A DNA stretch of 60,258 bases from Deltaproteobacteria bacterium. Its GTDB lineage: Bacteria > Desulfobacterota > Desulfuromonadia > Desulfuromonadales > JAAYDE01. The notes under the pieces were generated by a model. That model made no database searches, was not told the DNA's origin, and saw nothing but the letters and a program-made list of their open reading frames with translations. Positions 1-60,258 of this stretch are shown here, in pieces. The DNA lies in assembly GCA_016926265.1 (NCBI GenBank), contig JAFGOW010000025.1, positions 1-60,258 of the forward strand. Direction: 5' to 3'. The translations under genes and the position numbers were made by a program. Every line of letters begins with the position of its first letter. Within the stretch, counting starts at the first letter, position 1.

Positions 1-180
1 AAGAAAAGGAGGCAAAAGAAACCGGCCCCGTTTCCGCTCGCCCTGAGAAGCGGGTCCCCTCCGGGACGGTTTCTACGGCGGCGAGCGAAAAAACTCGGCT
101 GGAAAACGCCTCAGACAGTTTGCGCTCGAAATCCCCACCAAAAAAATCGCCCCTCCGGCGAGCGGAAAATGGGGGTTGAT
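1..180 (-). repeat. Structured intergenic repeat (partial), related to 59733-59860 and 60113-60258
   Basis: Reverse complement shares the blocks CCCCCATT / GATTTC..GAGCG / CAAACTGT.TGA / GAGTTTTT / GGAGGG.ACCCGC with 60113-60258, in the same order. Confidence 0.55.
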
Positions 181-248
181 GGTCTTTTGAACCGTGGGTC
201 TAAACCCCATTGTTGAGGCTGTCGAAGTGAGCGGGGGGCGCGAGGTGT

Positions 249-298
249 TCCAAAAACCGAAAGACCGGGCTTCAGAACCCGGTCTTTCGGTTTTTGGG
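249..298. terminator. Long hairpin downstream of dnaB, probable terminator
   Basis: CCAAAAACCGAAAGACCGGG-loop-CCCGGTCTTTCGGTTTTTGG inverted repeat just past the dnaB stop. Confidence 0.6.
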
Positions 299-318
299 AT
301 GGATTTTCTTTTTAAGGT

Positions 319-1680
319 TCACGGCTCGCGGCGGGCCTGGTTCTCGAAGCGGGTATATTCCCCGAGGAAGGTCAGGTGAACGGTGCCGATGGGGCCGTTG
401 CGCTGCTTGCCGACGATGATCTCGGCATCCTTCTCGTGCCCCTTGGTGCAGACCTTGTCGCGGTCCTTGCAGTCCTCGCAATAGACGGCATCCCGATAGA
501 CGAACATGATCACGTCGGCGTCCTGCTCGATGGCTCCGGATTCGCGCAAATCGGCCAGCATCGGCCGCTTGTCGGTGCGGCTCTCCAGCGAACGGTTGAG
601 CTGGGAGAGGGCCACCACCGGCACCTGCAGTTCCTTGGCCAGGGCCTTCAGGGAGCGGGAAATGTCCGAGATCTCCTGCTGGCGGCTCTCGACGTTGCGC
701 CCCTGCATCAGCTGCAGATAGTCGACCACGACCAGCCCGATCCCTTTCTCCGCCTTGAGCCGCCGCGCCTTGGCGCGCAGTTCCAGCGCCGAAATGGCCG
801 CGGTCTCGTCGATGAAGATCGGCGCCGCATCGAGCCGGCCGGCGGCCTGGAGGATGGGACGGTAGTCCTTTTCGGTGAGTTGCCCGGTCCGCATCCGGTT
901 GGCATCGACCCGTGCCAAAGAGCAGAGCATCCTCATGACAAGCTGCTCCTGGCTCATCTCCAGCGAGAAGATCACGGTCGGAACGTTATGCTCCAGGGCG
1001 GCATACTCCACCACGTTGGTGACGAAGGCGGTCTTGCCCATGGAGGGGCGGCCGGCGACGATGATCAGGTCGGAGGGCTGGAATCCGGCCGTGAGCCGGT
1101 CGAGATCCTTGAAGCCGGTCGCCACCCCGGTAACCGGCTCCTTGCGTACCGAAAGGTCCTCGATCTTGCGGATCACCGGCGGGATCAGGTCCTTGACGGC
1201 ATAATAGGAAGGGCGGTTCCTTTTGCCCGAGATCTCGAAGATCATCTTCTCGGCCCAATCGAGGGTGGTTTCAAAATCCCCCCCCTCGTATCCCTTCTGG
1301 GCGATTTCGGTGGAGGCCCGGATCAGGTTGCGCTGCAGGGACTTTTCCTTGACCAGACGGCAGTAGTAGACGATGTTGGCCGCGGTCGGGACGAAATCGA
1401 CCAGATTGGCCAGGTAACCGGCCCCCCCGGCCGTCTCCAGATCGCCCCGTTTTTCCAGAGCGCCACGCAAGGTGATGAGATCGACCGGCTCGCCTTTATC
1501 GCTCAGGGCGATCATGGCCCCAAAAATGCGGCCGTGGGATTCCCGGTAAAAATCCTCGGGTGCCAGAAGCTCCAGGGCCTTGTTGAGGGCGCTGTTCTCC
1601 AGCAGGATTCCCCCCAGCACTGACATCTCGGCTTCCAGATCCTGCGGAGGAATGCGATTTTCGCCAAAACTTGCGGCCAC
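319..1680 (-). CDS. dnaB: Replicative DNA helicase
   Basis: RIPPQDLEAE N-terminus, Walker A GRPSMGKT, FSLEM, VVDYLQLM, LSQLNR, DLRESGAIEQDAD. Start moved to GTG at 1680 after AAGGGG. Confidence 0.97.
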   Translation of the reverse strand: MAASFGENRIPPQDLEAEMSVLGGILLENSALNKALELLAPEDFYRESHGRIFGAMIALSDKGEPVDLITLRGALEKRGDLETAGGAGYLANLVDFVPTAANIVYYCRLVKEKSLQRNLIRASTEIAQKGYEGGDFETTLDWAEKMIFEISGKRNRPSYYAVKDLIPPVIRKIEDLSVRKEPVTGVATGFKDLDRLTAGFQPSDLIIVAGRPSMGKTAFVTNVVEYAALEHNVPTVIFSLEMSQEQLVMRMLCSLARVDANRMRTGQLTEKDYRPILQAAGRLDAAPIFIDETAAISALELRAKARRLKAEKGIGLVVVDYLQLMQGRNVESRQQEISDISRSLKALAKELQVPVVALSQLNRSLESRTDKRPMLADLRESGAIEQDADVIMFVYRDAVYCEDCKDRDKVCTKGHEKDAEIIVGKQRNGPIGTVHLTFLGEYTRFENQARREP

Positions 1681-1697
1681 CAGAACCCCTTGAACGG

Positions 1698-1729
1698 AAA
1701 AAAAAGTCAGGCCGGGAGCCGGCCTGACT
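1698..1729 (-). terminator. Intrinsic terminator after rplI
   Basis: AGTCAGGCCGG/CCGGCCTGACT stem followed by a T-run on the minus strand. Confidence 0.7.
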
Positions 1730-1751
1730 CGATCTGCCATCGATTCCGAAA

Positions 1752-2201
1752 CTACTCCACCACGGCGTTGACGACCACCTTGGCACAAGCCGTGACTTTG
1801 GCTTGCAGTTTGACCGGCACCTCATGCTCGCCGAGGGTCTTGATCGGCTCTTCCATCTGGATCTTTTTACGGTCGACCTCGATCCCGGCCTCCTGCAACT
1901 TGGCGGCGATCTCCTGCGAGGTCACGGAACCGAACAACTTGCCGTCTTCGCCGGCCCGATGTTCAAAGACCAAGGTCAGCGCCTCGATCTTCCCTTTCAG
2001 AACCGTGGCCTGCTGGGTGAGCAGCTGGAGTTTGCGTTCCATCTGCCGTTTCTGGTGTTCCAATTCCCGGACATTGCCGGTGTTGGCGAGAATCGCCAGC
2101 GACTGCGGAATCAGAAAATTGCGGGCGTAGCCCGGCTTGACGTTGACCAGATCGCCGATCTGGCCCAATCCTTCGACATTTTCCTTCAAAATGATCTGCA
2201 T
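1752..2201 (-). CDS. rplI: 50S ribosomal protein L9
   Basis: MQIILKENVEGLG..VKPGYARNFLIP, GKLFGSVT, PIKTLGEH. Confidence 0.98.
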   Translation of the reverse strand: MQIILKENVEGLGQIGDLVNVKPGYARNFLIPQSLAILANTGNVRELEHQKRQMERKLQLLTQQATVLKGKIEALTLVFEHRAGEDGKLFGSVTSQEIAAKLQEAGIEVDRKKIQMEEPIKTLGEHEVPVKLQAKVTACAKVVVNAVVE

Positions 2202-2222
2202 TATAATCCTCCCGGAATTTCT

Positions 2223-3152
2223 TTATTCCTTTTCCCTGATTCTTGGTTTTCGGAAACCTATCCACAAATCGAAGATCCCCAGACCGGTCACCAGCATGGG
2301 GAGCGGATTGAGGGTCACGGCCATAAAATAGCCGAGCCCGCGCACCCAGGGGCCCACGCTCTTTTTCCAGAAAAAGAACGCAACGATAGCCAATCCCTGT
2401 AGAAAATAGATCGGCACCACGACCACCAGCAGATTGAGCGCCACCGTCTGGACGGGATCACGGCCAAGAACAAAACCGAACCCCCCGGCAATCAGAAACC
2501 AGATCAGCCATGGGGATACCGACCAGTGGCGGAACTCGCTGCCCGCCATCAGCCCCTTCACCCCCGGCGCCCGATTCAGCAGCAGCACCACAAAAAGCAG
2601 GATCATGCCGTGAGAAACCAGGGCCAGGGCCGGATAGGCCCGCCGGATAAATCCGGCCCCCCACTCCAGCACCGCTTCCAACTCGGCCCGCTGTTCCAGT
2701 GACAAAGCCGTCGCCTCGGAAAGCCGCTTCCCTTCCGCAAGCTGCGCCTCCACCTGGCTGGCAGCCAAGCCATTGATCCCCTTCCCCTGCTGAAAAGCGA
2801 CAGCGCCGAAAACCACCGCGGAGCCAATGGCAACCACCGCCAGGGTCACAACCACGGCCCGGTCCCAGGGCCAATTCCGCCGCAGCAGCCAGGGGAGGCA
2901 GAAGGAGCCGATCCCGAATTGAAGCAGATATCCCCCCGCCGCGCCGATGCCGCTGTAGAGAAAGAACAGGGCGACGCTCAGACCGACCACCGACCCGCCG
3001 GCCGCCGGCCCATGGACCATATGAACCCAGGCGGCGGGAAAGGGCAGCAGGAGGTGAACCAAAAGCGCCAGGAAGGCCGCAAACTCCCCACCCGTCAGCA
3101 ACAGCAGAGTGGCCGCCGAGGCGCCCACCACCTGCCAGACCCGTCGCCCCAT
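2223..3152 (-). CDS. YybS/DUF2232 family membrane protein
   Basis: Multi-TM protein, YFLQGLAIV and GLGIFDLWIGFRK motifs, position between rpsR and rplI. Confidence 0.85.
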   Translation of the reverse strand: MGRRVWQVVGASAATLLLLTGGEFAAFLALLVHLLLPFPAAWVHMVHGPAAGGSVVGLSVALFFLYSGIGAAGGYLLQFGIGSFCLPWLLRRNWPWDRAVVVTLAVVAIGSAVVFGAVAFQQGKGINGLAASQVEAQLAEGKRLSEATALSLEQRAELEAVLEWGAGFIRRAYPALALVSHGMILLFVVLLLNRAPGVKGLMAGSEFRHWSVSPWLIWFLIAGGFGFVLGRDPVQTVALNLLVVVVPIYFLQGLAIVAFFFWKKSVGPWVRGLGYFMAVTLNPLPMLVTGLGIFDLWIGFRKPRIREKE

Positions 3153-3191
3153 CCCCGATCCCTCAAAAATCCCTGAAAGAACTCAAACAAC

Positions 3192-3470
3192 TTAGACGTA
3201 ATGTTTCCCGGTGAAGGGCAGCAGGGCGATATTGCGGGCCCGCTTGATCGCCTCGCAAAGCTTGCGCTGATGCCCGGCGCAATTGCCGGAGATGCGGCGG
3301 GGAATGATCTTGCCCCGCTCGGTCAGGAAATTGCGCAGGTTTTCGACATCCTTGTAATCGATGATCAGGGTTACGTCGGCGCAGAAACGGCACCCCTTGC
3401 GGCGGGTGATGCGGCGCCGGGAGGGGTCGGATGAAGTTTTCTTGACAAAAGGTTTTCTTTCAAAAGCCAT
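3192..3470 (-). CDS. rpsR: 30S ribosomal protein S18 (Zn-binding type)
   Basis: [34 protein letters not shown]. Confidence 0.98.
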
Positions 3471-3512
3471 GACCGGACTCCTTAAGGATGAAATTCTCGA
3501 AACAATGGGTAA

Positions 3513-3920
3513 TCAGTCTTCTCCCTCTTCCTCCCCGGCTTCGCCCTCTTCGCTTTCGGGGGCTCCAGCCGGCTTTTCAGCGGCGCCGGCCGCGGCGGAA
3601 GCAGCCGATTTGGGCTGCGGCACCACGGGGGGATACTGCTCCAGGTAAACGGACTGATACTTGAGAATCATCTCATCCAGTCTCAAACGCCTTTCAAATT
3701 CAGCCAGGACAGCCGGCTCGCAATCAAAAATTGCCAGCACATAGGCCCCCTTGGTCTGTTTGCCCAGCGGATAGGCCAGTCTCCTGACACCCCAGTCCTC
3801 GAGCTTGTGGATGACGGCATTCTGCTGGGTCAGAATCTCCTGGTACTTGTCCACCAGCTGGCGGTAGGCATCCCCGGCAATTTCCGGGTTGACAATGAAA
3901 ATGGTTTCGTAGGTACGCAT
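3513..3920 (-). CDS. rpsF: 30S ribosomal protein S6
   Basis: MRTYETIFI..WGVRRLAYPL. ATG at 3920 follows GAGGAGG. Confidence 0.97.
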   Translation of the reverse strand: MRTYETIFIVNPEIAGDAYRQLVDKYQEILTQQNAVIHKLEDWGVRRLAYPLGKQTKGAYVLAIFDCEPAVLAEFERRLRLDEMILKYQSVYLEQYPPVVPQPKSAASAAAGAAEKPAGAPESEEGEAGEEEGED

Positions 3921-3975
3921 GCAACAAACCTCCTCTCGGGTTTCAAGCCCCGGTCCCGCCCGGAGCAAGGAGCGA
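3921..3975 (-). promoter_or_regulatory. Probable S6:S18 autoregulatory mRNA leader
   Basis: CTCCTTGC...GAGAGGAGG, where the CTCCT tract can pair with the SD, as in known rpsF leaders. Confidence 0.6.
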
Positions 3976-4148
3976 TAGCGCCGGCCCATGAATCGTTCCG
4001 GCAGTTTGTGATTGGGGGGCCGACCCCCCCGGTGGTTTCCGGCACAGCGGTTCCCAGGCCGCTCCCGGAATTTCCTCCAGCCACAAAGGCGATAGCCGGA
4101 TCGCTCCGGCTACCGCCTATTGCAGGCCATGATCCGTCACCTTCCGAA

Positions 4149-6161
<2,013 letters not shown>

Positions 6162-6184
6162 AACCGATTCCTTCCCTCCCTTTT

Positions 6185-6766
6185 TTAGATAAGATGCAAC
6201 AGATCCGTGTTGCTGAATTCGTTCATGGCCTTGCCGATTCCATAGATGATAAGGGTCGCCACGGCTTTCGCCGCGGTCTCCAGAATGGCGTTCAGATGCC
6301 GTTTTTCGCCGGGAAGAAAACCGTGCAGGACATAGTCCGCCACATCCTCCCCCGCCGCCGGCCTGCCCACTCCCAACCGGACTCTGGAAAACTCGCCGCT
6401 CCCCAGAACCTTGCAGATATGCCGCAGCCCGTTGTGTCCGCCGTGCCCCCCGCCGGGACGGATCCGCAGCAGCCCGAAGGGGAGATCGATGTCGTCATGG
6501 ACCACGATCAGATCCGACGGCTCCAGCTTCAGGGAAGCCAGCGCCGCACCCACGGAGGCGCCGCTGAGATTCATGAAGGTCTGGGGCAGCAGCAGCGCCG
6601 TCTCTTCATCCTGCACCCGCCCCACTCCGAAAATCCCCTGGTAGTTTTTCCGCCTGAGCGGAATGCCGTAGTCGCCGGCCAGCCTCATGACGGCCATGAA
6701 CCCGACATTGTGGCGGGTTTCAGCGTACCGATCCCCCGGATTCCCCAGACCGACCACCAGTTTCAA
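6185..6766 (-). CDS. pth: Peptidyl-tRNA hydrolase
   Basis: [35 protein letters not shown]. Confidence 0.97.
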
Positions 6767-6790
6767 ACGGCCACCTTCTCAGCAGTTCCG

Positions 6791-7441
6791 TCACTTCTTC
6801 TCGGCTTCAGCCTTCTGCTCGCCCCCTTCGGGAGCGGCGGCGCCTTCAGCGGCAGCGGCAGCACCCGCTTCAGCCTCTTCCTTGACGGGAGCGGCCACGC
6901 TCACCACGGCGAAGTTCTCCTCATGGGTCGATTCGATGCCGCCCGGCAGCGCCACGTCGGCGATGTGGATCGAATCCCCGATCCCGAGGGCCGCCACATC
7001 GACCTCGATGAAGGGGGGAATGTCGGTGGGGAGGCAGCGCACTTCGATCTCCTTGAAGACCAGCTGAAGGATGCCGCCGTTCTTCTCGCCCGCGGCCTTG
7101 CCGACCACCTTCACGGGGACCGCGACCACGGTCTTGCGGGTCAGGTCCAGGGCCTGGAAATCGGCATGGAGCGGCTGACGGGTCAGGGCGTCCTTCTGAA
7201 GATTCTTGACGATCGCCACCTTGCCGTTGAAAGGGCCCTCCCCCTGCAGGCGGATCAGGGTATTCATCCCCGACTCGGTGGCCAGCGCCTTTTTCAGGGC
7301 TTTGGGATCCACGGTCAGGGCACAGCCTTCCAGTCCGCGGCCGTAAAAAACCGCCGGGATCAGTCCTTGGCGCCGCAGGGAGCGGGCCACGCCTTTGCCG
7401 CAGTCGTCGCGGCGGGAAACATTCAGGGTTGATTCTGCCAT
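6791..7441 (-). CDS. rplY: 50S ribosomal protein L25/Ctc
   Basis: ARSLRRQGLIPAVFYG, HADF, GGIL, IGDSIHIAD. Confidence 0.96.
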   Translation of the reverse strand: MAESTLNVSRRDDCGKGVARSLRRQGLIPAVFYGRGLEGCALTVDPKALKKALATESGMNTLIRLQGEGPFNGKVAIVKNLQKDALTRQPLHADFQALDLTRKTVVAVPVKVVGKAAGEKNGGILQLVFKEIEVRCLPTDIPPFIEVDVAALGIGDSIHIADVALPGGIESTHEENFAVVSVAAPVKEEAEAGAAAAAEGAAAPEGGEQKAEAEKK

Positions 7442-7495
7442 TCTATTAAGTCTCCATCTTCGAGAAGTGAACTCGCCCGACCCCCCTGGGGGGGC

Positions 7496-8434
7496 TCAGA
7501 CGAAAAGCGAGCTGACCGACTGGTCGTTGTTGATGCGGCGAATCGCCTCGCCAAGCAGGTCGGCCACCGACAGGCAGCGGAGCTTGGGGCATTTTTCCTG
7601 TTTGTCGTCGAGCGGGATGGTGTTGGTCACCACCACCTCCTTCAGCGAACTCCGCTCGATCCGTTCCAGGGCCGGACCGGAAAGGACCGCATGGGTGGCG
7701 CAGCCATAGACCTCCAGCGCGCCTTTCTCGGTGAGGGCATCGGCGGCCTGGCACAAAGTCCCGGCGGTGTCGATCATGTCGTCGATGAGGATGCAGACCT
7801 TTCCGTCCACCTCGCCGATGACGTTCATGATCTCGGACACGTTGGGCCGATAACGGCGCTTGTCGATGATGGCCAGGCTGGCGTTGAGACGCTTGGCGTA
7901 GGCCCGCGCCCGCTCGGCGCCGCCGGCGTCGGGGGAGACGACCACCACCCCTTCCCCGAAACGGCTGCGGATATCGCCAAGGATGACCGGCGCGGCGTAA
8001 AGGTGATCGACGGGAATGTCGAAAAACCCCTGGATCTGCCCGGCATGGAGGTCCATGGAGAGGATGCGCTGCGCCCCCGCCACGGAGATCAGGTCCGCCA
8101 CCAGCTTGGCGGTGATGGGGGTGCGGGGAGCCACCTTGCGGTCCTGGCGGGCGTAGCCGAAATAGGGGATAACGGCGTCGATCCGGGCCGCCGAAGCCCT
8201 TTTCAGGGCATCCATCATCACCAGCAGTTCCATCAGGTTGTTGTTGGTGGGGGCGCAGGTAGACTGGATGACGTAGACATCGGCACCGCGGACGTTCTCC
8301 TGGATCTCAACCTGGATCTCGCCATCGGAAAAGGTCTTGACCTTGGCCTTGCCGAGCGGAAGGTCCAAGGTATCGCAAATTTCCTGAGCCAGCCGGGGAT
8401 TGGAATTCCCGGTAAAAATTTTCAGATTTCCCAT
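7496..8434 (-). CDS. prs: Ribose-phosphate pyrophosphokinase
   Basis: [43 protein letters not shown]. Confidence 0.98.
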
Positions 8435-8557
8435 GGGGCTAAAACTCGTGATGCCTTACGACAGCAAAGAAAAGAGTAGGTCACGGCACCCCCGTGACCT
8501 AGGACGTGGCCTCGATGAGCCGGGCCGGCGGCGGTTTCCGGTGCCGGGGCTCATAAC

Positions 8558-8632
8558 TGGCTGGGGCGCCAGGATTCGAACCTGGGAATGCCGGAATCAA
8601 AATCCGGTGCCTTACCACTTGGCGACGCCCCA
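8558..8632 (-). tRNA. tRNA-Gln(UUG)
   Basis: TGGGGCGTCGCCAAGTGGTAAGGCACCGGATTTTGATTCCGGCATTCCCAGGTTCGAATCCTGGCGCCCCAGCCA, anticodon TTG, CCA end. Confidence 0.97.
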
Positions 8633-8759
8633 TCTGTTTCGGAAAATGCGAGTCCGCCGTGATTTCCGAACTCCAAGAAGCCCCGGCCCGGCGCCCCCGG
8701 AACGAGCAAAAATGCCCACGTCCGAAAGGCCAAGCCCGGCGGGTGGGCAACATTAACCC

Positions 8760-9602
8760 TCAGGAACAGGGTTCGACAGGGAAAACCTGCCACGGGGTGG
8801 TCAGGGCAAGCTCTTCACCGGCCGCGCGGGCCGCCGCCCGATCCCTGAACAGGCCGAAGATCGTGGGGCCGCTGCCCGACATCAGAGCGGCATCCGCCCC
8901 CGCCTCCAGAAGCCTGGTTTTGATATCGTCCAGAACCGGGAAATGCTTCAGCGTCACGCTTTCCAGATCGTTGTGGAGAAGACGCAAAAGCCCCGGATAA
9001 CAGCCGACGAACCGCGCTAGATTAGCTTCATCCCCCTTTGATGTCAATACCAAATTTCGGTAGACCCAGGCCGTGGAAACCGCGAATCCGGGGTTGATCA
9101 AAACATAGCCGACCGCCGGCTCGATGACGAAGTCGCTGAGCCGCTCCCCGATCCCTTCCGCCAGGGCGGCGCCGCCCCGGATGAAGAACGGCACGTCGGC
9201 CCCCAGCGGCAGGGCGAGCCGCTCCAGGGCGGCGCCGTCGAAACCGAGATCGAGCATGGCGTTCAGGGCCTTGAGCACCGCGGCGGCATCGGAAGAGCCC
9301 CCACCCAGCCCCGCCGCCGCCGGAATCCGCTTTTCGATTTCAATCCGCACCGCGACACGCTTTCCGGCTGCCTCCAGAATCCTGCGGGCGGCTTTGGCCG
9401 CCAGGTTTTCCGTCCCCGGCGGGAGTTCCAGGCCGGGGCATAAAACCGTCACCTGATCCCCCTTCTCCACGGCGATGCGGATCCGGTCGCAGAGAGAGAC
9501 CTGCTGCATCACCATCCGCACCTCATGGTAACCGTCGGGACGGCGCCCCAAGACATGGAGGCAGAGATTGATCTTGGCCGCGGCCAAACAGCTTTTTTCC
9601 AT
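8760..9602 (-). CDS. ispE: 4-diphosphocytidyl-2-C-methyl-D-erythritol kinase
   Basis: AKINL..RPDGYHE, IPAAAGLGGGSSDAA, GADVPFF, MSGSGPT. Confidence 0.97.
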   Translation of the reverse strand: MEKSCLAAAKINLCLHVLGRRPDGYHEVRMVMQQVSLCDRIRIAVEKGDQVTVLCPGLELPPGTENLAAKAARRILEAAGKRVAVRIEIEKRIPAAAGLGGGSSDAAAVLKALNAMLDLGFDGAALERLALPLGADVPFFIRGGAALAEGIGERLSDFVIEPAVGYVLINPGFAVSTAWVYRNLVLTSKGDEANLARFVGCYPGLLRLLHNDLESVTLKHFPVLDDIKTRLLEAGADAALMSGSGPTIFGLFRDRAAARAAGEELALTTPWQVFPVEPCS

Positions 9603-9644
9603 TTTCGGAGTCTTTCCTCCCGGCTGGGGAAGCCGGCTGAAACC

Positions 9645-10043
9645 CTACTCCCAACGCCCGTTTTGGCCCCGGCGCATGACAATATATTCGATGTGCCCTT
9701 TATCGTTGATGAAGGAGGAGAGCAGCCAGCTGACCAGACCGATGACGAGGGAGCCGAGCAGCCCGGCTCCGAATCCATCCACATGGAAACCACTGACCAC
9801 GCCGGAGACCATCAGCAGCAGGAAAGCGTTGATGACGAAGGTGAAAAGCCCCAGGGTCACCATGGTCAGCGGCAGGGTCAGGATCAGCAGGATGGGGCGG
9901 AAAAAGGCGTTGAGAAAACCGAGCAGCGCAGCGGCCATCAGGGCTGAGAAAAAACCCTCCACCCGAATGCCGGCAATCAGATAGGCGGCCATCATGACGG
10001 CCAGGGCCAGAAACAGCCAGCGAATCAGCAAACCCTTCATCAC
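9645..10043 (-). CDS. YvlD-like 4-TM membrane protein (phage holin superfamily IV annotation)
   Basis: NAFFRPILLILTLPLTMVTLGLFTFVINA motif. Confidence 0.85.
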   Translation of the reverse strand: MMKGLLIRWLFLALAVMMAAYLIAGIRVEGFFSALMAAALLGFLNAFFRPILLILTLPLTMVTLGLFTFVINAFLLLMVSGVVSGFHVDGFGAGLLGSLVIGLVSWLLSSFINDKGHIEYIVMRRGQNGRWE

Positions 10044-10202
10044 TTACCCTCCCCTGCCGTTTAGCGGAAAACGGCCCCGGTGCCAGAGGCCGGGCTGGCT
10101 CCATTGGTAAAATTGGAGAACAGTGTAGAATAATCTTTTGAAAAACAGAACCGCTTCTGCGACAATCGCGGCGATTTTCAACCTTTTTAAAAAAAACGGT
10201 CT

Positions 10203-10844
10203 ATGCGTCTGATCATCGTCCGTCACGGCGAAACCGTGGCCAACATCCTTAGAATCATTCAGGGTCAGCGGCCGGGCGAGTTGAGCTCCCGCGGCCGCCT
10301 CCAGGCCCGGCTGCTGGGGGAGCGGCTCGGCGCCGAGCGGATCGACCGGCTCTGGTCGAGCCCACTGGCCAGAGCCGCCGACACCGCCGCGGCCATCGCC
10401 TGCCACCACGAACTTCCTCTTTGCGAAGTGCCGGAGCTGATGGAACGCCATTTCGGCATCCTCGAGGGGCAGAGTTTCGACGACTATTTCCTGGCCCTGG
10501 AACGGAGCGGCCTCCCTTTCCACCGGTTCCGCCCCGCGGGGGGGGAATCGCTTGAGGATGTGGAACAAAGGCTGTCCAGAGTGGTGGCCCGCCTCCAGTC
10601 CTTCCCCCCTGAAAAGACCCTGCTGATTGCAGCCCACAGCGTTATCAACAAAATGCTGCTCAAGATCCTGCTTGGGAAAAGTTACGAAGATTGGGAGGCC
10701 ATCCATCAGGATAACGGCTGCGTCAACATCCTGGAAAGCCGTCCCGGCGGAAACAGCATGGAAGGGCTGCTTCTCAACTGCACCCGGCATCTGGCCGCCG
10801 CGGAGGGGGGCAATCCCCCTCCCGCCCCGGCGCCTATTTCCTGA
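10203..10844 (+). CDS. Histidine phosphatase family protein
   Basis: IVRHGET, SSPLARA..TA, ERHFG, GGES, AH motifs. Confidence 0.9.
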   Translation: MRLIIVRHGETVANILRIIQGQRPGELSSRGRLQARLLGERLGAERIDRLWSSPLARAADTAAAIACHHELPLCEVPELMERHFGILEGQSFDDYFLALERSGLPFHRFRPAGGESLEDVEQRLSRVVARLQSFPPEKTLLIAAHSVINKMLLKILLGKSYEDWEAIHQDNGCVNILESRPGGNSMEGLLLNCTRHLAAAEGGNPPPAPAPIS

Positions 10845-10936
10845 CCTTTCCTGCACGGGCAGGAGAATCCCGGGGTCAGCCATTCGAAAACTTTTTTATC
10901 CGGACCCGGTTCCGGCCATGGGAAAAGGAGAACGAC

Positions 10937-11482
10937 ATGAAACGCCGCGCAACGTTGGTGGCGATGGTGGTGGTTGGGATGGTTCTGCTGTCAAGCGGAA
11001 CGGCCGTCGCGGAGCTCAAGGCGGAAAAGCTCTCCCTGACGCCGATGATCGGCGGCTACGTCTTCGAGGGAAATCAGCAAAGCGAGCGCCACGATGGCGC
11101 CTTCAGCCTGGCTCTCGGGTTCAACGCCACCAAAAACTGGGGAACCGAGTTCACCTTGAGCTATGTCGATTCCGAGAGCCGATACGGCAACCATTCCGAC
11201 ATCGACGTCTACCTGATCCGCTGGGAGGTCCTCTACCATTTTTGGCCGGAGAAAAAGCTGGTCCCCTATCTGGCGGCAGGAGGCGGCACCCTGATAGCCG
11301 ACCCCGAGGGCCGCGATCCCGATCCCGACCTCATGGTTGACTACGGCGGCGGTCTGAAATACTTCCTCACCGAGAATCTGGCCCTGCGCGGCGACGTCCG
11401 CCACGTTTACGAAATCGACGACAAGTACAACAACCTGATCTACAGCTTCGGACTGCTGATCCAGTTCGCCGGGTCGAAGTGA
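10937..11482 (+). CDS. Outer-membrane beta-barrel protein
   Basis: Signal peptide, alternating beta strands, VPYLAAGGG, YGGGLKYFLTENLALRGDVR. Confidence 0.85.
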   Translation: MKRRATLVAMVVVGMVLLSSGTAVAELKAEKLSLTPMIGGYVFEGNQQSERHDGAFSLALGFNATKNWGTEFTLSYVDSESRYGNHSDIDVYLIRWEVLYHFWPEKKLVPYLAAGGGTLIADPEGRDPDPDLMVDYGGGLKYFLTENLALRGDVRHVYEIDDKYNNLIYSFGLLIQFAGSK

Positions 11483-11620
11483 GCCGTCAAGCCGGCCTCG
11501 GCTCCGGAGGTAGAGAACCCGCGGAGCTACCACTACCCAGCGGCCCCGTATTTTTTCATGTGATAGCTGCTATACTGACGTTTCGTGGATGTTTGGAAAA
11601 ACAGTGAAAGGGGTTCCGGA

Positions 11621-12634
11621 ATGAGTCCCAAGATCCTGGTCACCGGCGCCGCCGGCTTCATCGGCTTTCATCTGGCCCAACGGCTGCTGCGGGAGGGGCA
11701 TGAGGTGGTCGGTCTCGACAACCTCAACGCCTACTACGACGTCAATCTCAAGAAGAGACGGCTCGCGCTGCTGGAGCAGCAGCCGGGATTCCGCTTTTTC
11801 AAGCTCGATCTGGCCGACCGGGAAGGAATCGCCGAGCTTTTCGCACGGGAACGCTTCGAGCGGGTGGCCCATCTCGCGGCCCAGGCCGGGGTCCGTTACT
11901 CCCTCACAAACCCCCACGCCTACATCGACAGCAACCTGGTCGGCTTCATGAACATCCTGGAGGGCTGCCGCCACCACCAGGTGGAACACCTTGCCTACGC
12001 CTCGTCATCCTCGGTCTACGGCGCCAACACCCGGATGCCCTTCTCCATCCACCACAACGTCGACCATCCGGTCTCGCTCTACGCCGCCACCAAGAAAGCC
12101 AACGAACTGATGGCCCACACCTATTCCCACCTCTACGGCCTCCCCACCACCGGCTTGCGCTTCTTCACCGTCTACGGCCCCTGGGGCCGGCCCGACATGG
12201 CGTTGTTTCTGTTCACCGACGCCATTCTCCACGACCGCCCGATCCAGGTCTTCAACCACGGCCGGATGCAGCGGGACTTCACCTACATCGACGACATCAT
12301 CGAGGGGGTGACGCGGGTCCTGTTCCGCACCGCCGCCCCCAATCCGGACTGGGACGGCGCCGATCCCGACCCCGGCACCAGCAAGGCCCCCTACCGGCTC
12401 TACAACATCGGCAACAACAACCCGGTGGAGCTGATGGAGCTGATCGCCACCCTCGAAGCGTGCCTCGGCCGAACCGCCGAGAAGATCCTGCTGCCACTGC
12501 AGGCCGGCGACGTCCCCGCCACCTACGCCGACGTCGACGACCTGGCCCGCGACGTCGGCTTCAAGCCCGCCACCCCGATCCGGACCGGGATCGAGCGCTT
12601 CGTGGCCTGGTACCGGTCCTACTTCGGCCTCTGA
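11621..12634 (+). CDS. NAD-dependent epimerase (UDP-glucuronate 4-epimerase type)
   Basis: [39 protein letters not shown]. Confidence 0.95.
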
Positions 12635-12647
12635 AATCCGCTTTCAG

Positions 12648-12675
12648 CCTGGATTCCCAACCTGCCGGAATGACG
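12648..12675. repeat. Degenerate GGATTCCC...GGAATGAC REP-like palindrome
   Basis: Same motif class as 43209-43292 and 59961-60044. Confidence 0.45.
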
Positions 12676-12828
12676 TTTCCAGCGACTTTTGTACGAGGCT
12701 CTTCTGTTTCCAGGCTTTTCTTCGCGTCTTCGCGCCTTCGCGTGAGAAAAGGACTTGGGTTCTCTCCCGCTTGGCAATGGCCTCTTGCGAGCCGGGCAAC
12801 GCCGCGTCAAAGCCGAAGGCACCAGTTT

Positions 12829-13020
12829 CCGGCCGCTGAGGGGTGCCGAAGCAAGCGGCCTAGAGTATTTTGCCGATCAGCCAATAGAGCAGCATCCCCA
12901 CCAACACCGTCCCCCCCAGGCTGCGGGTTTTCCAGGCGAAGACCAGGGTCGGCAGCGACGCCAACAGCTCCGGCTTGCCGAGGCTGAAATCCGGGCCTCG
13001 CAGAACAGGGTCGGGGCCAG
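12829..13020 (-). pseudogene. Duplicated 3' half of azlD with a 1-bp deletion, plus downstream flank
   Basis: Near-identical to 24558-24720 and 24379-24411. GCTGAAATCC versus GCTGAAACTCC frameshift. Confidence 0.9.
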
Positions 13021-13220
13021 GGCAATGCCAAACCGCCGCAGCATGCCCCCCGAACAGGTGGAGACGGCGCGGCCTGCGGCCTCGGTGAGGTTGACGCGAT
13101 CGAGAAACATCTCCACCTCGGCATGCCGTTCGCGGCGGCCGGTGCAGGCAAACCGCTCCAGCAAATCGGTTCCGGAGACGCCGGGGGAGGCCCCAATCTG
13201 CTGTGGAAGATAGCCAGGCC
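13021..13220 (-). pseudogene. Degenerate ABC-transporter ATPase fragment fused to the azlD copy
   Basis: Reads GYLPQQIG..LLERFA..FLDRVNL..STCSGGMLRRFGIAL (Q-loop to signature region), with no Walker A or B. Confidence 0.7.
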
Positions 13221-13264
13221 GGCGAAGCCGGCTGGATCAGCGAATCTCCGGGAACTTCCTAACT

Positions 13265-13603
13265 TCAACGGTTCTGCTGGTCAATGATTTCATCGACAAG
13301 CTGCATGAGGGCCGACCACGCCGGTTTGCCGTTGACCAGTTGCGCCGCCGCCCTGTCCTGGCTGGGACGGTCCATGTGCAGAAAAAGATAGTGTCGCAGG
13401 AAATCCCGCTTCTGAGCTTCGGACAGATCGCCGACGGAATCGTCGGCAATCGGCAGCTGAAACGGCTCTATCCCCATCTTGAAGCAGGCATATAGCACCG
13501 TCTTACACTGCGACCGTACCTGGTCGGGGTCGCACGAGCGGTTGCCGGTCAATTGCCGGATCAGTAATCTGAGCGCGGCCATGTTTTTCAGTCTATTGAG
13601 CAT
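13265..13603 (-). CDS. Hypothetical protein (112 aa)
   Basis: ATG at 13603 overlaps the end of the upstream MetH-like gene. No recognisable motif. Confidence 0.6.
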   Translation of the reverse strand: MLNRLKNMAALRLLIRQLTGNRSCDPDQVRSQCKTVLYACFKMGIEPFQLPIADDSVGDLSEAQKRDFLRHYLFLHMDRPSQDRAAAQLVNGKPAWSALMQLVDEIIDQQNR

Positions 13604-16061
13604 TGCCGTCGTCCTTTCCGGCAAGGTCTGGTGATGAGGAGACCAAGGTTTCGCCGCTGAATCGCTGGGCCAGCCGGACCGCGCCGATGGCATCGCTGGC
13701 GTAGCCGCTGGCCCCGATTTCATCGGCGTAATGCTGATCGACCACCGCGCCGCCGATCATGAACCGCACCCGCGAAAGCTCCTCGGCGCGGGCGAGATCG
13801 ATGACCTTTTTCATTTCCACCATGGTCGTGGTCATGAGCGCGGAAAGGCCGATAATGTCGGCCCCATGATGTTTTGCGGCGCGGATGATGTCTTCGGCCC
13901 GGACATCCTTGCCCAGATCGATGACGTCGAAGTTATAGTTTTTGAGCATCAGGGCGACGATATTTTTGCCGATGTCGTGAATATCACCCTGCACCGTGGC
14001 CAGCACCACCTTCGGCCCTTTCCGTACCTCCGCCCCATTGGCGGCGTTCAGAAACGGCTGCAGAACGGCAAACCCCTTGCGCATGGTATCGGCGCAGGTG
14101 ATGAGCTGTGGCAGGAAGTATTCCTTGCGGTCGAATCTGTCGCCGACCAGGTTGATGGCCGGGATAAGCCGGTCGTCCACCAGTAACCGCGGGGATTCGC
14201 CGTTATCAAGGGCGTTTCTGATGACCTGCTCCACGCCCTCTTCGTCGCCGTCCACCACCGCATCGAAAACCAGTTCGCCGGGCGTGCGGACGCCTTTTTT
14301 TTCCGGAGCGGAGCCGCTGCCCGCCTGCTGCCCGAAGCGGCCGATGTAGCGGCTCATGCGGGCATCCCGCGCGGCCAGGGCGTCCACGGCGCAGGCGGCG
14401 TTGAGCGTATATTCGCATGCCGTGTCGATGAATGCCGCGGTCAGCCCGCGGCCCGCGGCCATGCAGAGAAAGGTGCTGTCAAGCCATTGCCGCATTTCGA
14501 GACCATAGGTCAGATTCGATATCCCCGCCAGGGAACCGCAGCGGCCCGACCGCGCGCACCAGTCGATCAATTCGAGCGTACGCCGATGCGCCGCGGGGCC
14601 GCTCGCCGCGGTGAAAACCAGGCAATCCGCCAGGCAATCCTCCGGGGCGATGCCGTATCCGGCGGCACAGCAAACGATCTTTTCGATTCTTGCGATCGCC
14701 GCCTCCGTGCCCCCCCGTGTTCCTTTTTCATCCACCGGCATGCAGACGATCATGGCGCCGTAACGGGCGGCGACCTCGCACATGGCTTCCATGGCTCCGT
14801 TTTTCGCGCAGACGCTGTTGAGGATCCCCCTGCCGGGAAGCACGCGCAAGGCCTGCGCCGCGGCCTCGACATCGACCGTGTCAACGGCCACGGGCCTGCC
14901 GCAGGCCTTTACCGAAGCCAGCACGGCCGCCCGCATAGCCGCCGCTTCGTCGACTCCCGGCGCATGCACGTTGATGTCGATGATGGCGGCGCCCCGGCGC
15001 GCCTGTTCCTGCGCCATTTTCCTCACCAATGCCATATCCCCTTTGGCGAGGGCTGCCGCCAGGGCCGGATTCCCGGACGGGTTGATCCTGCCCCCGAACA
15101 GGGTCAGGGGGAGATCGGCGGCGATAAGGCTGGTTTCGCGGTAGGAAGAGGCGGCAGCGGTGCGTTTGCCGCCTGGCCCGGCAACGGCAAGGGCCGCGGT
15201 GCTGGCTTTGAGGGCGCGGATATAGTCGGGGTCGGTGCCGCAGCAGCCGCCCAGGATCGCGGCGCCCGCTTTCACCAGCTGCGGCATGTGGCCGCCGAAC
15301 TCCCACGGCGACATATCGAAGGTCGTTTTGCCGTTGACGAGGCGCGGCATACCGGCATTGGGCTTGGCCAGGAGCGGCACGCCGGCATGGGGTTTCATGG
15401 CGGCGATGACGTATGCCATGTCCTGGGGCCCGGTGGAGCAGTTGCAGCCCACCGCGTCGGCGCCGAGGGACTGGAGGGTGACCAGGGCCGAAAGCGGATC
15501 GGAGCCGTTCAGGGTGCGGCCGTCCGTGCCGAAGGTCATGCTGACCATCACCGGCAGATCACAGCTCTCCCTGACCGCGATCAGCGCGGCGCGGGCCTCC
15601 TGCAAATCCATCATGGTCTCTATGACGAAGCCGTCAACCCCCCCGGCGAGCAGGGCCCGGGCCTGTTCGGCATAGACCGCCACGGCCTCCTCGAAAGGCA
15701 GGTCCCCGAAGGGCTCAATGAACATTCCGGTCGGCGCCAGGTCCCCGAAGACCAGGGCCCGGTCCCGCACCGCCTCGCGGGAGATGCGGGCCAGGGCGGT
15801 ATTGATCTCCGCGGTCCGGTTTTCGAGTCCGAACTCCTGAAGCTTGAGCCGGTTGCCGCCAAAGGTGCAGCTGTATACGGCATCGCTGCCGGCATCCAGA
15901 TAGGTGCGCTGGATTTCCTGCAGCACGCGGGGATTTTCCAGGACCCAGGCCTCCGGTGAAACCCCGGTGGGCATCCCCTTGCGGGCCAGTTCGGTGCCGG
16001 TGGCGCCGTCCAGCACCAGCACCCGCCGGCCGACCATCTTTCTGAAGGCATCCCTGGTCAT
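13593..16061 (-). CDS. Methionine synthase-like protein: Hcy-binding + pterin-binding + cap + cobalamin-binding domains
   Basis: LDGATGT, GCNCS and GGCCGT Zn ligands, FLPQLI cap, GDIHDIGKN and GLSALMT B12 motifs. No activation domain. Confidence 0.93.
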   Translation of the reverse strand: MTRDAFRKMVGRRVLVLDGATGTELARKGMPTGVSPEAWVLENPRVLQEIQRTYLDAGSDAVYSCTFGGNRLKLQEFGLENRTAEINTALARISREAVRDRALVFGDLAPTGMFIEPFGDLPFEEAVAVYAEQARALLAGGVDGFVIETMMDLQEARAALIAVRESCDLPVMVSMTFGTDGRTLNGSDPLSALVTLQSLGADAVGCNCSTGPQDMAYVIAAMKPHAGVPLLAKPNAGMPRLVNGKTTFDMSPWEFGGHMPQLVKAGAAILGGCCGTDPDYIRALKASTAALAVAGPGGKRTAAASSYRETSLIAADLPLTLFGGRINPSGNPALAAALAKGDMALVRKMAQEQARRGAAIIDINVHAPGVDEAAAMRAAVLASVKACGRPVAVDTVDVEAAAQALRVLPGRGILNSVCAKNGAMEAMCEVAARYGAMIVCMPVDEKGTRGGTEAAIARIEKIVCCAAGYGIAPEDCLADCLVFTAASGPAAHRRTLELIDWCARSGRCGSLAGISNLTYGLEMRQWLDSTFLCMAAGRGLTAAFIDTACEYTLNAACAVDALAARDARMSRYIGRFGQQAGSGSAPEKKGVRTPGELVFDAVVDGDEEGVEQVIRNALDNGESPRLLVDDRLIPAINLVGDRFDRKEYFLPQLITCADTMRKGFAVLQPFLNAANGAEVRKGPKVVLATVQGDIHDIGKNIVALMLKNYNFDVIDLGKDVRAEDIIRAAKHHGADIIGLSALMTTTMVEMKKVIDLARAEELSRVRFMIGGAVVDQHYADEIGASGYASDAIGAVRLAQRFSGETLVSSSPDLAGKDDGNAQ

Positions 16062-17752
16062 GACGGCCCTCCGGAAAAGTTCCCGCGCCGCAGCAGCATG
16101 CCGGCGTCATGACCCCGCAAGGCGTTGCAGGCCTGGACCGTCGCCATGATGCTGTCCGACGAGGGATTGGCAATGGCCATGGTCAGGCCCCGCCCCATGG
16201 CCATGCCCAGAAACGCGCCGTTGATCCATTGCCGCTCGGGCATGCCGAAGGAGACATTGGAGAGCCCGACAATGGTATTGGCCTGGAGGGTTTGGGAACA
16301 CCAGGAAATCAGATCGAGGGTATCCCTGGCCGCCTCGGGGTTGGAACTGATGGTCATGACCAGGCCGTCGACCACGATGTCGTCCACCGTGCAGCCGTAG
16401 GAGGCGGCGGCCGCCAGGATGGTATCGATGACCGCAATCCGTTCCCGGACCGTGGCGGGGATACCGGCATCGGTAAGGGGGAGCACGATGAACATGGCTC
16501 CGTATCTGGCCGCCGCCGGCAGGGTGCGCTCGATACGCTCCCGTTCCCCGGAGACGGAGTTGACCAGGGCGCGGCCCGGGTAGCGGCGCAACGCGGCCTC
16601 GGCCACCTCGGGCCGGGTGGTGTCGATGCACAGCGGCAGGGGCGACAGGCGCGACAAGAGCCCCACGGCGCGCAGCATCATGGCCATTTCGTCAATACCG
16701 GAAAGGCCCATGTTGACATCGAGCACCGCAGCACGCCGCTGCTCCTGCTCGATGGCAAACTGTTGCACCATGTCGAGACTCCCCTCCCGCAGGCTTGCCT
16801 GGAGCTGCTTTTTGCCGGTGGGATTGATGCGTTCGCCGACGATGGCAAAGGGATGCTCCGGACCCGGGAAGAGCGTGCTCCGGCAGGATGAAAGCGCGCT
16901 GAGTGACTTTTTCAGGGCGGGACGCACCGCTTCGCCGCAGATGCGGCCGCCCAGCGCCGCCATGTGTTCGGCCGTGGCGTGCCGGTCGCCGGCGACCAGG
17001 TTGGCCCCGGCGCGAACCAGCGCCGGCCCCAGGGCGGCGTACGCCTCCGGACCGCTGTCCCTTGTCGCGGGCACGGCGCCCAACGGCACGGTGGCGAAGG
17101 GTTTGACCGCGGCGATGATGGATGCGATGGCCAGGCCGGGGTCCCCAGCGCCGAACCCTACCGCATCGGCCTTCAGCGACTGGAGCGTCACCAGCGCGGA
17201 GACAGGGTCGGTGCCTCCCTGCGTGCGTCCCTGCGGGCCGATGCTCATCTCCACGATCACGGGGAAATCGCCGAGTTCGCGCAGGGCGATGAGCGCCGCC
17301 CGCGCTTCCTGGATGTCGTTCATGGCGGCGACGATAAAACCTTCGGCGCCGCCATCGGCAAGGGCCTTTGCCTGTTCCCCGTAGCAGGCCACGGCTTCCT
17401 CGAAATCGAGATCCCCGAAGGGCTCGATTCTCCTCCCAATGATCGAACAGGTGCCGAAAACGGGGAAACTGCCCAGGGTCGCACGGCAGCGGCGCATGAG
17501 TTCCCGGTTGATCTCCCCGGTCTGTGAGGCAAGGCCGAAGGCGCCGAGCCGCAGCCGGTTGGCCCCCGCGCTCGGACAGCGGACGATGTCGCAGCCGGCA
17601 TCCCTGAAGCTGACAAGCGCCGAGGCGGCCACCTCGAAATGTTCCAGCAGCCATTTTTCGGGGCACTCCCGGGCACCGCACCCGGCTGTCGGAACGGCGT
17701 CGAGCAACAGCGGACCTCTTGCCGCCAATTGATGAAAGTCTTTGCGGTTCAT
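16058..17752 (-). CDS. MetH-like protein: degenerate Hcy domain + canonical pterin-binding domain
   Basis: ATG 17752 overlaps upstream stop (ATGA). IVGERINPTGKK, LDVNMG, GLSNVSFG present; Zn-ligand Cys absent. Confidence 0.88.
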   Translation of the reverse strand: MNRKDFHQLAARGPLLLDAVPTAGCGARECPEKWLLEHFEVAASALVSFRDAGCDIVRCPSAGANRLRLGAFGLASQTGEINRELMRRCRATLGSFPVFGTCSIIGRRIEPFGDLDFEEAVACYGEQAKALADGGAEGFIVAAMNDIQEARAALIALRELGDFPVIVEMSIGPQGRTQGGTDPVSALVTLQSLKADAVGFGAGDPGLAIASIIAAVKPFATVPLGAVPATRDSGPEAYAALGPALVRAGANLVAGDRHATAEHMAALGGRICGEAVRPALKKSLSALSSCRSTLFPGPEHPFAIVGERINPTGKKQLQASLREGSLDMVQQFAIEQEQRRAAVLDVNMGLSGIDEMAMMLRAVGLLSRLSPLPLCIDTTRPEVAEAALRRYPGRALVNSVSGERERIERTLPAAARYGAMFIVLPLTDAGIPATVRERIAVIDTILAAAASYGCTVDDIVVDGLVMTISSNPEAARDTLDLISWCSQTLQANTIVGLSNVSFGMPERQWINGAFLGMAMGRGLTMAIANPSSDSIMATVQACNALRGHDAGMLLRRGNFSGGPS

Positions 17753-18396
17753 GGATCCCGTACCGATGGAAACGCTGGTTCGATGCCCGCCACCGCGGTG
17801 ACCGATTTTTCGGGAACGAGCATGAAACGCGAGGTGAGCTGCAGACCGAGGCGGTCGAGTTCGAGCAGCGCGTGGAACAGCTTCTGGTTCTCCAGGCTGA
17901 AATCGCCGAATCCGGGGGAAAACCGGTGCGGTGTAAGCCGTTCGGCGCTCCGGCTCACCTGCCCGCGGACGAATTCGTTGATCCAGCTCATGGCCGCATC
18001 CGCGCTCTGGCCTCCCACCGCATCGAGAATGACCGCGGTTGCCCCATCGCCGCGCACCATGGCGTCGGCAGCGGCCTCGACAATGGCGGGGCCGGCGGTG
18101 GAGGCCATCATGACGACGGCAAGGCTGTCCTTCAGCAAATCCGCCAGGGAGCGGCTTTTCAGCAGCGCTCCACCCTCCAACAGGATCCCGTCGTTGTTTT
18201 TCTCCACAATGGGGATGCGCCGCCAGCACCCCTGTATCTCACAAAGAGCGAAACTCGCCGCAATGGTTTCCTCCAGTTTTTCCCGTTGCCTGCCGGATAA
18301 TACGGTCTTACTGCTGCGGTACCCGAGGCGCGTCAGTACCCTCTTTAAGGGTACTTCCATGGGGATGGATCGGAAAAAAACCACCGGTGCGATCAT
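17749..18396 (-). CDS. Stand-alone MetH activation (AdoMet-binding) domain
   Basis: RFSPGFGDF..NQ, MLVPEKSVTAVAG. Confidence 0.88.
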   Translation of the reverse strand: MIAPVVFFRSIPMEVPLKRVLTRLGYRSSKTVLSGRQREKLEETIAASFALCEIQGCWRRIPIVEKNNDGILLEGGALLKSRSLADLLKDSLAVVMMASTAGPAIVEAAADAMVRGDGATAVILDAVGGQSADAAMSWINEFVRGQVSRSAERLTPHRFSPGFGDFSLENQKLFHALLELDRLGLQLTSRFMLVPEKSVTAVAGIEPAFPSVRDP

Positions 18397-18836
18397 CCGT
18401 AGTAAACCTTGTCTTCAACGCGAAACTCGCGCAATGATTCCGGGGGCCTGCCTTCCCGCAGTGACGCGATCAACTCCATCCATTGCCCATCGCTCCATTC
18501 ATGCACCCTTTTCCAGGCGGAAAACGAGGTGGCCCGGTTATAGCTTCGCGCATTGCCGTTTTGGTATACGCAGGCAAAGACCCGGAATCTACAGGCGCCG
18601 TTGCATCCGCATCGCGTCACCTTGATCCGGTCGTCGCCTTTGTCGCAGCCCATGGCCTTGACCAACGCCCGCACCTTCCCGGCCAGGTCGTCTGAATGGC
18701 AGCTTCGGCAGCGCTCGCCGTCGCAGATGAAAATTTGGGCCGCCGCAAACATTATCGGTTTTTCGGGATCAGCGGTTTCCGGCTTGCAGGCAAACCCCGC
18801 CGCCACCTCCGAACCCAGGGGATTTATCCTGGACAT
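18393..18836 (-). CDS. Thioredoxin-like [2Fe-2S] ferredoxin
   Basis: IFICDGERC...RCGCNGAC cysteine pattern. Confidence 0.8.
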   Translation of the reverse strand: MSRINPLGSEVAAGFACKPETADPEKPIMFAAAQIFICDGERCRSCHSDDLAGKVRALVKAMGCDKGDDRIKVTRCGCNGACRFRVFACVYQNGNARSYNRATSFSAWKRVHEWSDGQWMELIASLREGRPPESLREFRVEDKVYYG

Positions 18837-18845
18837 GCACTCTCC

Positions 18846-19637
18846 CTATGGATTTTTGTCGGGCGTGTTGCGCCGCAGCAGGTAGGTATCCATGATCCAG
18901 CCCTTTTCGGCCTTTTTGGCCTTGCGGATCCGCTCGATGTCCGGCAGCAATGCCTTCAGCTTTCCGGAGACGAGCACCTCGTCTTCCATGCCCAGGTAAG
19001 CGCCCCAATAGATATCGATGTCGTCGGGGAGGGAGCCCAGATCCATGTCGGCATCAAGAAAGACCACCAGATTGTCCACATGGTCCGGGAAGCCCCCGGC
19101 CAACCGGCGTCCGGTCGTGATCTGTATGGCTTCGCCGATGCGGTTCAGCGCGATCCGGTGCCGTGCCGCCAAGGCCTGCATGCTGCTGATGCCGGGAATG
19201 ACTTCATACTCGAACCTCACCCGGCCTTCGGCAAGGATACGCTCCAGAATCGGCAGCGTGCCGTCGTACAGCGCCGGGTCGCCCCAGACCAGAAACGCCC
19301 CGCATTCGCCCTTCTTCATCTCATCGGCGATCAGCGACCGGTAGAGATCCCCTCTTTTGGCGCGCCAGGAGTCCACATCCGTCCGGTAGCAAGGGTCGGC
19401 CGCGTCGCGCACCGGATCGGGCACTTCGACCCACCGGTAGGCCGGGTTCACGATGAAGCGTTGACAAATCTCTCTGCGGATGCGGTTCAGATCGCCTTTT
19501 TCCCGCCCCTTGTCGACGATGAAGAAGACATCCACCTGGCTCAACGCGTTGACGGCCTGGATCGTGAGGTAATCGGGATTCCCCGCCCCGATGCCGATCA
19601 CCAGGATTTTTTTCGTTGCGCGTGGTTCTCCGGCCAT
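18846..19637 (-). CDS. cobF: Precorrin-6A synthase (deacetylating)
   Basis: VIGIGAGNPDYLTIQAV, FLVWGDPALYD, VIPGISS, IYWGAYLG, GWIMDTYLLR. Confidence 0.92.
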   Translation of the reverse strand: MAGEPRATKKILVIGIGAGNPDYLTIQAVNALSQVDVFFIVDKGREKGDLNRIRREICQRFIVNPAYRWVEVPDPVRDAADPCYRTDVDSWRAKRGDLYRSLIADEMKKGECGAFLVWGDPALYDGTLPILERILAEGRVRFEYEVIPGISSMQALAARHRIALNRIGEAIQITTGRRLAGGFPDHVDNLVVFLDADMDLGSLPDDIDIYWGAYLGMEDEVLVSGKLKALLPDIERIRKAKKAEKGWIMDTYLLRRNTPDKNP

Positions 19638-19707
19638 GGCCAGCCTCCGTTTTTAAGCAAATCTTTGTGCGGGTCATCGGGCACCCCTTTAACATGTCTT
19701 GCCACCC

Positions 19708-21930
19708 TCAAGCATCGGGACCGACAGTCCTGCCCGGCTCCCGAAAAAACCGCCGCTCGGCATGTTCGGCCTTTTTGCCGGTGTTGAAGGAGGTCACCGG
19801 CCGCAAGTAGCCCATGACCCGGGTCCAGACCTCGCAAGGCTGGCGCTTTTCCGGAAGAAGTTCAGCGCCCGTGGTTTGCCCGCTGCTCAGGTTGTCCCCT
19901 TGCTGTTTGAGTTGCCGTCCCAGCTCACGGTCGCAAAGGGGGCAGAAGGGATGCTCCCCGCTGAGATAGCCGTGGATCGGGCAGATGGAAAAGGTCGGGG
20001 TGACGGTGATGTACGGCAGCCGGAATTGCTCCAGGGAACGCCGGACCAGGGTCTTGCACGCCTCGATGGAAGAGACCTGCTCCCCCAGGTAGAGGTGCAG
20101 CACCGTGCCGCCGGTATACTTGCCTTGCAGCTCTTCCTGGCGCCGCAACGCCTCGAAGGGGTCGTCGGTAAACCCCACCGGCAGTTGCGAAGAGTTGGTG
20201 TAGTAGGGGGCCTCGGCGGTGCCGGCCTGAATGATGCCGGGAAAGCGTTTTTTATCTTCGCGGGCGAAACGGTAGGTGGTCCCCTCCGCCGGGGTTGCCT
20301 CCAGGTTGTACATGTGGCCGGTCTCATCCTGAAAGCCGACCATCCGCTCACGCAGGTGGTCCAGCAGCTTCACAGCCAGCCCGTGCCCCTCGGGAGTGGT
20401 GATGTCCTCCCGGTCGGCGGTGAAATTGCGGATCATTTCGTTCACCCCGTTGATGCCGATGGTGGAGAAATGGTTGCGCAGGGTGCCGAGATAGCGCTGG
20501 GTGTAGGGAAAGAGGCCGCTGTCCATTCGCCGCTGGATCGCCTTGCGCTTGATCTCCAGACTGTTTTTCCCCAGTTCCAGCAGCTGGTCGAGGCGTCTGT
20601 ACAGGCCCGTCTCATCCCCCCGGTGCTCATACCCCAGGCGGGCGCAGTTGATGGTGACCACGCCGATGGAGCCGGTCTGCTCGGCCGAGCCGAACAGGCC
20701 GTTGCCCCGCTTCAGGAGCTCCCGCAAATCCAGTTGCAGGCGGCAGCACATGGAGCGGACCATGTTGGGCTTGAGTTCCGAGTTGACGAAGTTCTGGAAG
20801 TAGGGGAGGCCGTATTTGGCGGTCATCTCGAAAAGACATGCAGCGTTTTCGCTCTCCCAGGGAAAGTCGGGGGTGATGTTGTAGGTGGGGATCGGAAAGG
20901 TGAAGACCCGCCCCTTGGCATCCCCGGTCGTCATCACCTCGATATAGGCCCGGTTGATCAGGTCCATCTCCATCTGCAGTTCACCGTAGGTGAAGGGCAT
21001 CTCCTTGCCGCCGATTACGGGCACCTGGTGCTTCAGGTCGTCCGGGCAGGTCCAGTCGAAGGTCAGGTTGGTGAAGGGGGTCTGGGTCCCCCAGCGGGAA
21101 GGGACATTCAGGTTGAAAATCAACTCCTGGATGTTCTGCCGAACCTCGTTGTAGGAGAGCCGGTCCGTGCGCACGAAGGGGGCCATGTAGGTGTCGAAGG
21201 AGCTGAAGGCCTGGGCTCCGGCCCACTCGTTCTGCAGGGTGCCGAGGAAGTTTACGATCTGCCCCACGGCGCTGGACATGTGCTTGGGCGGGGAAGCCTC
21301 GACCTTGCCCGGCACGCCGTTGAACCCTTCGGCCAGGAGCGTGCGCAGGGACCATCCGGCGCAGTAGCCGGAGAGCATGTCGAGGTCGTGGATGTGGATG
21401 CTGCCGTCCCGGTGGGCCGCGCCAACCTCCGGGGGATAGACGTGGTTGAGCCAGTAGTTGGCCGTCACCTTGCCGGATACATTGAGGATCAGCCCGCCCA
21501 GGGAATACCCCTGGTTGGCGTTGGCGTTGACCCGCCAGTCGGACTGATCGAGATATTCGTTGATGGAGGCGGACACGTCCACCACGGTCTTCTTGTCCTG
21601 GCGGAGCTTGTGGCGCTGCTCGCGGTAGACCGCGTAGGCCCGCAGGGTGGCGAAATGATTGGCTGAAATCAGGGCCTGCTCGACGATATCCTGAATCTGT
21701 TCCACCTGGGGAACGGCCGCGGAAAAGCGATGGCGCAGGACCTTGAGCACCTGCCGGGTCAGAAGCCACCCCTCCTCCTCATCGAACTCGCCGGTGGCGC
21801 GCCCGGCCTTGAGAATGGCCGCCTGGATCTTGGCCTCATCGAACGGCGCGGTCGTGCCGTCACGGCGAACGACCTGAACGGGAATCGGCGGAAGATGCGG
21901 CACCGTTGCGGGGAACGACGACAGCTGCAT
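19708..21930 (-). CDS. nrdD: Class III anaerobic ribonucleoside-triphosphate reductase with ATP cone
   Basis: VVRRDG ATP cone, IHIHDL, SMCCRL, EATPAEG, CPIH..CPLC, glycyl-radical motif RVMGYLRP. ATG 21930 after AAGGAG. Confidence 0.95.
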   Translation of the reverse strand: MQLSSFPATVPHLPPIPVQVVRRDGTTAPFDEAKIQAAILKAGRATGEFDEEEGWLLTRQVLKVLRHRFSAAVPQVEQIQDIVEQALISANHFATLRAYAVYREQRHKLRQDKKTVVDVSASINEYLDQSDWRVNANANQGYSLGGLILNVSGKVTANYWLNHVYPPEVGAAHRDGSIHIHDLDMLSGYCAGWSLRTLLAEGFNGVPGKVEASPPKHMSSAVGQIVNFLGTLQNEWAGAQAFSSFDTYMAPFVRTDRLSYNEVRQNIQELIFNLNVPSRWGTQTPFTNLTFDWTCPDDLKHQVPVIGGKEMPFTYGELQMEMDLINRAYIEVMTTGDAKGRVFTFPIPTYNITPDFPWESENAACLFEMTAKYGLPYFQNFVNSELKPNMVRSMCCRLQLDLRELLKRGNGLFGSAEQTGSIGVVTINCARLGYEHRGDETGLYRRLDQLLELGKNSLEIKRKAIQRRMDSGLFPYTQRYLGTLRNHFSTIGINGVNEMIRNFTADREDITTPEGHGLAVKLLDHLRERMVGFQDETGHMYNLEATPAEGTTYRFAREDKKRFPGIIQAGTAEAPYYTNSSQLPVGFTDDPFEALRRQEELQGKYTGGTVLHLYLGEQVSSIEACKTLVRRSLEQFRLPYITVTPTFSICPIHGYLSGEHPFCPLCDRELGRQLKQQGDNLSSGQTTGAELLPEKRQPCEVWTRVMGYLRPVTSFNTGKKAEHAERRFFREPGRTVGPDA

Positions 21931-21990
21931 GGGAACGCTCCTTTCAAGGTGGCTGGTTTCCCGGGGAAAGGAACAGGTTAGCACAGAGCG

Positions 21991-22025
21991 AAAAAAGTCC
22001 GCATGCGCCGAAGCGACATGCGGAC
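21991..22025 (-). terminator. Intrinsic terminator in the nrdD leader (riboswitch expression platform)
   Basis: GTCCGCATG-TCGCTTCGGCG-CATGCGGAC followed by TTTTTT. Confidence 0.75.
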
Positions 22026-22221
22026 CTTCCGAATTCAAAGCCCTGTCTGCCGGATACCACGCTCCCGATCCCCGGGGAGTTCTTCCAGGCCCGCACCAGG
22101 GTCCTCTCTTCGCTGGCTCGTCTTCGACGGCCCAACGTACCTGTTGGTACGCCTCACCATCTTCGCCCGCGCCGCCTTGAGGTTCTCCTTGATCCAGACC
22201 CGGCAGTAAGTGTGGCTTCAA

Positions 22222-22395
22222 TCAAAGGCAGGTCTTCTGGCTCGCGATTCATCCTCCGGGCAGTCTTCCCGATCAAGGTGATCAGTGACCTCTTGGCCCT
22301 TTGTCCTCGCTCACAGCGGCGGGTCCGCGGGGGAATGGCCCAACCATCGAGCGTCACCCCTCTTCCCTATCAAGCCCTCGCGGGCACCCTGATCG
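22222..22395 (-). ncRNA. Cobalamin riboswitch
   Basis: GGTGCCC..ATAGGGAA..GGTGA..CCGCCGCTGTGA..CACTG..GGGAAG..B12 box GAGCCAGAAGACCTGCC. Confidence 0.92.
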
Positions 22396-22407
22396 AATAT
22401 TTAATTT

Positions 22408-22454
22408 TCCCTACATATAGTCATGAATTAATATCACACTACTATATATAGCGT
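22408..22454. promoter_or_regulatory. Tandem NrdR boxes overlapping the nrdD promoter
   Basis: TCCCTACATATAGTCA (22408) and CTACTATATATAGCGT (22439), 31 bp apart. TTGACG -35 on the minus strand at 22457-22452. Confidence 0.85.
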
Positions 22455-22629
22455 CAATCGGTTTCTGGCCGGGATGAAGGCCCAGCCGCGGTAAAAGTCA
22501 CCGGGTCATGGTCCGACAACTCCCTACCTCATGATTTTAAAACCGGTCTGCCAACGGGAAATATTCAATAGAAGCAAAAAGGGAGAGAACCCCTTGGACG
22601 CGGAGCAAAAACAGGTTGGTTTTTTCCCA

Positions 22630-23505
22630 TTACCGTGACGCTGGAGGCACCAACAGAACGACAAGCCCGGCAAAGATCAGGCATATGCCGCTGAAGCCTT
22701 GCAGGTGAAGGGTTTCACCCAGAACCACGAAACCCAGGGTTGCGGCGGTCATGGGCTCTGCCAGGGACAGGGTCACGGCCGAGGCAACTTGCACCGTCCG
22801 CAGGCCGCGAGCGAAAAGCCAGTAGGATAGGGCCATGGTCGCGATGCCGAGATGAAGGACCACCGCGAGGGAACGCGGCTGAAAGAGCCAGGAGCCGTCA
22901 CATGTCAGCAACAGTGGCGAAAGAAGGAGTGCTCCGGAGCAAACCACTACCGTCATGATAGCGTCAGGCGAATGCTGTTCCAGCAGACCTTTGATGACCA
23001 AGGTGTAGCTTGCGTAGGAGATGCCGGCCGCGACAGCTAAGGCGATGCCCGCAGTATCGATGGTGACGTTGCCGCCGCTGAAGCTGAGAAGCGCGCAACC
23101 GGCAATAGCCAGGATGGTGGCCAGAATCCACCGCCGGCTGAGCTGTTCCCGACGGAAAAATTTTCCCAGCAGACCCCCGCAAACCGGAGCGCTACCGATG
23201 CCGACAATGGTTCCTACGGCCACGCCGGTTTTAACCACGGCAGCGAAAAAACAGACCTGGTAACTTGCGGTAAAGGCCGCGGCCAGGAAAACCTGTTTCC
23301 AGTTCCAATCTTTAAGACGTCCCAGATCGCGGCGGTAGAGGGATAAAACAAGCAAGGCGATGCCGCCGACCAGGAGACGCAGGGCACCGATAACTCTGGG
23401 GTCGAACCCAGCCGGAGCAAAGACTTGTGCCGTGCCGGTGGTCCCCCAAAGGAGAGCAGCGCCGAGAATATACCAGGCGCCCGAAGAATGCTTTTCTTTC
23501 GTCAT
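22630..23505 (-). CDS. EamA/DMT family transporter
   Basis: LWGTTGTAQ, TGVAVGT, LSLAEP, about 10 TM segments. Confidence 0.92.
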   Translation of the reverse strand: MTKEKHSSGAWYILGAALLWGTTGTAQVFAPAGFDPRVIGALRLLVGGIALLVLSLYRRDLGRLKDWNWKQVFLAAAFTASYQVCFFAAVVKTGVAVGTIVGIGSAPVCGGLLGKFFRREQLSRRWILATILAIAGCALLSFSGGNVTIDTAGIALAVAAGISYASYTLVIKGLLEQHSPDAIMTVVVCSGALLLSPLLLTCDGSWLFQPRSLAVVLHLGIATMALSYWLFARGLRTVQVASAVTLSLAEPMTAATLGFVVLGETLHLQGFSGICLIFAGLVVLLVPPASR

Positions 23506-23911
23506 TTTTTCAACATTGCATTATTCGCCTGGTTTATTCATGAGGCTTGGTCGCAAAAGCGTCAAGTGTGGCCAAATCAAGTCAAGCCCAACAATCGGCT
23601 CCCGCCCGTCGGAGCTGTGCAGCGGACAGGCTACAGGCATGTCCACGCCGCACTTTGCAGAGTAGAGGGGGGCACGGTTCGAGTTGGTGAGCTGCGGCAA
23701 AGGTATTCGTGAATAATCCGGATTGAAAGTTCGAAAAAACCGCAGAGGGTTGTATTCCCTTTTTGCCCTTGCTGCAATCATTTTTGGTTTCGGATGGGGT
23801 GTCCTCGCTTTTCGTTTGCAGGGCGGTATCGGGACGGCTTTTTTTGTAAAGAAAAAAGGGGTTCTTATTAATAGTTCCGCAATGTTTTGGCGGTAGGACC
23901 TAAAAAATTAT

Positions 23912-24200
23912 GTAACCATTCAGCTTCATCTAAAAACATGAAACCTGATGCAACAGGGATAAAAGGGATGGAGAATGGTTAAAAAAGTAAATGGTTTTTC
24001 CCAAACTCCATTCGGTTTTGGTTTGCTTTGGTCTTTCTTCGCGCCTTCGCGTCTTCGCGTGAGGCAAGGTCTATGGTTTCACGCCCGCTCGTTTCACTCG
24101 CTCAAGACGCCGAGGCCGCAAAGGAAAGCATCCCGTTTTTCTTCTCTTTGCGGCCTTTGCGATCTTGCGGTAAAAGATCACGGCAATGGTGAATAGTTAC
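23912..24200. mobile_element. 289-bp MITE with 8-bp target-site duplication
   Basis: Ends GTAACCATTCAGC / GGTGAATAGTTAC, flanked on both sides by AAAATTAT (23904-23911, 24201-24208). Confidence 0.8.
24030..24178. repeat. Short-period hairpin repeat, homologous to 43425-43570
   Basis: TCTTCGCGTGA..CGCCCGCTCGTT.CACTCGCTCAAG..CGCAAAGGAAA..CTTTGCGATCTT(T)GCGGTAAAAGA shared. Confidence 0.8.
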
Positions 24201-24413
24201 AAAATTATTACAAATCCCGCCAAGCAATAATGGGAACCCCCCGTTGGAAAGCTTCCAGGGAAGTTGGCCCAGCCGGGGGTTGCTTTTCAAATGGTTGCAG
24301 GTAGGCCCGCTCGCCAGCATGGCCCAGGCTCACTGGGGCAGATCAATAGCCTGGCGGAGTTCTTCCGGTGAATACCTACCGGCCACTGAGGGGTGCCGCT
24401 GCCAGCGGCTATT

Positions 24414-24557
24414 CAGGCTGTTGAAAAACCAGAATTTGGACCCTCAGACAAGGCGCGATGGTTTTGAAAAGTGCAGCATTTACAACAACATGTGAGCATT
24501 TGCAAAATCTTAAGCAACGCCGCATAAGGGCCAAAGGCGCAGTTTTTAGACAGCCGG
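24414..24557. mobile_element. 144-bp MITE, copy 1
   Basis: TIRs CAGGCTGTTGAAAAA / TTTTTAGACAGCCGG. Second copy at 51716-51859; empty site at 12860. Confidence 0.85.
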
Positions 24558-24875
24558 CTAGAGGATTTTGCCGATCAGCCAATAGAGCAGCATCCCCACC
24601 AGCACCGTCCCCCCCAGGCTCCGGGTTTTCCAGGAGAAGACCAGGGTCGGCAGCGCCGCCAACAGCTCCGGCTTGCCGAGGCTGAAACTCCGGGCCTCGC
24701 AGAACAGGGTCGGCGCCAGCAACGCCGCCAGGATCGCCACCGGGATCAGGGCCAGCCAGTCGATCAGCCACTGGGGCATCCGCCGCCGGGCGAGATAGAG
24801 CAGCGGCAGGGCGCGGGGGAGATAGGTGACCAGCCCCATGGCGGAAAACAGGAGCAGGTAGTCGAAAAAGCTCAT
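24558..24875 (-). CDS. azlD: AzlD family membrane protein
   Basis: MGLVTYLPRALP, IPVAILAAL, TRSL..TVLVGM; overlaps azlC. Confidence 0.9.
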   Translation of the reverse strand: MSFFDYLLLFSAMGLVTYLPRALPLLYLARRRMPQWLIDWLALIPVAILAALLAPTLFCEARSFSLGKPELLAALPTLVFSWKTRSLGGTVLVGMLLYWLIGKIL

Positions 24876-25573
24876 GCCCCCCTCCGCGAACGCCTCTGCA
24901 GCAGGAAGCCGATGGTCGCGGCGCTGACCGCGGCGCCGACGATGTAGGAATCGCCGGGGATCAGCAGATACCAGGCCACGGCGAGGAGCGCCGAAACCAG
25001 TCCGGTGACGATCTGGAGCCGGCTCTTGAGCTGGAACACCAGCAGGCAGATGAACATCCCGGTCAGGGCGTAGTCAATGCCCAAAGCGCCTTGGGGGACG
25101 AACTGGCCGACCAGGGCGCCGCAGACCGTGGCCAGAATCCAGACCGCGTTGGCCAGATGGTTGACGAGCAGGGCCCGCCACCGCTCCCAGTCCCCGTCCC
25201 GGAACCGGGTCAGGTTGACGGCGAAGCTCTCGTCCGTGACGCCGTAGGCAAAAAGGGCCAGGAACCTCCGGCTCACCCCCTGGAGATAGACCGCCAGGGC
25301 CGAGCTCATCAGCACGTGGCGCAGGTTGACGACGAAGGTGGTGGCGACGATGGCCGCCACCGAGGCCCCGGCCCCGAGCATGGCGACGCAGATGAACTGG
25401 GCGCTGCCGGCAAAGACCAGGACCGACATCATGGCCACGGCCCACCACGGGATGCCGGCTTTTTGGGCCAGCACCCCGAAGGCGAGCCCGATCGGCAGAT
25501 AGCCGAGGCAGATCGGCCAGGCCGCGGCCATCCCCTGGCGCAGCAGCTTGTTGTCGCAATCCTTTTGGTCCAT
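24872..25573 (-). CDS. azlC: AzlC family permease
   Basis: PICLGYLPIG, FAGSAQF, VNLRH, TDESFA. Confidence 0.93.
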   Translation of the reverse strand: MDQKDCDNKLLRQGMAAAWPICLGYLPIGLAFGVLAQKAGIPWWAVAMMSVLVFAGSAQFICVAMLGAGASVAAIVATTFVVNLRHVLMSSALAVYLQGVSRRFLALFAYGVTDESFAVNLTRFRDGDWERWRALLVNHLANAVWILATVCGALVGQFVPQGALGIDYALTGMFICLLVFQLKSRLQIVTGLVSALLAVAWYLLIPGDSYIVGAAVSAATIGFLLQRRSRRGA

Positions 25574-25712
25574 GAAAACGCTCCCCGCAAACCCGGCCCG
25601 CTCCGGGCGGACATTACCTTACTACAGCGCCCCGGTTTTTAAAACAGGCGCCGTTGCCTCCAAGATGCACGGCTGCTATACTGGCCCACCCAATCCTTCA
25701 CGAGGTATGGCC

Positions 25713-26120
25713 ATGCCGGGACGATCCTACACCCTGACGGTGCGTTACGCTGAAACCGATGCCCAAGGGGTGGCCCATCACGCCAACTACCTGACCTGGT
25801 TCGAGGAAGGGCGCTCCGAGTTCCTGCGCCAGGCCGGGATGAACTACAGCGACATCGAACGGGCCGGCTTTTTCGTGGTGGTGGCCCACGCCGAAATCGC
25901 CTACCGCGCTCCCGCCTTCTACGAGGACCGGGTGACCGTGACCACGGTTCTCGACAAGGCCCGCTCCCGCATCCTGAAGTTCAGCTACCGGGCCGTCAAC
26001 CAGTACGGGGTGGTGCTCGCTGAAGGCTGCACCGTCCACGTCGTGATCGGACCCGACCGCCGCCCCACCTCCCTCCCCCCGGAATGGCTCCAACGCCTCG
26101 CGTCCCTGGCAGAGGGCTAG
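25713..26120 (+). CDS. YbgC/FadM-like acyl-CoA thioesterase
   Basis: VRYAETDAQGVAHHANYLTWFEEGRSE. ATG 25713 after GAGGT. Confidence 0.92.
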   Translation: MPGRSYTLTVRYAETDAQGVAHHANYLTWFEEGRSEFLRQAGMNYSDIERAGFFVVVAHAEIAYRAPAFYEDRVTVTTVLDKARSRILKFSYRAVNQYGVVLAEGCTVHVVIGPDRRPTSLPPEWLQRLASLAEG

Positions 26121-26123
26121 CCC
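26071..26123 (+). repeat. 53-bp direct repeat, left copy (thioesterase 3' end)
   Basis: Matches 31985-32037 with 3 mismatches. Confidence 0.9.
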
Positions 26124-26296
26124 GCCGCCAGAGCTACCATCTAAACTGGACGAGGATATTTTCGTCAGAATTGGCGGGTGGGGAATTGGTGGGCTTATTG
26201 GGATTGCCGGGAAGGGTGAAGCGCCCGTAGAGCGGTGGCCCTGAAGCGATGATAAATTGGGGGTGTTTTGGGTTCCCGGTGTGTTACATCAGGAAA

Positions 26297-28162
26297 TTAT
26301 CCCGCAGATTTTGAAAGCTCATCCCTGAATTCGGACAAGGCTTCAGCTTCAATACTGCGGGAGGAAGCTAGCTTTTGCCAATTGATCTCATCCCCCACGA
26401 GTTCCAGCAAAGCGACCCCACGATCTTTGAACCACGTGGTAACTTTGAGCAAGGGTATGCCATTTTGACATAGGGTTTTCGCTATCTTGACGAGCAAGGG
26501 TTCTTGGTTTCCAAGACAATCAATAATATATGCGACCTGTTTTTGAAGGTCATCTCCAAATATAAAGGGGGCATGGGCAACACAACGCAAGATGGTCCGT
26601 TCCGTTACACCCAAACTCCGGCGATGCCATAAAAAAACGGCACCACAAACCAGACGGTCCCAAAAAGATACTTTATCTGAAATTAGGCTTCCTTCCCATA
26701 AAAGGGCACCAAGCCCGGCTTCAATCAACGCCACACTTCCGAGCAGGGGATCACAGAAATCGCGTTCATACCGATGCCATGCTACCTCTCTCTGGAGCCA
26801 AAGGTCTCTCCACGAATTTTCCCATCTTGTGGCGGCCCGAGGTGACCATGCCAGAGCCCTACCCGCCCATTGGCCAAGCCATCCAAGTTCCCAATCGGAA
26901 GAATATTCCCCCAACCAGGAAGCGAGCTCTTCGTCAGGGGAAAATTCACCGCCTTTGGGTAAACAGAGGACACAAAAATCTTGCCATTGGCTTTCCGCAG
27001 ATGTCTCTTCCAATTTCCCGGGGTTACGAACCTCCTCGATGAGCATGTCGCCCAGCAAGCCGTGCCATCCAACGGATCGCTTATCAATCTCCATCCCAGC
27101 CAAAGCTTTTGTAGCAGCTTTCAAAATAAATGGCTGCAACGCTTCACTGGCTTGTTTCAAAGAACGCCGAAACTCTTGGGTGAGGTGTTTCTGGAATTCT
27201 AAAAGGACCTGTACTCCCCATGACCCTCGGCTACAGAGCACCCGAAAAACCTCTACAAGACCCGTCAGTATCTCCTTATTTTCTTCAAGGGAAGGTTTCT
27301 CTTTTCCTGCAAATGGAGGTTGAAAAATGTGGTAAAGCCCAGCCAAACCGACAGTAATGCCACACGCCTTTGTCCATCCACCGCTATCATCAAAAATGGG
27401 AGACGCTGTTTCAAACAGTTGATGAAATCTAGAGAAAGAGAAGTCATCAGGAAATTCGAAAAAAGAAAATTTCGCTGAAGGAAGGGGAAGTGCATCAAAG
27501 GCCTGCACCCACTCCGGGGCGTCGGCGCGCAGTAAAAGCACTACAGGATATATCGATTCCCGCAGGATATAGCTGTGCCAATTTACAACTCGCCAAACTT
27601 GGTAAGGATTTACTTCGTCGGCCCATGCTCTCCTTTCAGTCTGAAAATACCTTCGATCCAGGGAAAACATGGCCCGTTCCTCTCTCCAACCATCGGAGTA
27701 AAGGAATTTTCGGATATACGCTTCCCGCTGGGGTGCATCAGGTTCCAAGTGCTCGGCAACCCGCTTTTCAAACGCGTCAAAAAAAGCCTGATTGTATTCA
27801 AATACCAATGCCGCAAGGCCCACATCCCACCAAAGGGCTTCTGTGTCAAACAGGGAATCGGCTACAGCCCGGCCCATGAGAATAGAAGCAGAAGCATGCA
27901 TAGTGGCGGCCTCCCCACCACCCTGTGGATTGGCGGCCAATCGACGGAAGCCTTCTCGCAGAAAATCTGCCTCCCCTGTAAGCATCGGCAAAACGACGTT
28001 GAGCAAGCCATCCAGAGGCAACGTTGCAAAAGAGCATTCTTTTTCTACTAAATTCCGGTCCTGGCTAGCGTAGCCCAGCCACCATTCAGCAATAAGCGAA
28101 TTAAGTTTCTCCACTGCTGGAAGAGAGGCAACTAATTCTCTCGCAGCACAAGACACCTCCAT
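26297..28162 (-). CDS. Hypothetical protein (about 621 aa, Trp-rich, likely alpha-helical)
   Basis: Long ORF in low-GC island. ATG 28162 lies one base after the upstream stop. Confidence 0.8.
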   Translation of the reverse strand: MEVSCAARELVASLPAVEKLNSLIAEWWLGYASQDRNLVEKECSFATLPLDGLLNVVLPMLTGEADFLREGFRRLAANPQGGGEAATMHASASILMGRAVADSLFDTEALWWDVGLAALVFEYNQAFFDAFEKRVAEHLEPDAPQREAYIRKFLYSDGWREERAMFSLDRRYFQTERRAWADEVNPYQVWRVVNWHSYILRESIYPVVLLLRADAPEWVQAFDALPLPSAKFSFFEFPDDFSFSRFHQLFETASPIFDDSGGWTKACGITVGLAGLYHIFQPPFAGKEKPSLEENKEILTGLVEVFRVLCSRGSWGVQVLLEFQKHLTQEFRRSLKQASEALQPFILKAATKALAGMEIDKRSVGWHGLLGDMLIEEVRNPGKLEETSAESQWQDFCVLCLPKGGEFSPDEELASWLGEYSSDWELGWLGQWAGRALAWSPRAATRWENSWRDLWLQREVAWHRYERDFCDPLLGSVALIEAGLGALLWEGSLISDKVSFWDRLVCGAVFLWHRRSLGVTERTILRCVAHAPFIFGDDLQKQVAYIIDCLGNQEPLLVKIAKTLCQNGIPLLKVTTWFKDRGVALLELVGDEINWQKLASSRSIEAEALSEFRDELSKSAG

Positions 28163-28163
28163 A

Positions 28164-29855
28164 TCAAGGAGTTTTCCTTTTATCATGATGATTAGAAATC
28201 CATTCTTCAAAAGGGATGGTGCTTTTTTGACTCCAAACACTCTCGGCAGCATTTATGACCGGCTCGGGATCAGGAAGACGCAGAGCCAAGCTACCTCTGC
28301 TCCCGAACTCGTTCAGGGAAGAGCCAATCGCCCAGACTGCCCGATCAGAAACGATAAACCGGTCATGAATCGCCGCCTTTTCTCCCGGCATGACTTTGAT
28401 CTCATAGGTGGGAAATTTCCCGGCCAGTTTCCCTTTCAATTCCTCCAATGTTTTTCGAAGGGCATCCCCCTCGCATTTGTCATTATTGCCCTGACGGCAA
28501 AAAAATGAAATGTGTAAAACTTTCAGAAAAAACTGTAAGAGCCAACTCTCAGAGAACAGATTTTTATTTTTACTCGCGGCAGTAGTATCTCGTTCACTTT
28601 TTAAAAATTTTGCGGATGTCAAAATTCTTAGCGGGACTCCCCAGTCACGGACTGCACCAAAGAAAGTTAAAAAGTCCAGCGCACAAAAATATGGATCGAC
28701 GATCCAAGCAACCTTGGTCGCCCGGTTAATCCGAGACCGGATATACTCTCGGGCACGTTCGATCTCTTCCTCTTTTTGTTCGCGACATGAGAACTTCCCG
28801 GCGTCGAACCAAACCTGATCATACTTTTTAGCCTCTGCCTGCCTTTGCCGCCGTTGTTCTTCCCACTCTTGGGCACTGAGCTCGTGGTTTTCGCCTACAA
28901 TCATCTCCATTCTCTTCTCAGACTTTGCCTTCACTTGTCTCGATTTGTTCCGGACTTTATCTTCAATATTGAGTTCCACTCCGAAATCCGGGACCGCCAT
29001 GGTGAGATGAGTGGTGCGAAGAAAATTCTGCGACGCTGTGGCATAGAGGATACCCCGCTCTCTGTCATGGATCTCCGTAGCTACTTTCCCCACCCGCTGG
29101 CCGAAATCGAGTCTCGCCAGGCCCATCGAAAATGATGATTCGAGGGTAGCGCCCAACTCAGCATCAGAACATGTTACCTTTATCCCGGAGCAGGATTGCC
29201 CTTGCCTGGGATAAACTCGAAGTAGAACCGATTCTTTTGAGGCGTCTTCCGGATCTGACCAAAGACGCTCGTCAACCGCCCTGAACACCGGGTTCGGAGC
29301 TACCAGTACAGCACCTCCCCAATATTCAGGGTACTTCATTAGATCGAAAGAGAGTCGAGGTGTAAGCCACTGGGCGGATTTGGAGGCACAAGTTTCCGCA
29401 GAAACAAACGCAACTTTCTGCGGATCAAGGGCCAGTGCCTCATGATAACGTGGGCAAACCTGCCAGCCAGCAAAATAGGGCGGGTTGTTTCTGCCAACCA
29501 CTGCAACTCGCAAATGCGGGTGGAAATCCGTTTCCTGGCGAGGGGTCACAACAGCCTTCTCCATCGGCTTGCCACCGTCAACGATATTGATCAGCCTGCC
29601 TTCATCAAGTGCCACATAAAATCGGAGCCCCTCTGCCGCCGATCGCGTAACTTTCTGGTATCCGACACTCCATTCATCGTCGACGGCCTTCTTGTCCATC
29701 GGGGTATCGGCTTCAGGAAAAAATTCTTTGGGCAAAAATACGATGAGGGCAAAAAGGTGATGAATAACTTCGTTTTTTATAGCCCAGGCAAGGGAAATCT
29801 CCGCCTTGTCGTAGTCCCGCTTAATCAGCTCCAGTGGATCGTTCATTCCACCCAT
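28164..29855 (-). CDS. VPA1262-like protein with C-terminal PLD-like domain
   Basis: WIVDPYF..ILTS..IHDRFIVSD..WAIGSSLNEFG. Confidence 0.7.
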   Translation of the reverse strand: MGGMNDPLELIKRDYDKAEISLAWAIKNEVIHHLFALIVFLPKEFFPEADTPMDKKAVDDEWSVGYQKVTRSAAEGLRFYVALDEGRLINIVDGGKPMEKAVVTPRQETDFHPHLRVAVVGRNNPPYFAGWQVCPRYHEALALDPQKVAFVSAETCASKSAQWLTPRLSFDLMKYPEYWGGAVLVAPNPVFRAVDERLWSDPEDASKESVLLRVYPRQGQSCSGIKVTCSDAELGATLESSFSMGLARLDFGQRVGKVATEIHDRERGILYATASQNFLRTTHLTMAVPDFGVELNIEDKVRNKSRQVKAKSEKRMEMIVGENHELSAQEWEEQRRQRQAEAKKYDQVWFDAGKFSCREQKEEEIERAREYIRSRINRATKVAWIVDPYFCALDFLTFFGAVRDWGVPLRILTSAKFLKSERDTTAASKNKNLFSESWLLQFFLKVLHISFFCRQGNNDKCEGDALRKTLEELKGKLAGKFPTYEIKVMPGEKAAIHDRFIVSDRAVWAIGSSLNEFGSRGSLALRLPDPEPVINAAESVWSQKSTIPFEEWISNHHDKRKTP

Positions 29856-29919
29856 CTTCCACTCAGCACTTGAACGGAGATTGCTTCACCCGTTTCTATT
29901 GCCCACACCTGTTTCCCTT

Positions 29920-30579
29920 CTACTCATCCTTCAGGTTTTCCAGATACGCCACCAACTCGTGGACCTCGGTTGAAGGGTCCTCCTCGCCGGTTTGGCGGGC
30001 ATCCGCCAAAGCGCGTGCACCCCGGGTCTTGGCATCCGGCAGATTCGGGAGCAGTTGCAAAAAAAGCCCCTGCATCCCTTTCGAATATCCAGGCAGTTCT
30101 CCTTTCAGTGCATGCTCACAGTTCTGGGCCGCGGTCCTGGAACCAGTACGGAAGAAGGGGGCTCGGATGTATTTGAAGTGGAGAAGCAGCCAATATTCGA
30201 AGGCTGGGTTGGAAACTGCGGTGGAAAAGCCCGCCGTTTGCGCCTGGCTGCAAGCGTCGGTAAAATTGACATGCTCATCCCGATCGAATACGCAGTAAAC
30301 GCGGTCGTAGCGCTCGCCTTGTTGTATCTCCATCTTCTGCAACTGCTTACCGGTCCGCACCACGGAAACCGGATCGTTCCCCACTCCCGGTGTGATCTCC
30401 ACATTAGCGGTGCTGAGGCGAAAATGGCGACAAAGCTCACGAAAATAGTTCCGCTCTGTCTTCTCCCCTTCACAGACGACCAACACCCGGTCGTAAGGCT
30501 CCCGCCGGGGGCGGCGCCGTTTGAGGTCGGCGGCGCTGTGGCCGCGCCTTTTAGGAGGCACGTTCCTGCTCCTTTCCAT
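29920..30579 (-). CDS. rloB: RloB family (TOPRIM-like) protein
   Basis: VVCEGEKTERNYF, CVFDRD, SNPAFEYWLLLHF, PST. Start may be GTG 30561. Confidence 0.9.
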   Translation of the reverse strand: MERSRNVPPKRRGHSAADLKRRRPRREPYDRVLVVCEGEKTERNYFRELCRHFRLSTANVEITPGVGNDPVSVVRTGKQLQKMEIQQGERYDRVYCVFDRDEHVNFTDACSQAQTAGFSTAVSNPAFEYWLLLHFKYIRAPFFRTGSRTAAQNCEHALKGELPGYSKGMQGLFLQLLPNLPDAKTRGARALADARQTGEEDPSTEVHELVAYLENLKDE

Positions 30580-31858
30580 TGCCGCCCATGGCGAGATCGA
30601 CTTCCCGGAAATAGGGGAGTGCGCCGTAGCGCCCGGCAAGATAGCTGCGTTCCAGGTTTTCCAGACCTTTCCGCGGACTGAAATCGGTCAGTGGGAAAAT
30701 TCGGCTGGCCTGGGTATTATCGTCCTTTTCACAAAACCAGATCTGGTCACGCCGGAAGACATCCTGACTCAGAATCGAAGTTTCATGAGTCGAGAAAATG
30801 AGTTGGGCGTTTTTTGGGTTGGTTCGGCTGTCATGGAACAAGTCGACCAGAAACTTCACCAAATGAGGGTGAAGGTTGTCGTGGAGTTCATCAATCACCA
30901 GCACATACCCATGCTCCAAAGTATCCAGCCAGGGGCCGGCAAAGCTGAAAAACTTTCGCGTGCCATTGGATTCATGTTCAAAATCGAGCTCGACCTGCCC
31001 TCCCTGCGCAGTGGTATGCACGGTTTTGAGAGCATTGATCTCTTTGCCGGCGAATTCCTCGATAATGCCCTGCCTCAAAGTAGCCGGCATGTCGGCAGGA
31101 AGCTGGTGCGGATCAAACTTCCTTCTTTTAACGAGGAGATCCGCCACACCGAGGTCCGCAGCCCGCAAAAAGGCCAGCACCCTCTCCTTCGATGCATCTT
31201 TTTCGCACAATGAGGCCGTAAAAACAGAATCCAGACGATTCATGACGACATGCAACGTACTTTGGAACCAGTCGAAGATAGGTTGCAATAGAGTGCTGTT
31301 GAGTTGCACCGCTGTTGAAAAAAACAGTGCATTGGACCGGGTCGCTTCCTGCCAGAGCTGTTTCTGACCGGTCAGTTTGTCTCCCATCTCCCAAATGTAG
31401 TCCTGCCCAGCGTCATCATAGGTTCGGTTGAACCAGCGCTGCATGCGCCCCTTGGGAAAGGCCATCAGCCACTCTTCGTGAACCCGGTCCTGGGTAGCGC
31501 TGAAGCCGTATTGGTAGCGGGTATCGCTGACGAGAAAAACCACCTCGAATTCAGTCGGCTCCTGGTTCGTCGATTCATCGAACAGAAAAGGGGTCACCCC
31601 GATTTTCTCACCCCGCTGAGAAGCGGCCGCCGAGTCGACGACAACTTGCCTCATGACAGACAACGCCCTCAGCAAGTTCGATTTACCAGAGGCGTTTGGG
31701 CCGTAAATGGCGGCCGCCCGCAGCAGCGGCAACGAGCCCCCAAACTGCGGTTCAAAGGAATGGGTGCTGCCATGTTCATCCCCTTTGCCCCGCACCAGAC
31801 TCAAGGTCTGCCGATCGCGAAAAGAGCGGAAGTTTTTGACGGAAAATTGGATCAGCAT
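30551..31858 (-). CDS. AAA_21 / RloA-like ATPase
   Basis: FSVKNFRSF, IYGPNASGKSN, ESNGT, IDELHDNLHP, IFSTHE, RRDQIWF, YLAGRYGALP. Confidence 0.92.
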   Translation of the reverse strand: MLIQFSVKNFRSFRDRQTLSLVRGKGDEHGSTHSFEPQFGGSLPLLRAAAIYGPNASGKSNLLRALSVMRQVVVDSAAASQRGEKIGVTPFLFDESTNQEPTEFEVVFLVSDTRYQYGFSATQDRVHEEWLMAFPKGRMQRWFNRTYDDAGQDYIWEMGDKLTGQKQLWQEATRSNALFFSTAVQLNSTLLQPIFDWFQSTLHVVMNRLDSVFTASLCEKDASKERVLAFLRAADLGVADLLVKRRKFDPHQLPADMPATLRQGIIEEFAGKEINALKTVHTTAQGGQVELDFEHESNGTRKFFSFAGPWLDTLEHGYVLVIDELHDNLHPHLVKFLVDLFHDSRTNPKNAQLIFSTHETSILSQDVFRRDQIWFCEKDDNTQASRIFPLTDFSPRKGLENLERSYLAGRYGALPYFREVDLAMGGNGKEQERAS

Positions 31859-31984
31859 AGCGTGCCTCCTCTTCACTTCTTTTTTAAAACAATTTTTCGT
31901 CAATATTTGCAGAAAATCAAGAATAAATTCATATCAGGACCTATTTACAACGCAAAAATTGGAAAATGAGCCTTAAGGATATGC

Positions 31985-32037
31985 CCCTCCCCCCGGAATG
32001 GCTCGAACGCCTCGCGTCCCTGGCTGAGAGCTAGCCC
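31985..32037 (+). repeat. 53-bp direct repeat, right copy
   Basis: Matches 26071-26123. Confidence 0.9.
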
Positions 32038-32289
32038 CACGAAACCGACCGCCACTCCTTTCTGGTGGTCCTCACCGAAGCCGGGGAAAGCATTTCGCCC
32101 GCCCTCCCGAAACCCGCCCCGACAGCCGCCGGAATAAAGCTCCGCCCCGCCCTTCCCGTTTTCCGTTGCCCCGACCTCCTGTAACAGCCTGGAAAAACGC
32201 AATTTCCCGTCATTTTTTTATTATCGGTTCATAATTTTTTTGTTAATGTTATTTGGAAATACTCATAACAAGAGCCAGAGCGAACAGGG

Positions 32290-32590
32290 TGAGGTGCCCC
32301 CATCCTTAGGACAGGTTGACGGTAAGGTGAGGGTGGATCATCATTGGGGCCATGCCGCCATAGAGATTGTGGAACCGGGTTAACCGGGTTTGGGTTTCTG
32401 CCAATAGGCCTCATCGGGCCTCCGGTCGTCAAAACAGGGGCGGGCCCTTCCATGTTGTCATTGTGAACCCAGCGTTCAATTCCCTGCTGGACCTCGCTCC
32501 CGGTTTCAAAAGCATGCATGTAAACGCACTTGTTCTTCAGAGAGCGGCAGCGTCGTGTGATCATCACGTCGCCCATTCAGCGTCCTATGC
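32290..32590 (-). pseudogene. IS3-family transposase 3' remnant with right inverted repeat
   Basis: GR*MGDVMITRRCRSLKNKCVYMHAFETGSE resembles GRWMDNVFIERLWRSLKYECVYLHAFETGSE. TGAGGTGCCCCCATCCTTAGGACA end at 32290. Confidence 0.8.
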
Positions 32591-32751
32591 AAGCTCTGGA
32601 GATGTGATATAGTCGATTTGAAATACAAATCAGATGAAATTTCGCATAAAAATGTCTACGGGGAATTTAAAGTTGTTCCTGATGAAAAAAATTGAGACAT
32701 CAAACTTAAGAGTTTATTTGTCAATTTTTCACTGAACGGAGGGACAATTTT

Positions 32752-33840
32752 ATGCCGAAAGTCCTGAGGCTGTCCGTCGCCAACAGCGGCGATATGGATT
32801 ATCCCCTTTCCGTCGATCGTGGTTTTTTTGACCAGAGCAAATCTAGAAAATGGCACTGGGGGGATGAACAAAACCCTTGGGAATTGCTGGATAGAGTAAA
32901 CGGTGCGGCATGGATCATCGATTTTGGTGGAAATGTTGTCGACGTGAACAACCGGGCGGTTGAGGTATTGGGGTATTCAAAACATGAGCTGCTCGACATT
33001 GGGCTTTGTGGTATCGATTCCTCCCTCAGTAAAGAGCAAATACAGACACTCGTGAAAAGAATGCCGGCGGTAAAGGCGCAGATCTTTGAGACATCGCACC
33101 GGGCCAAAGACGGCAGGGCGATTCCCGTGGAGGTGTACTCCAGCCTGGTGATGTACCAGGGGAAACCGGCCATATTGAGCATTGCGAGGGATATCACCGA
33201 ACGCAAAGAGGCGCAGGATCGCTTGCAGAGAACCCTCGAAAATCTCAGGAAGGCGATCTCCACAACCGTTCAGGTCATGGTCTCCGCCGTGGAGATAAGG
33301 GATCCCTACACAGCCGGTCACCAGGCCCGGGTCGCGGACCTGGCCCGAACCATCGCCATGGAAATGGAACTGCCCCATGAGACGATCGAGGGTATTTGGA
33401 TGGCGGGTTCCATCCATGACATCGGCAAGCTTTCCGTTCCGGCGGAGATCTTGGCCAAGCCGGGGAGGCTGACGACCTTTGAGCTTTCCATGATCCAGGA
33501 GCACCCTCGGAAGGGGTATGAGATCCTCAAAAATGTGGAGTCACCCTGGCCTTTGGCGGAAGTCGTCTATCAGCATCACGAACGGATAAACGGCTCCGGC
33601 TATCCGCGAAGCCTGAATGGGGCGAGGATTCTCATAGAATCCCGTATTCTCGCCGTGGCCGACGTCGTGGAGGCCATGGCCTCACACCGTCCCTATCGCT
33701 CTGCTTTGGAATCCAATGCGGCCCTGAATGAGATTGGCAAGAACCGGAATATCCTCTATGACCCGGAGGTTGTGGACGCCTGCCTGCGGGTGTTTCGTGA
33801 GAAAGAGTATTATTTTCAGCAGGGATATGCGGCGCCCTGA
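32752..33840 (+). CDS. PAS + HD-GYP domain protein (probable c-di-GMP phosphodiesterase)
   Basis: VNNRA..LGYS..RDITERK PAS; RDPYTAGHQ, HDIGK, HHERINGSGYP. Confidence 0.92.
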   Translation: MPKVLRLSVANSGDMDYPLSVDRGFFDQSKSRKWHWGDEQNPWELLDRVNGAAWIIDFGGNVVDVNNRAVEVLGYSKHELLDIGLCGIDSSLSKEQIQTLVKRMPAVKAQIFETSHRAKDGRAIPVEVYSSLVMYQGKPAILSIARDITERKEAQDRLQRTLENLRKAISTTVQVMVSAVEIRDPYTAGHQARVADLARTIAMEMELPHETIEGIWMAGSIHDIGKLSVPAEILAKPGRLTTFELSMIQEHPRKGYEILKNVESPWPLAEVVYQHHERINGSGYPRSLNGARILIESRILAVADVVEAMASHRPYRSALESNAALNEIGKNRNILYDPEVVDACLRVFREKEYYFQQGYAAP

Positions 33841-34019
33841 ACCATGATGCCCAACCCGGGGTTTCCAGTTTTTGAAGGGAGACCCCATGGGAAGCGAAAA
33901 GGAGACATTCTACAGCCCCAGCGAAGACCCTCCAGAGCAGCCTGATCCTCGGCCTGGTGCTGATCTGGAAACCCGACCTGATCCATCACCCCCACGACCC
34001 TCATCACGATGAGCACGAC

Positions 34020-34082
34020 CCCACCCCGAAAACAGGTTCCCGCTTTTGGGTTTTCCCCCTTTCGTGTATTCCGTGGTTCCCG
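34020..34082 (-). repeat. Partial inverted copy of the 49864-49998 repeat unit
   Basis: Reverse complement GGAACCACGGAATACACGAAAGG..GAACCTGTTTTCGGGGTGGG. Confidence 0.75.
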
Positions 34083-34210
34083 CCTTTCCCCTGAAGGGGG
34101 ACGGTTCCCGGCGGGCAGGTCTTTTTAAAAAAAAGCGGCCCCGGTTTTTCAACCGGGGCCCATGGCAATAGTGAGGATTTCCACCACCGGAAGCATGGAG
34201 TCGCCCGGCG

Positions 34211-34816
34211 TCAAAGGCGGGCTCCATCCTCCCGGCAGTTCGTAGAATCCAGCTCGCCGCCGCGCAGCGATGCGGCCAATTGCCTGAGGCGTTCGGCCAG
34301 TTCGAAACCGTCCACTTCCTGATGGCCCCACTCGGCCAGCGTCGATTGCAGGATGGCGGCAGCCTGTTCCCGTCCCCGCCGCTCCCGCCCCAGGGCCGTA
34401 AGGCAGCCGTTGAGCCCGGCCTCCAGGGAGCGCAGCCGATCCCGGCCCCGGAAGGTGACCCGCTCCCGGGGCAGCTCCCCTTGGGCCGCGGCGTTGAGAA
34501 CCCGGTCGAGCTTCAGCAGCGGCCCGGCCAGGGAATGGGTGAAGCGGATCGACCAGGCCAGGATCGCCAGGACCAGGACCAGGACCGTCAGGGAAAAGGT
34601 CCAGAGGGCCGACTGGTTGTGGTCGCAGATCAGGCGCTCGTCGAGGATGACGAGGTAGAACCAGGAGGAAACCCCGGCCACGGCCAGGGCCGTCAACAGC
34701 TGGACAGCGATCATGGCGCCGGCGTGGCGCAGCTGGAAACCGCGGTCGAGCACCAGGTTCCGCCATTGGCGCCGGGTGTTGGTCGGCGGCGCTGCCGCCG
34801 GAAGGGTCCGTTCCAT
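34211..34816 (-). CDS. Two-TM protein with HAMP-like domain
   Basis: LDRGFQLR, two TM helices, THSLAGPL..GEL..FRGRD. Confidence 0.75.
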   Translation of the reverse strand: MERTLPAAAPPTNTRRQWRNLVLDRGFQLRHAGAMIAVQLLTALAVAGVSSWFYLVILDERLICDHNQSALWTFSLTVLVLVLAILAWSIRFTHSLAGPLLKLDRVLNAAAQGELPRERVTFRGRDRLRSLEAGLNGCLTALGRERRGREQAAAILQSTLAEWGHQEVDGFELAERLRQLAASLRGGELDSTNCREDGARL

Positions 34817-34861
34817 TCATTTTTCTCCTTTCACGAAAAAACGCCCCGGAAACGGGGGGCG

Positions 34862-35242
34862 TCACGGCCCGGTATGGGTCATGTCGTCGGAAGTTCCGGC
34901 GACACCGTCGGGGCCGAGGCTGAACAGCCGGTAGCGCTTCCGGTCCGGCGACGCCTCATAGACCAGTTCGTGCCCCCAATGGTCGGTGGTCAACGATTTG
35001 AGCTGGTTCTCCTTGAAGCGCCGCGCCATCCAGGCGGCGAAATCCCCGGTCCTGGGGTAGCGGCCATGCCGCATCATCTCGTAGTCGAGCATGATGCTGA
35101 TGCTCCTCAGGTCCCCGGCGGTGGCCACCTTCTGCCCCAGCGCCACGGTGTCGTCGAAAAAGCGCGCGATGTTTTCCGAGTTGCCGGCGATCACCCCGAG
35201 GGAGATGGCCGCCACCAGGAATCTCCTGACGATCTCGACCAT
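34862..35242 (-). CDS. GspG-like pseudopilin head domain protein lacking a canonical prepilin motif
   Basis: GRYP, DHWGHELVY, YRLFSLGPDGVAGTSDD. Confidence 0.8.
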   Translation of the reverse strand: MVEIVRRFLVAAISLGVIAGNSENIARFFDDTVALGQKVATAGDLRSISIMLDYEMMRHGRYPRTGDFAAWMARRFKENQLKSLTTDHWGHELVYEASPDRKRYRLFSLGPDGVAGTSDDMTHTGP

Positions 35243-35248
35243 CGGGCC

Positions 35249-35758
35249 TCAACCTTCCGCTTCCCGGCGCTTTTTCCGCAGCCGCAGCGCCGCCAGGCCG
35301 CCGATCCCCAGCATCGCGCCGCCGCCGCACAGGGGCACCCAAAGCTTCTGGAAGAGGCCGGCCTTGGGGACAAAGGTGTAGACCTCCTGCCGCTTCTCGT
35401 CCGGGTCCGCCCGGTAATACCAGATGCCGTCATGGCCCCGCATAAAGGCCATGGAATCGGCGAAGGTCTTGTTGCCGTTGGTGTCGAGGACCTCGAAGGC
35501 GACCGTGGCCCGCGCCCCTTCCCGGACCAGGCCCTTGAAGTCCTTGACGTAGAAGCGGTTGGCGGTCGGCTCCGCGAGGTCCCGGTATTTGTGGCGGTGG
35601 ACGTAGCTCTCGATGAAATAGGCCAGGTCGTCCACGGTGATCTCTTCCTTGGCGAGCGCCACCTTCTCCCTTCCCTTGGTGCTGTGGGCCGAGCCCGGCG
35701 CCGCCAGAAAGCAGGAGAGCAGCAGGGCAACCGCGGCGATTCCCAGCAGACGTTTCAT
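35249..35758 (-). CDS. Exported protein with C-terminal TM anchor and basic tail
   Basis: Signal peptide ending GSA-H, C-terminal WVPLCGGGAMLGIGGLAALRLRKKRR. ATGA overlap with upstream gene. Confidence 0.75.
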   Translation of the reverse strand: MKRLLGIAAVALLLSCFLAAPGSAHSTKGREKVALAKEEITVDDLAYFIESYVHRHKYRDLAEPTANRFYVKDFKGLVREGARATVAFEVLDTNGNKTFADSMAFMRGHDGIWYYRADPDEKRQEVYTFVPKAGLFQKLWVPLCGGGAMLGIGGLAALRLRKKRREAEG

Positions 35759-36630
35759 GACGCCTTCTCCTTCCGCTCCGCGGCCAGGAACCGGTCGAGC
35801 CGCTCCCGGGCGATCTCCACCTCGAACTCCTTCTTCAGCCGTTCGTAGACCTTTCGCCATTCCTCCCGGTAGCGGTTGTAGCAGACATCGTTGCGGATGT
35901 ATTCCCGGCGCTCCTCAAAGCTGTACTGGACCGGAGCGGTTTTCCCCTCCAGGCGGAGCAGGCACCAGCCGCGGCGGCTCGGATGGGGTCCGGAGACGGT
36001 CCCCGGCTCCAGAGTCTCGATGACGCCGCGCAGCTCCTCCGGGTATCGCCGCAGCGGGAATCTCCCGGAGCGGGCGGAGCCGCCCGCCCCCTTCCCGGCC
36101 GCGGCCCGCTCCGCGATGGCCTGGTCGAAACTCTTCGTCCCCTTCTGGATCTCGGCCAGCAGGCTCTCGGCCTCGTTCCGCTCGGCGGCGGTGACCAGGG
36201 AGACCTCGTAGAGCGCCTCCTTTCGGTACTGGTCGCGGTGCTGCTCGTAATAGGCTCGCATCTCCTCTTCGGTGACGGCGTTGCGGTCGATCTTCGGAAC
36301 CATCTCCTCCCCCATTGTCTTGAGAAACAGATTCGCCATGAATTCATGGATTTCGGCCCGGATCCGGGGATCGAGATGGAGCTTTTTCCGCAGCCCCTCG
36401 GCAATGACCATCTCCATGTCCAGGGCATGCTCGAAGGCGTATTCCGGGGTCAGCATCTCCGGCTTGTTCCGGTAGCGCGGATTGACTTTGAGCTTGCCGT
36501 AGTGGGCCTGAACGTCCTCGACGGTCAGGCTCCCCCCCTCAAAGGTCGCCAGCACGTTTTCCCCCTTCTTCTCCCCGGCGCAGGCCGCCACCAGCAGCAC
36601 GCACCCCAAGACCAGCCAGACTCTTTTCAT
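35755..36630 (-). CDS. PrsA/SurA-like parvulin-type lipoprotein chaperone
   Basis: Lipobox VAAC, VLATFEGG, VTEEEMRAYYEQH, LEPGTVSGP..GWCLLRL. Confidence 0.8.
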   Translation of the reverse strand: MKRVWLVLGCVLLVAACAGEKKGENVLATFEGGSLTVEDVQAHYGKLKVNPRYRNKPEMLTPEYAFEHALDMEMVIAEGLRKKLHLDPRIRAEIHEFMANLFLKTMGEEMVPKIDRNAVTEEEMRAYYEQHRDQYRKEALYEVSLVTAAERNEAESLLAEIQKGTKSFDQAIAERAAAGKGAGGSARSGRFPLRRYPEELRGVIETLEPGTVSGPHPSRRGWCLLRLEGKTAPVQYSFEERREYIRNDVCYNRYREEWRKVYERLKKEFEVEIARERLDRFLAAERKEKAS

Positions 36631-36683
36631 CCCTTCCATCCTTTCCCGTTGCGTTCCCCTCGTTCCCGCGGCATCGCGCCGTC

Positions 36684-36848
36684 TCACTCCGGCCGCTTGC
36701 CGGGCAGGCGCCTCCGCCCGCATCGTTTCCGCTCCGCGGCGATGCGGCTCTGCTCCCGGATCATCCGTTGCCAGACCTCCTTCAGCGCCTTTCGCTCCTC
36801 CCGGATCAGCCTCCGGGGGTCCCGCTTCCCTTTCTCCTCTTCCCGCAT
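36684..36848 (-). CDS. Small basic protein (54 aa), below the ORF track cutoff
   Basis: MREEEKGKRDPRRLIREERKALKEVWQRMIREQSRIAAERKRCGRRRLPGKRPE, preceded by AAGGGGGG, fills the operon gap. Confidence 0.5.
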   Translation of the reverse strand: MREEEKGKRDPRRLIREERKALKEVWQRMIREQSRIAAERKRCGRRRLPGKRPE

Positions 36849-36860
36849 CGATCCCCCCTT

Positions 36861-38072
36861 TCAGGCGGAATAGAGCGCCAGCATCCCGGCCACCAGCCCC
36901 CAGGCCACGTAACCGACGATGCCGCCGAGCACCACGATCAGCACCGGCTCGATCATGGCGCTCATGCGGGCGATCTTGTCGGCCAGCACCTTCTCGTGCA
37001 GCTCCCCCACCGTGGTCATGGCCTGGTCCATGAGCCCGGAATGCTCGCCGATCTTGACCATCGCCCCCACCATCGGGGTGAAGAAGCGGTCGTCCCGGAA
37101 CGCGGCGGAGAGCGGCTCCCCGGCCAGCACCTTGTCGTTCATCCGGTCGATGTGCTTCTTCACCGCCAGGTTGGAGATGGTGGCGCCGGTCGCCCGCAGC
37201 GCCTCCACCAGCGTGATGCCGCTCTCCAGCAGGGCGGCGAAGGTCTTGGCGAACTGGACGATGACCCCGTAGCGGAACACCGAGCCGATCACCGGCAGAT
37301 AGATCTTGTAGCGGTCCACGACCAAGCGGCTCTCCGGGATCACCAGGACCAGCACCAGGGCCGCGACGCTGCCGAAGACGCCGGCCAGAATGGCCACGGC
37401 GTTGGTGGTCAGGAAAGCGGCCAGGTCGAGCAGCAGCTGGGTGTTGGCCGGCAGCTTGCGCCCCCCCAGCAGCACCGCGAACTTGGGGATGACGAAGGTG
37501 ACCAGGAAGACCACCACCACGATCGCCACCACCACGACCACCGAAGGGTAGATCATGCTGAGGATCATCTTGGCCCGGAGCGCGGCCCGCCCTTCCAGGT
37601 AATCGGAGATCCGCACCAGCACCGTGTCGAGGATCCCGCCCAGCTCCCCGGCCCGGATCATGTTGGTGATCGTCTCCGGAAAGACCTTGGGGTGTACCGC
37701 CATGGAATCGCTCAGCGGCATCCCCCCCTCGATGCGCTGCCGGATGTCCGCCAGCACCCATTTCAGCTTGCGGTTTTCGCACTGTTCGTGGAGGATCTCC
37801 ATCGCCTCGGAGATGGTGACGTTGGATTCGATCAGCGACGAAAACATCCGAAACAGCAGGATCAGGTCCCGGGTCCGGACCATCCCCAGCCGGGCCAGGA
37901 TGCCCCCCTTGGCGCCGGCGGCGGCGCGGCCGCTGTCGTCGTCGGCGATCTCGAGGATGACGAAGCCGCGGGCCCGCAGCCGCTCGGCCACGGTATCCTT
38001 GTCCGGCGCCGTAACGAACTCCCGGACCCGCAGCCCCTCGGCGTTCAGCGCCGTGCAGACGTAACCCGGCAT
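36861..38072 (-). CDS. PilC/GspF platform protein
   Basis: IEGGMPLSDSM..HPKVF, AGELGG, MIYP, LLESG, IGEHSG, IEPVLI. Confidence 0.93.
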   Translation of the reverse strand: MPGYVCTALNAEGLRVREFVTAPDKDTVAERLRARGFVILEIADDDSGRAAAGAKGGILARLGMVRTRDLILLFRMFSSLIESNVTISEAMEILHEQCENRKLKWVLADIRQRIEGGMPLSDSMAVHPKVFPETITNMIRAGELGGILDTVLVRISDYLEGRAALRAKMILSMIYPSVVVVVAIVVVVFLVTFVIPKFAVLLGGRKLPANTQLLLDLAAFLTTNAVAILAGVFGSVAALVLVLVIPESRLVVDRYKIYLPVIGSVFRYGVIVQFAKTFAALLESGITLVEALRATGATISNLAVKKHIDRMNDKVLAGEPLSAAFRDDRFFTPMVGAMVKIGEHSGLMDQAMTTVGELHEKVLADKIARMSAMIEPVLIVVLGGIVGYVAWGLVAGMLALYSA

Positions 38073-38082
38073 CTCCCCTCCG

Positions 38083-39729
38083 CTACACCATGGTCACCCG
38101 CAGGATCTCCTCCGCGGTGGTCAGCCCTTTTTTCACCTTGTCGATGCCGTCTTCCCGGAGCGTCCTGAACCCCTTGCGGCTCGCCGCGAAATGCTTGATC
38201 TCCTCAAAGCTGGCCTTGGCCATGACCAGTTTCTGGAGATCCTCGTCCATGGACAGCAGTTCGAAGATCCCCATCCGCCCCCGGTAGCCGTTGTGGCAGC
38301 GCTCGCACCCCCGGCCCCGCCTCACCGGGAAGGGCTCCCCTTCCAGCCCCAGCATCGCCCTCTCGGTGTCGCTGACCGGCTCCCATGCGCCGCAGTGGGG
38401 GCAGACCATGCGCACCAGGCGCTGGGCCAGGACGCCGCGCACCGACGCCGCCACCAGGAACGGCTCGGCGCCCATGTCGACCATGCGGTTGAAGGAGCTC
38501 GGGGCGTCGTTGGTGTGCAGGGTGGAGAGGACCAGGTGGCCGGTGATGGCGGCCCGCAGCGAGATGGAAAGGGTTTCCGGGTCGCGGATCTCCCCCACCA
38601 TGATGATGTCCGGGTCCTGGCGCAGGATCGCCCGCAGCGCCGCGGCAAAGGAGATCTTCTCGCCGCTGTCGACCTGGGTCTGGTTGACGCCGCGCACCGT
38701 CAGTTCCACCGGGTCCTCGATGGTGGTGATGTTGGTGGTGCCGCTGCGCAGCACCTGGAGCGCCCCGTACAGGGTCGTCGACTTGCCGGAGCCGGTGGGG
38801 CCGGTGACCAGCACGATGCCGTGCGGCGCCTTGAGGTGCTCCTGGAAGCGCGCCAGCATCGCCGCTTCCATCCCCAGCGACCCGAGCTCGATGACGGCGT
38901 CGTGGGGCGGGAGCAGCCGCAGCACCGCCTTTTCGCCGTGGACCGTGGGCAGGATGCTGACCCGGACGTTGACCCCATCCATCTCGACGTCGAGGGCCTG
39001 GGGGAGGAAGTAGAAGGCACCGTCCTGGGGCTTGCGCCGCTCCGCGATGTCGAGCCCGGCGATGACCTTGATGCGGCTCACCAGGCTGGAGGAGACGTCG
39101 TAGGGGAAGGTCTCGGTGCGGCGCAGCACCCCGTCCTCCCGGAACCGGATCACCAGCTCGTCCCGCTCCGGCTCGACGTGGATGTCCGAGGCGTTGCGGT
39201 TGACGGCGCGGACCATGATCTTTTCAAAGAGCTCGATGACAAAGGCCGAATCCTCGATGTCGATCCGTTTGCGCAGATCGATGGTGGTGTCGTAGGCCTG
39301 GCTGAAGAAGAGGTTCTGCATCTTCTTCAGCTTCCCCGGCGTCGTCAGCGCCAGCCGCACCTGTTTCTTGGCGATCCGGGAGATGGTCTGCAGCACCGAT
39401 TTGGGCAGCGGCCCGGAACAGGCCAGGATCAGCTCGCCGCCGTCCCCGACCCGCACCGGCAGCACGTTGGCCTTGAGCGCCATCTTCTTGGGGAGGAGGT
39501 TGACGATCCCCCGCTCGATGGAATCGACCTCGCTCTTGAACAGCGGGATCTCCAGAAAGCCGGAGAGATGGCCGACCATCTCCTCCTCGCTCAGCAGCCC
39601 CTCGCGCACCGCGATGGTTCCCAGCTTCTCCCGCACCAGGCGCTGGGTCACCAGCAGCCGGCTCAAGGCCTCGCGGCTGATGGCGTTGTGCCGCACCAGG
39701 TATTCTCCGAACCGCTCCATCGGCTGCAT
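38083..39729 (-). CDS. PilB/GspE assembly ATPase
   Basis: ASDIHVEP, DIAERRKPQDG, GPTGSGKSTT, LRQDPDIIMVGEIRD, CPHC..CERC Zn site. Confidence 0.95.
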   Translation of the reverse strand: MQPMERFGEYLVRHNAISREALSRLLVTQRLVREKLGTIAVREGLLSEEEMVGHLSGFLEIPLFKSEVDSIERGIVNLLPKKMALKANVLPVRVGDGGELILACSGPLPKSVLQTISRIAKKQVRLALTTPGKLKKMQNLFFSQAYDTTIDLRKRIDIEDSAFVIELFEKIMVRAVNRNASDIHVEPERDELVIRFREDGVLRRTETFPYDVSSSLVSRIKVIAGLDIAERRKPQDGAFYFLPQALDVEMDGVNVRVSILPTVHGEKAVLRLLPPHDAVIELGSLGMEAAMLARFQEHLKAPHGIVLVTGPTGSGKSTTLYGALQVLRSGTTNITTIEDPVELTVRGVNQTQVDSGEKISFAAALRAILRQDPDIIMVGEIRDPETLSISLRAAITGHLVLSTLHTNDAPSSFNRMVDMGAEPFLVAASVRGVLAQRLVRMVCPHCGAWEPVSDTERAMLGLEGEPFPVRRGRGCERCHNGYRGRMGIFELLSMDEDLQKLVMAKASFEEIKHFAASRKGFRTLREDGIDKVKKGLTTAEEILRVTMV

Positions 39730-39736
39730 GGCGTCC

Positions 39737-40876
39737 TCAGCCCCTCAGCCCCACGGCTTCGGCGCAGCAGGCGGCGCGCCGCGCCGTCAGCCGCTGGCGC
39801 AGCAGCTGGCCGTTGCGGGCCGCGCCGATGCCGGTTTCGAGGCCGACCTTCCCCTCCTCGATGAGGCGCGTCAGGCTCTGCTCCATGGTCTGCATCCCGA
39901 GCTGCGAGCCGGTTTCGATGGCCGAATAGATCATGTCGTCCTTCCCCTGGCGGATCAGGTTGGCGATGCCGGGGGTGGAAAACATCACCTCCACCGCCGG
40001 CACCCTGCCGCTGCCCGAGGCGTTGGGGAGCAGCCGCTGCGAAACCACCGCCATCAGGGTCGTGGCGAGCTGCTGGCGGACCTGGGTCTGCTCCCCGGCC
40101 GGGAAGGCGCCCACCAGCCGGTTGACCGTGGAAACGCAATCCCGGGAGTGGAGGGTGGAAAAGACCAGGTGCCCGGTTTCCGCCGCCATGATCGCGGTGC
40201 GCATCGTCTCCAGGTCGCGCATCTCCCCCACCAGGATGACGTCGGGGTCGGCGCGCAGGGCGTCGCGCAGGGCGTCGCCGAAGGAGGGGACGTCGGTGTG
40301 CAGCTCCCGCTGGTTGATGAGGCAGCAGGTGTTGGCGTGGACGTATTCGATGGGGTCCTCGATGGTGATGATGTGGCGCCGGAAGCGGGTGTTGATGTCG
40401 TCGATCACCGTGGCCAGGGTGGTCGACTTCCCGGAACCGGTCACCCCGGTGACCAGCACCAGCCCGTCCCGCAGCTGCGACAGGCGCGCAACGCTCTCCG
40501 GCAGGCCGAGCCCGGCAAAGGTCGGAATCCCCTTGGCCAGCAGCCGCAGGGCGACGCTCAGGGCGCCGCGCTGATGGTAGGCGGCGACGCGGAAACGCCC
40601 GACCTCCGGGAGGCTGATCGCGAAATCGACCGACTTGTTGCGGCCCAGTACCTCCCGGTGGCGCGCCGTGAGGATCGCCTCCAGCAGGCCGGCGACCTCG
40701 GCCGGGGCGTAGGGGTCGCAGTTCATCGGAGTCAGCTCCCCCCGCACCCTGAACACCGGCGGCATCCCGGCGCCGAGATGGAGGTCGGAGGCGTTCCGGG
40801 CCACGGTTTCGCGCAGCAGCGCCGCCATCTCCAGCGGCTTGGGCCGCCGCATCTCAATGTTTGGGAAAACGCTCAT
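39737..40876 (-). CDS. pilT: PilT-family retraction ATPase
   Basis: ASDLHL, GVTGSGKST, TIEDPIE, LRADPDVILVGEMRD, AAETGH, GIANLIRQ (AIRNLIRE-like). Confidence 0.9.
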   Translation of the reverse strand: MSVFPNIEMRRPKPLEMAALLRETVARNASDLHLGAGMPPVFRVRGELTPMNCDPYAPAEVAGLLEAILTARHREVLGRNKSVDFAISLPEVGRFRVAAYHQRGALSVALRLLAKGIPTFAGLGLPESVARLSQLRDGLVLVTGVTGSGKSTTLATVIDDINTRFRRHIITIEDPIEYVHANTCCLINQRELHTDVPSFGDALRDALRADPDVILVGEMRDLETMRTAIMAAETGHLVFSTLHSRDCVSTVNRLVGAFPAGEQTQVRQQLATTLMAVVSQRLLPNASGSGRVPAVEVMFSTPGIANLIRQGKDDMIYSAIETGSQLGMQTMEQSLTRLIEEGKVGLETGIGAARNGQLLRQRLTARRAACCAEAVGLRG

Positions 40877-42740
40877 CGCTCTCTTCCTCTTCCCGTTTTT
40901 CAAGGATGTTTTCCCGCCCCTCGGTGATCTGCTCGTGGGAGCTCTTGCGCTCCAGGAATTCGCTGGAGACCTTGCCGGCCAGGGCCGGATGCATGATCAC
41001 GTGGGGGGTCAGGATGATCACGGTCTCGGTCTTGTTCCTGACCTTGTCCACCTCCCGGAAGAAGAAGCCTAGGCCGGGGATTTCGCCGAGCACCGGCACC
41101 TTGACGGTGCTGTCGTCGATGGTTTCGCGGATGATGCCGCCGATGGCGATGGACTGGCCGGAGCGCACCGAGAGGATCGACTTGATCTCGCTCTTGCTGG
41201 TGCCGTCGATGGGGTATTCGAGGACCTCGCCGGTGACGTCGTTGACCACCTGGACCGTGCTGTAGGCCAGAAGGGCGCTGGAGATCTCGGCCTTGAAATC
41301 GAGGGTGACGGTGCCGTCGGCGTTGATGAAGGTGGCCATTTCGACGTCGGTGCCGAGCTCCTCCTCCTCGATCTCCTGGGTGAAGCTGGTCAGGGTCTCC
41401 CCGGTGTCGCCGATGGAGACGGTTTCCGAGGTCACCTCGCCGCGCAGCGGCGTGTCCTCGCCGACGAAGAATTCGACCTTGCTGTTGTTGGCCGCCATCA
41501 AAAACGGGGTCGAAACCACCTCCAGCCTCCCCTCCTTGTCGTAGAGGGCCATCCGGACCTGGATCTTGTCGTCGGAAAAGAGGTAGTTCAGGCTCGTGGC
41601 CCCGGCGGCCTGAGTCCCCAGTACGCCGAGGGTGTTGAAGGAATCGGCCCAGTCGAATTCGAAGAAGCTCTCGAAGCCGTCGTTGAGGTTGAGCTGGAGG
41701 ATGCGGACCTCGAGCAGCACCTGGTTGGTCGGGGTGTCGAGGGCCTCGACGATCTGCCCCATCTCGTTGAGCAGCCCCTCGTCCAGGGACCGGGCCACGA
41801 TGCAGTTGTTGCGCTTGAAGACCGTCAGCACCGCCAGCAGCGGCTTGCCGGTCGCGCTCTGGCCGCCCTTGGCGGCGGTGGGGGTGGCGGCGCCGGGGCT
41901 GGAAAAGAGGCTTTCGAACTGTCCGGCCGCCGCGGCGCCTTCGGTTCCGGCCGGCGCCGGCGCAACCCCGGGTCCGCCGCCAGCAGCCGACGCGACGCCG
42001 CTCTTGCGGATCCGGGTGTCGTGGAGTTCCGGGGCCGCGTAATCGCCGCTGCCCACCGAGGCCTCGGCCTCGGGATCGATATGGCCGTAGACCTTCTCAT
42101 CCTCGATGGCCGCCAGATAGACCTGCTGCCCCATGGAGGCCTGGATCACCTTGGCCATGTCCGCGGCGTTGGTGTAGCGGATGAAGAAGGCCCGGGTCTG
42201 CTGGCGCTGGCGGACCAGGATGTCCTGGAGGTATTCCTCCCGGGTCATGAGGGTGACGATCCCCTCCCCCTCCCGGTACCAGAGGTCGTTGAGGCGGCAG
42301 ATCGCCTCGATGGCGCTCCGCAGGGTGAGGTCGCGGAGGTTGATGTCGATCTTCAGGTCGGCCACGGTCCGGGTCGCCACCACGTTGTAGCCGTAGGCCT
42401 CGGTCAGAAGCTCGGCCAGGGAGCGCACCGACACCTCCCGCAGCACCAGCGACCCGATCCGGCGCCCCAGCCCGGCGAAGGGGACCGCGGCCTGGCGCTC
42501 CAGCTCGAGCCGCGCCTCCTCGACGCTCCCCACGGCGGTGCCGGAGATGATCTTCACCACCGGCTTCTCCGGCTGCGGCAGCGCCACCTCCGCCTCGGCG
42601 GGCCGGGGGAGGGTGCCGCTCCGGGTTTCAAAGGTCTTGCGATAGAGGGGGCGGGCCGGCGGATCGATGTGGGCGCATCCCGCCCCCAGCAGCAGCATCC
42701 CGAACAGGGTCCCGGTTCCAATCAGGCGGCGGGCGCTCAT
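40854..42740 (-). CDS. Lipoprotein secretin (PilQ/GspD family)
   Basis: Lipobox LGAGC, LDTPTNQVLLEV, KVPVLGEIPGLGFFFR..ETVIILTPHVI. Confidence 0.92.
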   Translation of the reverse strand: MSARRLIGTGTLFGMLLLGAGCAHIDPPARPLYRKTFETRSGTLPRPAEAEVALPQPEKPVVKIISGTAVGSVEEARLELERQAAVPFAGLGRRIGSLVLREVSVRSLAELLTEAYGYNVVATRTVADLKIDINLRDLTLRSAIEAICRLNDLWYREGEGIVTLMTREEYLQDILVRQRQQTRAFFIRYTNAADMAKVIQASMGQQVYLAAIEDEKVYGHIDPEAEASVGSGDYAAPELHDTRIRKSGVASAAGGGPGVAPAPAGTEGAAAAGQFESLFSSPGAATPTAAKGGQSATGKPLLAVLTVFKRNNCIVARSLDEGLLNEMGQIVEALDTPTNQVLLEVRILQLNLNDGFESFFEFDWADSFNTLGVLGTQAAGATSLNYLFSDDKIQVRMALYDKEGRLEVVSTPFLMAANNSKVEFFVGEDTPLRGEVTSETVSIGDTGETLTSFTQEIEEEELGTDVEMATFINADGTVTLDFKAEISSALLAYSTVQVVNDVTGEVLEYPIDGTSKSEIKSILSVRSGQSIAIGGIIRETIDDSTVKVPVLGEIPGLGFFFREVDKVRNKTETVIILTPHVIMHPALAGKVSSEFLERKSSHEQITEGRENILEKREEEESDERFPKH

Positions 42741-43084
42741 TGCAGCTCCACCTCGTGGGTCTTCCCCTCCCGGTCCCGGAACAGGACGGCGCGGCGCTGG
42801 ATCTCGACAATGGTGAAGAGATGGTCGGCGCTGCCGAGACGGACCGTGACCCGGTCCTTCACCCCATACCTTTTCTCGCCCCCCTTCTCCCCGCAGCAAA
42901 GCACCACCTTCCGGAAGCCCTCGGCGATGACGATCCCCTTGATCTCGCAGGTTTTGATCGCCTCTTCGTAATTGAGGGTTCCGGCCTGGTCAAAGGGGTT
43001 CCGCTCCTCGGCGGCTCCGGCCCCGGCCGGCAGCAGCAACAGCATCGCGGCCGCGATCGCGGCCCGCATCCGACTCTTCTCCAT
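42737..43084 (-). CDS. Small exported PilP/GspC-like protein
   Basis: Signal peptide, RNPF motif, beta-rich IKGIV..VGD-like region, directly upstream of the secretin. Confidence 0.65.
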   Translation of the reverse strand: MEKSRMRAAIAAAMLLLLPAGAGAAEERNPFDQAGTLNYEEAIKTCEIKGIVIAEGFRKVVLCCGEKGGEKRYGVKDRVTVRLGSADHLFTIVEIQRRAVLFRDREGKTHEVELQ

Positions 43085-43208
43085 GCTCTCCGTTCCTTTT
43101 GAAATGCCCGTTTCCTCTGTCAGATCAAAACGCTTCGTAACGACTCACCACACCCCGCATTCAGAGGTGATTCTTCAGGCGGCGCTACCGGTTCCAGGCA
43201 ATCGAAAC

Positions 43209-43292
43209 CCTGAATTCCCGATAAAGGCCTTCGGGAATGACCCCCTGGGCATTCCATCTGTCATCCCCGAATGGTTCCGTCGGGGATCCAGG
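43209..43292. repeat. Paired REP-like palindromes, inverted copy of 59961-60044
   Basis: ATTCCCGATAAA..TTCGGGAATGAC and GTCATCCCCGAA..TCGGGGATCCA. Confidence 0.8.
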
Positions 43293-43424
43293 GGTTTGGG
43301 TTTGGATTCACCGCCCGTGGACCGGGTGAAAATCAGCCTTTTCCGTACGCTGGACAGTTCCAACGGTTCCACCCTCTTCGCGGCCCCCCGGCTTAATGGC
43401 ATCCCGGCGTTTTATCCGACCTCT

Positions 43425-43570
43425 CTTCGCCTTTTTGGCGTCTTCGCGTGAAACAAGACCTTGTTTGACCGCCCGCTCGTTCCACTCGCTCAAGGACGCC
43501 AAGGGCGCAAAGGAAACCATCCCTTTCTTCCCCCCTCTTTGCGTCCTTTGCGATCTTTGCGGTAAAAGAC
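43425..43570. repeat. Short-period hairpin repeat, homologous to 24030-24178
   Basis: Direct visual alignment over about 140 bp. Confidence 0.8.
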
Positions 43571-43593
43571 CCCGTCGATTTTGAACCGCTCTG

Positions 43594-44130
43594 TCAGATC
43601 ATCAGATCGAAGGTCGCCTGAAGCGGCTTGCCCTCGCTCTTTTCGAGGCGCAGTTCCCGCACCCGCACCGCGTCCTCCATCCCCTTGAGCTCCTCCAGAA
43701 ACGCGATCAGCCCGGAATGGCTGCATTCCATCGTCATCTGGTAGACGTTCCAGGGAAAGAAATCCCCCGGCACCACCGGTTTCGGGACGATCCCCTTGAG
43801 GATCAGGCGGTGGCGGGTCATGCACTTGGTGATGCGCCCGAGCAGTTCGGTGATCTCGTGCTGCGCCCCGGTCTTGACCGTGCGCTGCGCCATCTTCTCC
43901 TTGAGTTCGCCGAGCAGCTTCTTCTGTTTTTCGATCCGCTCCCGGACCGAGATCAGCGGCGGCGTCTCCTTGAGGTTGTTGACCTCCGCGACCACTTTGT
44001 TGAGCCGCTCCACGGTCTTCTTCAGCGCCTTCTCCTGGGGGTCGTAGACCTTCTTCATATAGAAAAAGGTCCCGGCGACGACGATCGCCGCGGCCAGCCC
44101 GAACTTTTCGAACTTGGTGAGCCGCCTCAT
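43594..44130 (-). CDS. PilO/GspM-like protein
   Basis: N-terminal TM, coiled coil, C-terminal ferredoxin-like region (LIAFLEELKGM..VRELRL). ATGA overlap. Confidence 0.75.
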   Translation of the reverse strand: MRRLTKFEKFGLAAAIVVAGTFFYMKKVYDPQEKALKKTVERLNKVVAEVNNLKETPPLISVRERIEKQKKLLGELKEKMAQRTVKTGAQHEITELLGRITKCMTRHRLILKGIVPKPVVPGDFFPWNVYQMTMECSHSGLIAFLEELKGMEDAVRVRELRLEKSEGKPLQATFDLMI

Positions 44131-45632
44131 GACTCCCTGCTCCCGGTCTTGATCAGAAATTCGAACCGCAGCGCCTCTTTGTCCCCCTCCACCTTGACCA
44201 GGGTCGCCGACCGGCACCAGGGCAGGGCCTGGAGATCGGTGGCGTAAACCCCGATCCAGCGCTGGCCGTAGGCGCGGCCGACCACGGTGTATTCATCGGG
44301 GGAGCCGTTCTGGACCAGCGACACCAGCACCACCTGGCGCGGCGCGGCGGCGCCGATCCCCCGCAGGCTGTCGATGACGCGGATGATCTCGGCGTCGGCC
44401 TCCTTTTCGAAAAAGGCGATCTTGCGGGACAGCAAGGCCGCCTCATCCTCCAGCTTTTTCAGCTCCTTGAGCAGGCCGTCGTACTGTTCCACCTTCCCCT
44501 TGCGCGCCTTGAGATCGCGGCTCAGCTCCTCGATCCGCTGCTTGTAGGCAACATCCTGGTGCTTCATGAAGAGGTAGTGGCCGCCGAGCAGCACCACGAA
44601 CAGGGCCGTCACCGCCAGCGGCATCAGGTAGGCGCTCTTCTTCAGCCGCGGGATCAGGGCCTCGCGGTCGCTGATGCCGACCAGGCGGTCGCGGGGGCTC
44701 CTGAGCTCCCGCAGCCCGGCCCCGACCACGGTGCCGAACAGGGCATTGGCGGGGTCGGCGCCCGATTCGGTCAGCCCGGCGGCCCGGGACAGGCTCAAGG
44801 GGCGGACGCCGTGCGTTGAGAAGGAGGCGATGTAGTCGAGCACCGCCCCGTTGGCGGCGCCGCTCCCGGAGACGATGAGCGGCTCCGGGCCCGGGGCCTG
44901 GCGCACCGTGAAGCGCAGCGTCTCCTCCAGCCCCTCCACCATCCCCTCCCCGGACAGCTGGGTGGCGAGGGTTTCGAGGCTGATGCTGAGGGTGTTGATC
45001 TGCTCCGGAACGTTCCCCTTGAGAATGGCGAAGTTGGAGTAGTCCTCCCCGACCTCCAGCACGGCCCGGGGCGCATCGGAGGGCTCCAGGTAGAGCGGCA
45101 TGTAGAAACAGACATCCGGCGGGAAGACGCGGCCCAGGGAAAAGCCGGCGACCTTGAAGCGGGCCTTGAGGGCGCGGTAGACGTTGCGCTCGATGGCCGA
45201 GACCGTGACGTTGATGTCGTCACTCTCTTCCGGGGCGATCTCCCCCGGCTTGACCTCGGGACGGCGCGCCGTCTCGACCCCGATCAGGGCGTTCTGGCCG
45301 CTGATGCCGGTGTAGGGCTCCACCTCCCACTTGACCGCCTCGACCAGCTGGTAGTGCTTGAGGCGGCTGATCTTCTTGCGGTCCATCAGCAGTTCGAAGG
45401 CGCGCGCCAGGGGGGTGACGAAGACCACCGGGCCGGAGGCGACATGGAGCCGTTCCGCCAGCGCCCGGATGGTCTCCACCGGCGGCAGATCCTCTTCGGG
45501 ATTGGGCCGCTTCAGGGCCGCGAAATCGGCCACCTGAAAGCGCCGGCCGCTCTTCTTCACGATGGCGGCGCGGATCTCGTTCCCCGCCACCTCGAAGGCG
45601 ACGATCTTCTTCTCCAGAAATTGCGGTCTCAT
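44127..45632 (-). CDS. PilM-PilN (GspL-like) fusion protein
   Basis: Actin-like N-terminal part (IVAFEVAG, VLEVGED, LIVSGSGA), single TM, coiled coil, PilN-like C-terminus. Confidence 0.75.
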   Translation of the reverse strand: MRPQFLEKKIVAFEVAGNEIRAAIVKKSGRRFQVADFAALKRPNPEEDLPPVETIRALAERLHVASGPVVFVTPLARAFELLMDRKKISRLKHYQLVEAVKWEVEPYTGISGQNALIGVETARRPEVKPGEIAPEESDDINVTVSAIERNVYRALKARFKVAGFSLGRVFPPDVCFYMPLYLEPSDAPRAVLEVGEDYSNFAILKGNVPEQINTLSISLETLATQLSGEGMVEGLEETLRFTVRQAPGPEPLIVSGSGAANGAVLDYIASFSTHGVRPLSLSRAAGLTESGADPANALFGTVVGAGLRELRSPRDRLVGISDREALIPRLKKSAYLMPLAVTALFVVLLGGHYLFMKHQDVAYKQRIEELSRDLKARKGKVEQYDGLLKELKKLEDEAALLSRKIAFFEKEADAEIIRVIDSLRGIGAAAPRQVVLVSLVQNGSPDEYTVVGRAYGQRWIGVYATDLQALPWCRSATLVKVEGDKEALRFEFLIKTGSRES

Positions 45633-45672
45633 CCTTTGGTCGTCCCGGCCACCGGGACCTCTCCTTCATCCC

Positions 45673-47691
45673 TCACGGCAGGGTCCCGAAATCGGCCGTG
45701 TCCAGCTCCAGCTCCTCCTGCTGCCCGCTGCCGGCCGTCACCGTGACGTTGAACAGCATCGCGGCATAGGTTTCGCCGCCGCCGAGGATGCCGTCGCCGT
45801 CGGCGTCGTTCCAGACCACCAGGTAGCGGGCGCCGCTGGCGGCCGTTTCCGGGGTGGTGTCGTCGTAGTTGAAGGCCGGGTCGGCCGCGGTGTTGTCCCC
45901 CGCCACCCAGTCGTCGATGGAACCGTCGCCGTCGGCGTCGGTCAGGGTCGCGGCCGTGAGCTGATCGACCCCGGCAACCGGGGTGGCGTCGGCGCGGAAC
46001 AGCCGCGCCCTGGTGACCCCGGCCGTGGCGTTGCGCACGGTCAGCCGCGGCAGCCGGAAGAAACCCGGCACCCGGTCCGAGGCGGCCACGATCAGATGGA
46101 GGTTGTCGGCGTTGGCCGCGGCCAGCGGATCGTAATCGGCCGCCGTGATTGCTTCGGTGAAGGCCAGCGGCTCCCGGTTCTCGGCGTCGACGGTGCCGCA
46201 GGCGAAGAGCCCGTCGGGGCCCCGGGAGAGGATCAGCAGGGAACCGGCCACGGCGTCGTGGAACCAGAGCAGCTCCCGGCCCCAACCGTCGCGGAGCAGC
46301 TCCTCGGAGCCGCTCCCGTCCGGGGTCGGGAGATAATCATGGCGGCGGCCGATCCCCCATTGGGAGGCATCGGGATCGTCGCTGTTGTCGGCGCCGTTGG
46401 GGTGAGCGCTCCAGAGCTCCCGCGGCTGGCCCTTGGTGTAGGCGGCCGGGGTGTCGTCCTCGTCATCCCAGGAGGAGGAGCCGCTCTCCCAGCGGAACAG
46501 CTTCGGCCAGCGGCACAGATCGCCGCTGAAGCCGGTGTTGTTCCCGGCCGGGGAGACGCCGACCAGGGCCCGCCGCAGCCTCTTGAGAAGGTCCGCGGTC
46601 GCCTGGCGGCGGCTCGCTTCGAGCTCCTCGAAGACGCTCTGCCACTCCCGGGAGGGGAGCTTCAGCACCAGGTTGTCGCGGTTGGCCTCCAGGGACAGAT
46701 CGTAGGCCTTGGCCATGGTGTCGTCGGCATCGACGCTCCAGGCGTGGCCGGTGCAGCTCCCCTTGTTGGGATAGACCCCGGCGCCGTCCGGCCCCTCGGA
46801 GAGGATCCAGAACAGGGTGGCGCCGGCATGGTCGGGATCGGCGGTGATGAAGAACCGGAAGGAGCGCCCCCAGCCGTCGCTGAGGCGGCCGTCGGTCTGC
46901 AGCAGCCGGAACGCCTCCTTGTCGTCGTAATTTTCGCCGAGCTCCCCGGTGGTGGGGCTGTAGTCGCCGTCCTCCCAGGTTTCGAGATTGGACGCGGTGT
47001 GCCACAGCGGCTCCAGGGCATTGTAGCCGGCGTCGTTTTCGGCCCAGTGGCCGGCGTCCGCCGGGTTGTCGTCGGCCGGATTTAACAGATAGGGGCCGTT
47101 CCAGGAAGCGCCCAGATCCTCCCCCGGCGCCGGATGGCCCGAAAGGTCGAACCCCAGCTCCTCGGGATAGCGGGTCCAGAGGCCGCGCGGCTGGCCCTCG
47201 TTTTCCGTCTCCAGGCCGCCGATGTGGTCGGCGTTGGCACTGGCGTCGTCGGAGAGCTTGCGATAAGGGGCGTTCCAGCGCCAGCGCCCCTTGACGAAGG
47301 CGCCCGAGGGGCGGCGGAACACCAGGCCGTCGTCGAGGGTGTAGTCCGGTCCCTGGCCGAGCCCGGCGGCGAGCGCCGCCGGGTTCTCCCAGCCGACGCC
47401 GACGAAGTTGGGCCGCACCTCAGCCCGGGCCTCCCACAGGTCGGGCCATTTTTGGAAATCGCCGACGTAGCCGCCGATCAGGCGCCGCCCGGCCGGGTCG
47501 AAACGACCGTCCGGGCCGAGCAGGGCCGCACGGATCATCCCCATCCGCATCCGGGTGATCCGCTCCCGCTCCAGATCGTCGATCACCCCCACCGCGGGGA
47601 TCGCCATGGCGGCGAGCAGCCCCAGGATGAAGAGGACGATCAGCATCTCCAGCAGGGTGAAGCCCCGCTCTGGAAAACCGTCAATAGTCAT
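45673..47691 (-). CDS. Large prepilin-like protein (672 aa) with tandem GspG-like domains
   Basis: RG|FTLLEMLIV class III signal; motifs GQPRxLW, DGWGR, ILSxGPDG each occur twice. Confidence 0.88.
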   Translation of the reverse strand: MTIDGFPERGFTLLEMLIVLFILGLLAAMAIPAVGVIDDLERERITRMRMGMIRAALLGPDGRFDPAGRRLIGGYVGDFQKWPDLWEARAEVRPNFVGVGWENPAALAAGLGQGPDYTLDDGLVFRRPSGAFVKGRWRWNAPYRKLSDDASANADHIGGLETENEGQPRGLWTRYPEELGFDLSGHPAPGEDLGASWNGPYLLNPADDNPADAGHWAENDAGYNALEPLWHTASNLETWEDGDYSPTTGELGENYDDKEAFRLLQTDGRLSDGWGRSFRFFITADPDHAGATLFWILSEGPDGAGVYPNKGSCTGHAWSVDADDTMAKAYDLSLEANRDNLVLKLPSREWQSVFEELEASRRQATADLLKRLRRALVGVSPAGNNTGFSGDLCRWPKLFRWESGSSSWDDEDDTPAAYTKGQPRELWSAHPNGADNSDDPDASQWGIGRRHDYLPTPDGSGSEELLRDGWGRELLWFHDAVAGSLLILSRGPDGLFACGTVDAENREPLAFTEAITAADYDPLAAANADNLHLIVAASDRVPGFFRLPRLTVRNATAGVTRARLFRADATPVAGVDQLTAATLTDADGDGSIDDWVAGDNTAADPAFNYDDTTPETAASGARYLVVWNDADGDGILGGGETYAAMLFNVTVTAGSGQQEELELDTADFGTLP

Positions 47692-47767
47692 TGGTCAAGA
47701 GAACCGTCATTGGTCCATGGTCATTGGTCGAGAGAACCGTCAATAGTCAGTGGTCACTGGTCATTGG
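47681..47767. repeat. Heptamer tandem array (TCATTGG variants)
   Basis: Blocks of 2, 3 and 4 heptamers separated by TCRAGAGAACCG. Confidence 0.85.
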
Positions 47768-47963
47768 GAAAGGCGAAAACTGCATGGGGCATTGGGTGAC
47801 CGGCCGTGGCCCCGGGTTCTCGACGGAAACCAAAGGAACGGGGACCGCGGAGGGGTTTCAGGTTTTCCAACCCCAATGCCATGAAACGGTTGCCGTCCTT
47901 TGCCGCCGCCGGACTCATCCCGGGGGTGAAACCCTTTTCACCGCCCGGATCAGGCCGCCGGGT

Positions 47964-47994
47964 AAAAGCGGCGGGGAGGAGTCCCTCCCCGCCG
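47964..47994 (-). terminator. Hairpin/terminator after prepilin 48018-49196
   Basis: CGGCGGGGAGG/CCTCCCCGCCG stem with short T tail on the minus strand. Confidence 0.6.
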
Positions 47995-48017
47995 GTTCTT
48001 TTCATGCCGCTTTGGAA

Positions 48018-49196
48018 TTAATCGGCATTGATGGTGTCGCTATGATCCAGGTCAAGACCCCAGAATTCCTCGTCGTCGGCCGGGAACATGTGGCCTTCGG
48101 GGCACTGGGTGGCATACTGCCATTTTTCCTGGGCGTCGGTGATGGTGAAGGTCCGGACCTTAAGGGTCTGGTCAGCTGCGGTGTAATCGTAGGCTGCGGC
48201 GTCCATTTCGTTGTAAGCGACGGCGGCAAGCTGCACGCCGTCAGTGGTGGAATCGGAGTCCGCGTCCCAGACAACGTCACCGACGGTGGCGTCGAGCATC
48301 CGCTCAGCCGTGGCTTCGAGGCGGGGAAGGACCACGTTGTAGTCGTTGTAGGTGACGTTGTCGGCGTTCTGGATGCCGCCGGGGCAATGGGCCGCGTTGG
48401 CCACGATGCCGGAGGAAACGAGGCCGTTTTCCGGGCCGAAGCCGAGCACGATGCGGCCGAACCAGTCGGGCTCGCCCCAGCCGCGTTCGCCGTCATGGGC
48501 GACAAAGGGGGTGGCGGCGGTGGTGCTGTTAACGCCGATGCCGACCATGGCCACGGCCACGCCTTCGGCCATGGACACTTCCTCCATCGAGGCGGCTTTG
48601 GTGACGGTAGCGGCCAGATCCACGTCGTTGGGGTTTTCAACGCCCAAGGTCGTGGCAAGTGCGTCGGTTGCCGGGTAGTTGGATTTGTAAGCGGTGCCGT
48701 CGTCATTGTAGGCGTCATAGGCGTTGAGGTTGAGGACCTTGACGACGCCCATGTTCTTGAGTTCGGCCGCTTCATCCGCGTTCAGGTAGTGGATGCGGAA
48801 ATGGTTGCGGGACATGAATTCGGAAGCCAAGGTCTCGGCGCCGTTGTCCGGGTCGTCGTCGGAGACGGCCGGGATCTGGAAGGTGGTGGCGGTGACCTCT
48901 TCAACCAGGTTGGTCAGTTTGCTCGGGAAACGGTTGGTCTTTTCGAAGTAGCCGGACATCATGGAGACCATGCGGCTCTGGTTGGAGTCGCATACGGTGT
49001 CGACGGCGCTGCTGGAGATGCCGGCCAGGCGCGGCGCCACCATGGCGATCAAAAAGCCCATGATGGTCAGGACGACCAGGATCTCGAGCAGGGTGAAGCC
49101 TTGCTGATTTTCGATCTTTCTGCGCAGTTCCCCGGCGCGCTCGCCGAGGGTTCTCTCGTTGGCCAGTTTCATTACCAGTCTCTTCAACATCTTCAT
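48018..49196 (-). CDS. Large acidic type IV prepilin (392 aa)
   Basis: QQG|FTLLEILVVLTIMGFLIAMVAP; paralogue of 50273-51427. Confidence 0.9.
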   Translation of the reverse strand: MKMLKRLVMKLANERTLGERAGELRRKIENQQGFTLLEILVVLTIMGFLIAMVAPRLAGISSSAVDTVCDSNQSRMVSMMSGYFEKTNRFPSKLTNLVEEVTATTFQIPAVSDDDPDNGAETLASEFMSRNHFRIHYLNADEAAELKNMGVVKVLNLNAYDAYNDDGTAYKSNYPATDALATTLGVENPNDVDLAATVTKAASMEEVSMAEGVAVAMVGIGVNSTTAATPFVAHDGERGWGEPDWFGRIVLGFGPENGLVSSGIVANAAHCPGGIQNADNVTYNDYNVVLPRLEATAERMLDATVGDVVWDADSDSTTDGVQLAAVAYNEMDAAAYDYTAADQTLKVRTFTITDAQEKWQYATQCPEGHMFPADDEEFWGLDLDHSDTINAD

Positions 49197-49438
49197 TCTC
49201 CTCGTTGGGTTGTTGGTTTCGAGGAGCGTTCCATCCCCAGGATCCGGCTCCCTCCCATGTCATGACATCCTCATTCCAAAACACCCAGGGAACGGCGGGA
49301 AGCGGCGCCGATGGCCGCTCCCGCGCCGTCCGGATCCGGGCCGGGCGGGCAGGAGGCCCCCGCCCGCTGTCACCTTCGGCTCCTTGGCCGCGACAGGTGA
49401 TCCGCGAAGGTCGTCGGTTCACCTCCTTTCAAGGGTTC

Positions 49439-49753
49439 TTATTGGTGCTGTTTTTCCGGGTCGGCGCCGCCCGGAACCGCAGCTGGGCGGGAATCCTCCC
49501 CATGCCAGGCGGGCATTCCGGGCCGGGGCTTGGCCGCCGCCAGTTCGCCGGGATAGTCGACCACGTAGCGGAATTCCTTGCCGCAGCTCACCACGATCTC
49601 CTTCTGGCCGCGCTTCAGAAACCGCATCTCCACCTGGAGGGAACCGTAGCCGTTGTGGAGAAAAAGCTCCGAGTAGAGCTCCAGCAGCTTTTTCTGAATC
49701 TCCCGGTGCTGCCCCATCAGGACCATTATTCTTTTCCTTATTTTTTTAGCCAT
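49439..49753 (-). CDS. Small hypothetical protein (start may be ATG 49726)
   Basis: Protein-like LLELYSELFLHNGYGSLQVEMRFLKRGQKEIVVSCGKEFRYVVD, same strand as the cluster. Confidence 0.75.
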   Translation of the reverse strand: MAKKIRKRIMVLMGQHREIQKKLLELYSELFLHNGYGSLQVEMRFLKRGQKEIVVSCGKEFRYVVDYPGELAAAKPRPGMPAWHGEDSRPAAVPGGADPEKQHQ

Positions 49754-49755
49754 GC

Positions 49756-49770
49756 TGAAATTTATTCGCA
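49756..49770. promoter_or_regulatory. Candidate Fur box
   Basis: TGAAATTTATTCGCA, two mismatches to TGAnAATnATTnTCA, directly upstream of the small gene. Confidence 0.45.
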
Positions 49771-49863
49771 GCGCTTTTATAGATCAGTTCTCGCTGATCC
49801 GCTACTCCTGGCGGGTTTTTTTTTGCTCCTGGCGGGTCAAATTTGGGGGAATACGAAAAGACC

Positions 49864-50158
49864 GGAACCACGAAACACACGAAATACACGAAAGGAAAAA
49901 CCAAAAAACCAGAACCTGTTTTCGGGGTGGGGGATTTGATTTTTTCCGTGTGGTCCGTGTTTTCCGTGGTTAAAAAAGGTTTTGACCTTGTTTTGGAAAG
50001 GCCAGGGTCACCCGCAAAGGCTGGGGGACCACGGAATACACGGAATACGCGGAAGGGGAAAACCAAAAAGCCGGGACCGGTTTTTTGGGGTGAAGGTTTG
50101 ATTTTTTCGTGTGGTTCGTGTGTTTCGTGGTTAAAAATGGTTTTGACCTTGCTTTGGA
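49864..50158. repeat. Two tandem hairpin repeat units with 9-bp periodic arms (period about 160 bp)
   Basis: ACCACGAAACACACGAAATACACGAA..TTCCGTGTGGTCCGTGTTTTCCGTGGT, repeated from about 50026. Confidence 0.85.
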
Positions 50159-50204
50159 TTTTTTCCGGGCGCCTCCTTCCGCTGGTAGCGCGCGGCCCCG
50201 CCCC

Positions 50205-50237
50205 CAAAAAAAGAAGGGCGCGAAACTCGCGCCCTTC
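50205..50237 (-). terminator. Intrinsic terminator after prepilin 50273-51427
   Basis: GAAGGGCGCG/CGCGCCCTTC stem followed by a T-run. Confidence 0.75.
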
Positions 50238-50272
50238 CGGTGCTGTTGTTGCCGCTGGAAAAGCCCCGGCGG

Positions 50273-51427
50273 CTAGCCGCCGTTGAGGACGTTGTTGGAG
50301 TTCATCAGGTCGAGCCCCCAGACCTCGTCGTCGCGCTGCTTGTTGGTGTCGAAATCCCAGGGTTCCATGGCCTCGCCCAGCTTGAGCCCGGTGCGGGTCT
50401 TGTAGTGGTCGGCGTTGCCGGCGATGTCGTAGCTGGCGGAGGGGACGGTGCCGGAAGGCGACCAGGCGACCGCGGTCAGGGTATCGGCGCTGAGCCGGGC
50501 ATAGTTGAGGTTGCCGCTCCCCCACAGAACACTCCATGTCGCCAAGGTAGTGGTATCAGCCAAACGATTGACCGTGGCCTCCAGACGCGGCAGGACCAGG
50601 TAGTAGCCGCCGTAGGTGAAGTTGTCGGCGTTCATGATCGAGCCGGGGCAGTGGGCCGCGTTGGTGACGAGTCCGGAGGAGACCAGTTCCGATTCCGGCC
50701 CCAGGGCGAAGATGATGCGGCCGAACAGATCCTCCTCGGCCCAGCCCCGCTCCACCTGGACATAGCTGAGGCCGGTGCCGGCCAGGTTGATGCCGCAGCC
50801 GCACATGGCGACGCCGACCCCGGCTTCCAGGGCGCAGGGCTCCATGGAGGGGCGCTTGGTGGCGATGGCGGTGATGGAGACCCAGTTGGTGACCCGGTCG
50901 CCTTCGGTATAGGTGGCGTTGCGGCCAACGGCGGCGGCGCCGTCCAGCCCGACGGCGTCGGAGGCGTAATCGTTGAGGTTGTAGACCGTGGTGATCCCCA
51001 GCCCTTTCAGTTCCGCGACCTCTTCGGCGCTCAGGCGGTGGATCATGAACTTGTAGTTCTGGTTGTGCCCCTTGTGAATGACCTCGGGACCGTTGTCCGG
51101 GTCGTCGTCGGAGCAGTAGGGGATCTGGTAGCCGGCGTCGGCCGCGTTGGCCGCGGCCAGGTCGGCGCCGTCGGTCATGACCAGGTTGGTGAGATGGTTG
51201 GGATAGCGGTTGTACTTCTCATAAAACGCCGACACGTAGGTTTTGGCGCGGTTCTTGTTGGAGTCGCAGACCGTCTCCGACGCCTCGTAGGACATGTTCG
51301 CCAGGCGCGGCGCCACCATGGCGATGAGAAAACCCATGATGGTCAGCACCACCAGGATCTCCAGCAGCGTGAAGCCCCGACTCCCCCACTCTTTCCTTCG
51401 ATTTTTCCTCTCTTCCCTCATGTTCAT
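50273..51427 (-). CDS. Large type IV prepilin (384 aa)
   Basis: SRG|FTLLEILVVLTIMGFLIAMVAP; shares SDDDPDNG and NAAHCPG with 48018-49196. Confidence 0.9.
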   Translation of the reverse strand: MNMREERKNRRKEWGSRGFTLLEILVVLTIMGFLIAMVAPRLANMSYEASETVCDSNKNRAKTYVSAFYEKYNRYPNHLTNLVMTDGADLAAANAADAGYQIPYCSDDDPDNGPEVIHKGHNQNYKFMIHRLSAEEVAELKGLGITTVYNLNDYASDAVGLDGAAAVGRNATYTEGDRVTNWVSITAIATKRPSMEPCALEAGVGVAMCGCGINLAGTGLSYVQVERGWAEEDLFGRIIFALGPESELVSSGLVTNAAHCPGSIMNADNFTYGGYYLVLPRLEATVNRLADTTTLATWSVLWGSGNLNYARLSADTLTAVAWSPSGTVPSASYDIAGNADHYKTRTGLKLGEAMEPWDFDTNKQRDDEVWGLDLMNSNNVLNGG

Positions 51428-51715
51428 TTCTTCCCCCCTTTGAGGTTGTAAGGCCGGGCCATCCGCCGCGGTATGCGCTCCTCCTTGGATAAAAAATTAT
51501 TTAAATTTCACCCCCCGGTTGGCGGACCCACACCACCCGTGCCGGGGGGATGTTAACAGCAGCGTCAACTCAGGTTGACAGGCCAAAGGCTGAAGACATT
51601 ATTGCCGAGCGCACGCAGGACGCAGGGGCCGCCGGGAAAAACAGAACCATTTTGCCGCTGATTTTCGCTGATGAACGCTGATTTAGAATCACAGACCCTC
51701 AGAACCTTTTTCTAA

Positions 51716-51859
51716 CAGGGTGTTGAAAAACAAGAATTTGGCCCCTTAGACAAGGCGCGAGGATTTTGAAAAGCGCAGCATATACAGACAATATGTGAGC
51801 ATTTGAAAAATCCGAGCAACGCAGCGTAAGGGCCAAAGGCGCAGCTTTTCAACAGCCTG
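51716..51859. mobile_element. 144-bp MITE, copy 2
   Basis: CAGGGTGTTGAAAAA..CTTTTCAACAGCCTG, colinear with 24414-24557. Confidence 0.85.
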
Positions 51860-51982
51860 CCAAGGTTTGATCATGCCTTTTCAGCGATAATCAGCGGCCA
51901 ATAACGTCTTTTTCTTTCCGTTTTGACCCCATCCCCATGTTTTTACTTTGCCTTCTTTGCGGCTTTGCGTGAGATGTGCCTT

Positions 51983-52984
51983 TTACCGGTTTTTTGAAAC
52001 CACGCCGGAACCCGCCGGTTTGATGCCGCTCAGGGCCGCGGACCAGCGGGTCAGCGCCTCCGGATAGGCCAGGGGATCGGAGTCGGCGTAGAGCGGCAGC
52101 GGAAAGACCGCCGGCGCCGGGCCGTTTCCCTTGCCGGCCAGGCGCAGGGACACGGCCAGGGCGTCGCCGGTGGCGGCGATCAGATCGGGATGCGCCGCCA
52201 TCACCTTGTCCAGGTTGCGCAGCATGACATGCCCCTTGTCGACCTTTTCCCCGGCGGCGACGAGCTCGGCGCCGACGTTCATGGCGCCGCAGGGCTCCAG
52301 GATGAAGCGGTCGCTGTAGCCCTGGGGCGCCTCCAGGCGGATGAAGGCCTTGCCGGTCCCCTCCTGGAAGGAACCGGAGACCACCGCCACCCGCAGCCCC
52401 TTGGGAACCTTGGCCAGGCGCTGCCGCGCCAGGGCCAGGCGGTTTTCATAGTCGCGGATCAGCTCCTCCCCGGCCTGCTCCAGGCCGAAATCGGCCGCCA
52501 GCCGGCGCACCGCCGGGGCCGGTCCCTTGGAGAAATCGAGCACCACCGGGTCGAGGCCGGCGCCGCGCAGTATCTTCACCAGTTTCTTCTCTTCGATATC
52601 GGGCCGGTAGAGGCAGCCGGAAAAGCCGAGATAAACCCTCTCCGGGGACAATTCGACGATCCGTTTCACCACCTCCTTGCCGGCCGGGCCGGAAAGACGT
52701 CCCGGACAGCCGAGAAACTCGGAGGCCGCCTTCAGGTGCGCGGCATCGTCCCAGAGGTTTTTTCTCCCCACCCAGGCCCGAGGCGCCACCTTCAGCCTCA
52801 GGCAGGCGGCGACCGCCGGCTCGCCGATCACCACGATCGGCCGTTTCTGGAACGCCTCCCCCTTGCAGACCGCCCCGCCCTCCCCCGGCACCAGCAGCAG
52901 CGCCGCCGCAACCCAGAGGGACAAGCCCGCGGCCCAGGGACAGAGCCCGCCGCGCCGGATCGAAAACCGTTTCATCATCGTCAT
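51983..52984 (-). CDS. Periplasmic substrate-binding-like protein (Fe/B12 helical-backbone class)
   Basis: Signal peptide, IVELSPE, GEELIRDYENRL linker helix, GAMNV, AHPDLI. Exact start uncertain. Confidence 0.65.
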   Translation of the reverse strand: MTMMKRFSIRRGGLCPWAAGLSLWVAAALLLVPGEGGAVCKGEAFQKRPIVVIGEPAVAACLRLKVAPRAWVGRKNLWDDAAHLKAASEFLGCPGRLSGPAGKEVVKRIVELSPERVYLGFSGCLYRPDIEEKKLVKILRGAGLDPVVLDFSKGPAPAVRRLAADFGLEQAGEELIRDYENRLALARQRLAKVPKGLRVAVVSGSFQEGTGKAFIRLEAPQGYSDRFILEPCGAMNVGAELVAAGEKVDKGHVMLRNLDKVMAAHPDLIAATGDALAVSLRLAGKGNGPAPAVFPLPLYADSDPLAYPEALTRWSAALSGIKPAGSGVVSKNR

Positions 52985-53253
52985 CAACAAGGCCAAACCT
53001 CCTTCTTTCACGGCGCCGCCTGGCGCCGGGCCATGGGAACAAACCGGGGCGCCGGGGGCCTCCCGCGGCCCCGCGAACCCCGCCTCCGGTTTCCGGTTGG
53101 GTATCGTTAAAAGACGGAATTGAGGTGCAGCAAAATTTTCCGGACCTTCTGAAAAATTTTTGATTTTTGCGATTTTGTTGCCGATTTTATATGCCGGGTA
53201 AAAGGAAGGCGCTACCCCGAGCGGGTATTTTTACGCTCAAGGCGGGTCAGATG

Positions 53254-53286
53254 AAAAAAAACGGCCTTTGCTTTTCAGCAAAGGCC
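53254..53286 (-). terminator. Intrinsic terminator
   Basis: GGCCTTTGC/GCAAAGGCC stem with T-run on the minus strand. Confidence 0.7.
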
Positions 53287-53372
53287 CATGGCAAAAGTGA
53301 GGATTCTGCGGACAGGTTTTCACTTCCGTCCGCTGGTAAAAACGCCTTGAGACACCGGATGGCGGGGGATTG

Positions 53373-53720
53373 CTATCGCAGGAACAGGCCGGCGATCCGG
53401 GGCGCCAGATTCACGCCCAGAACGACAAACAACGCGATGATCAAGGTCTCGACGCCGGCCTGGAGGCTCATTTCCTTCATGACGTAGGCCGCGGCGAAGT
53501 CGGTCAGGACGCAGAAGGTCAGGGCCCCCCACAGCCCGGTTTTGGCGAAGACGAGGACAATGGCCACGACCAGCGGGATGGAGAGGACCGAGCCCAGCAG
53601 CGCGGTGGCGACGAGGGAAACCTGGGAATGCCTGGAAATGACGTGAACCATGCCCGCCATTCGCGGGCAGACGATAAACATCGCCATCGCGGCGCTTGCA
53701 ATTAGCAACTCCTTGGGCAT
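53373..53720 (-). CDS. Small multi-TM hypothetical membrane protein
   Basis: Hydrophobic 115 aa, CPRM motif, SD AAGGAG. Confidence 0.8.
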   Translation of the reverse strand: MPKELLIASAAMAMFIVCPRMAGMVHVISRHSQVSLVATALLGSVLSIPLVVAIVLVFAKTGLWGALTFCVLTDFAAAYVMKEMSLQAGVETLIIALFVVLGVNLAPRIAGLFLR

Positions 53721-53856
53721 CTGGATACTCCTTTTAAGGTGAATTTCAGCGGCCGGGACCGCCCTCTAACGTTTACCCTGTGAGCTTGAATTCAATGGTG
53801 GTCTTGACCCAGGTTTCCACGGCCCGGCCGTCTTTCTGAGCCGATCCCGCGTACCC

Positions 53857-54657
53857 CTACTTCATGTCCCGGGCCTGTACCCAGATCACCGCGTCCTGGG
53901 ACAGTTCCTTGTCCTTGAATTTCTTGTCCGGGCCGGCGCCGAGGGCGCAGAACCCCCACCAGCCGGCCCTGGGAATGCCGAAGGAGAACTCGCCCGCGGC
54001 GTTGGCCTTGATCCCCAGGGTCACGAAGGCATCCTGGGGCGCTTCCGCATGGGCTTTCCTGGCAAAGGCATTCTTCTTCATGTCGGGTTCGTGGTTCAGG
54101 TATTCGACCTCGATCTCGGCATAGGGAACCGGCTGGCCGTTGCTCTTGACGATCCCCCTGAAGACGTTTCCGGTCCAGAGGGCATAGGGCTTGTCCAGGG
54201 GCACGATCTCGGCGGGCAGGCCGATTTCCGCATCCCAGTCGGTCGGGAATCCGGCGGCGTTGACCACCATCTTGGTGATCTGCTGGATATAGATGTCCTC
54301 TTCCTGTTCATAATAGGGGCTGGGGACGAGGCAGAAGACATTGTCCCCCATGCCCCGCACCTTGTACGAGGCCTCGTAGGCCGCGCCGCTGTTGGTGAGG
54401 CTGGTCCAGGTGATGGGCTTCAGGCCTTTGAGCAGATCCTCCTTCTTCCCCTTGCGAACCGCGAAAAACTGCTCGGGCCGGCCCATGTCCATGGTGTGGC
54501 CGGCTTCGAAGGGGTGGGTGAAGACCAGCCTCAGAGGGATTTCGGCCCCCTTGACCAGGGCGCTTTCAGGGGTATAGATCATCTGGAAATGGGCCAAAGC
54601 CGGTACGGCAAAGGCCAGGGCCGTTACGGCCGCCGACAGAACCACCGCTTTTTTCAT
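53857..54657 (-). CDS. DUF4198 (NikM-like) periplasmic protein
   Basis: ALA-HFQMIY, FTHPF, AEIVPL.KPY, GWWGFCALG. Confidence 0.88.
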   Translation of the reverse strand: MKKAVVLSAAVTALAFAVPALAHFQMIYTPESALVKGAEIPLRLVFTHPFEAGHTMDMGRPEQFFAVRKGKKEDLLKGLKPITWTSLTNSGAAYEASYKVRGMGDNVFCLVPSPYYEQEEDIYIQQITKMVVNAAGFPTDWDAEIGLPAEIVPLDKPYALWTGNVFRGIVKSNGQPVPYAEIEVEYLNHEPDMKKNAFARKAHAEAPQDAFVTLGIKANAAGEFSFGIPRAGWWGFCALGAGPDKKFKDKELSQDAVIWVQARDMK

Positions 54658-54698
54658 CGCGAAACTCCCTTCCCTTTCAGGTTTGAAATGTGCCGTCA

Positions 54699-55022
54699 TC
54701 ACTTGGCGATATCCTTGCCGTCGATTTCGATCCTATGGCCCTCGCCGGCGTCGAACACGACCCGGTAGGCCGCGGCAGGTTTTTTAAAAGTGAATTCGCT
54801 GTCCTGGTCCATCTTGCCGTTGATCAGTACGGCGCCGTTGCTCTCCACCCGCATCTGCACGCCGGAGGCCGAGGAACCGTCGGAAAAACCCCCTTCGCAG
54901 GTGACGGTGCCGTCCCCGTTGTCGTAGCAGGAGCACAACGGGGTGTGGGCCAGGGCCTGCCCGGCGATGAGAAGTCCGGCCAGGGCCAGCAGGATCGGGG
55001 TGAAAAAATTCCGTTTACACAT
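54699..55022 (-). CDS. Small exported protein with N-terminal His/Cys motif
   Basis: ALA-HTPLCSCYDNGDGTVTCEGGFSDG, FDAGEGH. Confidence 0.8.
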   Translation of the reverse strand: MCKRNFFTPILLALAGLLIAGQALAHTPLCSCYDNGDGTVTCEGGFSDGSSASGVQMRVESNGAVLINGKMDQDSEFTFKKPAAAYRVVFDAGEGHRIEIDGKDIAK

Positions 55023-57525
55023 GGTCAATTCCTCCATTCGTTGGGGTTGCTCCCTGCTGCTGGATTTTCGTATGAAAGGGGAAGAAGCCCATGAAGAGCG
55101 TGAACAGCAGGGCCAGGCCGTAAAAGGCGAACATCGCTTCCAGGCCGCTGAGGCCGAGGGCGCTTCCCAGGGAAAAAATCGCGGTGGCGACGACGATTCC
55201 GAGACACATGGGGTAGATGATGGAAAACAGCATCCATCCGTAAGAGCCGGCCTGCAGCTTGACGGCGATAGCCGTCGCCATGCAGGGCGGATAGAGCACC
55301 ATGAAAAGCATCAGGGCCAGGGCGTGCAGCGGGGTGAAGCCTTCCTCCCCCTGGGCCATGCGTTCCTCCAGGGCCTGCCCCTCTTCCTCCGGCTGATAGA
55401 GGGCCCCGAGGGTGGCGACGCTGCTCTCCTTGGCGGCCAGGGCGCTGAGCAGGGCGACATTGACCCGCCAGTTGAAACCGGCGTATCGGGTGACCGGCTC
55501 CAGCCACTTGCCCAAGGTGCCGAGAAAACTGGTATCGATCCGCTCCATGCGCATCTCCCGCAGCAGCCCCTTGCGCTCCTTGATCAGCTTTCTTAACTCC
55601 CGGTTGACCTTCAGGGCCTCCTTGTCGTCGCCCGGCTGGACGATGGCGAAATAGAGGGGATCGCGTTCCCGGAATTCGGCGTTCAGACGCTCCGCGGCGG
55701 CGCCGTCGCCGGCGGCCATTTTGGCGTCCTTGTACGCCTCCGAGAAGTTGATCAGGGGCATGAGATCATCCTTCGGCAGTTGGGTGGCGAAAGGGGTGTT
55801 TTTGATCTTTTTGAAGAAGGTCTCTACCGCCTTGTCCTTTTCGGCATGGTAGGAAGCCATCCGCTCCCGACTGATGCCGGGAAACTGAAGCAGGACGAAA
55901 ACGGCCACGGCTACGGCCACGACAATGGTGGAAATCTTGCGCATGAAGAGCCAGACCCGCTCCACGGCGCGGCCCAGAACCCCTCTCAGGGTCGGCAGAT
56001 GGTAAGGCGGCATTTCCATGACAAATGGGGCTGTTTCCTTGTCTTTGAGAACCGTCAGGGTGAGGATCTTGGAAACCGGCAGCACCAGGAGCAGGCTGAT
56101 GGTCGAGATGAAGAACATGGCCCAGGCCTTGTGGGCGGCGAAATAGATGTTGATCAGGAGGACATACAGGGGAACCTTGGCCAGGCAGTTGAGCAGGGGG
56201 ATGATGAGGATGGTGGCCAGCCGTGAACGCTCGTCCGGGATCCCCTTGCACGACATGACGCCCGGCACGGCGCAGCCGCCGACGTAGATGCCGCCCAGAA
56301 CCATGGGCAGGGTCGACTGGCCGTGGAGGCCGAAGCGGTTGAAAAGGCGGTCCATGATAAACGCCATGCGCGGCATGTAGCCGCTGTCCTCGAGGACGGC
56401 GATGAGCCCGAACAGGATGAAAAAGATGGGAATGTAGTTGAGCAGGGCGTTGACGCTGTCGACGATCCACAGGGCGAATTCGCGGAGCAAGGGGATCTCG
56501 ACAAATCCCGGGGACGGCGCGATACCCTCGACCAGGCTGCGCAGCTTGGCCAGCAGCGGCCAGGTGTAATTGGTAAGGTTGTAGCCCTGGACGATGGCCA
56601 GATAATAGAGAAGCCATATCACCCCGACCAGGATGGCCGGGCCGAGGAGGCGATGGCAGACCAGCCCGTCGATCCGGTCGGAAAAAGGCCTGGGGGATCC
56701 GGGCGGAAGAACCAGGCTGGTCTGGGCGATATCGTTCGCCGTCTGATAGCGGCGATGGGCGATGTGCGCCTCGGGGGATTCCTGGTGTGACGATTCGAAG
56801 TCGGCGCGGGATCTCTCGACAATTTGCAGAAAGGGTTCGGGTTCGGGGAGGTTTTCCCGAACCAGACTTTCCGCTTTGCTGTCGCCCTCCATGAGCTTGA
56901 TGGCAAGCCAGCGTATCGGATAGCGGTTGGCCAGGTAAGGAGCGACCGCAAGACACGAAATGATATCCCGCAAAAACGGCTCCATTTCCCCGTAATCGAT
57001 TCGGACGGGTTTCTGGGCCTCTGCGCCCGAAGAAACAGCTTCAATGGCATCGAGAAGATCCTTTTTGCCCTCTCCGTTTTTCATGATGGTCGGCACGACG
57101 GGGATGCCGAGGTTGCTGGACAGCCGGTTGATGTCGATGCGGATGCCGCGCTTTTGGACCACATCCATCATGTTGAGGTTCAGGATGACCGGAATCTCCA
57201 TTTCCAGCAGTTGAAATGTCAGGTAGAGACAGCGCTTCAAATTTGCGGCGTCCATGACATTGACCACCACGGACGGCTTCTCATGAAGGATGAAATCCCT
57301 GGAAACCCGCTCTTCCGGGGAATAGGACGTCAGGCTGTAGGTCCCGGGCAGATCCACCACATCGACCCAGCGGTCGTTGTGGTGGTATCTCCCGCTCATC
57401 TTGTCGACGGTGACGCCGGGGTAGTTGGCGACGTGCTGGCTGGCCCCGGTCAGGGCGTTGAAGACCGTGGACTTGCCGCAATTGGGCTGGCCGGCCAGAG
57501 CAACCAGAATCTTGTCCTGCTTCAT
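55015..57525 (-). CDS. feoB: Ferrous iron transporter B
   Basis: GQPNCGKS, NYPGVTV, DLPGTYS, LEDSGYMPR, FVMEMPPY, AAKE, LYPPC. Confidence 0.96.
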   Translation of the reverse strand: MKQDKILVALAGQPNCGKSTVFNALTGASQHVANYPGVTVDKMSGRYHHNDRWVDVVDLPGTYSLTSYSPEERVSRDFILHEKPSVVVNVMDAANLKRCLYLTFQLLEMEIPVILNLNMMDVVQKRGIRIDINRLSSNLGIPVVPTIMKNGEGKKDLLDAIEAVSSGAEAQKPVRIDYGEMEPFLRDIISCLAVAPYLANRYPIRWLAIKLMEGDSKAESLVRENLPEPEPFLQIVERSRADFESSHQESPEAHIAHRRYQTANDIAQTSLVLPPGSPRPFSDRIDGLVCHRLLGPAILVGVIWLLYYLAIVQGYNLTNYTWPLLAKLRSLVEGIAPSPGFVEIPLLREFALWIVDSVNALLNYIPIFFILFGLIAVLEDSGYMPRMAFIMDRLFNRFGLHGQSTLPMVLGGIYVGGCAVPGVMSCKGIPDERSRLATILIIPLLNCLAKVPLYVLLINIYFAAHKAWAMFFISTISLLLVLPVSKILTLTVLKDKETAPFVMEMPPYHLPTLRGVLGRAVERVWLFMRKISTIVVAVAVAVFVLLQFPGISRERMASYHAEKDKAVETFFKKIKNTPFATQLPKDDLMPLINFSEAYKDAKMAAGDGAAAERLNAEFRERDPLYFAIVQPGDDKEALKVNRELRKLIKERKGLLREMRMERIDTSFLGTLGKWLEPVTRYAGFNWRVNVALLSALAAKESSVATLGALYQPEEEGQALEERMAQGEEGFTPLHALALMLFMVLYPPCMATAIAVKLQAGSYGWMLFSIIYPMCLGIVVATAIFSLGSALGLSGLEAMFAFYGLALLFTLFMGFFPFHTKIQQQGATPTNGGIDHV

Positions 57526-57749
57526 GCCGACTCCACCTCTACGAAACGGGCTTCGTCGTGGCGCAGGCTGACGAAATAGCCGCCCAGTTCGACCTCCATG
57601 GGGTCCTCCAGCGGCGCGTTGCGCACCACTTTCAATTCAAGCCCCGGATAAATCCCCATGTCCATGAGCCGCTGGCCCAGTTTGTCCCGCACCGATAACC
57701 TCTTGATCCGCCCCCGACTCCCCGGTCTCATCTGATCCAACGTCATCAA
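57522..57749 (-). CDS. feoA: Ferrous iron transport protein A
   Basis: QRLMDMG, VRNAPLEDP, VSLR. Confidence 0.95.
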   Translation of the reverse strand: MMTLDQMRPGSRGRIKRLSVRDKLGQRLMDMGIYPGLELKVVRNAPLEDPMEVELGGYFVSLRHDEARFVEVESA

Positions 57750-57767
57750 GAATGGTTCCTCCCGATC

Positions 57768-57825
57768 AAAACAAAAGGCGCAACCCGTCAGCCCCCTCCC
57801 GCCGGAGAGGTCCGAGTTGCGCCTT
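57768..57825 (-). promoter_or_regulatory. Terminator-like hairpin in the feoA leader (candidate attenuator)
   Basis: AAGGCGCAACTCG..CGGGTTGCGCCTT-TTGTTTT directly before the SD. Confidence 0.6.
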
Positions 57826-58080
57826 CACTTTTTCCGCGCCTGGAATGCCGGAAACCGTAAGACGTTCCTGTTTATTTTAGTTTTTATTCTCTTTTAAAGT
57901 CGGGGCTAAAATAGCTCAAAAAAATTTTTTGTCAAAGGTTTTTTTGTCGGGAAAAAAATTTCGGGTCCACGGACCGGATCGGCGGCCCCCGCCGCCGGGG
58001 AAGGACTTTGGAGGGGCGGGGATGACGAAAGCCGGAGATTTCGTCCCAAAGCCGTCCGGTTTGACCGCCCCGATCCTTTT

Positions 58081-58761
58081 TTGCTAGGATGCCTTCAAAT
58101 CATCCCTGCCGGGGAACCGACGAGAAAGCCTTGCCCTTTGCCAACCAACCTTTCCAGATGGCGCCCGCCCCTGCTTTTGGGCCTCCTGCTGACGGCCGTT
58201 CTCTCCTGCCGGGGGGAAGTCTCGGCCCACCCCCATGTTTTCGTCAGCCAGCGGTTCGTCGTCATCTTCGATGACCAAGGCCTCGCCGGCGTTCAGGTCT
58301 GCTGGGCCTTTGACGACATGTTTTCCACCATGATCGCCGGGGACTACGATCTCAACCAAAACGGCCGCTTCGAAGGCGGCGAAATCGCCAAGATCGAAAA
58401 AGAGGCCTTTTCCAATCTCGCCGGGTTCGGCTATTTCCTCTTCATCCGGATCGACCGAACCCCGTTCCCAGTGAAATACGTCAAGGATTTCAACGCCATT
58501 CTCGATAAGGGGAAGATGAGTTACGAATTCTTCGTCCCCTGCCATGTCCAAGCCACCAGCCAGTTCAAGAAACTGTCCATCGCCGGCTACGACCCCTCCT
58601 ACTACACCGCCATGTTCTTTTCGGAGCAGGATCCGGTGGTGCTCCGTTCCGCCGAGGGTTTCGAGGTGCGCACCGCCCTCCGGGAAGACCCCGAAACCAG
58701 CATCTATTTCGACATGATCCACCCCCAGACGCTGTTTCTGGAATTCCGCAGGCAGCCATGA
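58081..58761 (+). CDS. DUF1007 family periplasmic protein
   Basis: SA-HPHVF, WAFDDMFS, YDPSYY. True start probably downstream of 58081. Confidence 0.88.
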   Translation: MLGCLQIIPAGEPTRKPCPLPTNLSRWRPPLLLGLLLTAVLSCRGEVSAHPHVFVSQRFVVIFDDQGLAGVQVCWAFDDMFSTMIAGDYDLNQNGRFEGGEIAKIEKEAFSNLAGFGYFLFIRIDRTPFPVKYVKDFNAILDKGKMSYEFFVPCHVQATSQFKKLSIAGYDPSYYTAMFFSEQDPVVLRSAEGFEVRTALREDPETSIYFDMIHPQTLFLEFRRQP

Positions 58762-59654
58762 AGCGGATCTGGCTCCTGCTGATAGTGGCCGGAATCCTCG
58801 CCACTGCCGCGCCGGCTTTTCCGCGGCCCCCCTTCAGCGCCCAACCGCAGATCGCCCGCCAGGCTCCGGAACCCTCCTTCTATCAGTCCTTTCTGGTCAC
58901 CATCAGCCAGTGCCAGCAGCACTTGAAACAGCGGATGGCGGATCTGATCCGGAAGACCCGCCGGGACGGCGATCCCGGCCCCCTCCTCACCCTTCTGGCC
59001 CTGGCCTTCCTTTACGGCGCCATCCACGCCGCCGGCCCCGGGCACGGCAAGGCGGTCGCCACCTCCTACGTTCTTTCGCACCGCGCCTCGCTCCGGGGAG
59101 GGGTGCTGTTCGGCATCGGCGTCGCCATGCTGCACGGCGGATCGGGGATCCTCAGCGTTATCGGCCTGCGCTACCTGCTGCAACAGAGCGTCAGCCGCAC
59201 CCTGGTCTCGGTCACTCAGGTCACGGAGCTGGTCAGCTTCGCTCTGATCGCCCTGCTGGGATTGGGTATCCTGGTGAAAAACGGCTGTGAGCTCTTTTTT
59301 CGCCGTGCCCCGGAGCACCCGGAAGCGGCTCCGGCGCCACCCCGCCGCCAACCGCTGCTGTGGGCCACGGCGGTGGGGATCATCCCGTGCCCGGCGGTGG
59401 TGATGACGATGCTGTTCTGCCTCTCCATGGGGGCGCTGGTCCTCGGCCTGCTGCTGACCCTCTGCATCTCCCTCGGCATGGCCCTCACCATTTCCCTGGT
59501 CGTCTGCGCGGTCGTGGCCGGGAAAAGCGGCTTTTTGCAGCGGATACCCCCCAAGATCGCCGCGGCCCTCGAAACCGGGGTCGGCATGGCCTCGGGAGCC
59601 GCCATCGCGATCTTCGGCGTTGTGCTGCTGCTGGCGGCCGTCCATCGAACCTAA
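58758..59654 (+). CDS. RcnA/NiCoT-like nickel/cobalt transporter
   Basis: YGAIHAAGPGHGK, GIIPCP, ISLGMALT. Confidence 0.88.
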   Translation: MKRIWLLLIVAGILATAAPAFPRPPFSAQPQIARQAPEPSFYQSFLVTISQCQQHLKQRMADLIRKTRRDGDPGPLLTLLALAFLYGAIHAAGPGHGKAVATSYVLSHRASLRGGVLFGIGVAMLHGGSGILSVIGLRYLLQQSVSRTLVSVTQVTELVSFALIALLGLGILVKNGCELFFRRAPEHPEAAPAPPRRQPLLWATAVGIIPCPAVVMTMLFCLSMGALVLGLLLTLCISLGMALTISLVVCAVVAGKSGFLQRIPPKIAAALETGVGMASGAAIAIFGVVLLLAAVHRT

Positions 59655-59732
59655 CCGTGGCCTTTAAACCGCAAAGATCGCAAAGGGCACCAAGGAAAAG
59701 AAAAAAGGGTTGAGCCTCTTTTGGTTCTCAGG

Positions 59733-59860
59733 TTTTCACCCCCATTGTTGACGCCGCCGGAATGCCGCCGATCTGTGGCGGGTGAAGCCAACGGGGCGCC
59801 CTTTTTCGCTTCCTTTTTGGGCGCGCAAAAAGGAAGGGGGCGCGGGGCGGAGCCCCGAGG
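59733..59860 (+). repeat. Structured repeat, internally deleted copy
   Basis: First ~38 nt match 60113-60150; ends with CTTCCTTTTTG..CAAAAAGGAAG hairpin. Confidence 0.65.
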
Positions 59861-59960
59861 CAGAAACAGAGAGGAATAATTCAGCTGACAATCTCGATAG
59901 CAGCTCACTGCTGAATTGAAGCCTTTGGTTTCGCCTTGTCCGGCGACCTGCTTTTTCGTA

Positions 59961-60044
59961 TGGATCCCCGACAGGACCGTTCGGGGATGACAAAACACGA
60001 AATACGAGCCTGTCATTCCCGAAGGTTTTTATCGGGAATCCAGG
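59961..60044. repeat. Paired REP-like palindromes
   Basis: TGGATCCCCGA..TCGGGGATGAC and GTCATTCCCGA..TCGGGAATCCA. Confidence 0.8.
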
Positions 60045-60112
60045 CCTTGTTGTGTTTTGAAAGTCCAGCAGGCCGTTGAAAAACTGGGGTTTTAAGTTTT
60101 TTGACACTGAGA

Positions 60113-60258
60113 TTTTCACCCCCATTGTTGACGCAGCCGGAATGCCGACGCCGGTTCGGGTGGATTTCATGGAGCGGCAAACTGTTTGACCGCAGGGAGT
60201 TTTTGCCGCTCCCCGAACCGGTGGCGGCATGGAGGGAACCCGCCGTCCTTGGGCGGGC
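60113..60258 (+). repeat. Structured repeat running off the window edge
   Basis: Related to 1-180 (inverted) and 59733-59860; preceded by CAGGCCGTTGAAAAA at 60069. Confidence 0.6.

Follow-up and report, generated by a model that had tools for sequence, protein, structure and literature searches.

A type IV pilus gene cluster with large acidic prepilins, possibly metal-regulated, next to feoAB in a deltaproteobacterium

The gene cluster in the window

The window, meaning the whole stretch of 60,258 nucleotides that was analyzed, contains a minus-strand run of genes that starts with feoA and ends with a HAMP-like protein. All genes named in a first-pass annotation were found in this run and in the order given there, and the DUF1007/NicO-family pair (called RcnA-like in that annotation) is indeed divergent from it. 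We take the pair to be ZevAB-like. The features are as follows.

58758..59654, plus: NicO-family membrane protein (PF03824, E 1e-16)
58081..58761, plus: exported DUF1007 protein, mature chain predicted to begin with HPHV (PF06226, E 1.5e-35)
57908..57935, minus: putative sigma70-like feoA promoter, TTGACA-16-TATTTT (consensus match only)
57767..57871, minus: conserved leader RNA, candidate attenuator (stem, internal loop and hairpin overlapping an intrinsic terminator)
57522..57746, minus: feoA (PF04023)
55015..57525, minus: feoB (TIGR00437, over cut-off)
54699..55037, minus: exported NikL-like protein, mature chain predicted to begin with HTPLC (NF058648, E 6e-15, 55.6 bits, below the cut-off of 100)
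53857..54657, minus: exported DUF4198 protein, mature chain predicted to begin with HFQM (PF10670)
53373..53720, minus: 115-aa membrane protein (homologue in locus L015)
53210..53252, minus: direct repeat of 21-bp period, copy 1, candidate activator site
53117..53138: weak DtxR-type site (score 11.9, genome rank 46)
51983..52984, minus: PF01497-like substrate-binding protein, heme/B12/siderophore-class fold (Foldseek)
51444..51490, minus: pilin-leader hairpin, copy 1
50273..51427, minus: large prepilin B (mature length 366 aa, pI 4.6)
49800..49842, minus: direct repeat of 21-bp period, copy 2
49742..49763: degenerate DtxR-type site, in the same place as exact boxes of relatives (genome rank 48)
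49439..49726, minus: small basic cytoplasmic protein, conserved (start at 49726 inferred; the ORF opens at 49753)
49213..49259, minus: pilin-leader hairpin, copy 2
48018..49196, minus: large prepilin A, the probable major subunit (mature length 359 aa, pI 4.1)
45673..47691, minus: 672-aa prepilin, probably a minor or tip subunit (pI 4.4, two DADGDG motifs)
44127..45632, minus: PilM-PilN fusion (profile matches to 2ych, E 1e-6, and 3jc8 PilN, E 2e-5)
43594..44130, minus: PilO (PF04350)
42737..43084, minus: PilP-like ORF (conserved position only)
40854..42740, minus: secretin with lipobox-like LGAGC (PF00263)
39737..40876, minus: PilT retraction ATPase (TIGR01420, 446 bits, cut-off 319; IANLIRQ motif)
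38083..39729, minus: PilB/GspE assembly ATPase carrying an MshEN domain and a c-di-GMP motif (NF053729, 40.4 bits, cut-off 38)
36861..38072, minus: PilC platform (PF00482)
35755..36630, minus: parvulin-type PPIase lipoprotein (PF13145)
35249..35758, minus: 169-aa membrane-anchored exported protein, predicted mature chain opening with a conserved His
34862..35242, minus: GspG-like protein without class III cleavage motif (PF08334)
34211..34816, minus: two-TM protein with HAMP-like stretch (weak HAMP-region matches, E 5e-4)

The small ORF at 49439..49726, absent from the first-pass list, gave tblastn matches in 31 of the 42 loci described below and only unnamed clusters in an Atlas search. Profile searches with the PilP-like ORF returned no family match. 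In locus L015, the homologue of the 115-aa membrane protein sits within the pilus operon. The window was said to lack a prepilin peptidase and a TonB-dependent receptor; no peptidase was found genome-wide either (the genome is 84.65% complete), and the six TonB-receptor matches in the genome are all on other contigs. Locus L110 has a prepilin peptidase within the operon, and ORFs of similar size and place occur in L113 and L118. The proposed internal terminators were borne out in part: a hairpin-plus-U follows the 115-aa gene and pilin B, but the overall count of 23 equals that of shuffled sequence (21.4). A strong hairpin lies 3' of pilin A.

A distinct pilus machine

The pilus operon recurs with conserved order in 42 loci, mostly in Desulfobacterota and also in Ammonifex. 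In a tree of 78 ATPases, which holds no named Pul protein, the 26 cluster ATPases form one clade (support 0.995), separate from over-cut-off T4aP PilB and GspE paralogs and apart from L048, L080, L085 and C186, a canonical PilB-PilT-PilC locus that the genome also carries. This placement outside the canonical T4aP and T2SS clades, together with a PilT above the TIGR01420 cut-off, agrees with the earlier proposal of a dedicated PilT-bearing filament system and puts that system in a clade of its own. The assembly ATPase scored 504 with the GspE model (cut-off 630), 500 with PilB model TIGR02538 (cut-off 676) and 34 of 1000 with BasE. The secretin stayed below the GspD, PilQ and MshL cut-offs.

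The locus has the ATPase, inner-membrane platform and class III pilin that the accessible part of Denise 2019 gives for the type IV filament superfamily in general. Like T4aP systems, it combines class III prepilins, PilB-like and PilT ATPases, PilC, PilM/N/O (PilM and PilN detected as a fusion, PilP assigned by position only) and a secretin. It differs from them in being one compact locus, in the PilM-N fusion, in pilins of 360 and 660 aa with heads of no recognized fold, in an ATPase of a different clade that falls below the canonical PilB cut-off, in a lipoprotein-type secretin far below the PilQ cut-off, and in extra genes (His-initiated, GspG-like, HAMP-like) and metal-regulon elements. 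T4aP is paraphyletic in the portion of Denise 2019 consulted, and a broad T4aP model might therefore still accept the cluster.

The ATPase matches GspE and PilB equally well, the best-scoring models are GspD for the secretin and GspF for the platform, and the locus also has a GspG-like ORF and a periplasmic chaperone. These features, along with the single operon, are shared with T2SSs, including the Geobacter Pul/OxpG type, and would suit an exporter with a short pseudopilus that secretes metal-binding proteins at starvation. We nevertheless consider such an exporter improbable. Whereas a T2SS has a GspE-group ATPase and no PilT, the operon includes PilT in every locus whose contig extends that far, and its ATPase does not group with GspE. 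GspL/M are replaced by the PilM-N fusion and PilO, the GspG-like ORF lacks the cleavage motif, and pilin matches to pseudopilins (GspG major, GspH-K minor) are N-terminal and all below cut-off. The pilins are moreover giant, and the secretin gene is missing from the run in Ammonifex and Bacillota copies, so it appears dispensable for the filament's role there.

All three prepilins (384, 392 and 672 aa) have GFxLxE motifs. Asp and Glu make up 15% of the acidic pilin heads, in which HCP and CPxGH motifs are conserved; the pilin head also has variable loops. Foldseek returned nothing for pilin A at E 0.001, with the head not folded alone and a known fold possible; a wide fold search matched the N-terminal helix only, and an Atlas search gave only its own cluster. 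A pilus for DNA uptake or extracellular electron transfer has a slim chance of being the answer. Competence pili use PilT-type retraction, according to the available part of PMC6668835, and the carriers are metal and sulfate reducers; however, the pilins lack CxxCH and have an aromatic content of 8-10%, strongly acidic heads would repel DNA, and comEA and comEC were absent among annotated neighbours in a non-exhaustive search. As judged from its genes, the locus holds the full gene complement of a so far undescribed type IV pilus branch with unusually large acidic subunits. No account of the system was found in the article texts searched, which took in few subscription journals and led only to other systems.

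Metal-gene neighbours and control sequences

The metal-uptake neighbours seen in the window recur across genomes. With distances read by hand, feoB lies within 30 kb of a pilin in 12 of 39 genomes (expected at most 1.3), a count that excludes L027, L034 and L036 (one 2-kb contig and two second loci of counted genomes). Similarly, feoB is near 6 of 10 cluster PilB genes and 2 of 54 paralogs. Because related genomes are not independent, p-values overstate the linkage. Other repeated neighbours are feoA, dtxR and further metal genes, and in several loci flavodoxin and DUF2023, which in Bacteroidetes are among the genes most induced by iron starvation (PMC10434189). Since the neighbours also include ZnuA, NikL/DUF4198 and NicO, the metal need not be iron.

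The annotation had placed a Fur-like box inside the cluster. This box was not recovered: between 34000 and 60258 there is no site within three mismatches of the deltaproteobacterial Fur consensus (PMC545781) or within four of the E. coli consensus. Two Fur-family genes lie elsewhere in the genome. The top de novo dyad was TTAG-N6-CTAA, which occurs in 12 of 32 upstream regions against an expectation of 0.47, and which falls within the DtxR consensus as given in the accessible text of PMC7762939. A box matrix trained on 16 other sites scored at least 16 in 10 of 31 regions and in 2.6% of shuffles. The DtxR-type box also precedes feoA and dtxR, stands in front of each of the two dtxR genes in this genome, and in the Ammonifex genome has its sole match before the pilus operon. 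The palindrome typical of a DtxR-family regulon is thus found in relatives and at other loci of the genome, and is weak at the window's own promoters. Raw genome counts of the box were rejected as evidence because a reversed control pattern was commoner in four of five genomes.

A DtxR-family protein probably binds the box. The regulator is short and scores higher with MntR than with DtxR models; the review PMC7762939, in the part available, describes members lacking the SH3 domain as not Fe2+-responsive. The DtxR/IdeR regulons covered by that part likewise have boxes before feoAB and the regulator gene. The present case differs in a short, MntR-like regulator in Gram-negative anaerobes, in having a pilus as target and in the added leader attenuator. 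The leader RNA of feoA, which matches no Rfam 15 family, recurs directly before the small ORF or a pilin in L001, L017, L018 and L026, and would toggle between terminator and antiterminator. It is often preceded by a 97-aa protein and is, in its own right, a candidate metal-responsive RNA switch.

The linkage had been described as by proximity only. It goes further, since pilus and feo genes share the DtxR-type box and the leader attenuator across genomes. An ordinary pilus that hitch-hikes with metal genes in a mobile island, gaining nothing from the link, is quite improbable. In its favour are the patchy range (4 of 400 sampled genomes of the phylum) and the loci that show no metal link. At the cluster of the complete chromosome G003 there is neither feoB nor dtxR, and no strong box or leader element; feoB is missing within 30 kb in eight genomes whose contigs exceed 100 kb; and by our reading the link is missing or weak in 7 of 31 upstream regions (L007, L015, L022, L024, L025, L028, L039). 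On the other hand, neighbouring FeoBs belong to different subfamilies (30-76% identity to the window FeoB) and vary in both side (upstream or downstream) and orientation, which argues against one inherited block, and a box or attenuator sits directly on the pilus promoter even without feoB nearby (L005, L020, L021, L040). A search of 619 plasmid records found no close ATPase (all below 60% identity).

A possible role in metal acquisition

Sulfide precipitates Fe, Zn, Ni and Co, and sulfate reducers need much iron. They have been reported to lack siderophore ABC transporters (PMC545781). Its position beside iron-uptake genes with common control sequences suggests that the pilus is switched on by metal shortage. 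The reading we prefer, to which we give nearly an even chance, is a pilus of its own clade that is likely derepressed through a DtxR-family regulator at transition-metal shortage, most likely of Fe2+, and likely serves metal acquisition by particle tethering. The extended giant-pilin filament would tether metal-bearing particles outside the cell, and PilT would presumably retract it and draw them to the surface. The acidic heads might bind metal complexes or particles of metal sulfide or oxide, and uptake might then proceed by porins or TonB receptors, followed by periplasmic proteins of the His-initiated kind and by FeoB; both steps are guesses. The secretin would be the exit pore and not necessarily the cargo route.

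A more specific version seems doubtful to us: giant acidic pilins of a dedicated metal-mining pilus would catch metal-sulfide or iron particles in sulfidic sediment and PilT would reel them in for FeoB, under a three-layer switch of a DtxR-type operator, an undescribed leader RNA that responds to metal (as a riboswitch or through a protein-bound antiterminator) and the pilin-leader hairpin. A pilus under metal-regulon control would open a new way to insoluble metal and would give bacterial type IV filaments a new function.

A pilus for adhesion, aggregation or twitching, also induced by metal starvation, would instead move or fix the cell on surfaces or partner cells without capturing metal. 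The c-di-GMP riboswitches upstream of pilins (10 distinct sites in relatives) and the MshEN domain of PilB indicate control by surface lifestyle. Because such riboswitches precede some pilins, this role keeps a real share of the probability, although we judge it unlikely. It also fits the variable head loops, the copies in Bacillota that function without secretin, and the O-antigen-ligase-like gene adjoining the pilin in both Bacillota loci (a weak PF04932 match). However, the genome already has a canonical pilus locus in C186, and adhesion leaves two components unexplained. One is the operon-internal anchored protein, for which no Pfam or PDB relative was found and whose mature chain is predicted to start with His in 17 of 18 copies, as are those of the NikL-like, DUF4198 and DUF1007 proteins. 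The other is the binding protein of heme/siderophore class that immediately precedes pilin B in six loci, which matched BhuT (Foldseek E 5e-11), BtuF and FhuD and has no adjoining permease.

The archaeal bindosome, as described in the accessible part of bioRxiv 2026.04.22.720090, also joins a type IV filament machine to substrate-binding proteins, with nutrient capture proposed. Its binding proteins carry a class III signal in that part, whereas ours lacks the N_methyl motif and has an ordinary signal peptide, as in 11 homologues; the ATPases here are of bacterial PilB/PilT type and the target is seemingly a metal. In the portions available of PMC4144903 and PMC13170364, Synechocystis PilA1 and Legionella PilA2 are type IV pilins that aid growth on scarce or insoluble iron, both being ordinary major pilins of general-purpose pili, and the latter source has the iron role independent of the pilus, PilT and PilD. 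In contrast, the machine described here is separate and seems to be tied into a metal regulon.

A fixed pairing of the binding protein with pilin B was rejected on finding a homologue (L146) in a dtxR-feoB island of genome G002, away from the pilus cluster. Cultured carriers of the pilus operon are Desulfobulbus rhabdoformis, Desulfofustis glycolicus, Desulfotignum balticum and Ammonifex thiophilus.

Gene run and giant pilins

The gene run described in the first-pass annotation was borne out, with all named genes found on the minus strand from 57746 down to 34211; its list had overlooked a small ORF for a conserved basic cytoplasmic protein (49439-49726) between prepilins B and A. The order is feoA, feoB, NikL-like, DUF4198, a 115-aa membrane protein, a binding protein, prepilin B, the small ORF, prepilin A, a 672-aa prepilin, a PilM-N fusion, PilO, a PilP-like ORF, secretin, PilT, PilB, PilC, PPIase, a 169-aa anchored protein, a GspG-like ORF and a 2-TM protein. 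Repeat-like intergenic insertions interrupt the run (49864-50158, 51651-51901 and 43100-43590), and similar text occurs on other contigs.

Mature pilins A (48018-49196; 359 aa, pI 4.1) and B (50273-51427; 366 aa, pI 4.6) share 47% identity, and the third mature pilin has 662 aa (pI 4.4). C69, H136 and C271 are conserved in 86-95% of 57 pilin sequences, and A-type pilins are distinguished by HCP and CPxGH motifs. Pilin A was modelled with confidence (pLDDT 83.6); searched as a whole pilin, the structure matched no solved fold. CxxCH is absent from all three mature pilins, and a role of the pilus in electron transfer or DNA uptake is very improbable.

A distinct filament clade

The pilus system is a member of the type IV filament superfamily, following the definition in PMC6668835. 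In profile searches the window PilT cleared the curated cut-off. Scores of the assembly ATPase, secretin and platform lay below the cut-offs of T2SS and T4aP models alike. The system is predicted to work most like a T4aP; the window's ATPase failed the canonical PilB test. The system also failed the T2SS tests, and T2SS-like export is an improbable function.

The PilB and PilT trees that the annotation had proposed set both motors of the clusters apart. In a FastTree phylogeny of 78 ATPases (midpoint root), the 26 cluster ATPases form a single clade (support 0.995), separate from paralogs above the PilB or GspE cut-off; three further PilB/GspE-type loci lie elsewhere in the window's genome. 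Among 36 PilT sequences, the cluster PilT stands apart from six other PilT/PilU proteins.

At E 0.001, 369 relatives of pilin A were found, and scanning GTDB genomes yielded 42 loci, mainly in Desulfobacterota. Carriers are rare: among 400 genomes sampled from that phylum, with five candidates scored in each, there were 4. The loci from outside the phylum belong to Ammonifex thiophilus and to MAGs labelled Bacillota, Brocadiaceae, Phycisphaerae and Gammaproteobacteria. As far as contigs extend, the order is conserved: small ORF, pilin A, 672-aa pilin, PilMN, PilO, PilP-like, secretin, PilT, PilB, PilC, PPIase, anchored protein, GspG-like and HAMP-like. The two Bacillota copies (L039, L040) have neither secretin nor PilP-like gene within the run, and an O-antigen-ligase-like gene follows their pilin. 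One Desulfobulbus copy has a prepilin peptidase gene within the operon. A close pilin A homologue also occurs on a 2-kb contig labelled archaeon (L027), which is likely mis-binned. Our literature search, with most subscription journals outside its reach, found no publication on this system.

Candidate regulatory elements at pilus and metal genes

Two RNA elements and one operon have these positions.

57767-57871, minus strand: feoA leader RNA, a covarying hairpin overlapping a terminator
49213-49259 and 51444-51490, minus strand: pilin-leader hairpin preceding giant-pilin genes; its 7-nt loop is G-rich
Contig C183 of the window's genome, 950-3621: operon for a 97-aa protein, DUF2325-like, STAS-like, AraC and a His-rich 76-aa protein

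The covarying hairpin of the feoA leader, a candidate attenuator, is flanked by invariant CUU.CG and AGUGAAGGC, and 20 elements in the loci retrieved match the leader. Across the 20 aligned copies, 96% of cells are paired and 27 changed on both sides, neither value being reached by any of 500 shuffles; the lower stem is invariant and therefore uninformative. The full-length leader is predicted to fold into the terminator, and a shorter form into an alternative stem capturing the terminator's left arm. Whole-genome searches (150 candidates scored per genome) found ten copies in G000 (the window's genome), G002 and G005 together, every one within a dtxR or feo island and five outside the training set, and found none in G003 or G007. 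The leader occurs in 3 of 120 further genomes, beside dtxR, DUF2325 or DUF4198 where neighbours could be named; three genomes that have it gave no match to a giant pilin. In four loci (L001, L017, L018, L026) it lies directly 5' of the small ORF or pilin A. It has no Rfam match, and the main text of one RNA-discovery paper mentions neither feoA nor feoB. In at least 13 places (L013:2746-3039, G000 C183:989-1276 and others) the leader comes directly after the gene of a 97-aa protein, a candidate antiterminator that belongs to no known family.

The pilin-leader hairpin (28 copies, 79% paired) occurs only before giant-pilin genes in five whole genomes. Riboswitches of the c-di-GMP-I and c-di-GMP-I-GGC types precede pilins in L009, L019, L028, L038, L126 and L131-L136 (6 sites in one search and 4 distinct sites in another); the window has none.

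The Fur-like box that had been placed inside the cluster did not reappear: a motif scan of 34000-60258 with the consensus from PMC545781 found no Fur box. The top dyad of an unbiased scan was TTAG-N6-CTAA (12 of 32 upstream regions against 0.47 expected), which equals positions 1-14 of the DtxR consensus (PMC7762939). A matrix trained on 16 sites from outside the tested regions scored at least 16 in 10 of 31, against 2.6% of shuffles. The three best sites of the window's genome stand in front of both dtxR genes and of the C183 operon, the last being the strongest; in other genomes the genes of that operon lie just before those of the pilus. In Ammonifex, the sole genome-wide match sits at the pilus promoter. 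The window sites are weak (49742, rank 48; 53117, rank 46), and the flanks of 49742 are conserved in the nearest relative. In several loci without a box at the pilin (L002, L004, L010, L029, L030, L031), the pilus ends a co-oriented run of regulon genes including AraC. An exact box at C171:3406 of G000 has no recognised metal gene beside it. A 21-bp-period direct repeat, a candidate activator site, has exactly two mismatch-free copies in the genome (49800-49842 and 53210-53252) and occurs at both corresponding places of L002, with an AraC gene just upstream.

The DtxR-family regulator scored higher with MntR than with DtxR models, all scores lying below cut-offs. Its ACxMEH motif has a Cys, as in DtxR. 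Iron is our best guess for the metal concerned.

Metal-gene neighbours and proposed role

Pilin A homologues lie near feoB in part of the genomes. With distances read by hand, 12 of 39 genomes have feoB no farther than 30 kb from a giant pilin, where chance would give 1.3 at most; many remaining contigs are too short to judge. Eight contigs above 100 kb have no feoB inside 30 kb, and on another it lies 40 kb away. A search of ten genomes for every ATPase paralog put feoB within 30 kb of 6 of the 10 cluster ATPases, one of them at 29.9 kb, and of 2 of the 54 others; the Fisher p of 7e-5 is overstated, since kin are not independent. Neighbouring FeoBs are 30 to 76% identical to that of the window and lie on either side of the pilus genes; mere hitch-hiking of the pilus with metal genes seems hardly probable.

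Other recurrent neighbours are dtxR, DUF2325, DUF2023, flavodoxin, HMA2-type P-ATPases, AraC, ZnuA, NikL with DUF4198, DUF1007 with NicO, TonB receptors and an LbtU-like porin. Iron lack raises flavodoxin and DUF2023 37- to 600-fold in Bacteroidetes (PMC10434189). The window binding protein resembles heme, B12 and siderophore binders in fold; its gene directly precedes pilin B in six loci, and one homologue is also located away from the pilus. In most carriers the pilus system probably belongs to a metal regulon, a conclusion more secure than its job.

For the anchored protein (35249-35758, minus strand), 17 of 18 copies have histidine as predicted first mature residue, as do 46 of 57 distant relatives by a strict pattern and more than 90% of a 30-row alignment. 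A His in such a place can bind metal.

Beyond the observed parts, clade, linkage to metal genes and shared cis elements, a scheme can be drawn in which metal shortage would lift DtxR-type repression, PilB would assemble the filament under c-di-GMP input and PilT would retract it. More speculatively, the acidic pilin heads might bind metal-bearing particles or complexes, and retraction might deliver this cargo to porins or TonB receptors, His-initiated periplasmic proteins and FeoB. A metal-starvation pilus capturing metal for uptake is a tentative reading of the whole, held at a little under even confidence; a starvation-induced pilus serving adhesion is rather unlikely. As precedents, pilins aid iron uptake in Synechocystis (PMC4144903) and Legionella (PMC13170364), and nutrient-capturing filaments are proposed in archaea (bioRxiv 2026.04.22.720090).

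Two further features lie elsewhere in the window. A cobalamin riboswitch (22210-22405, minus strand) precedes an anaerobic ribonucleotide reductase gene (19708-22221), near B12-dependent methyltransferase genes. An AAA_21 ATPase and RloB-like pair (29920-31903, minus strand) resembles a defence or toxin-antitoxin module and sits where GC is low.
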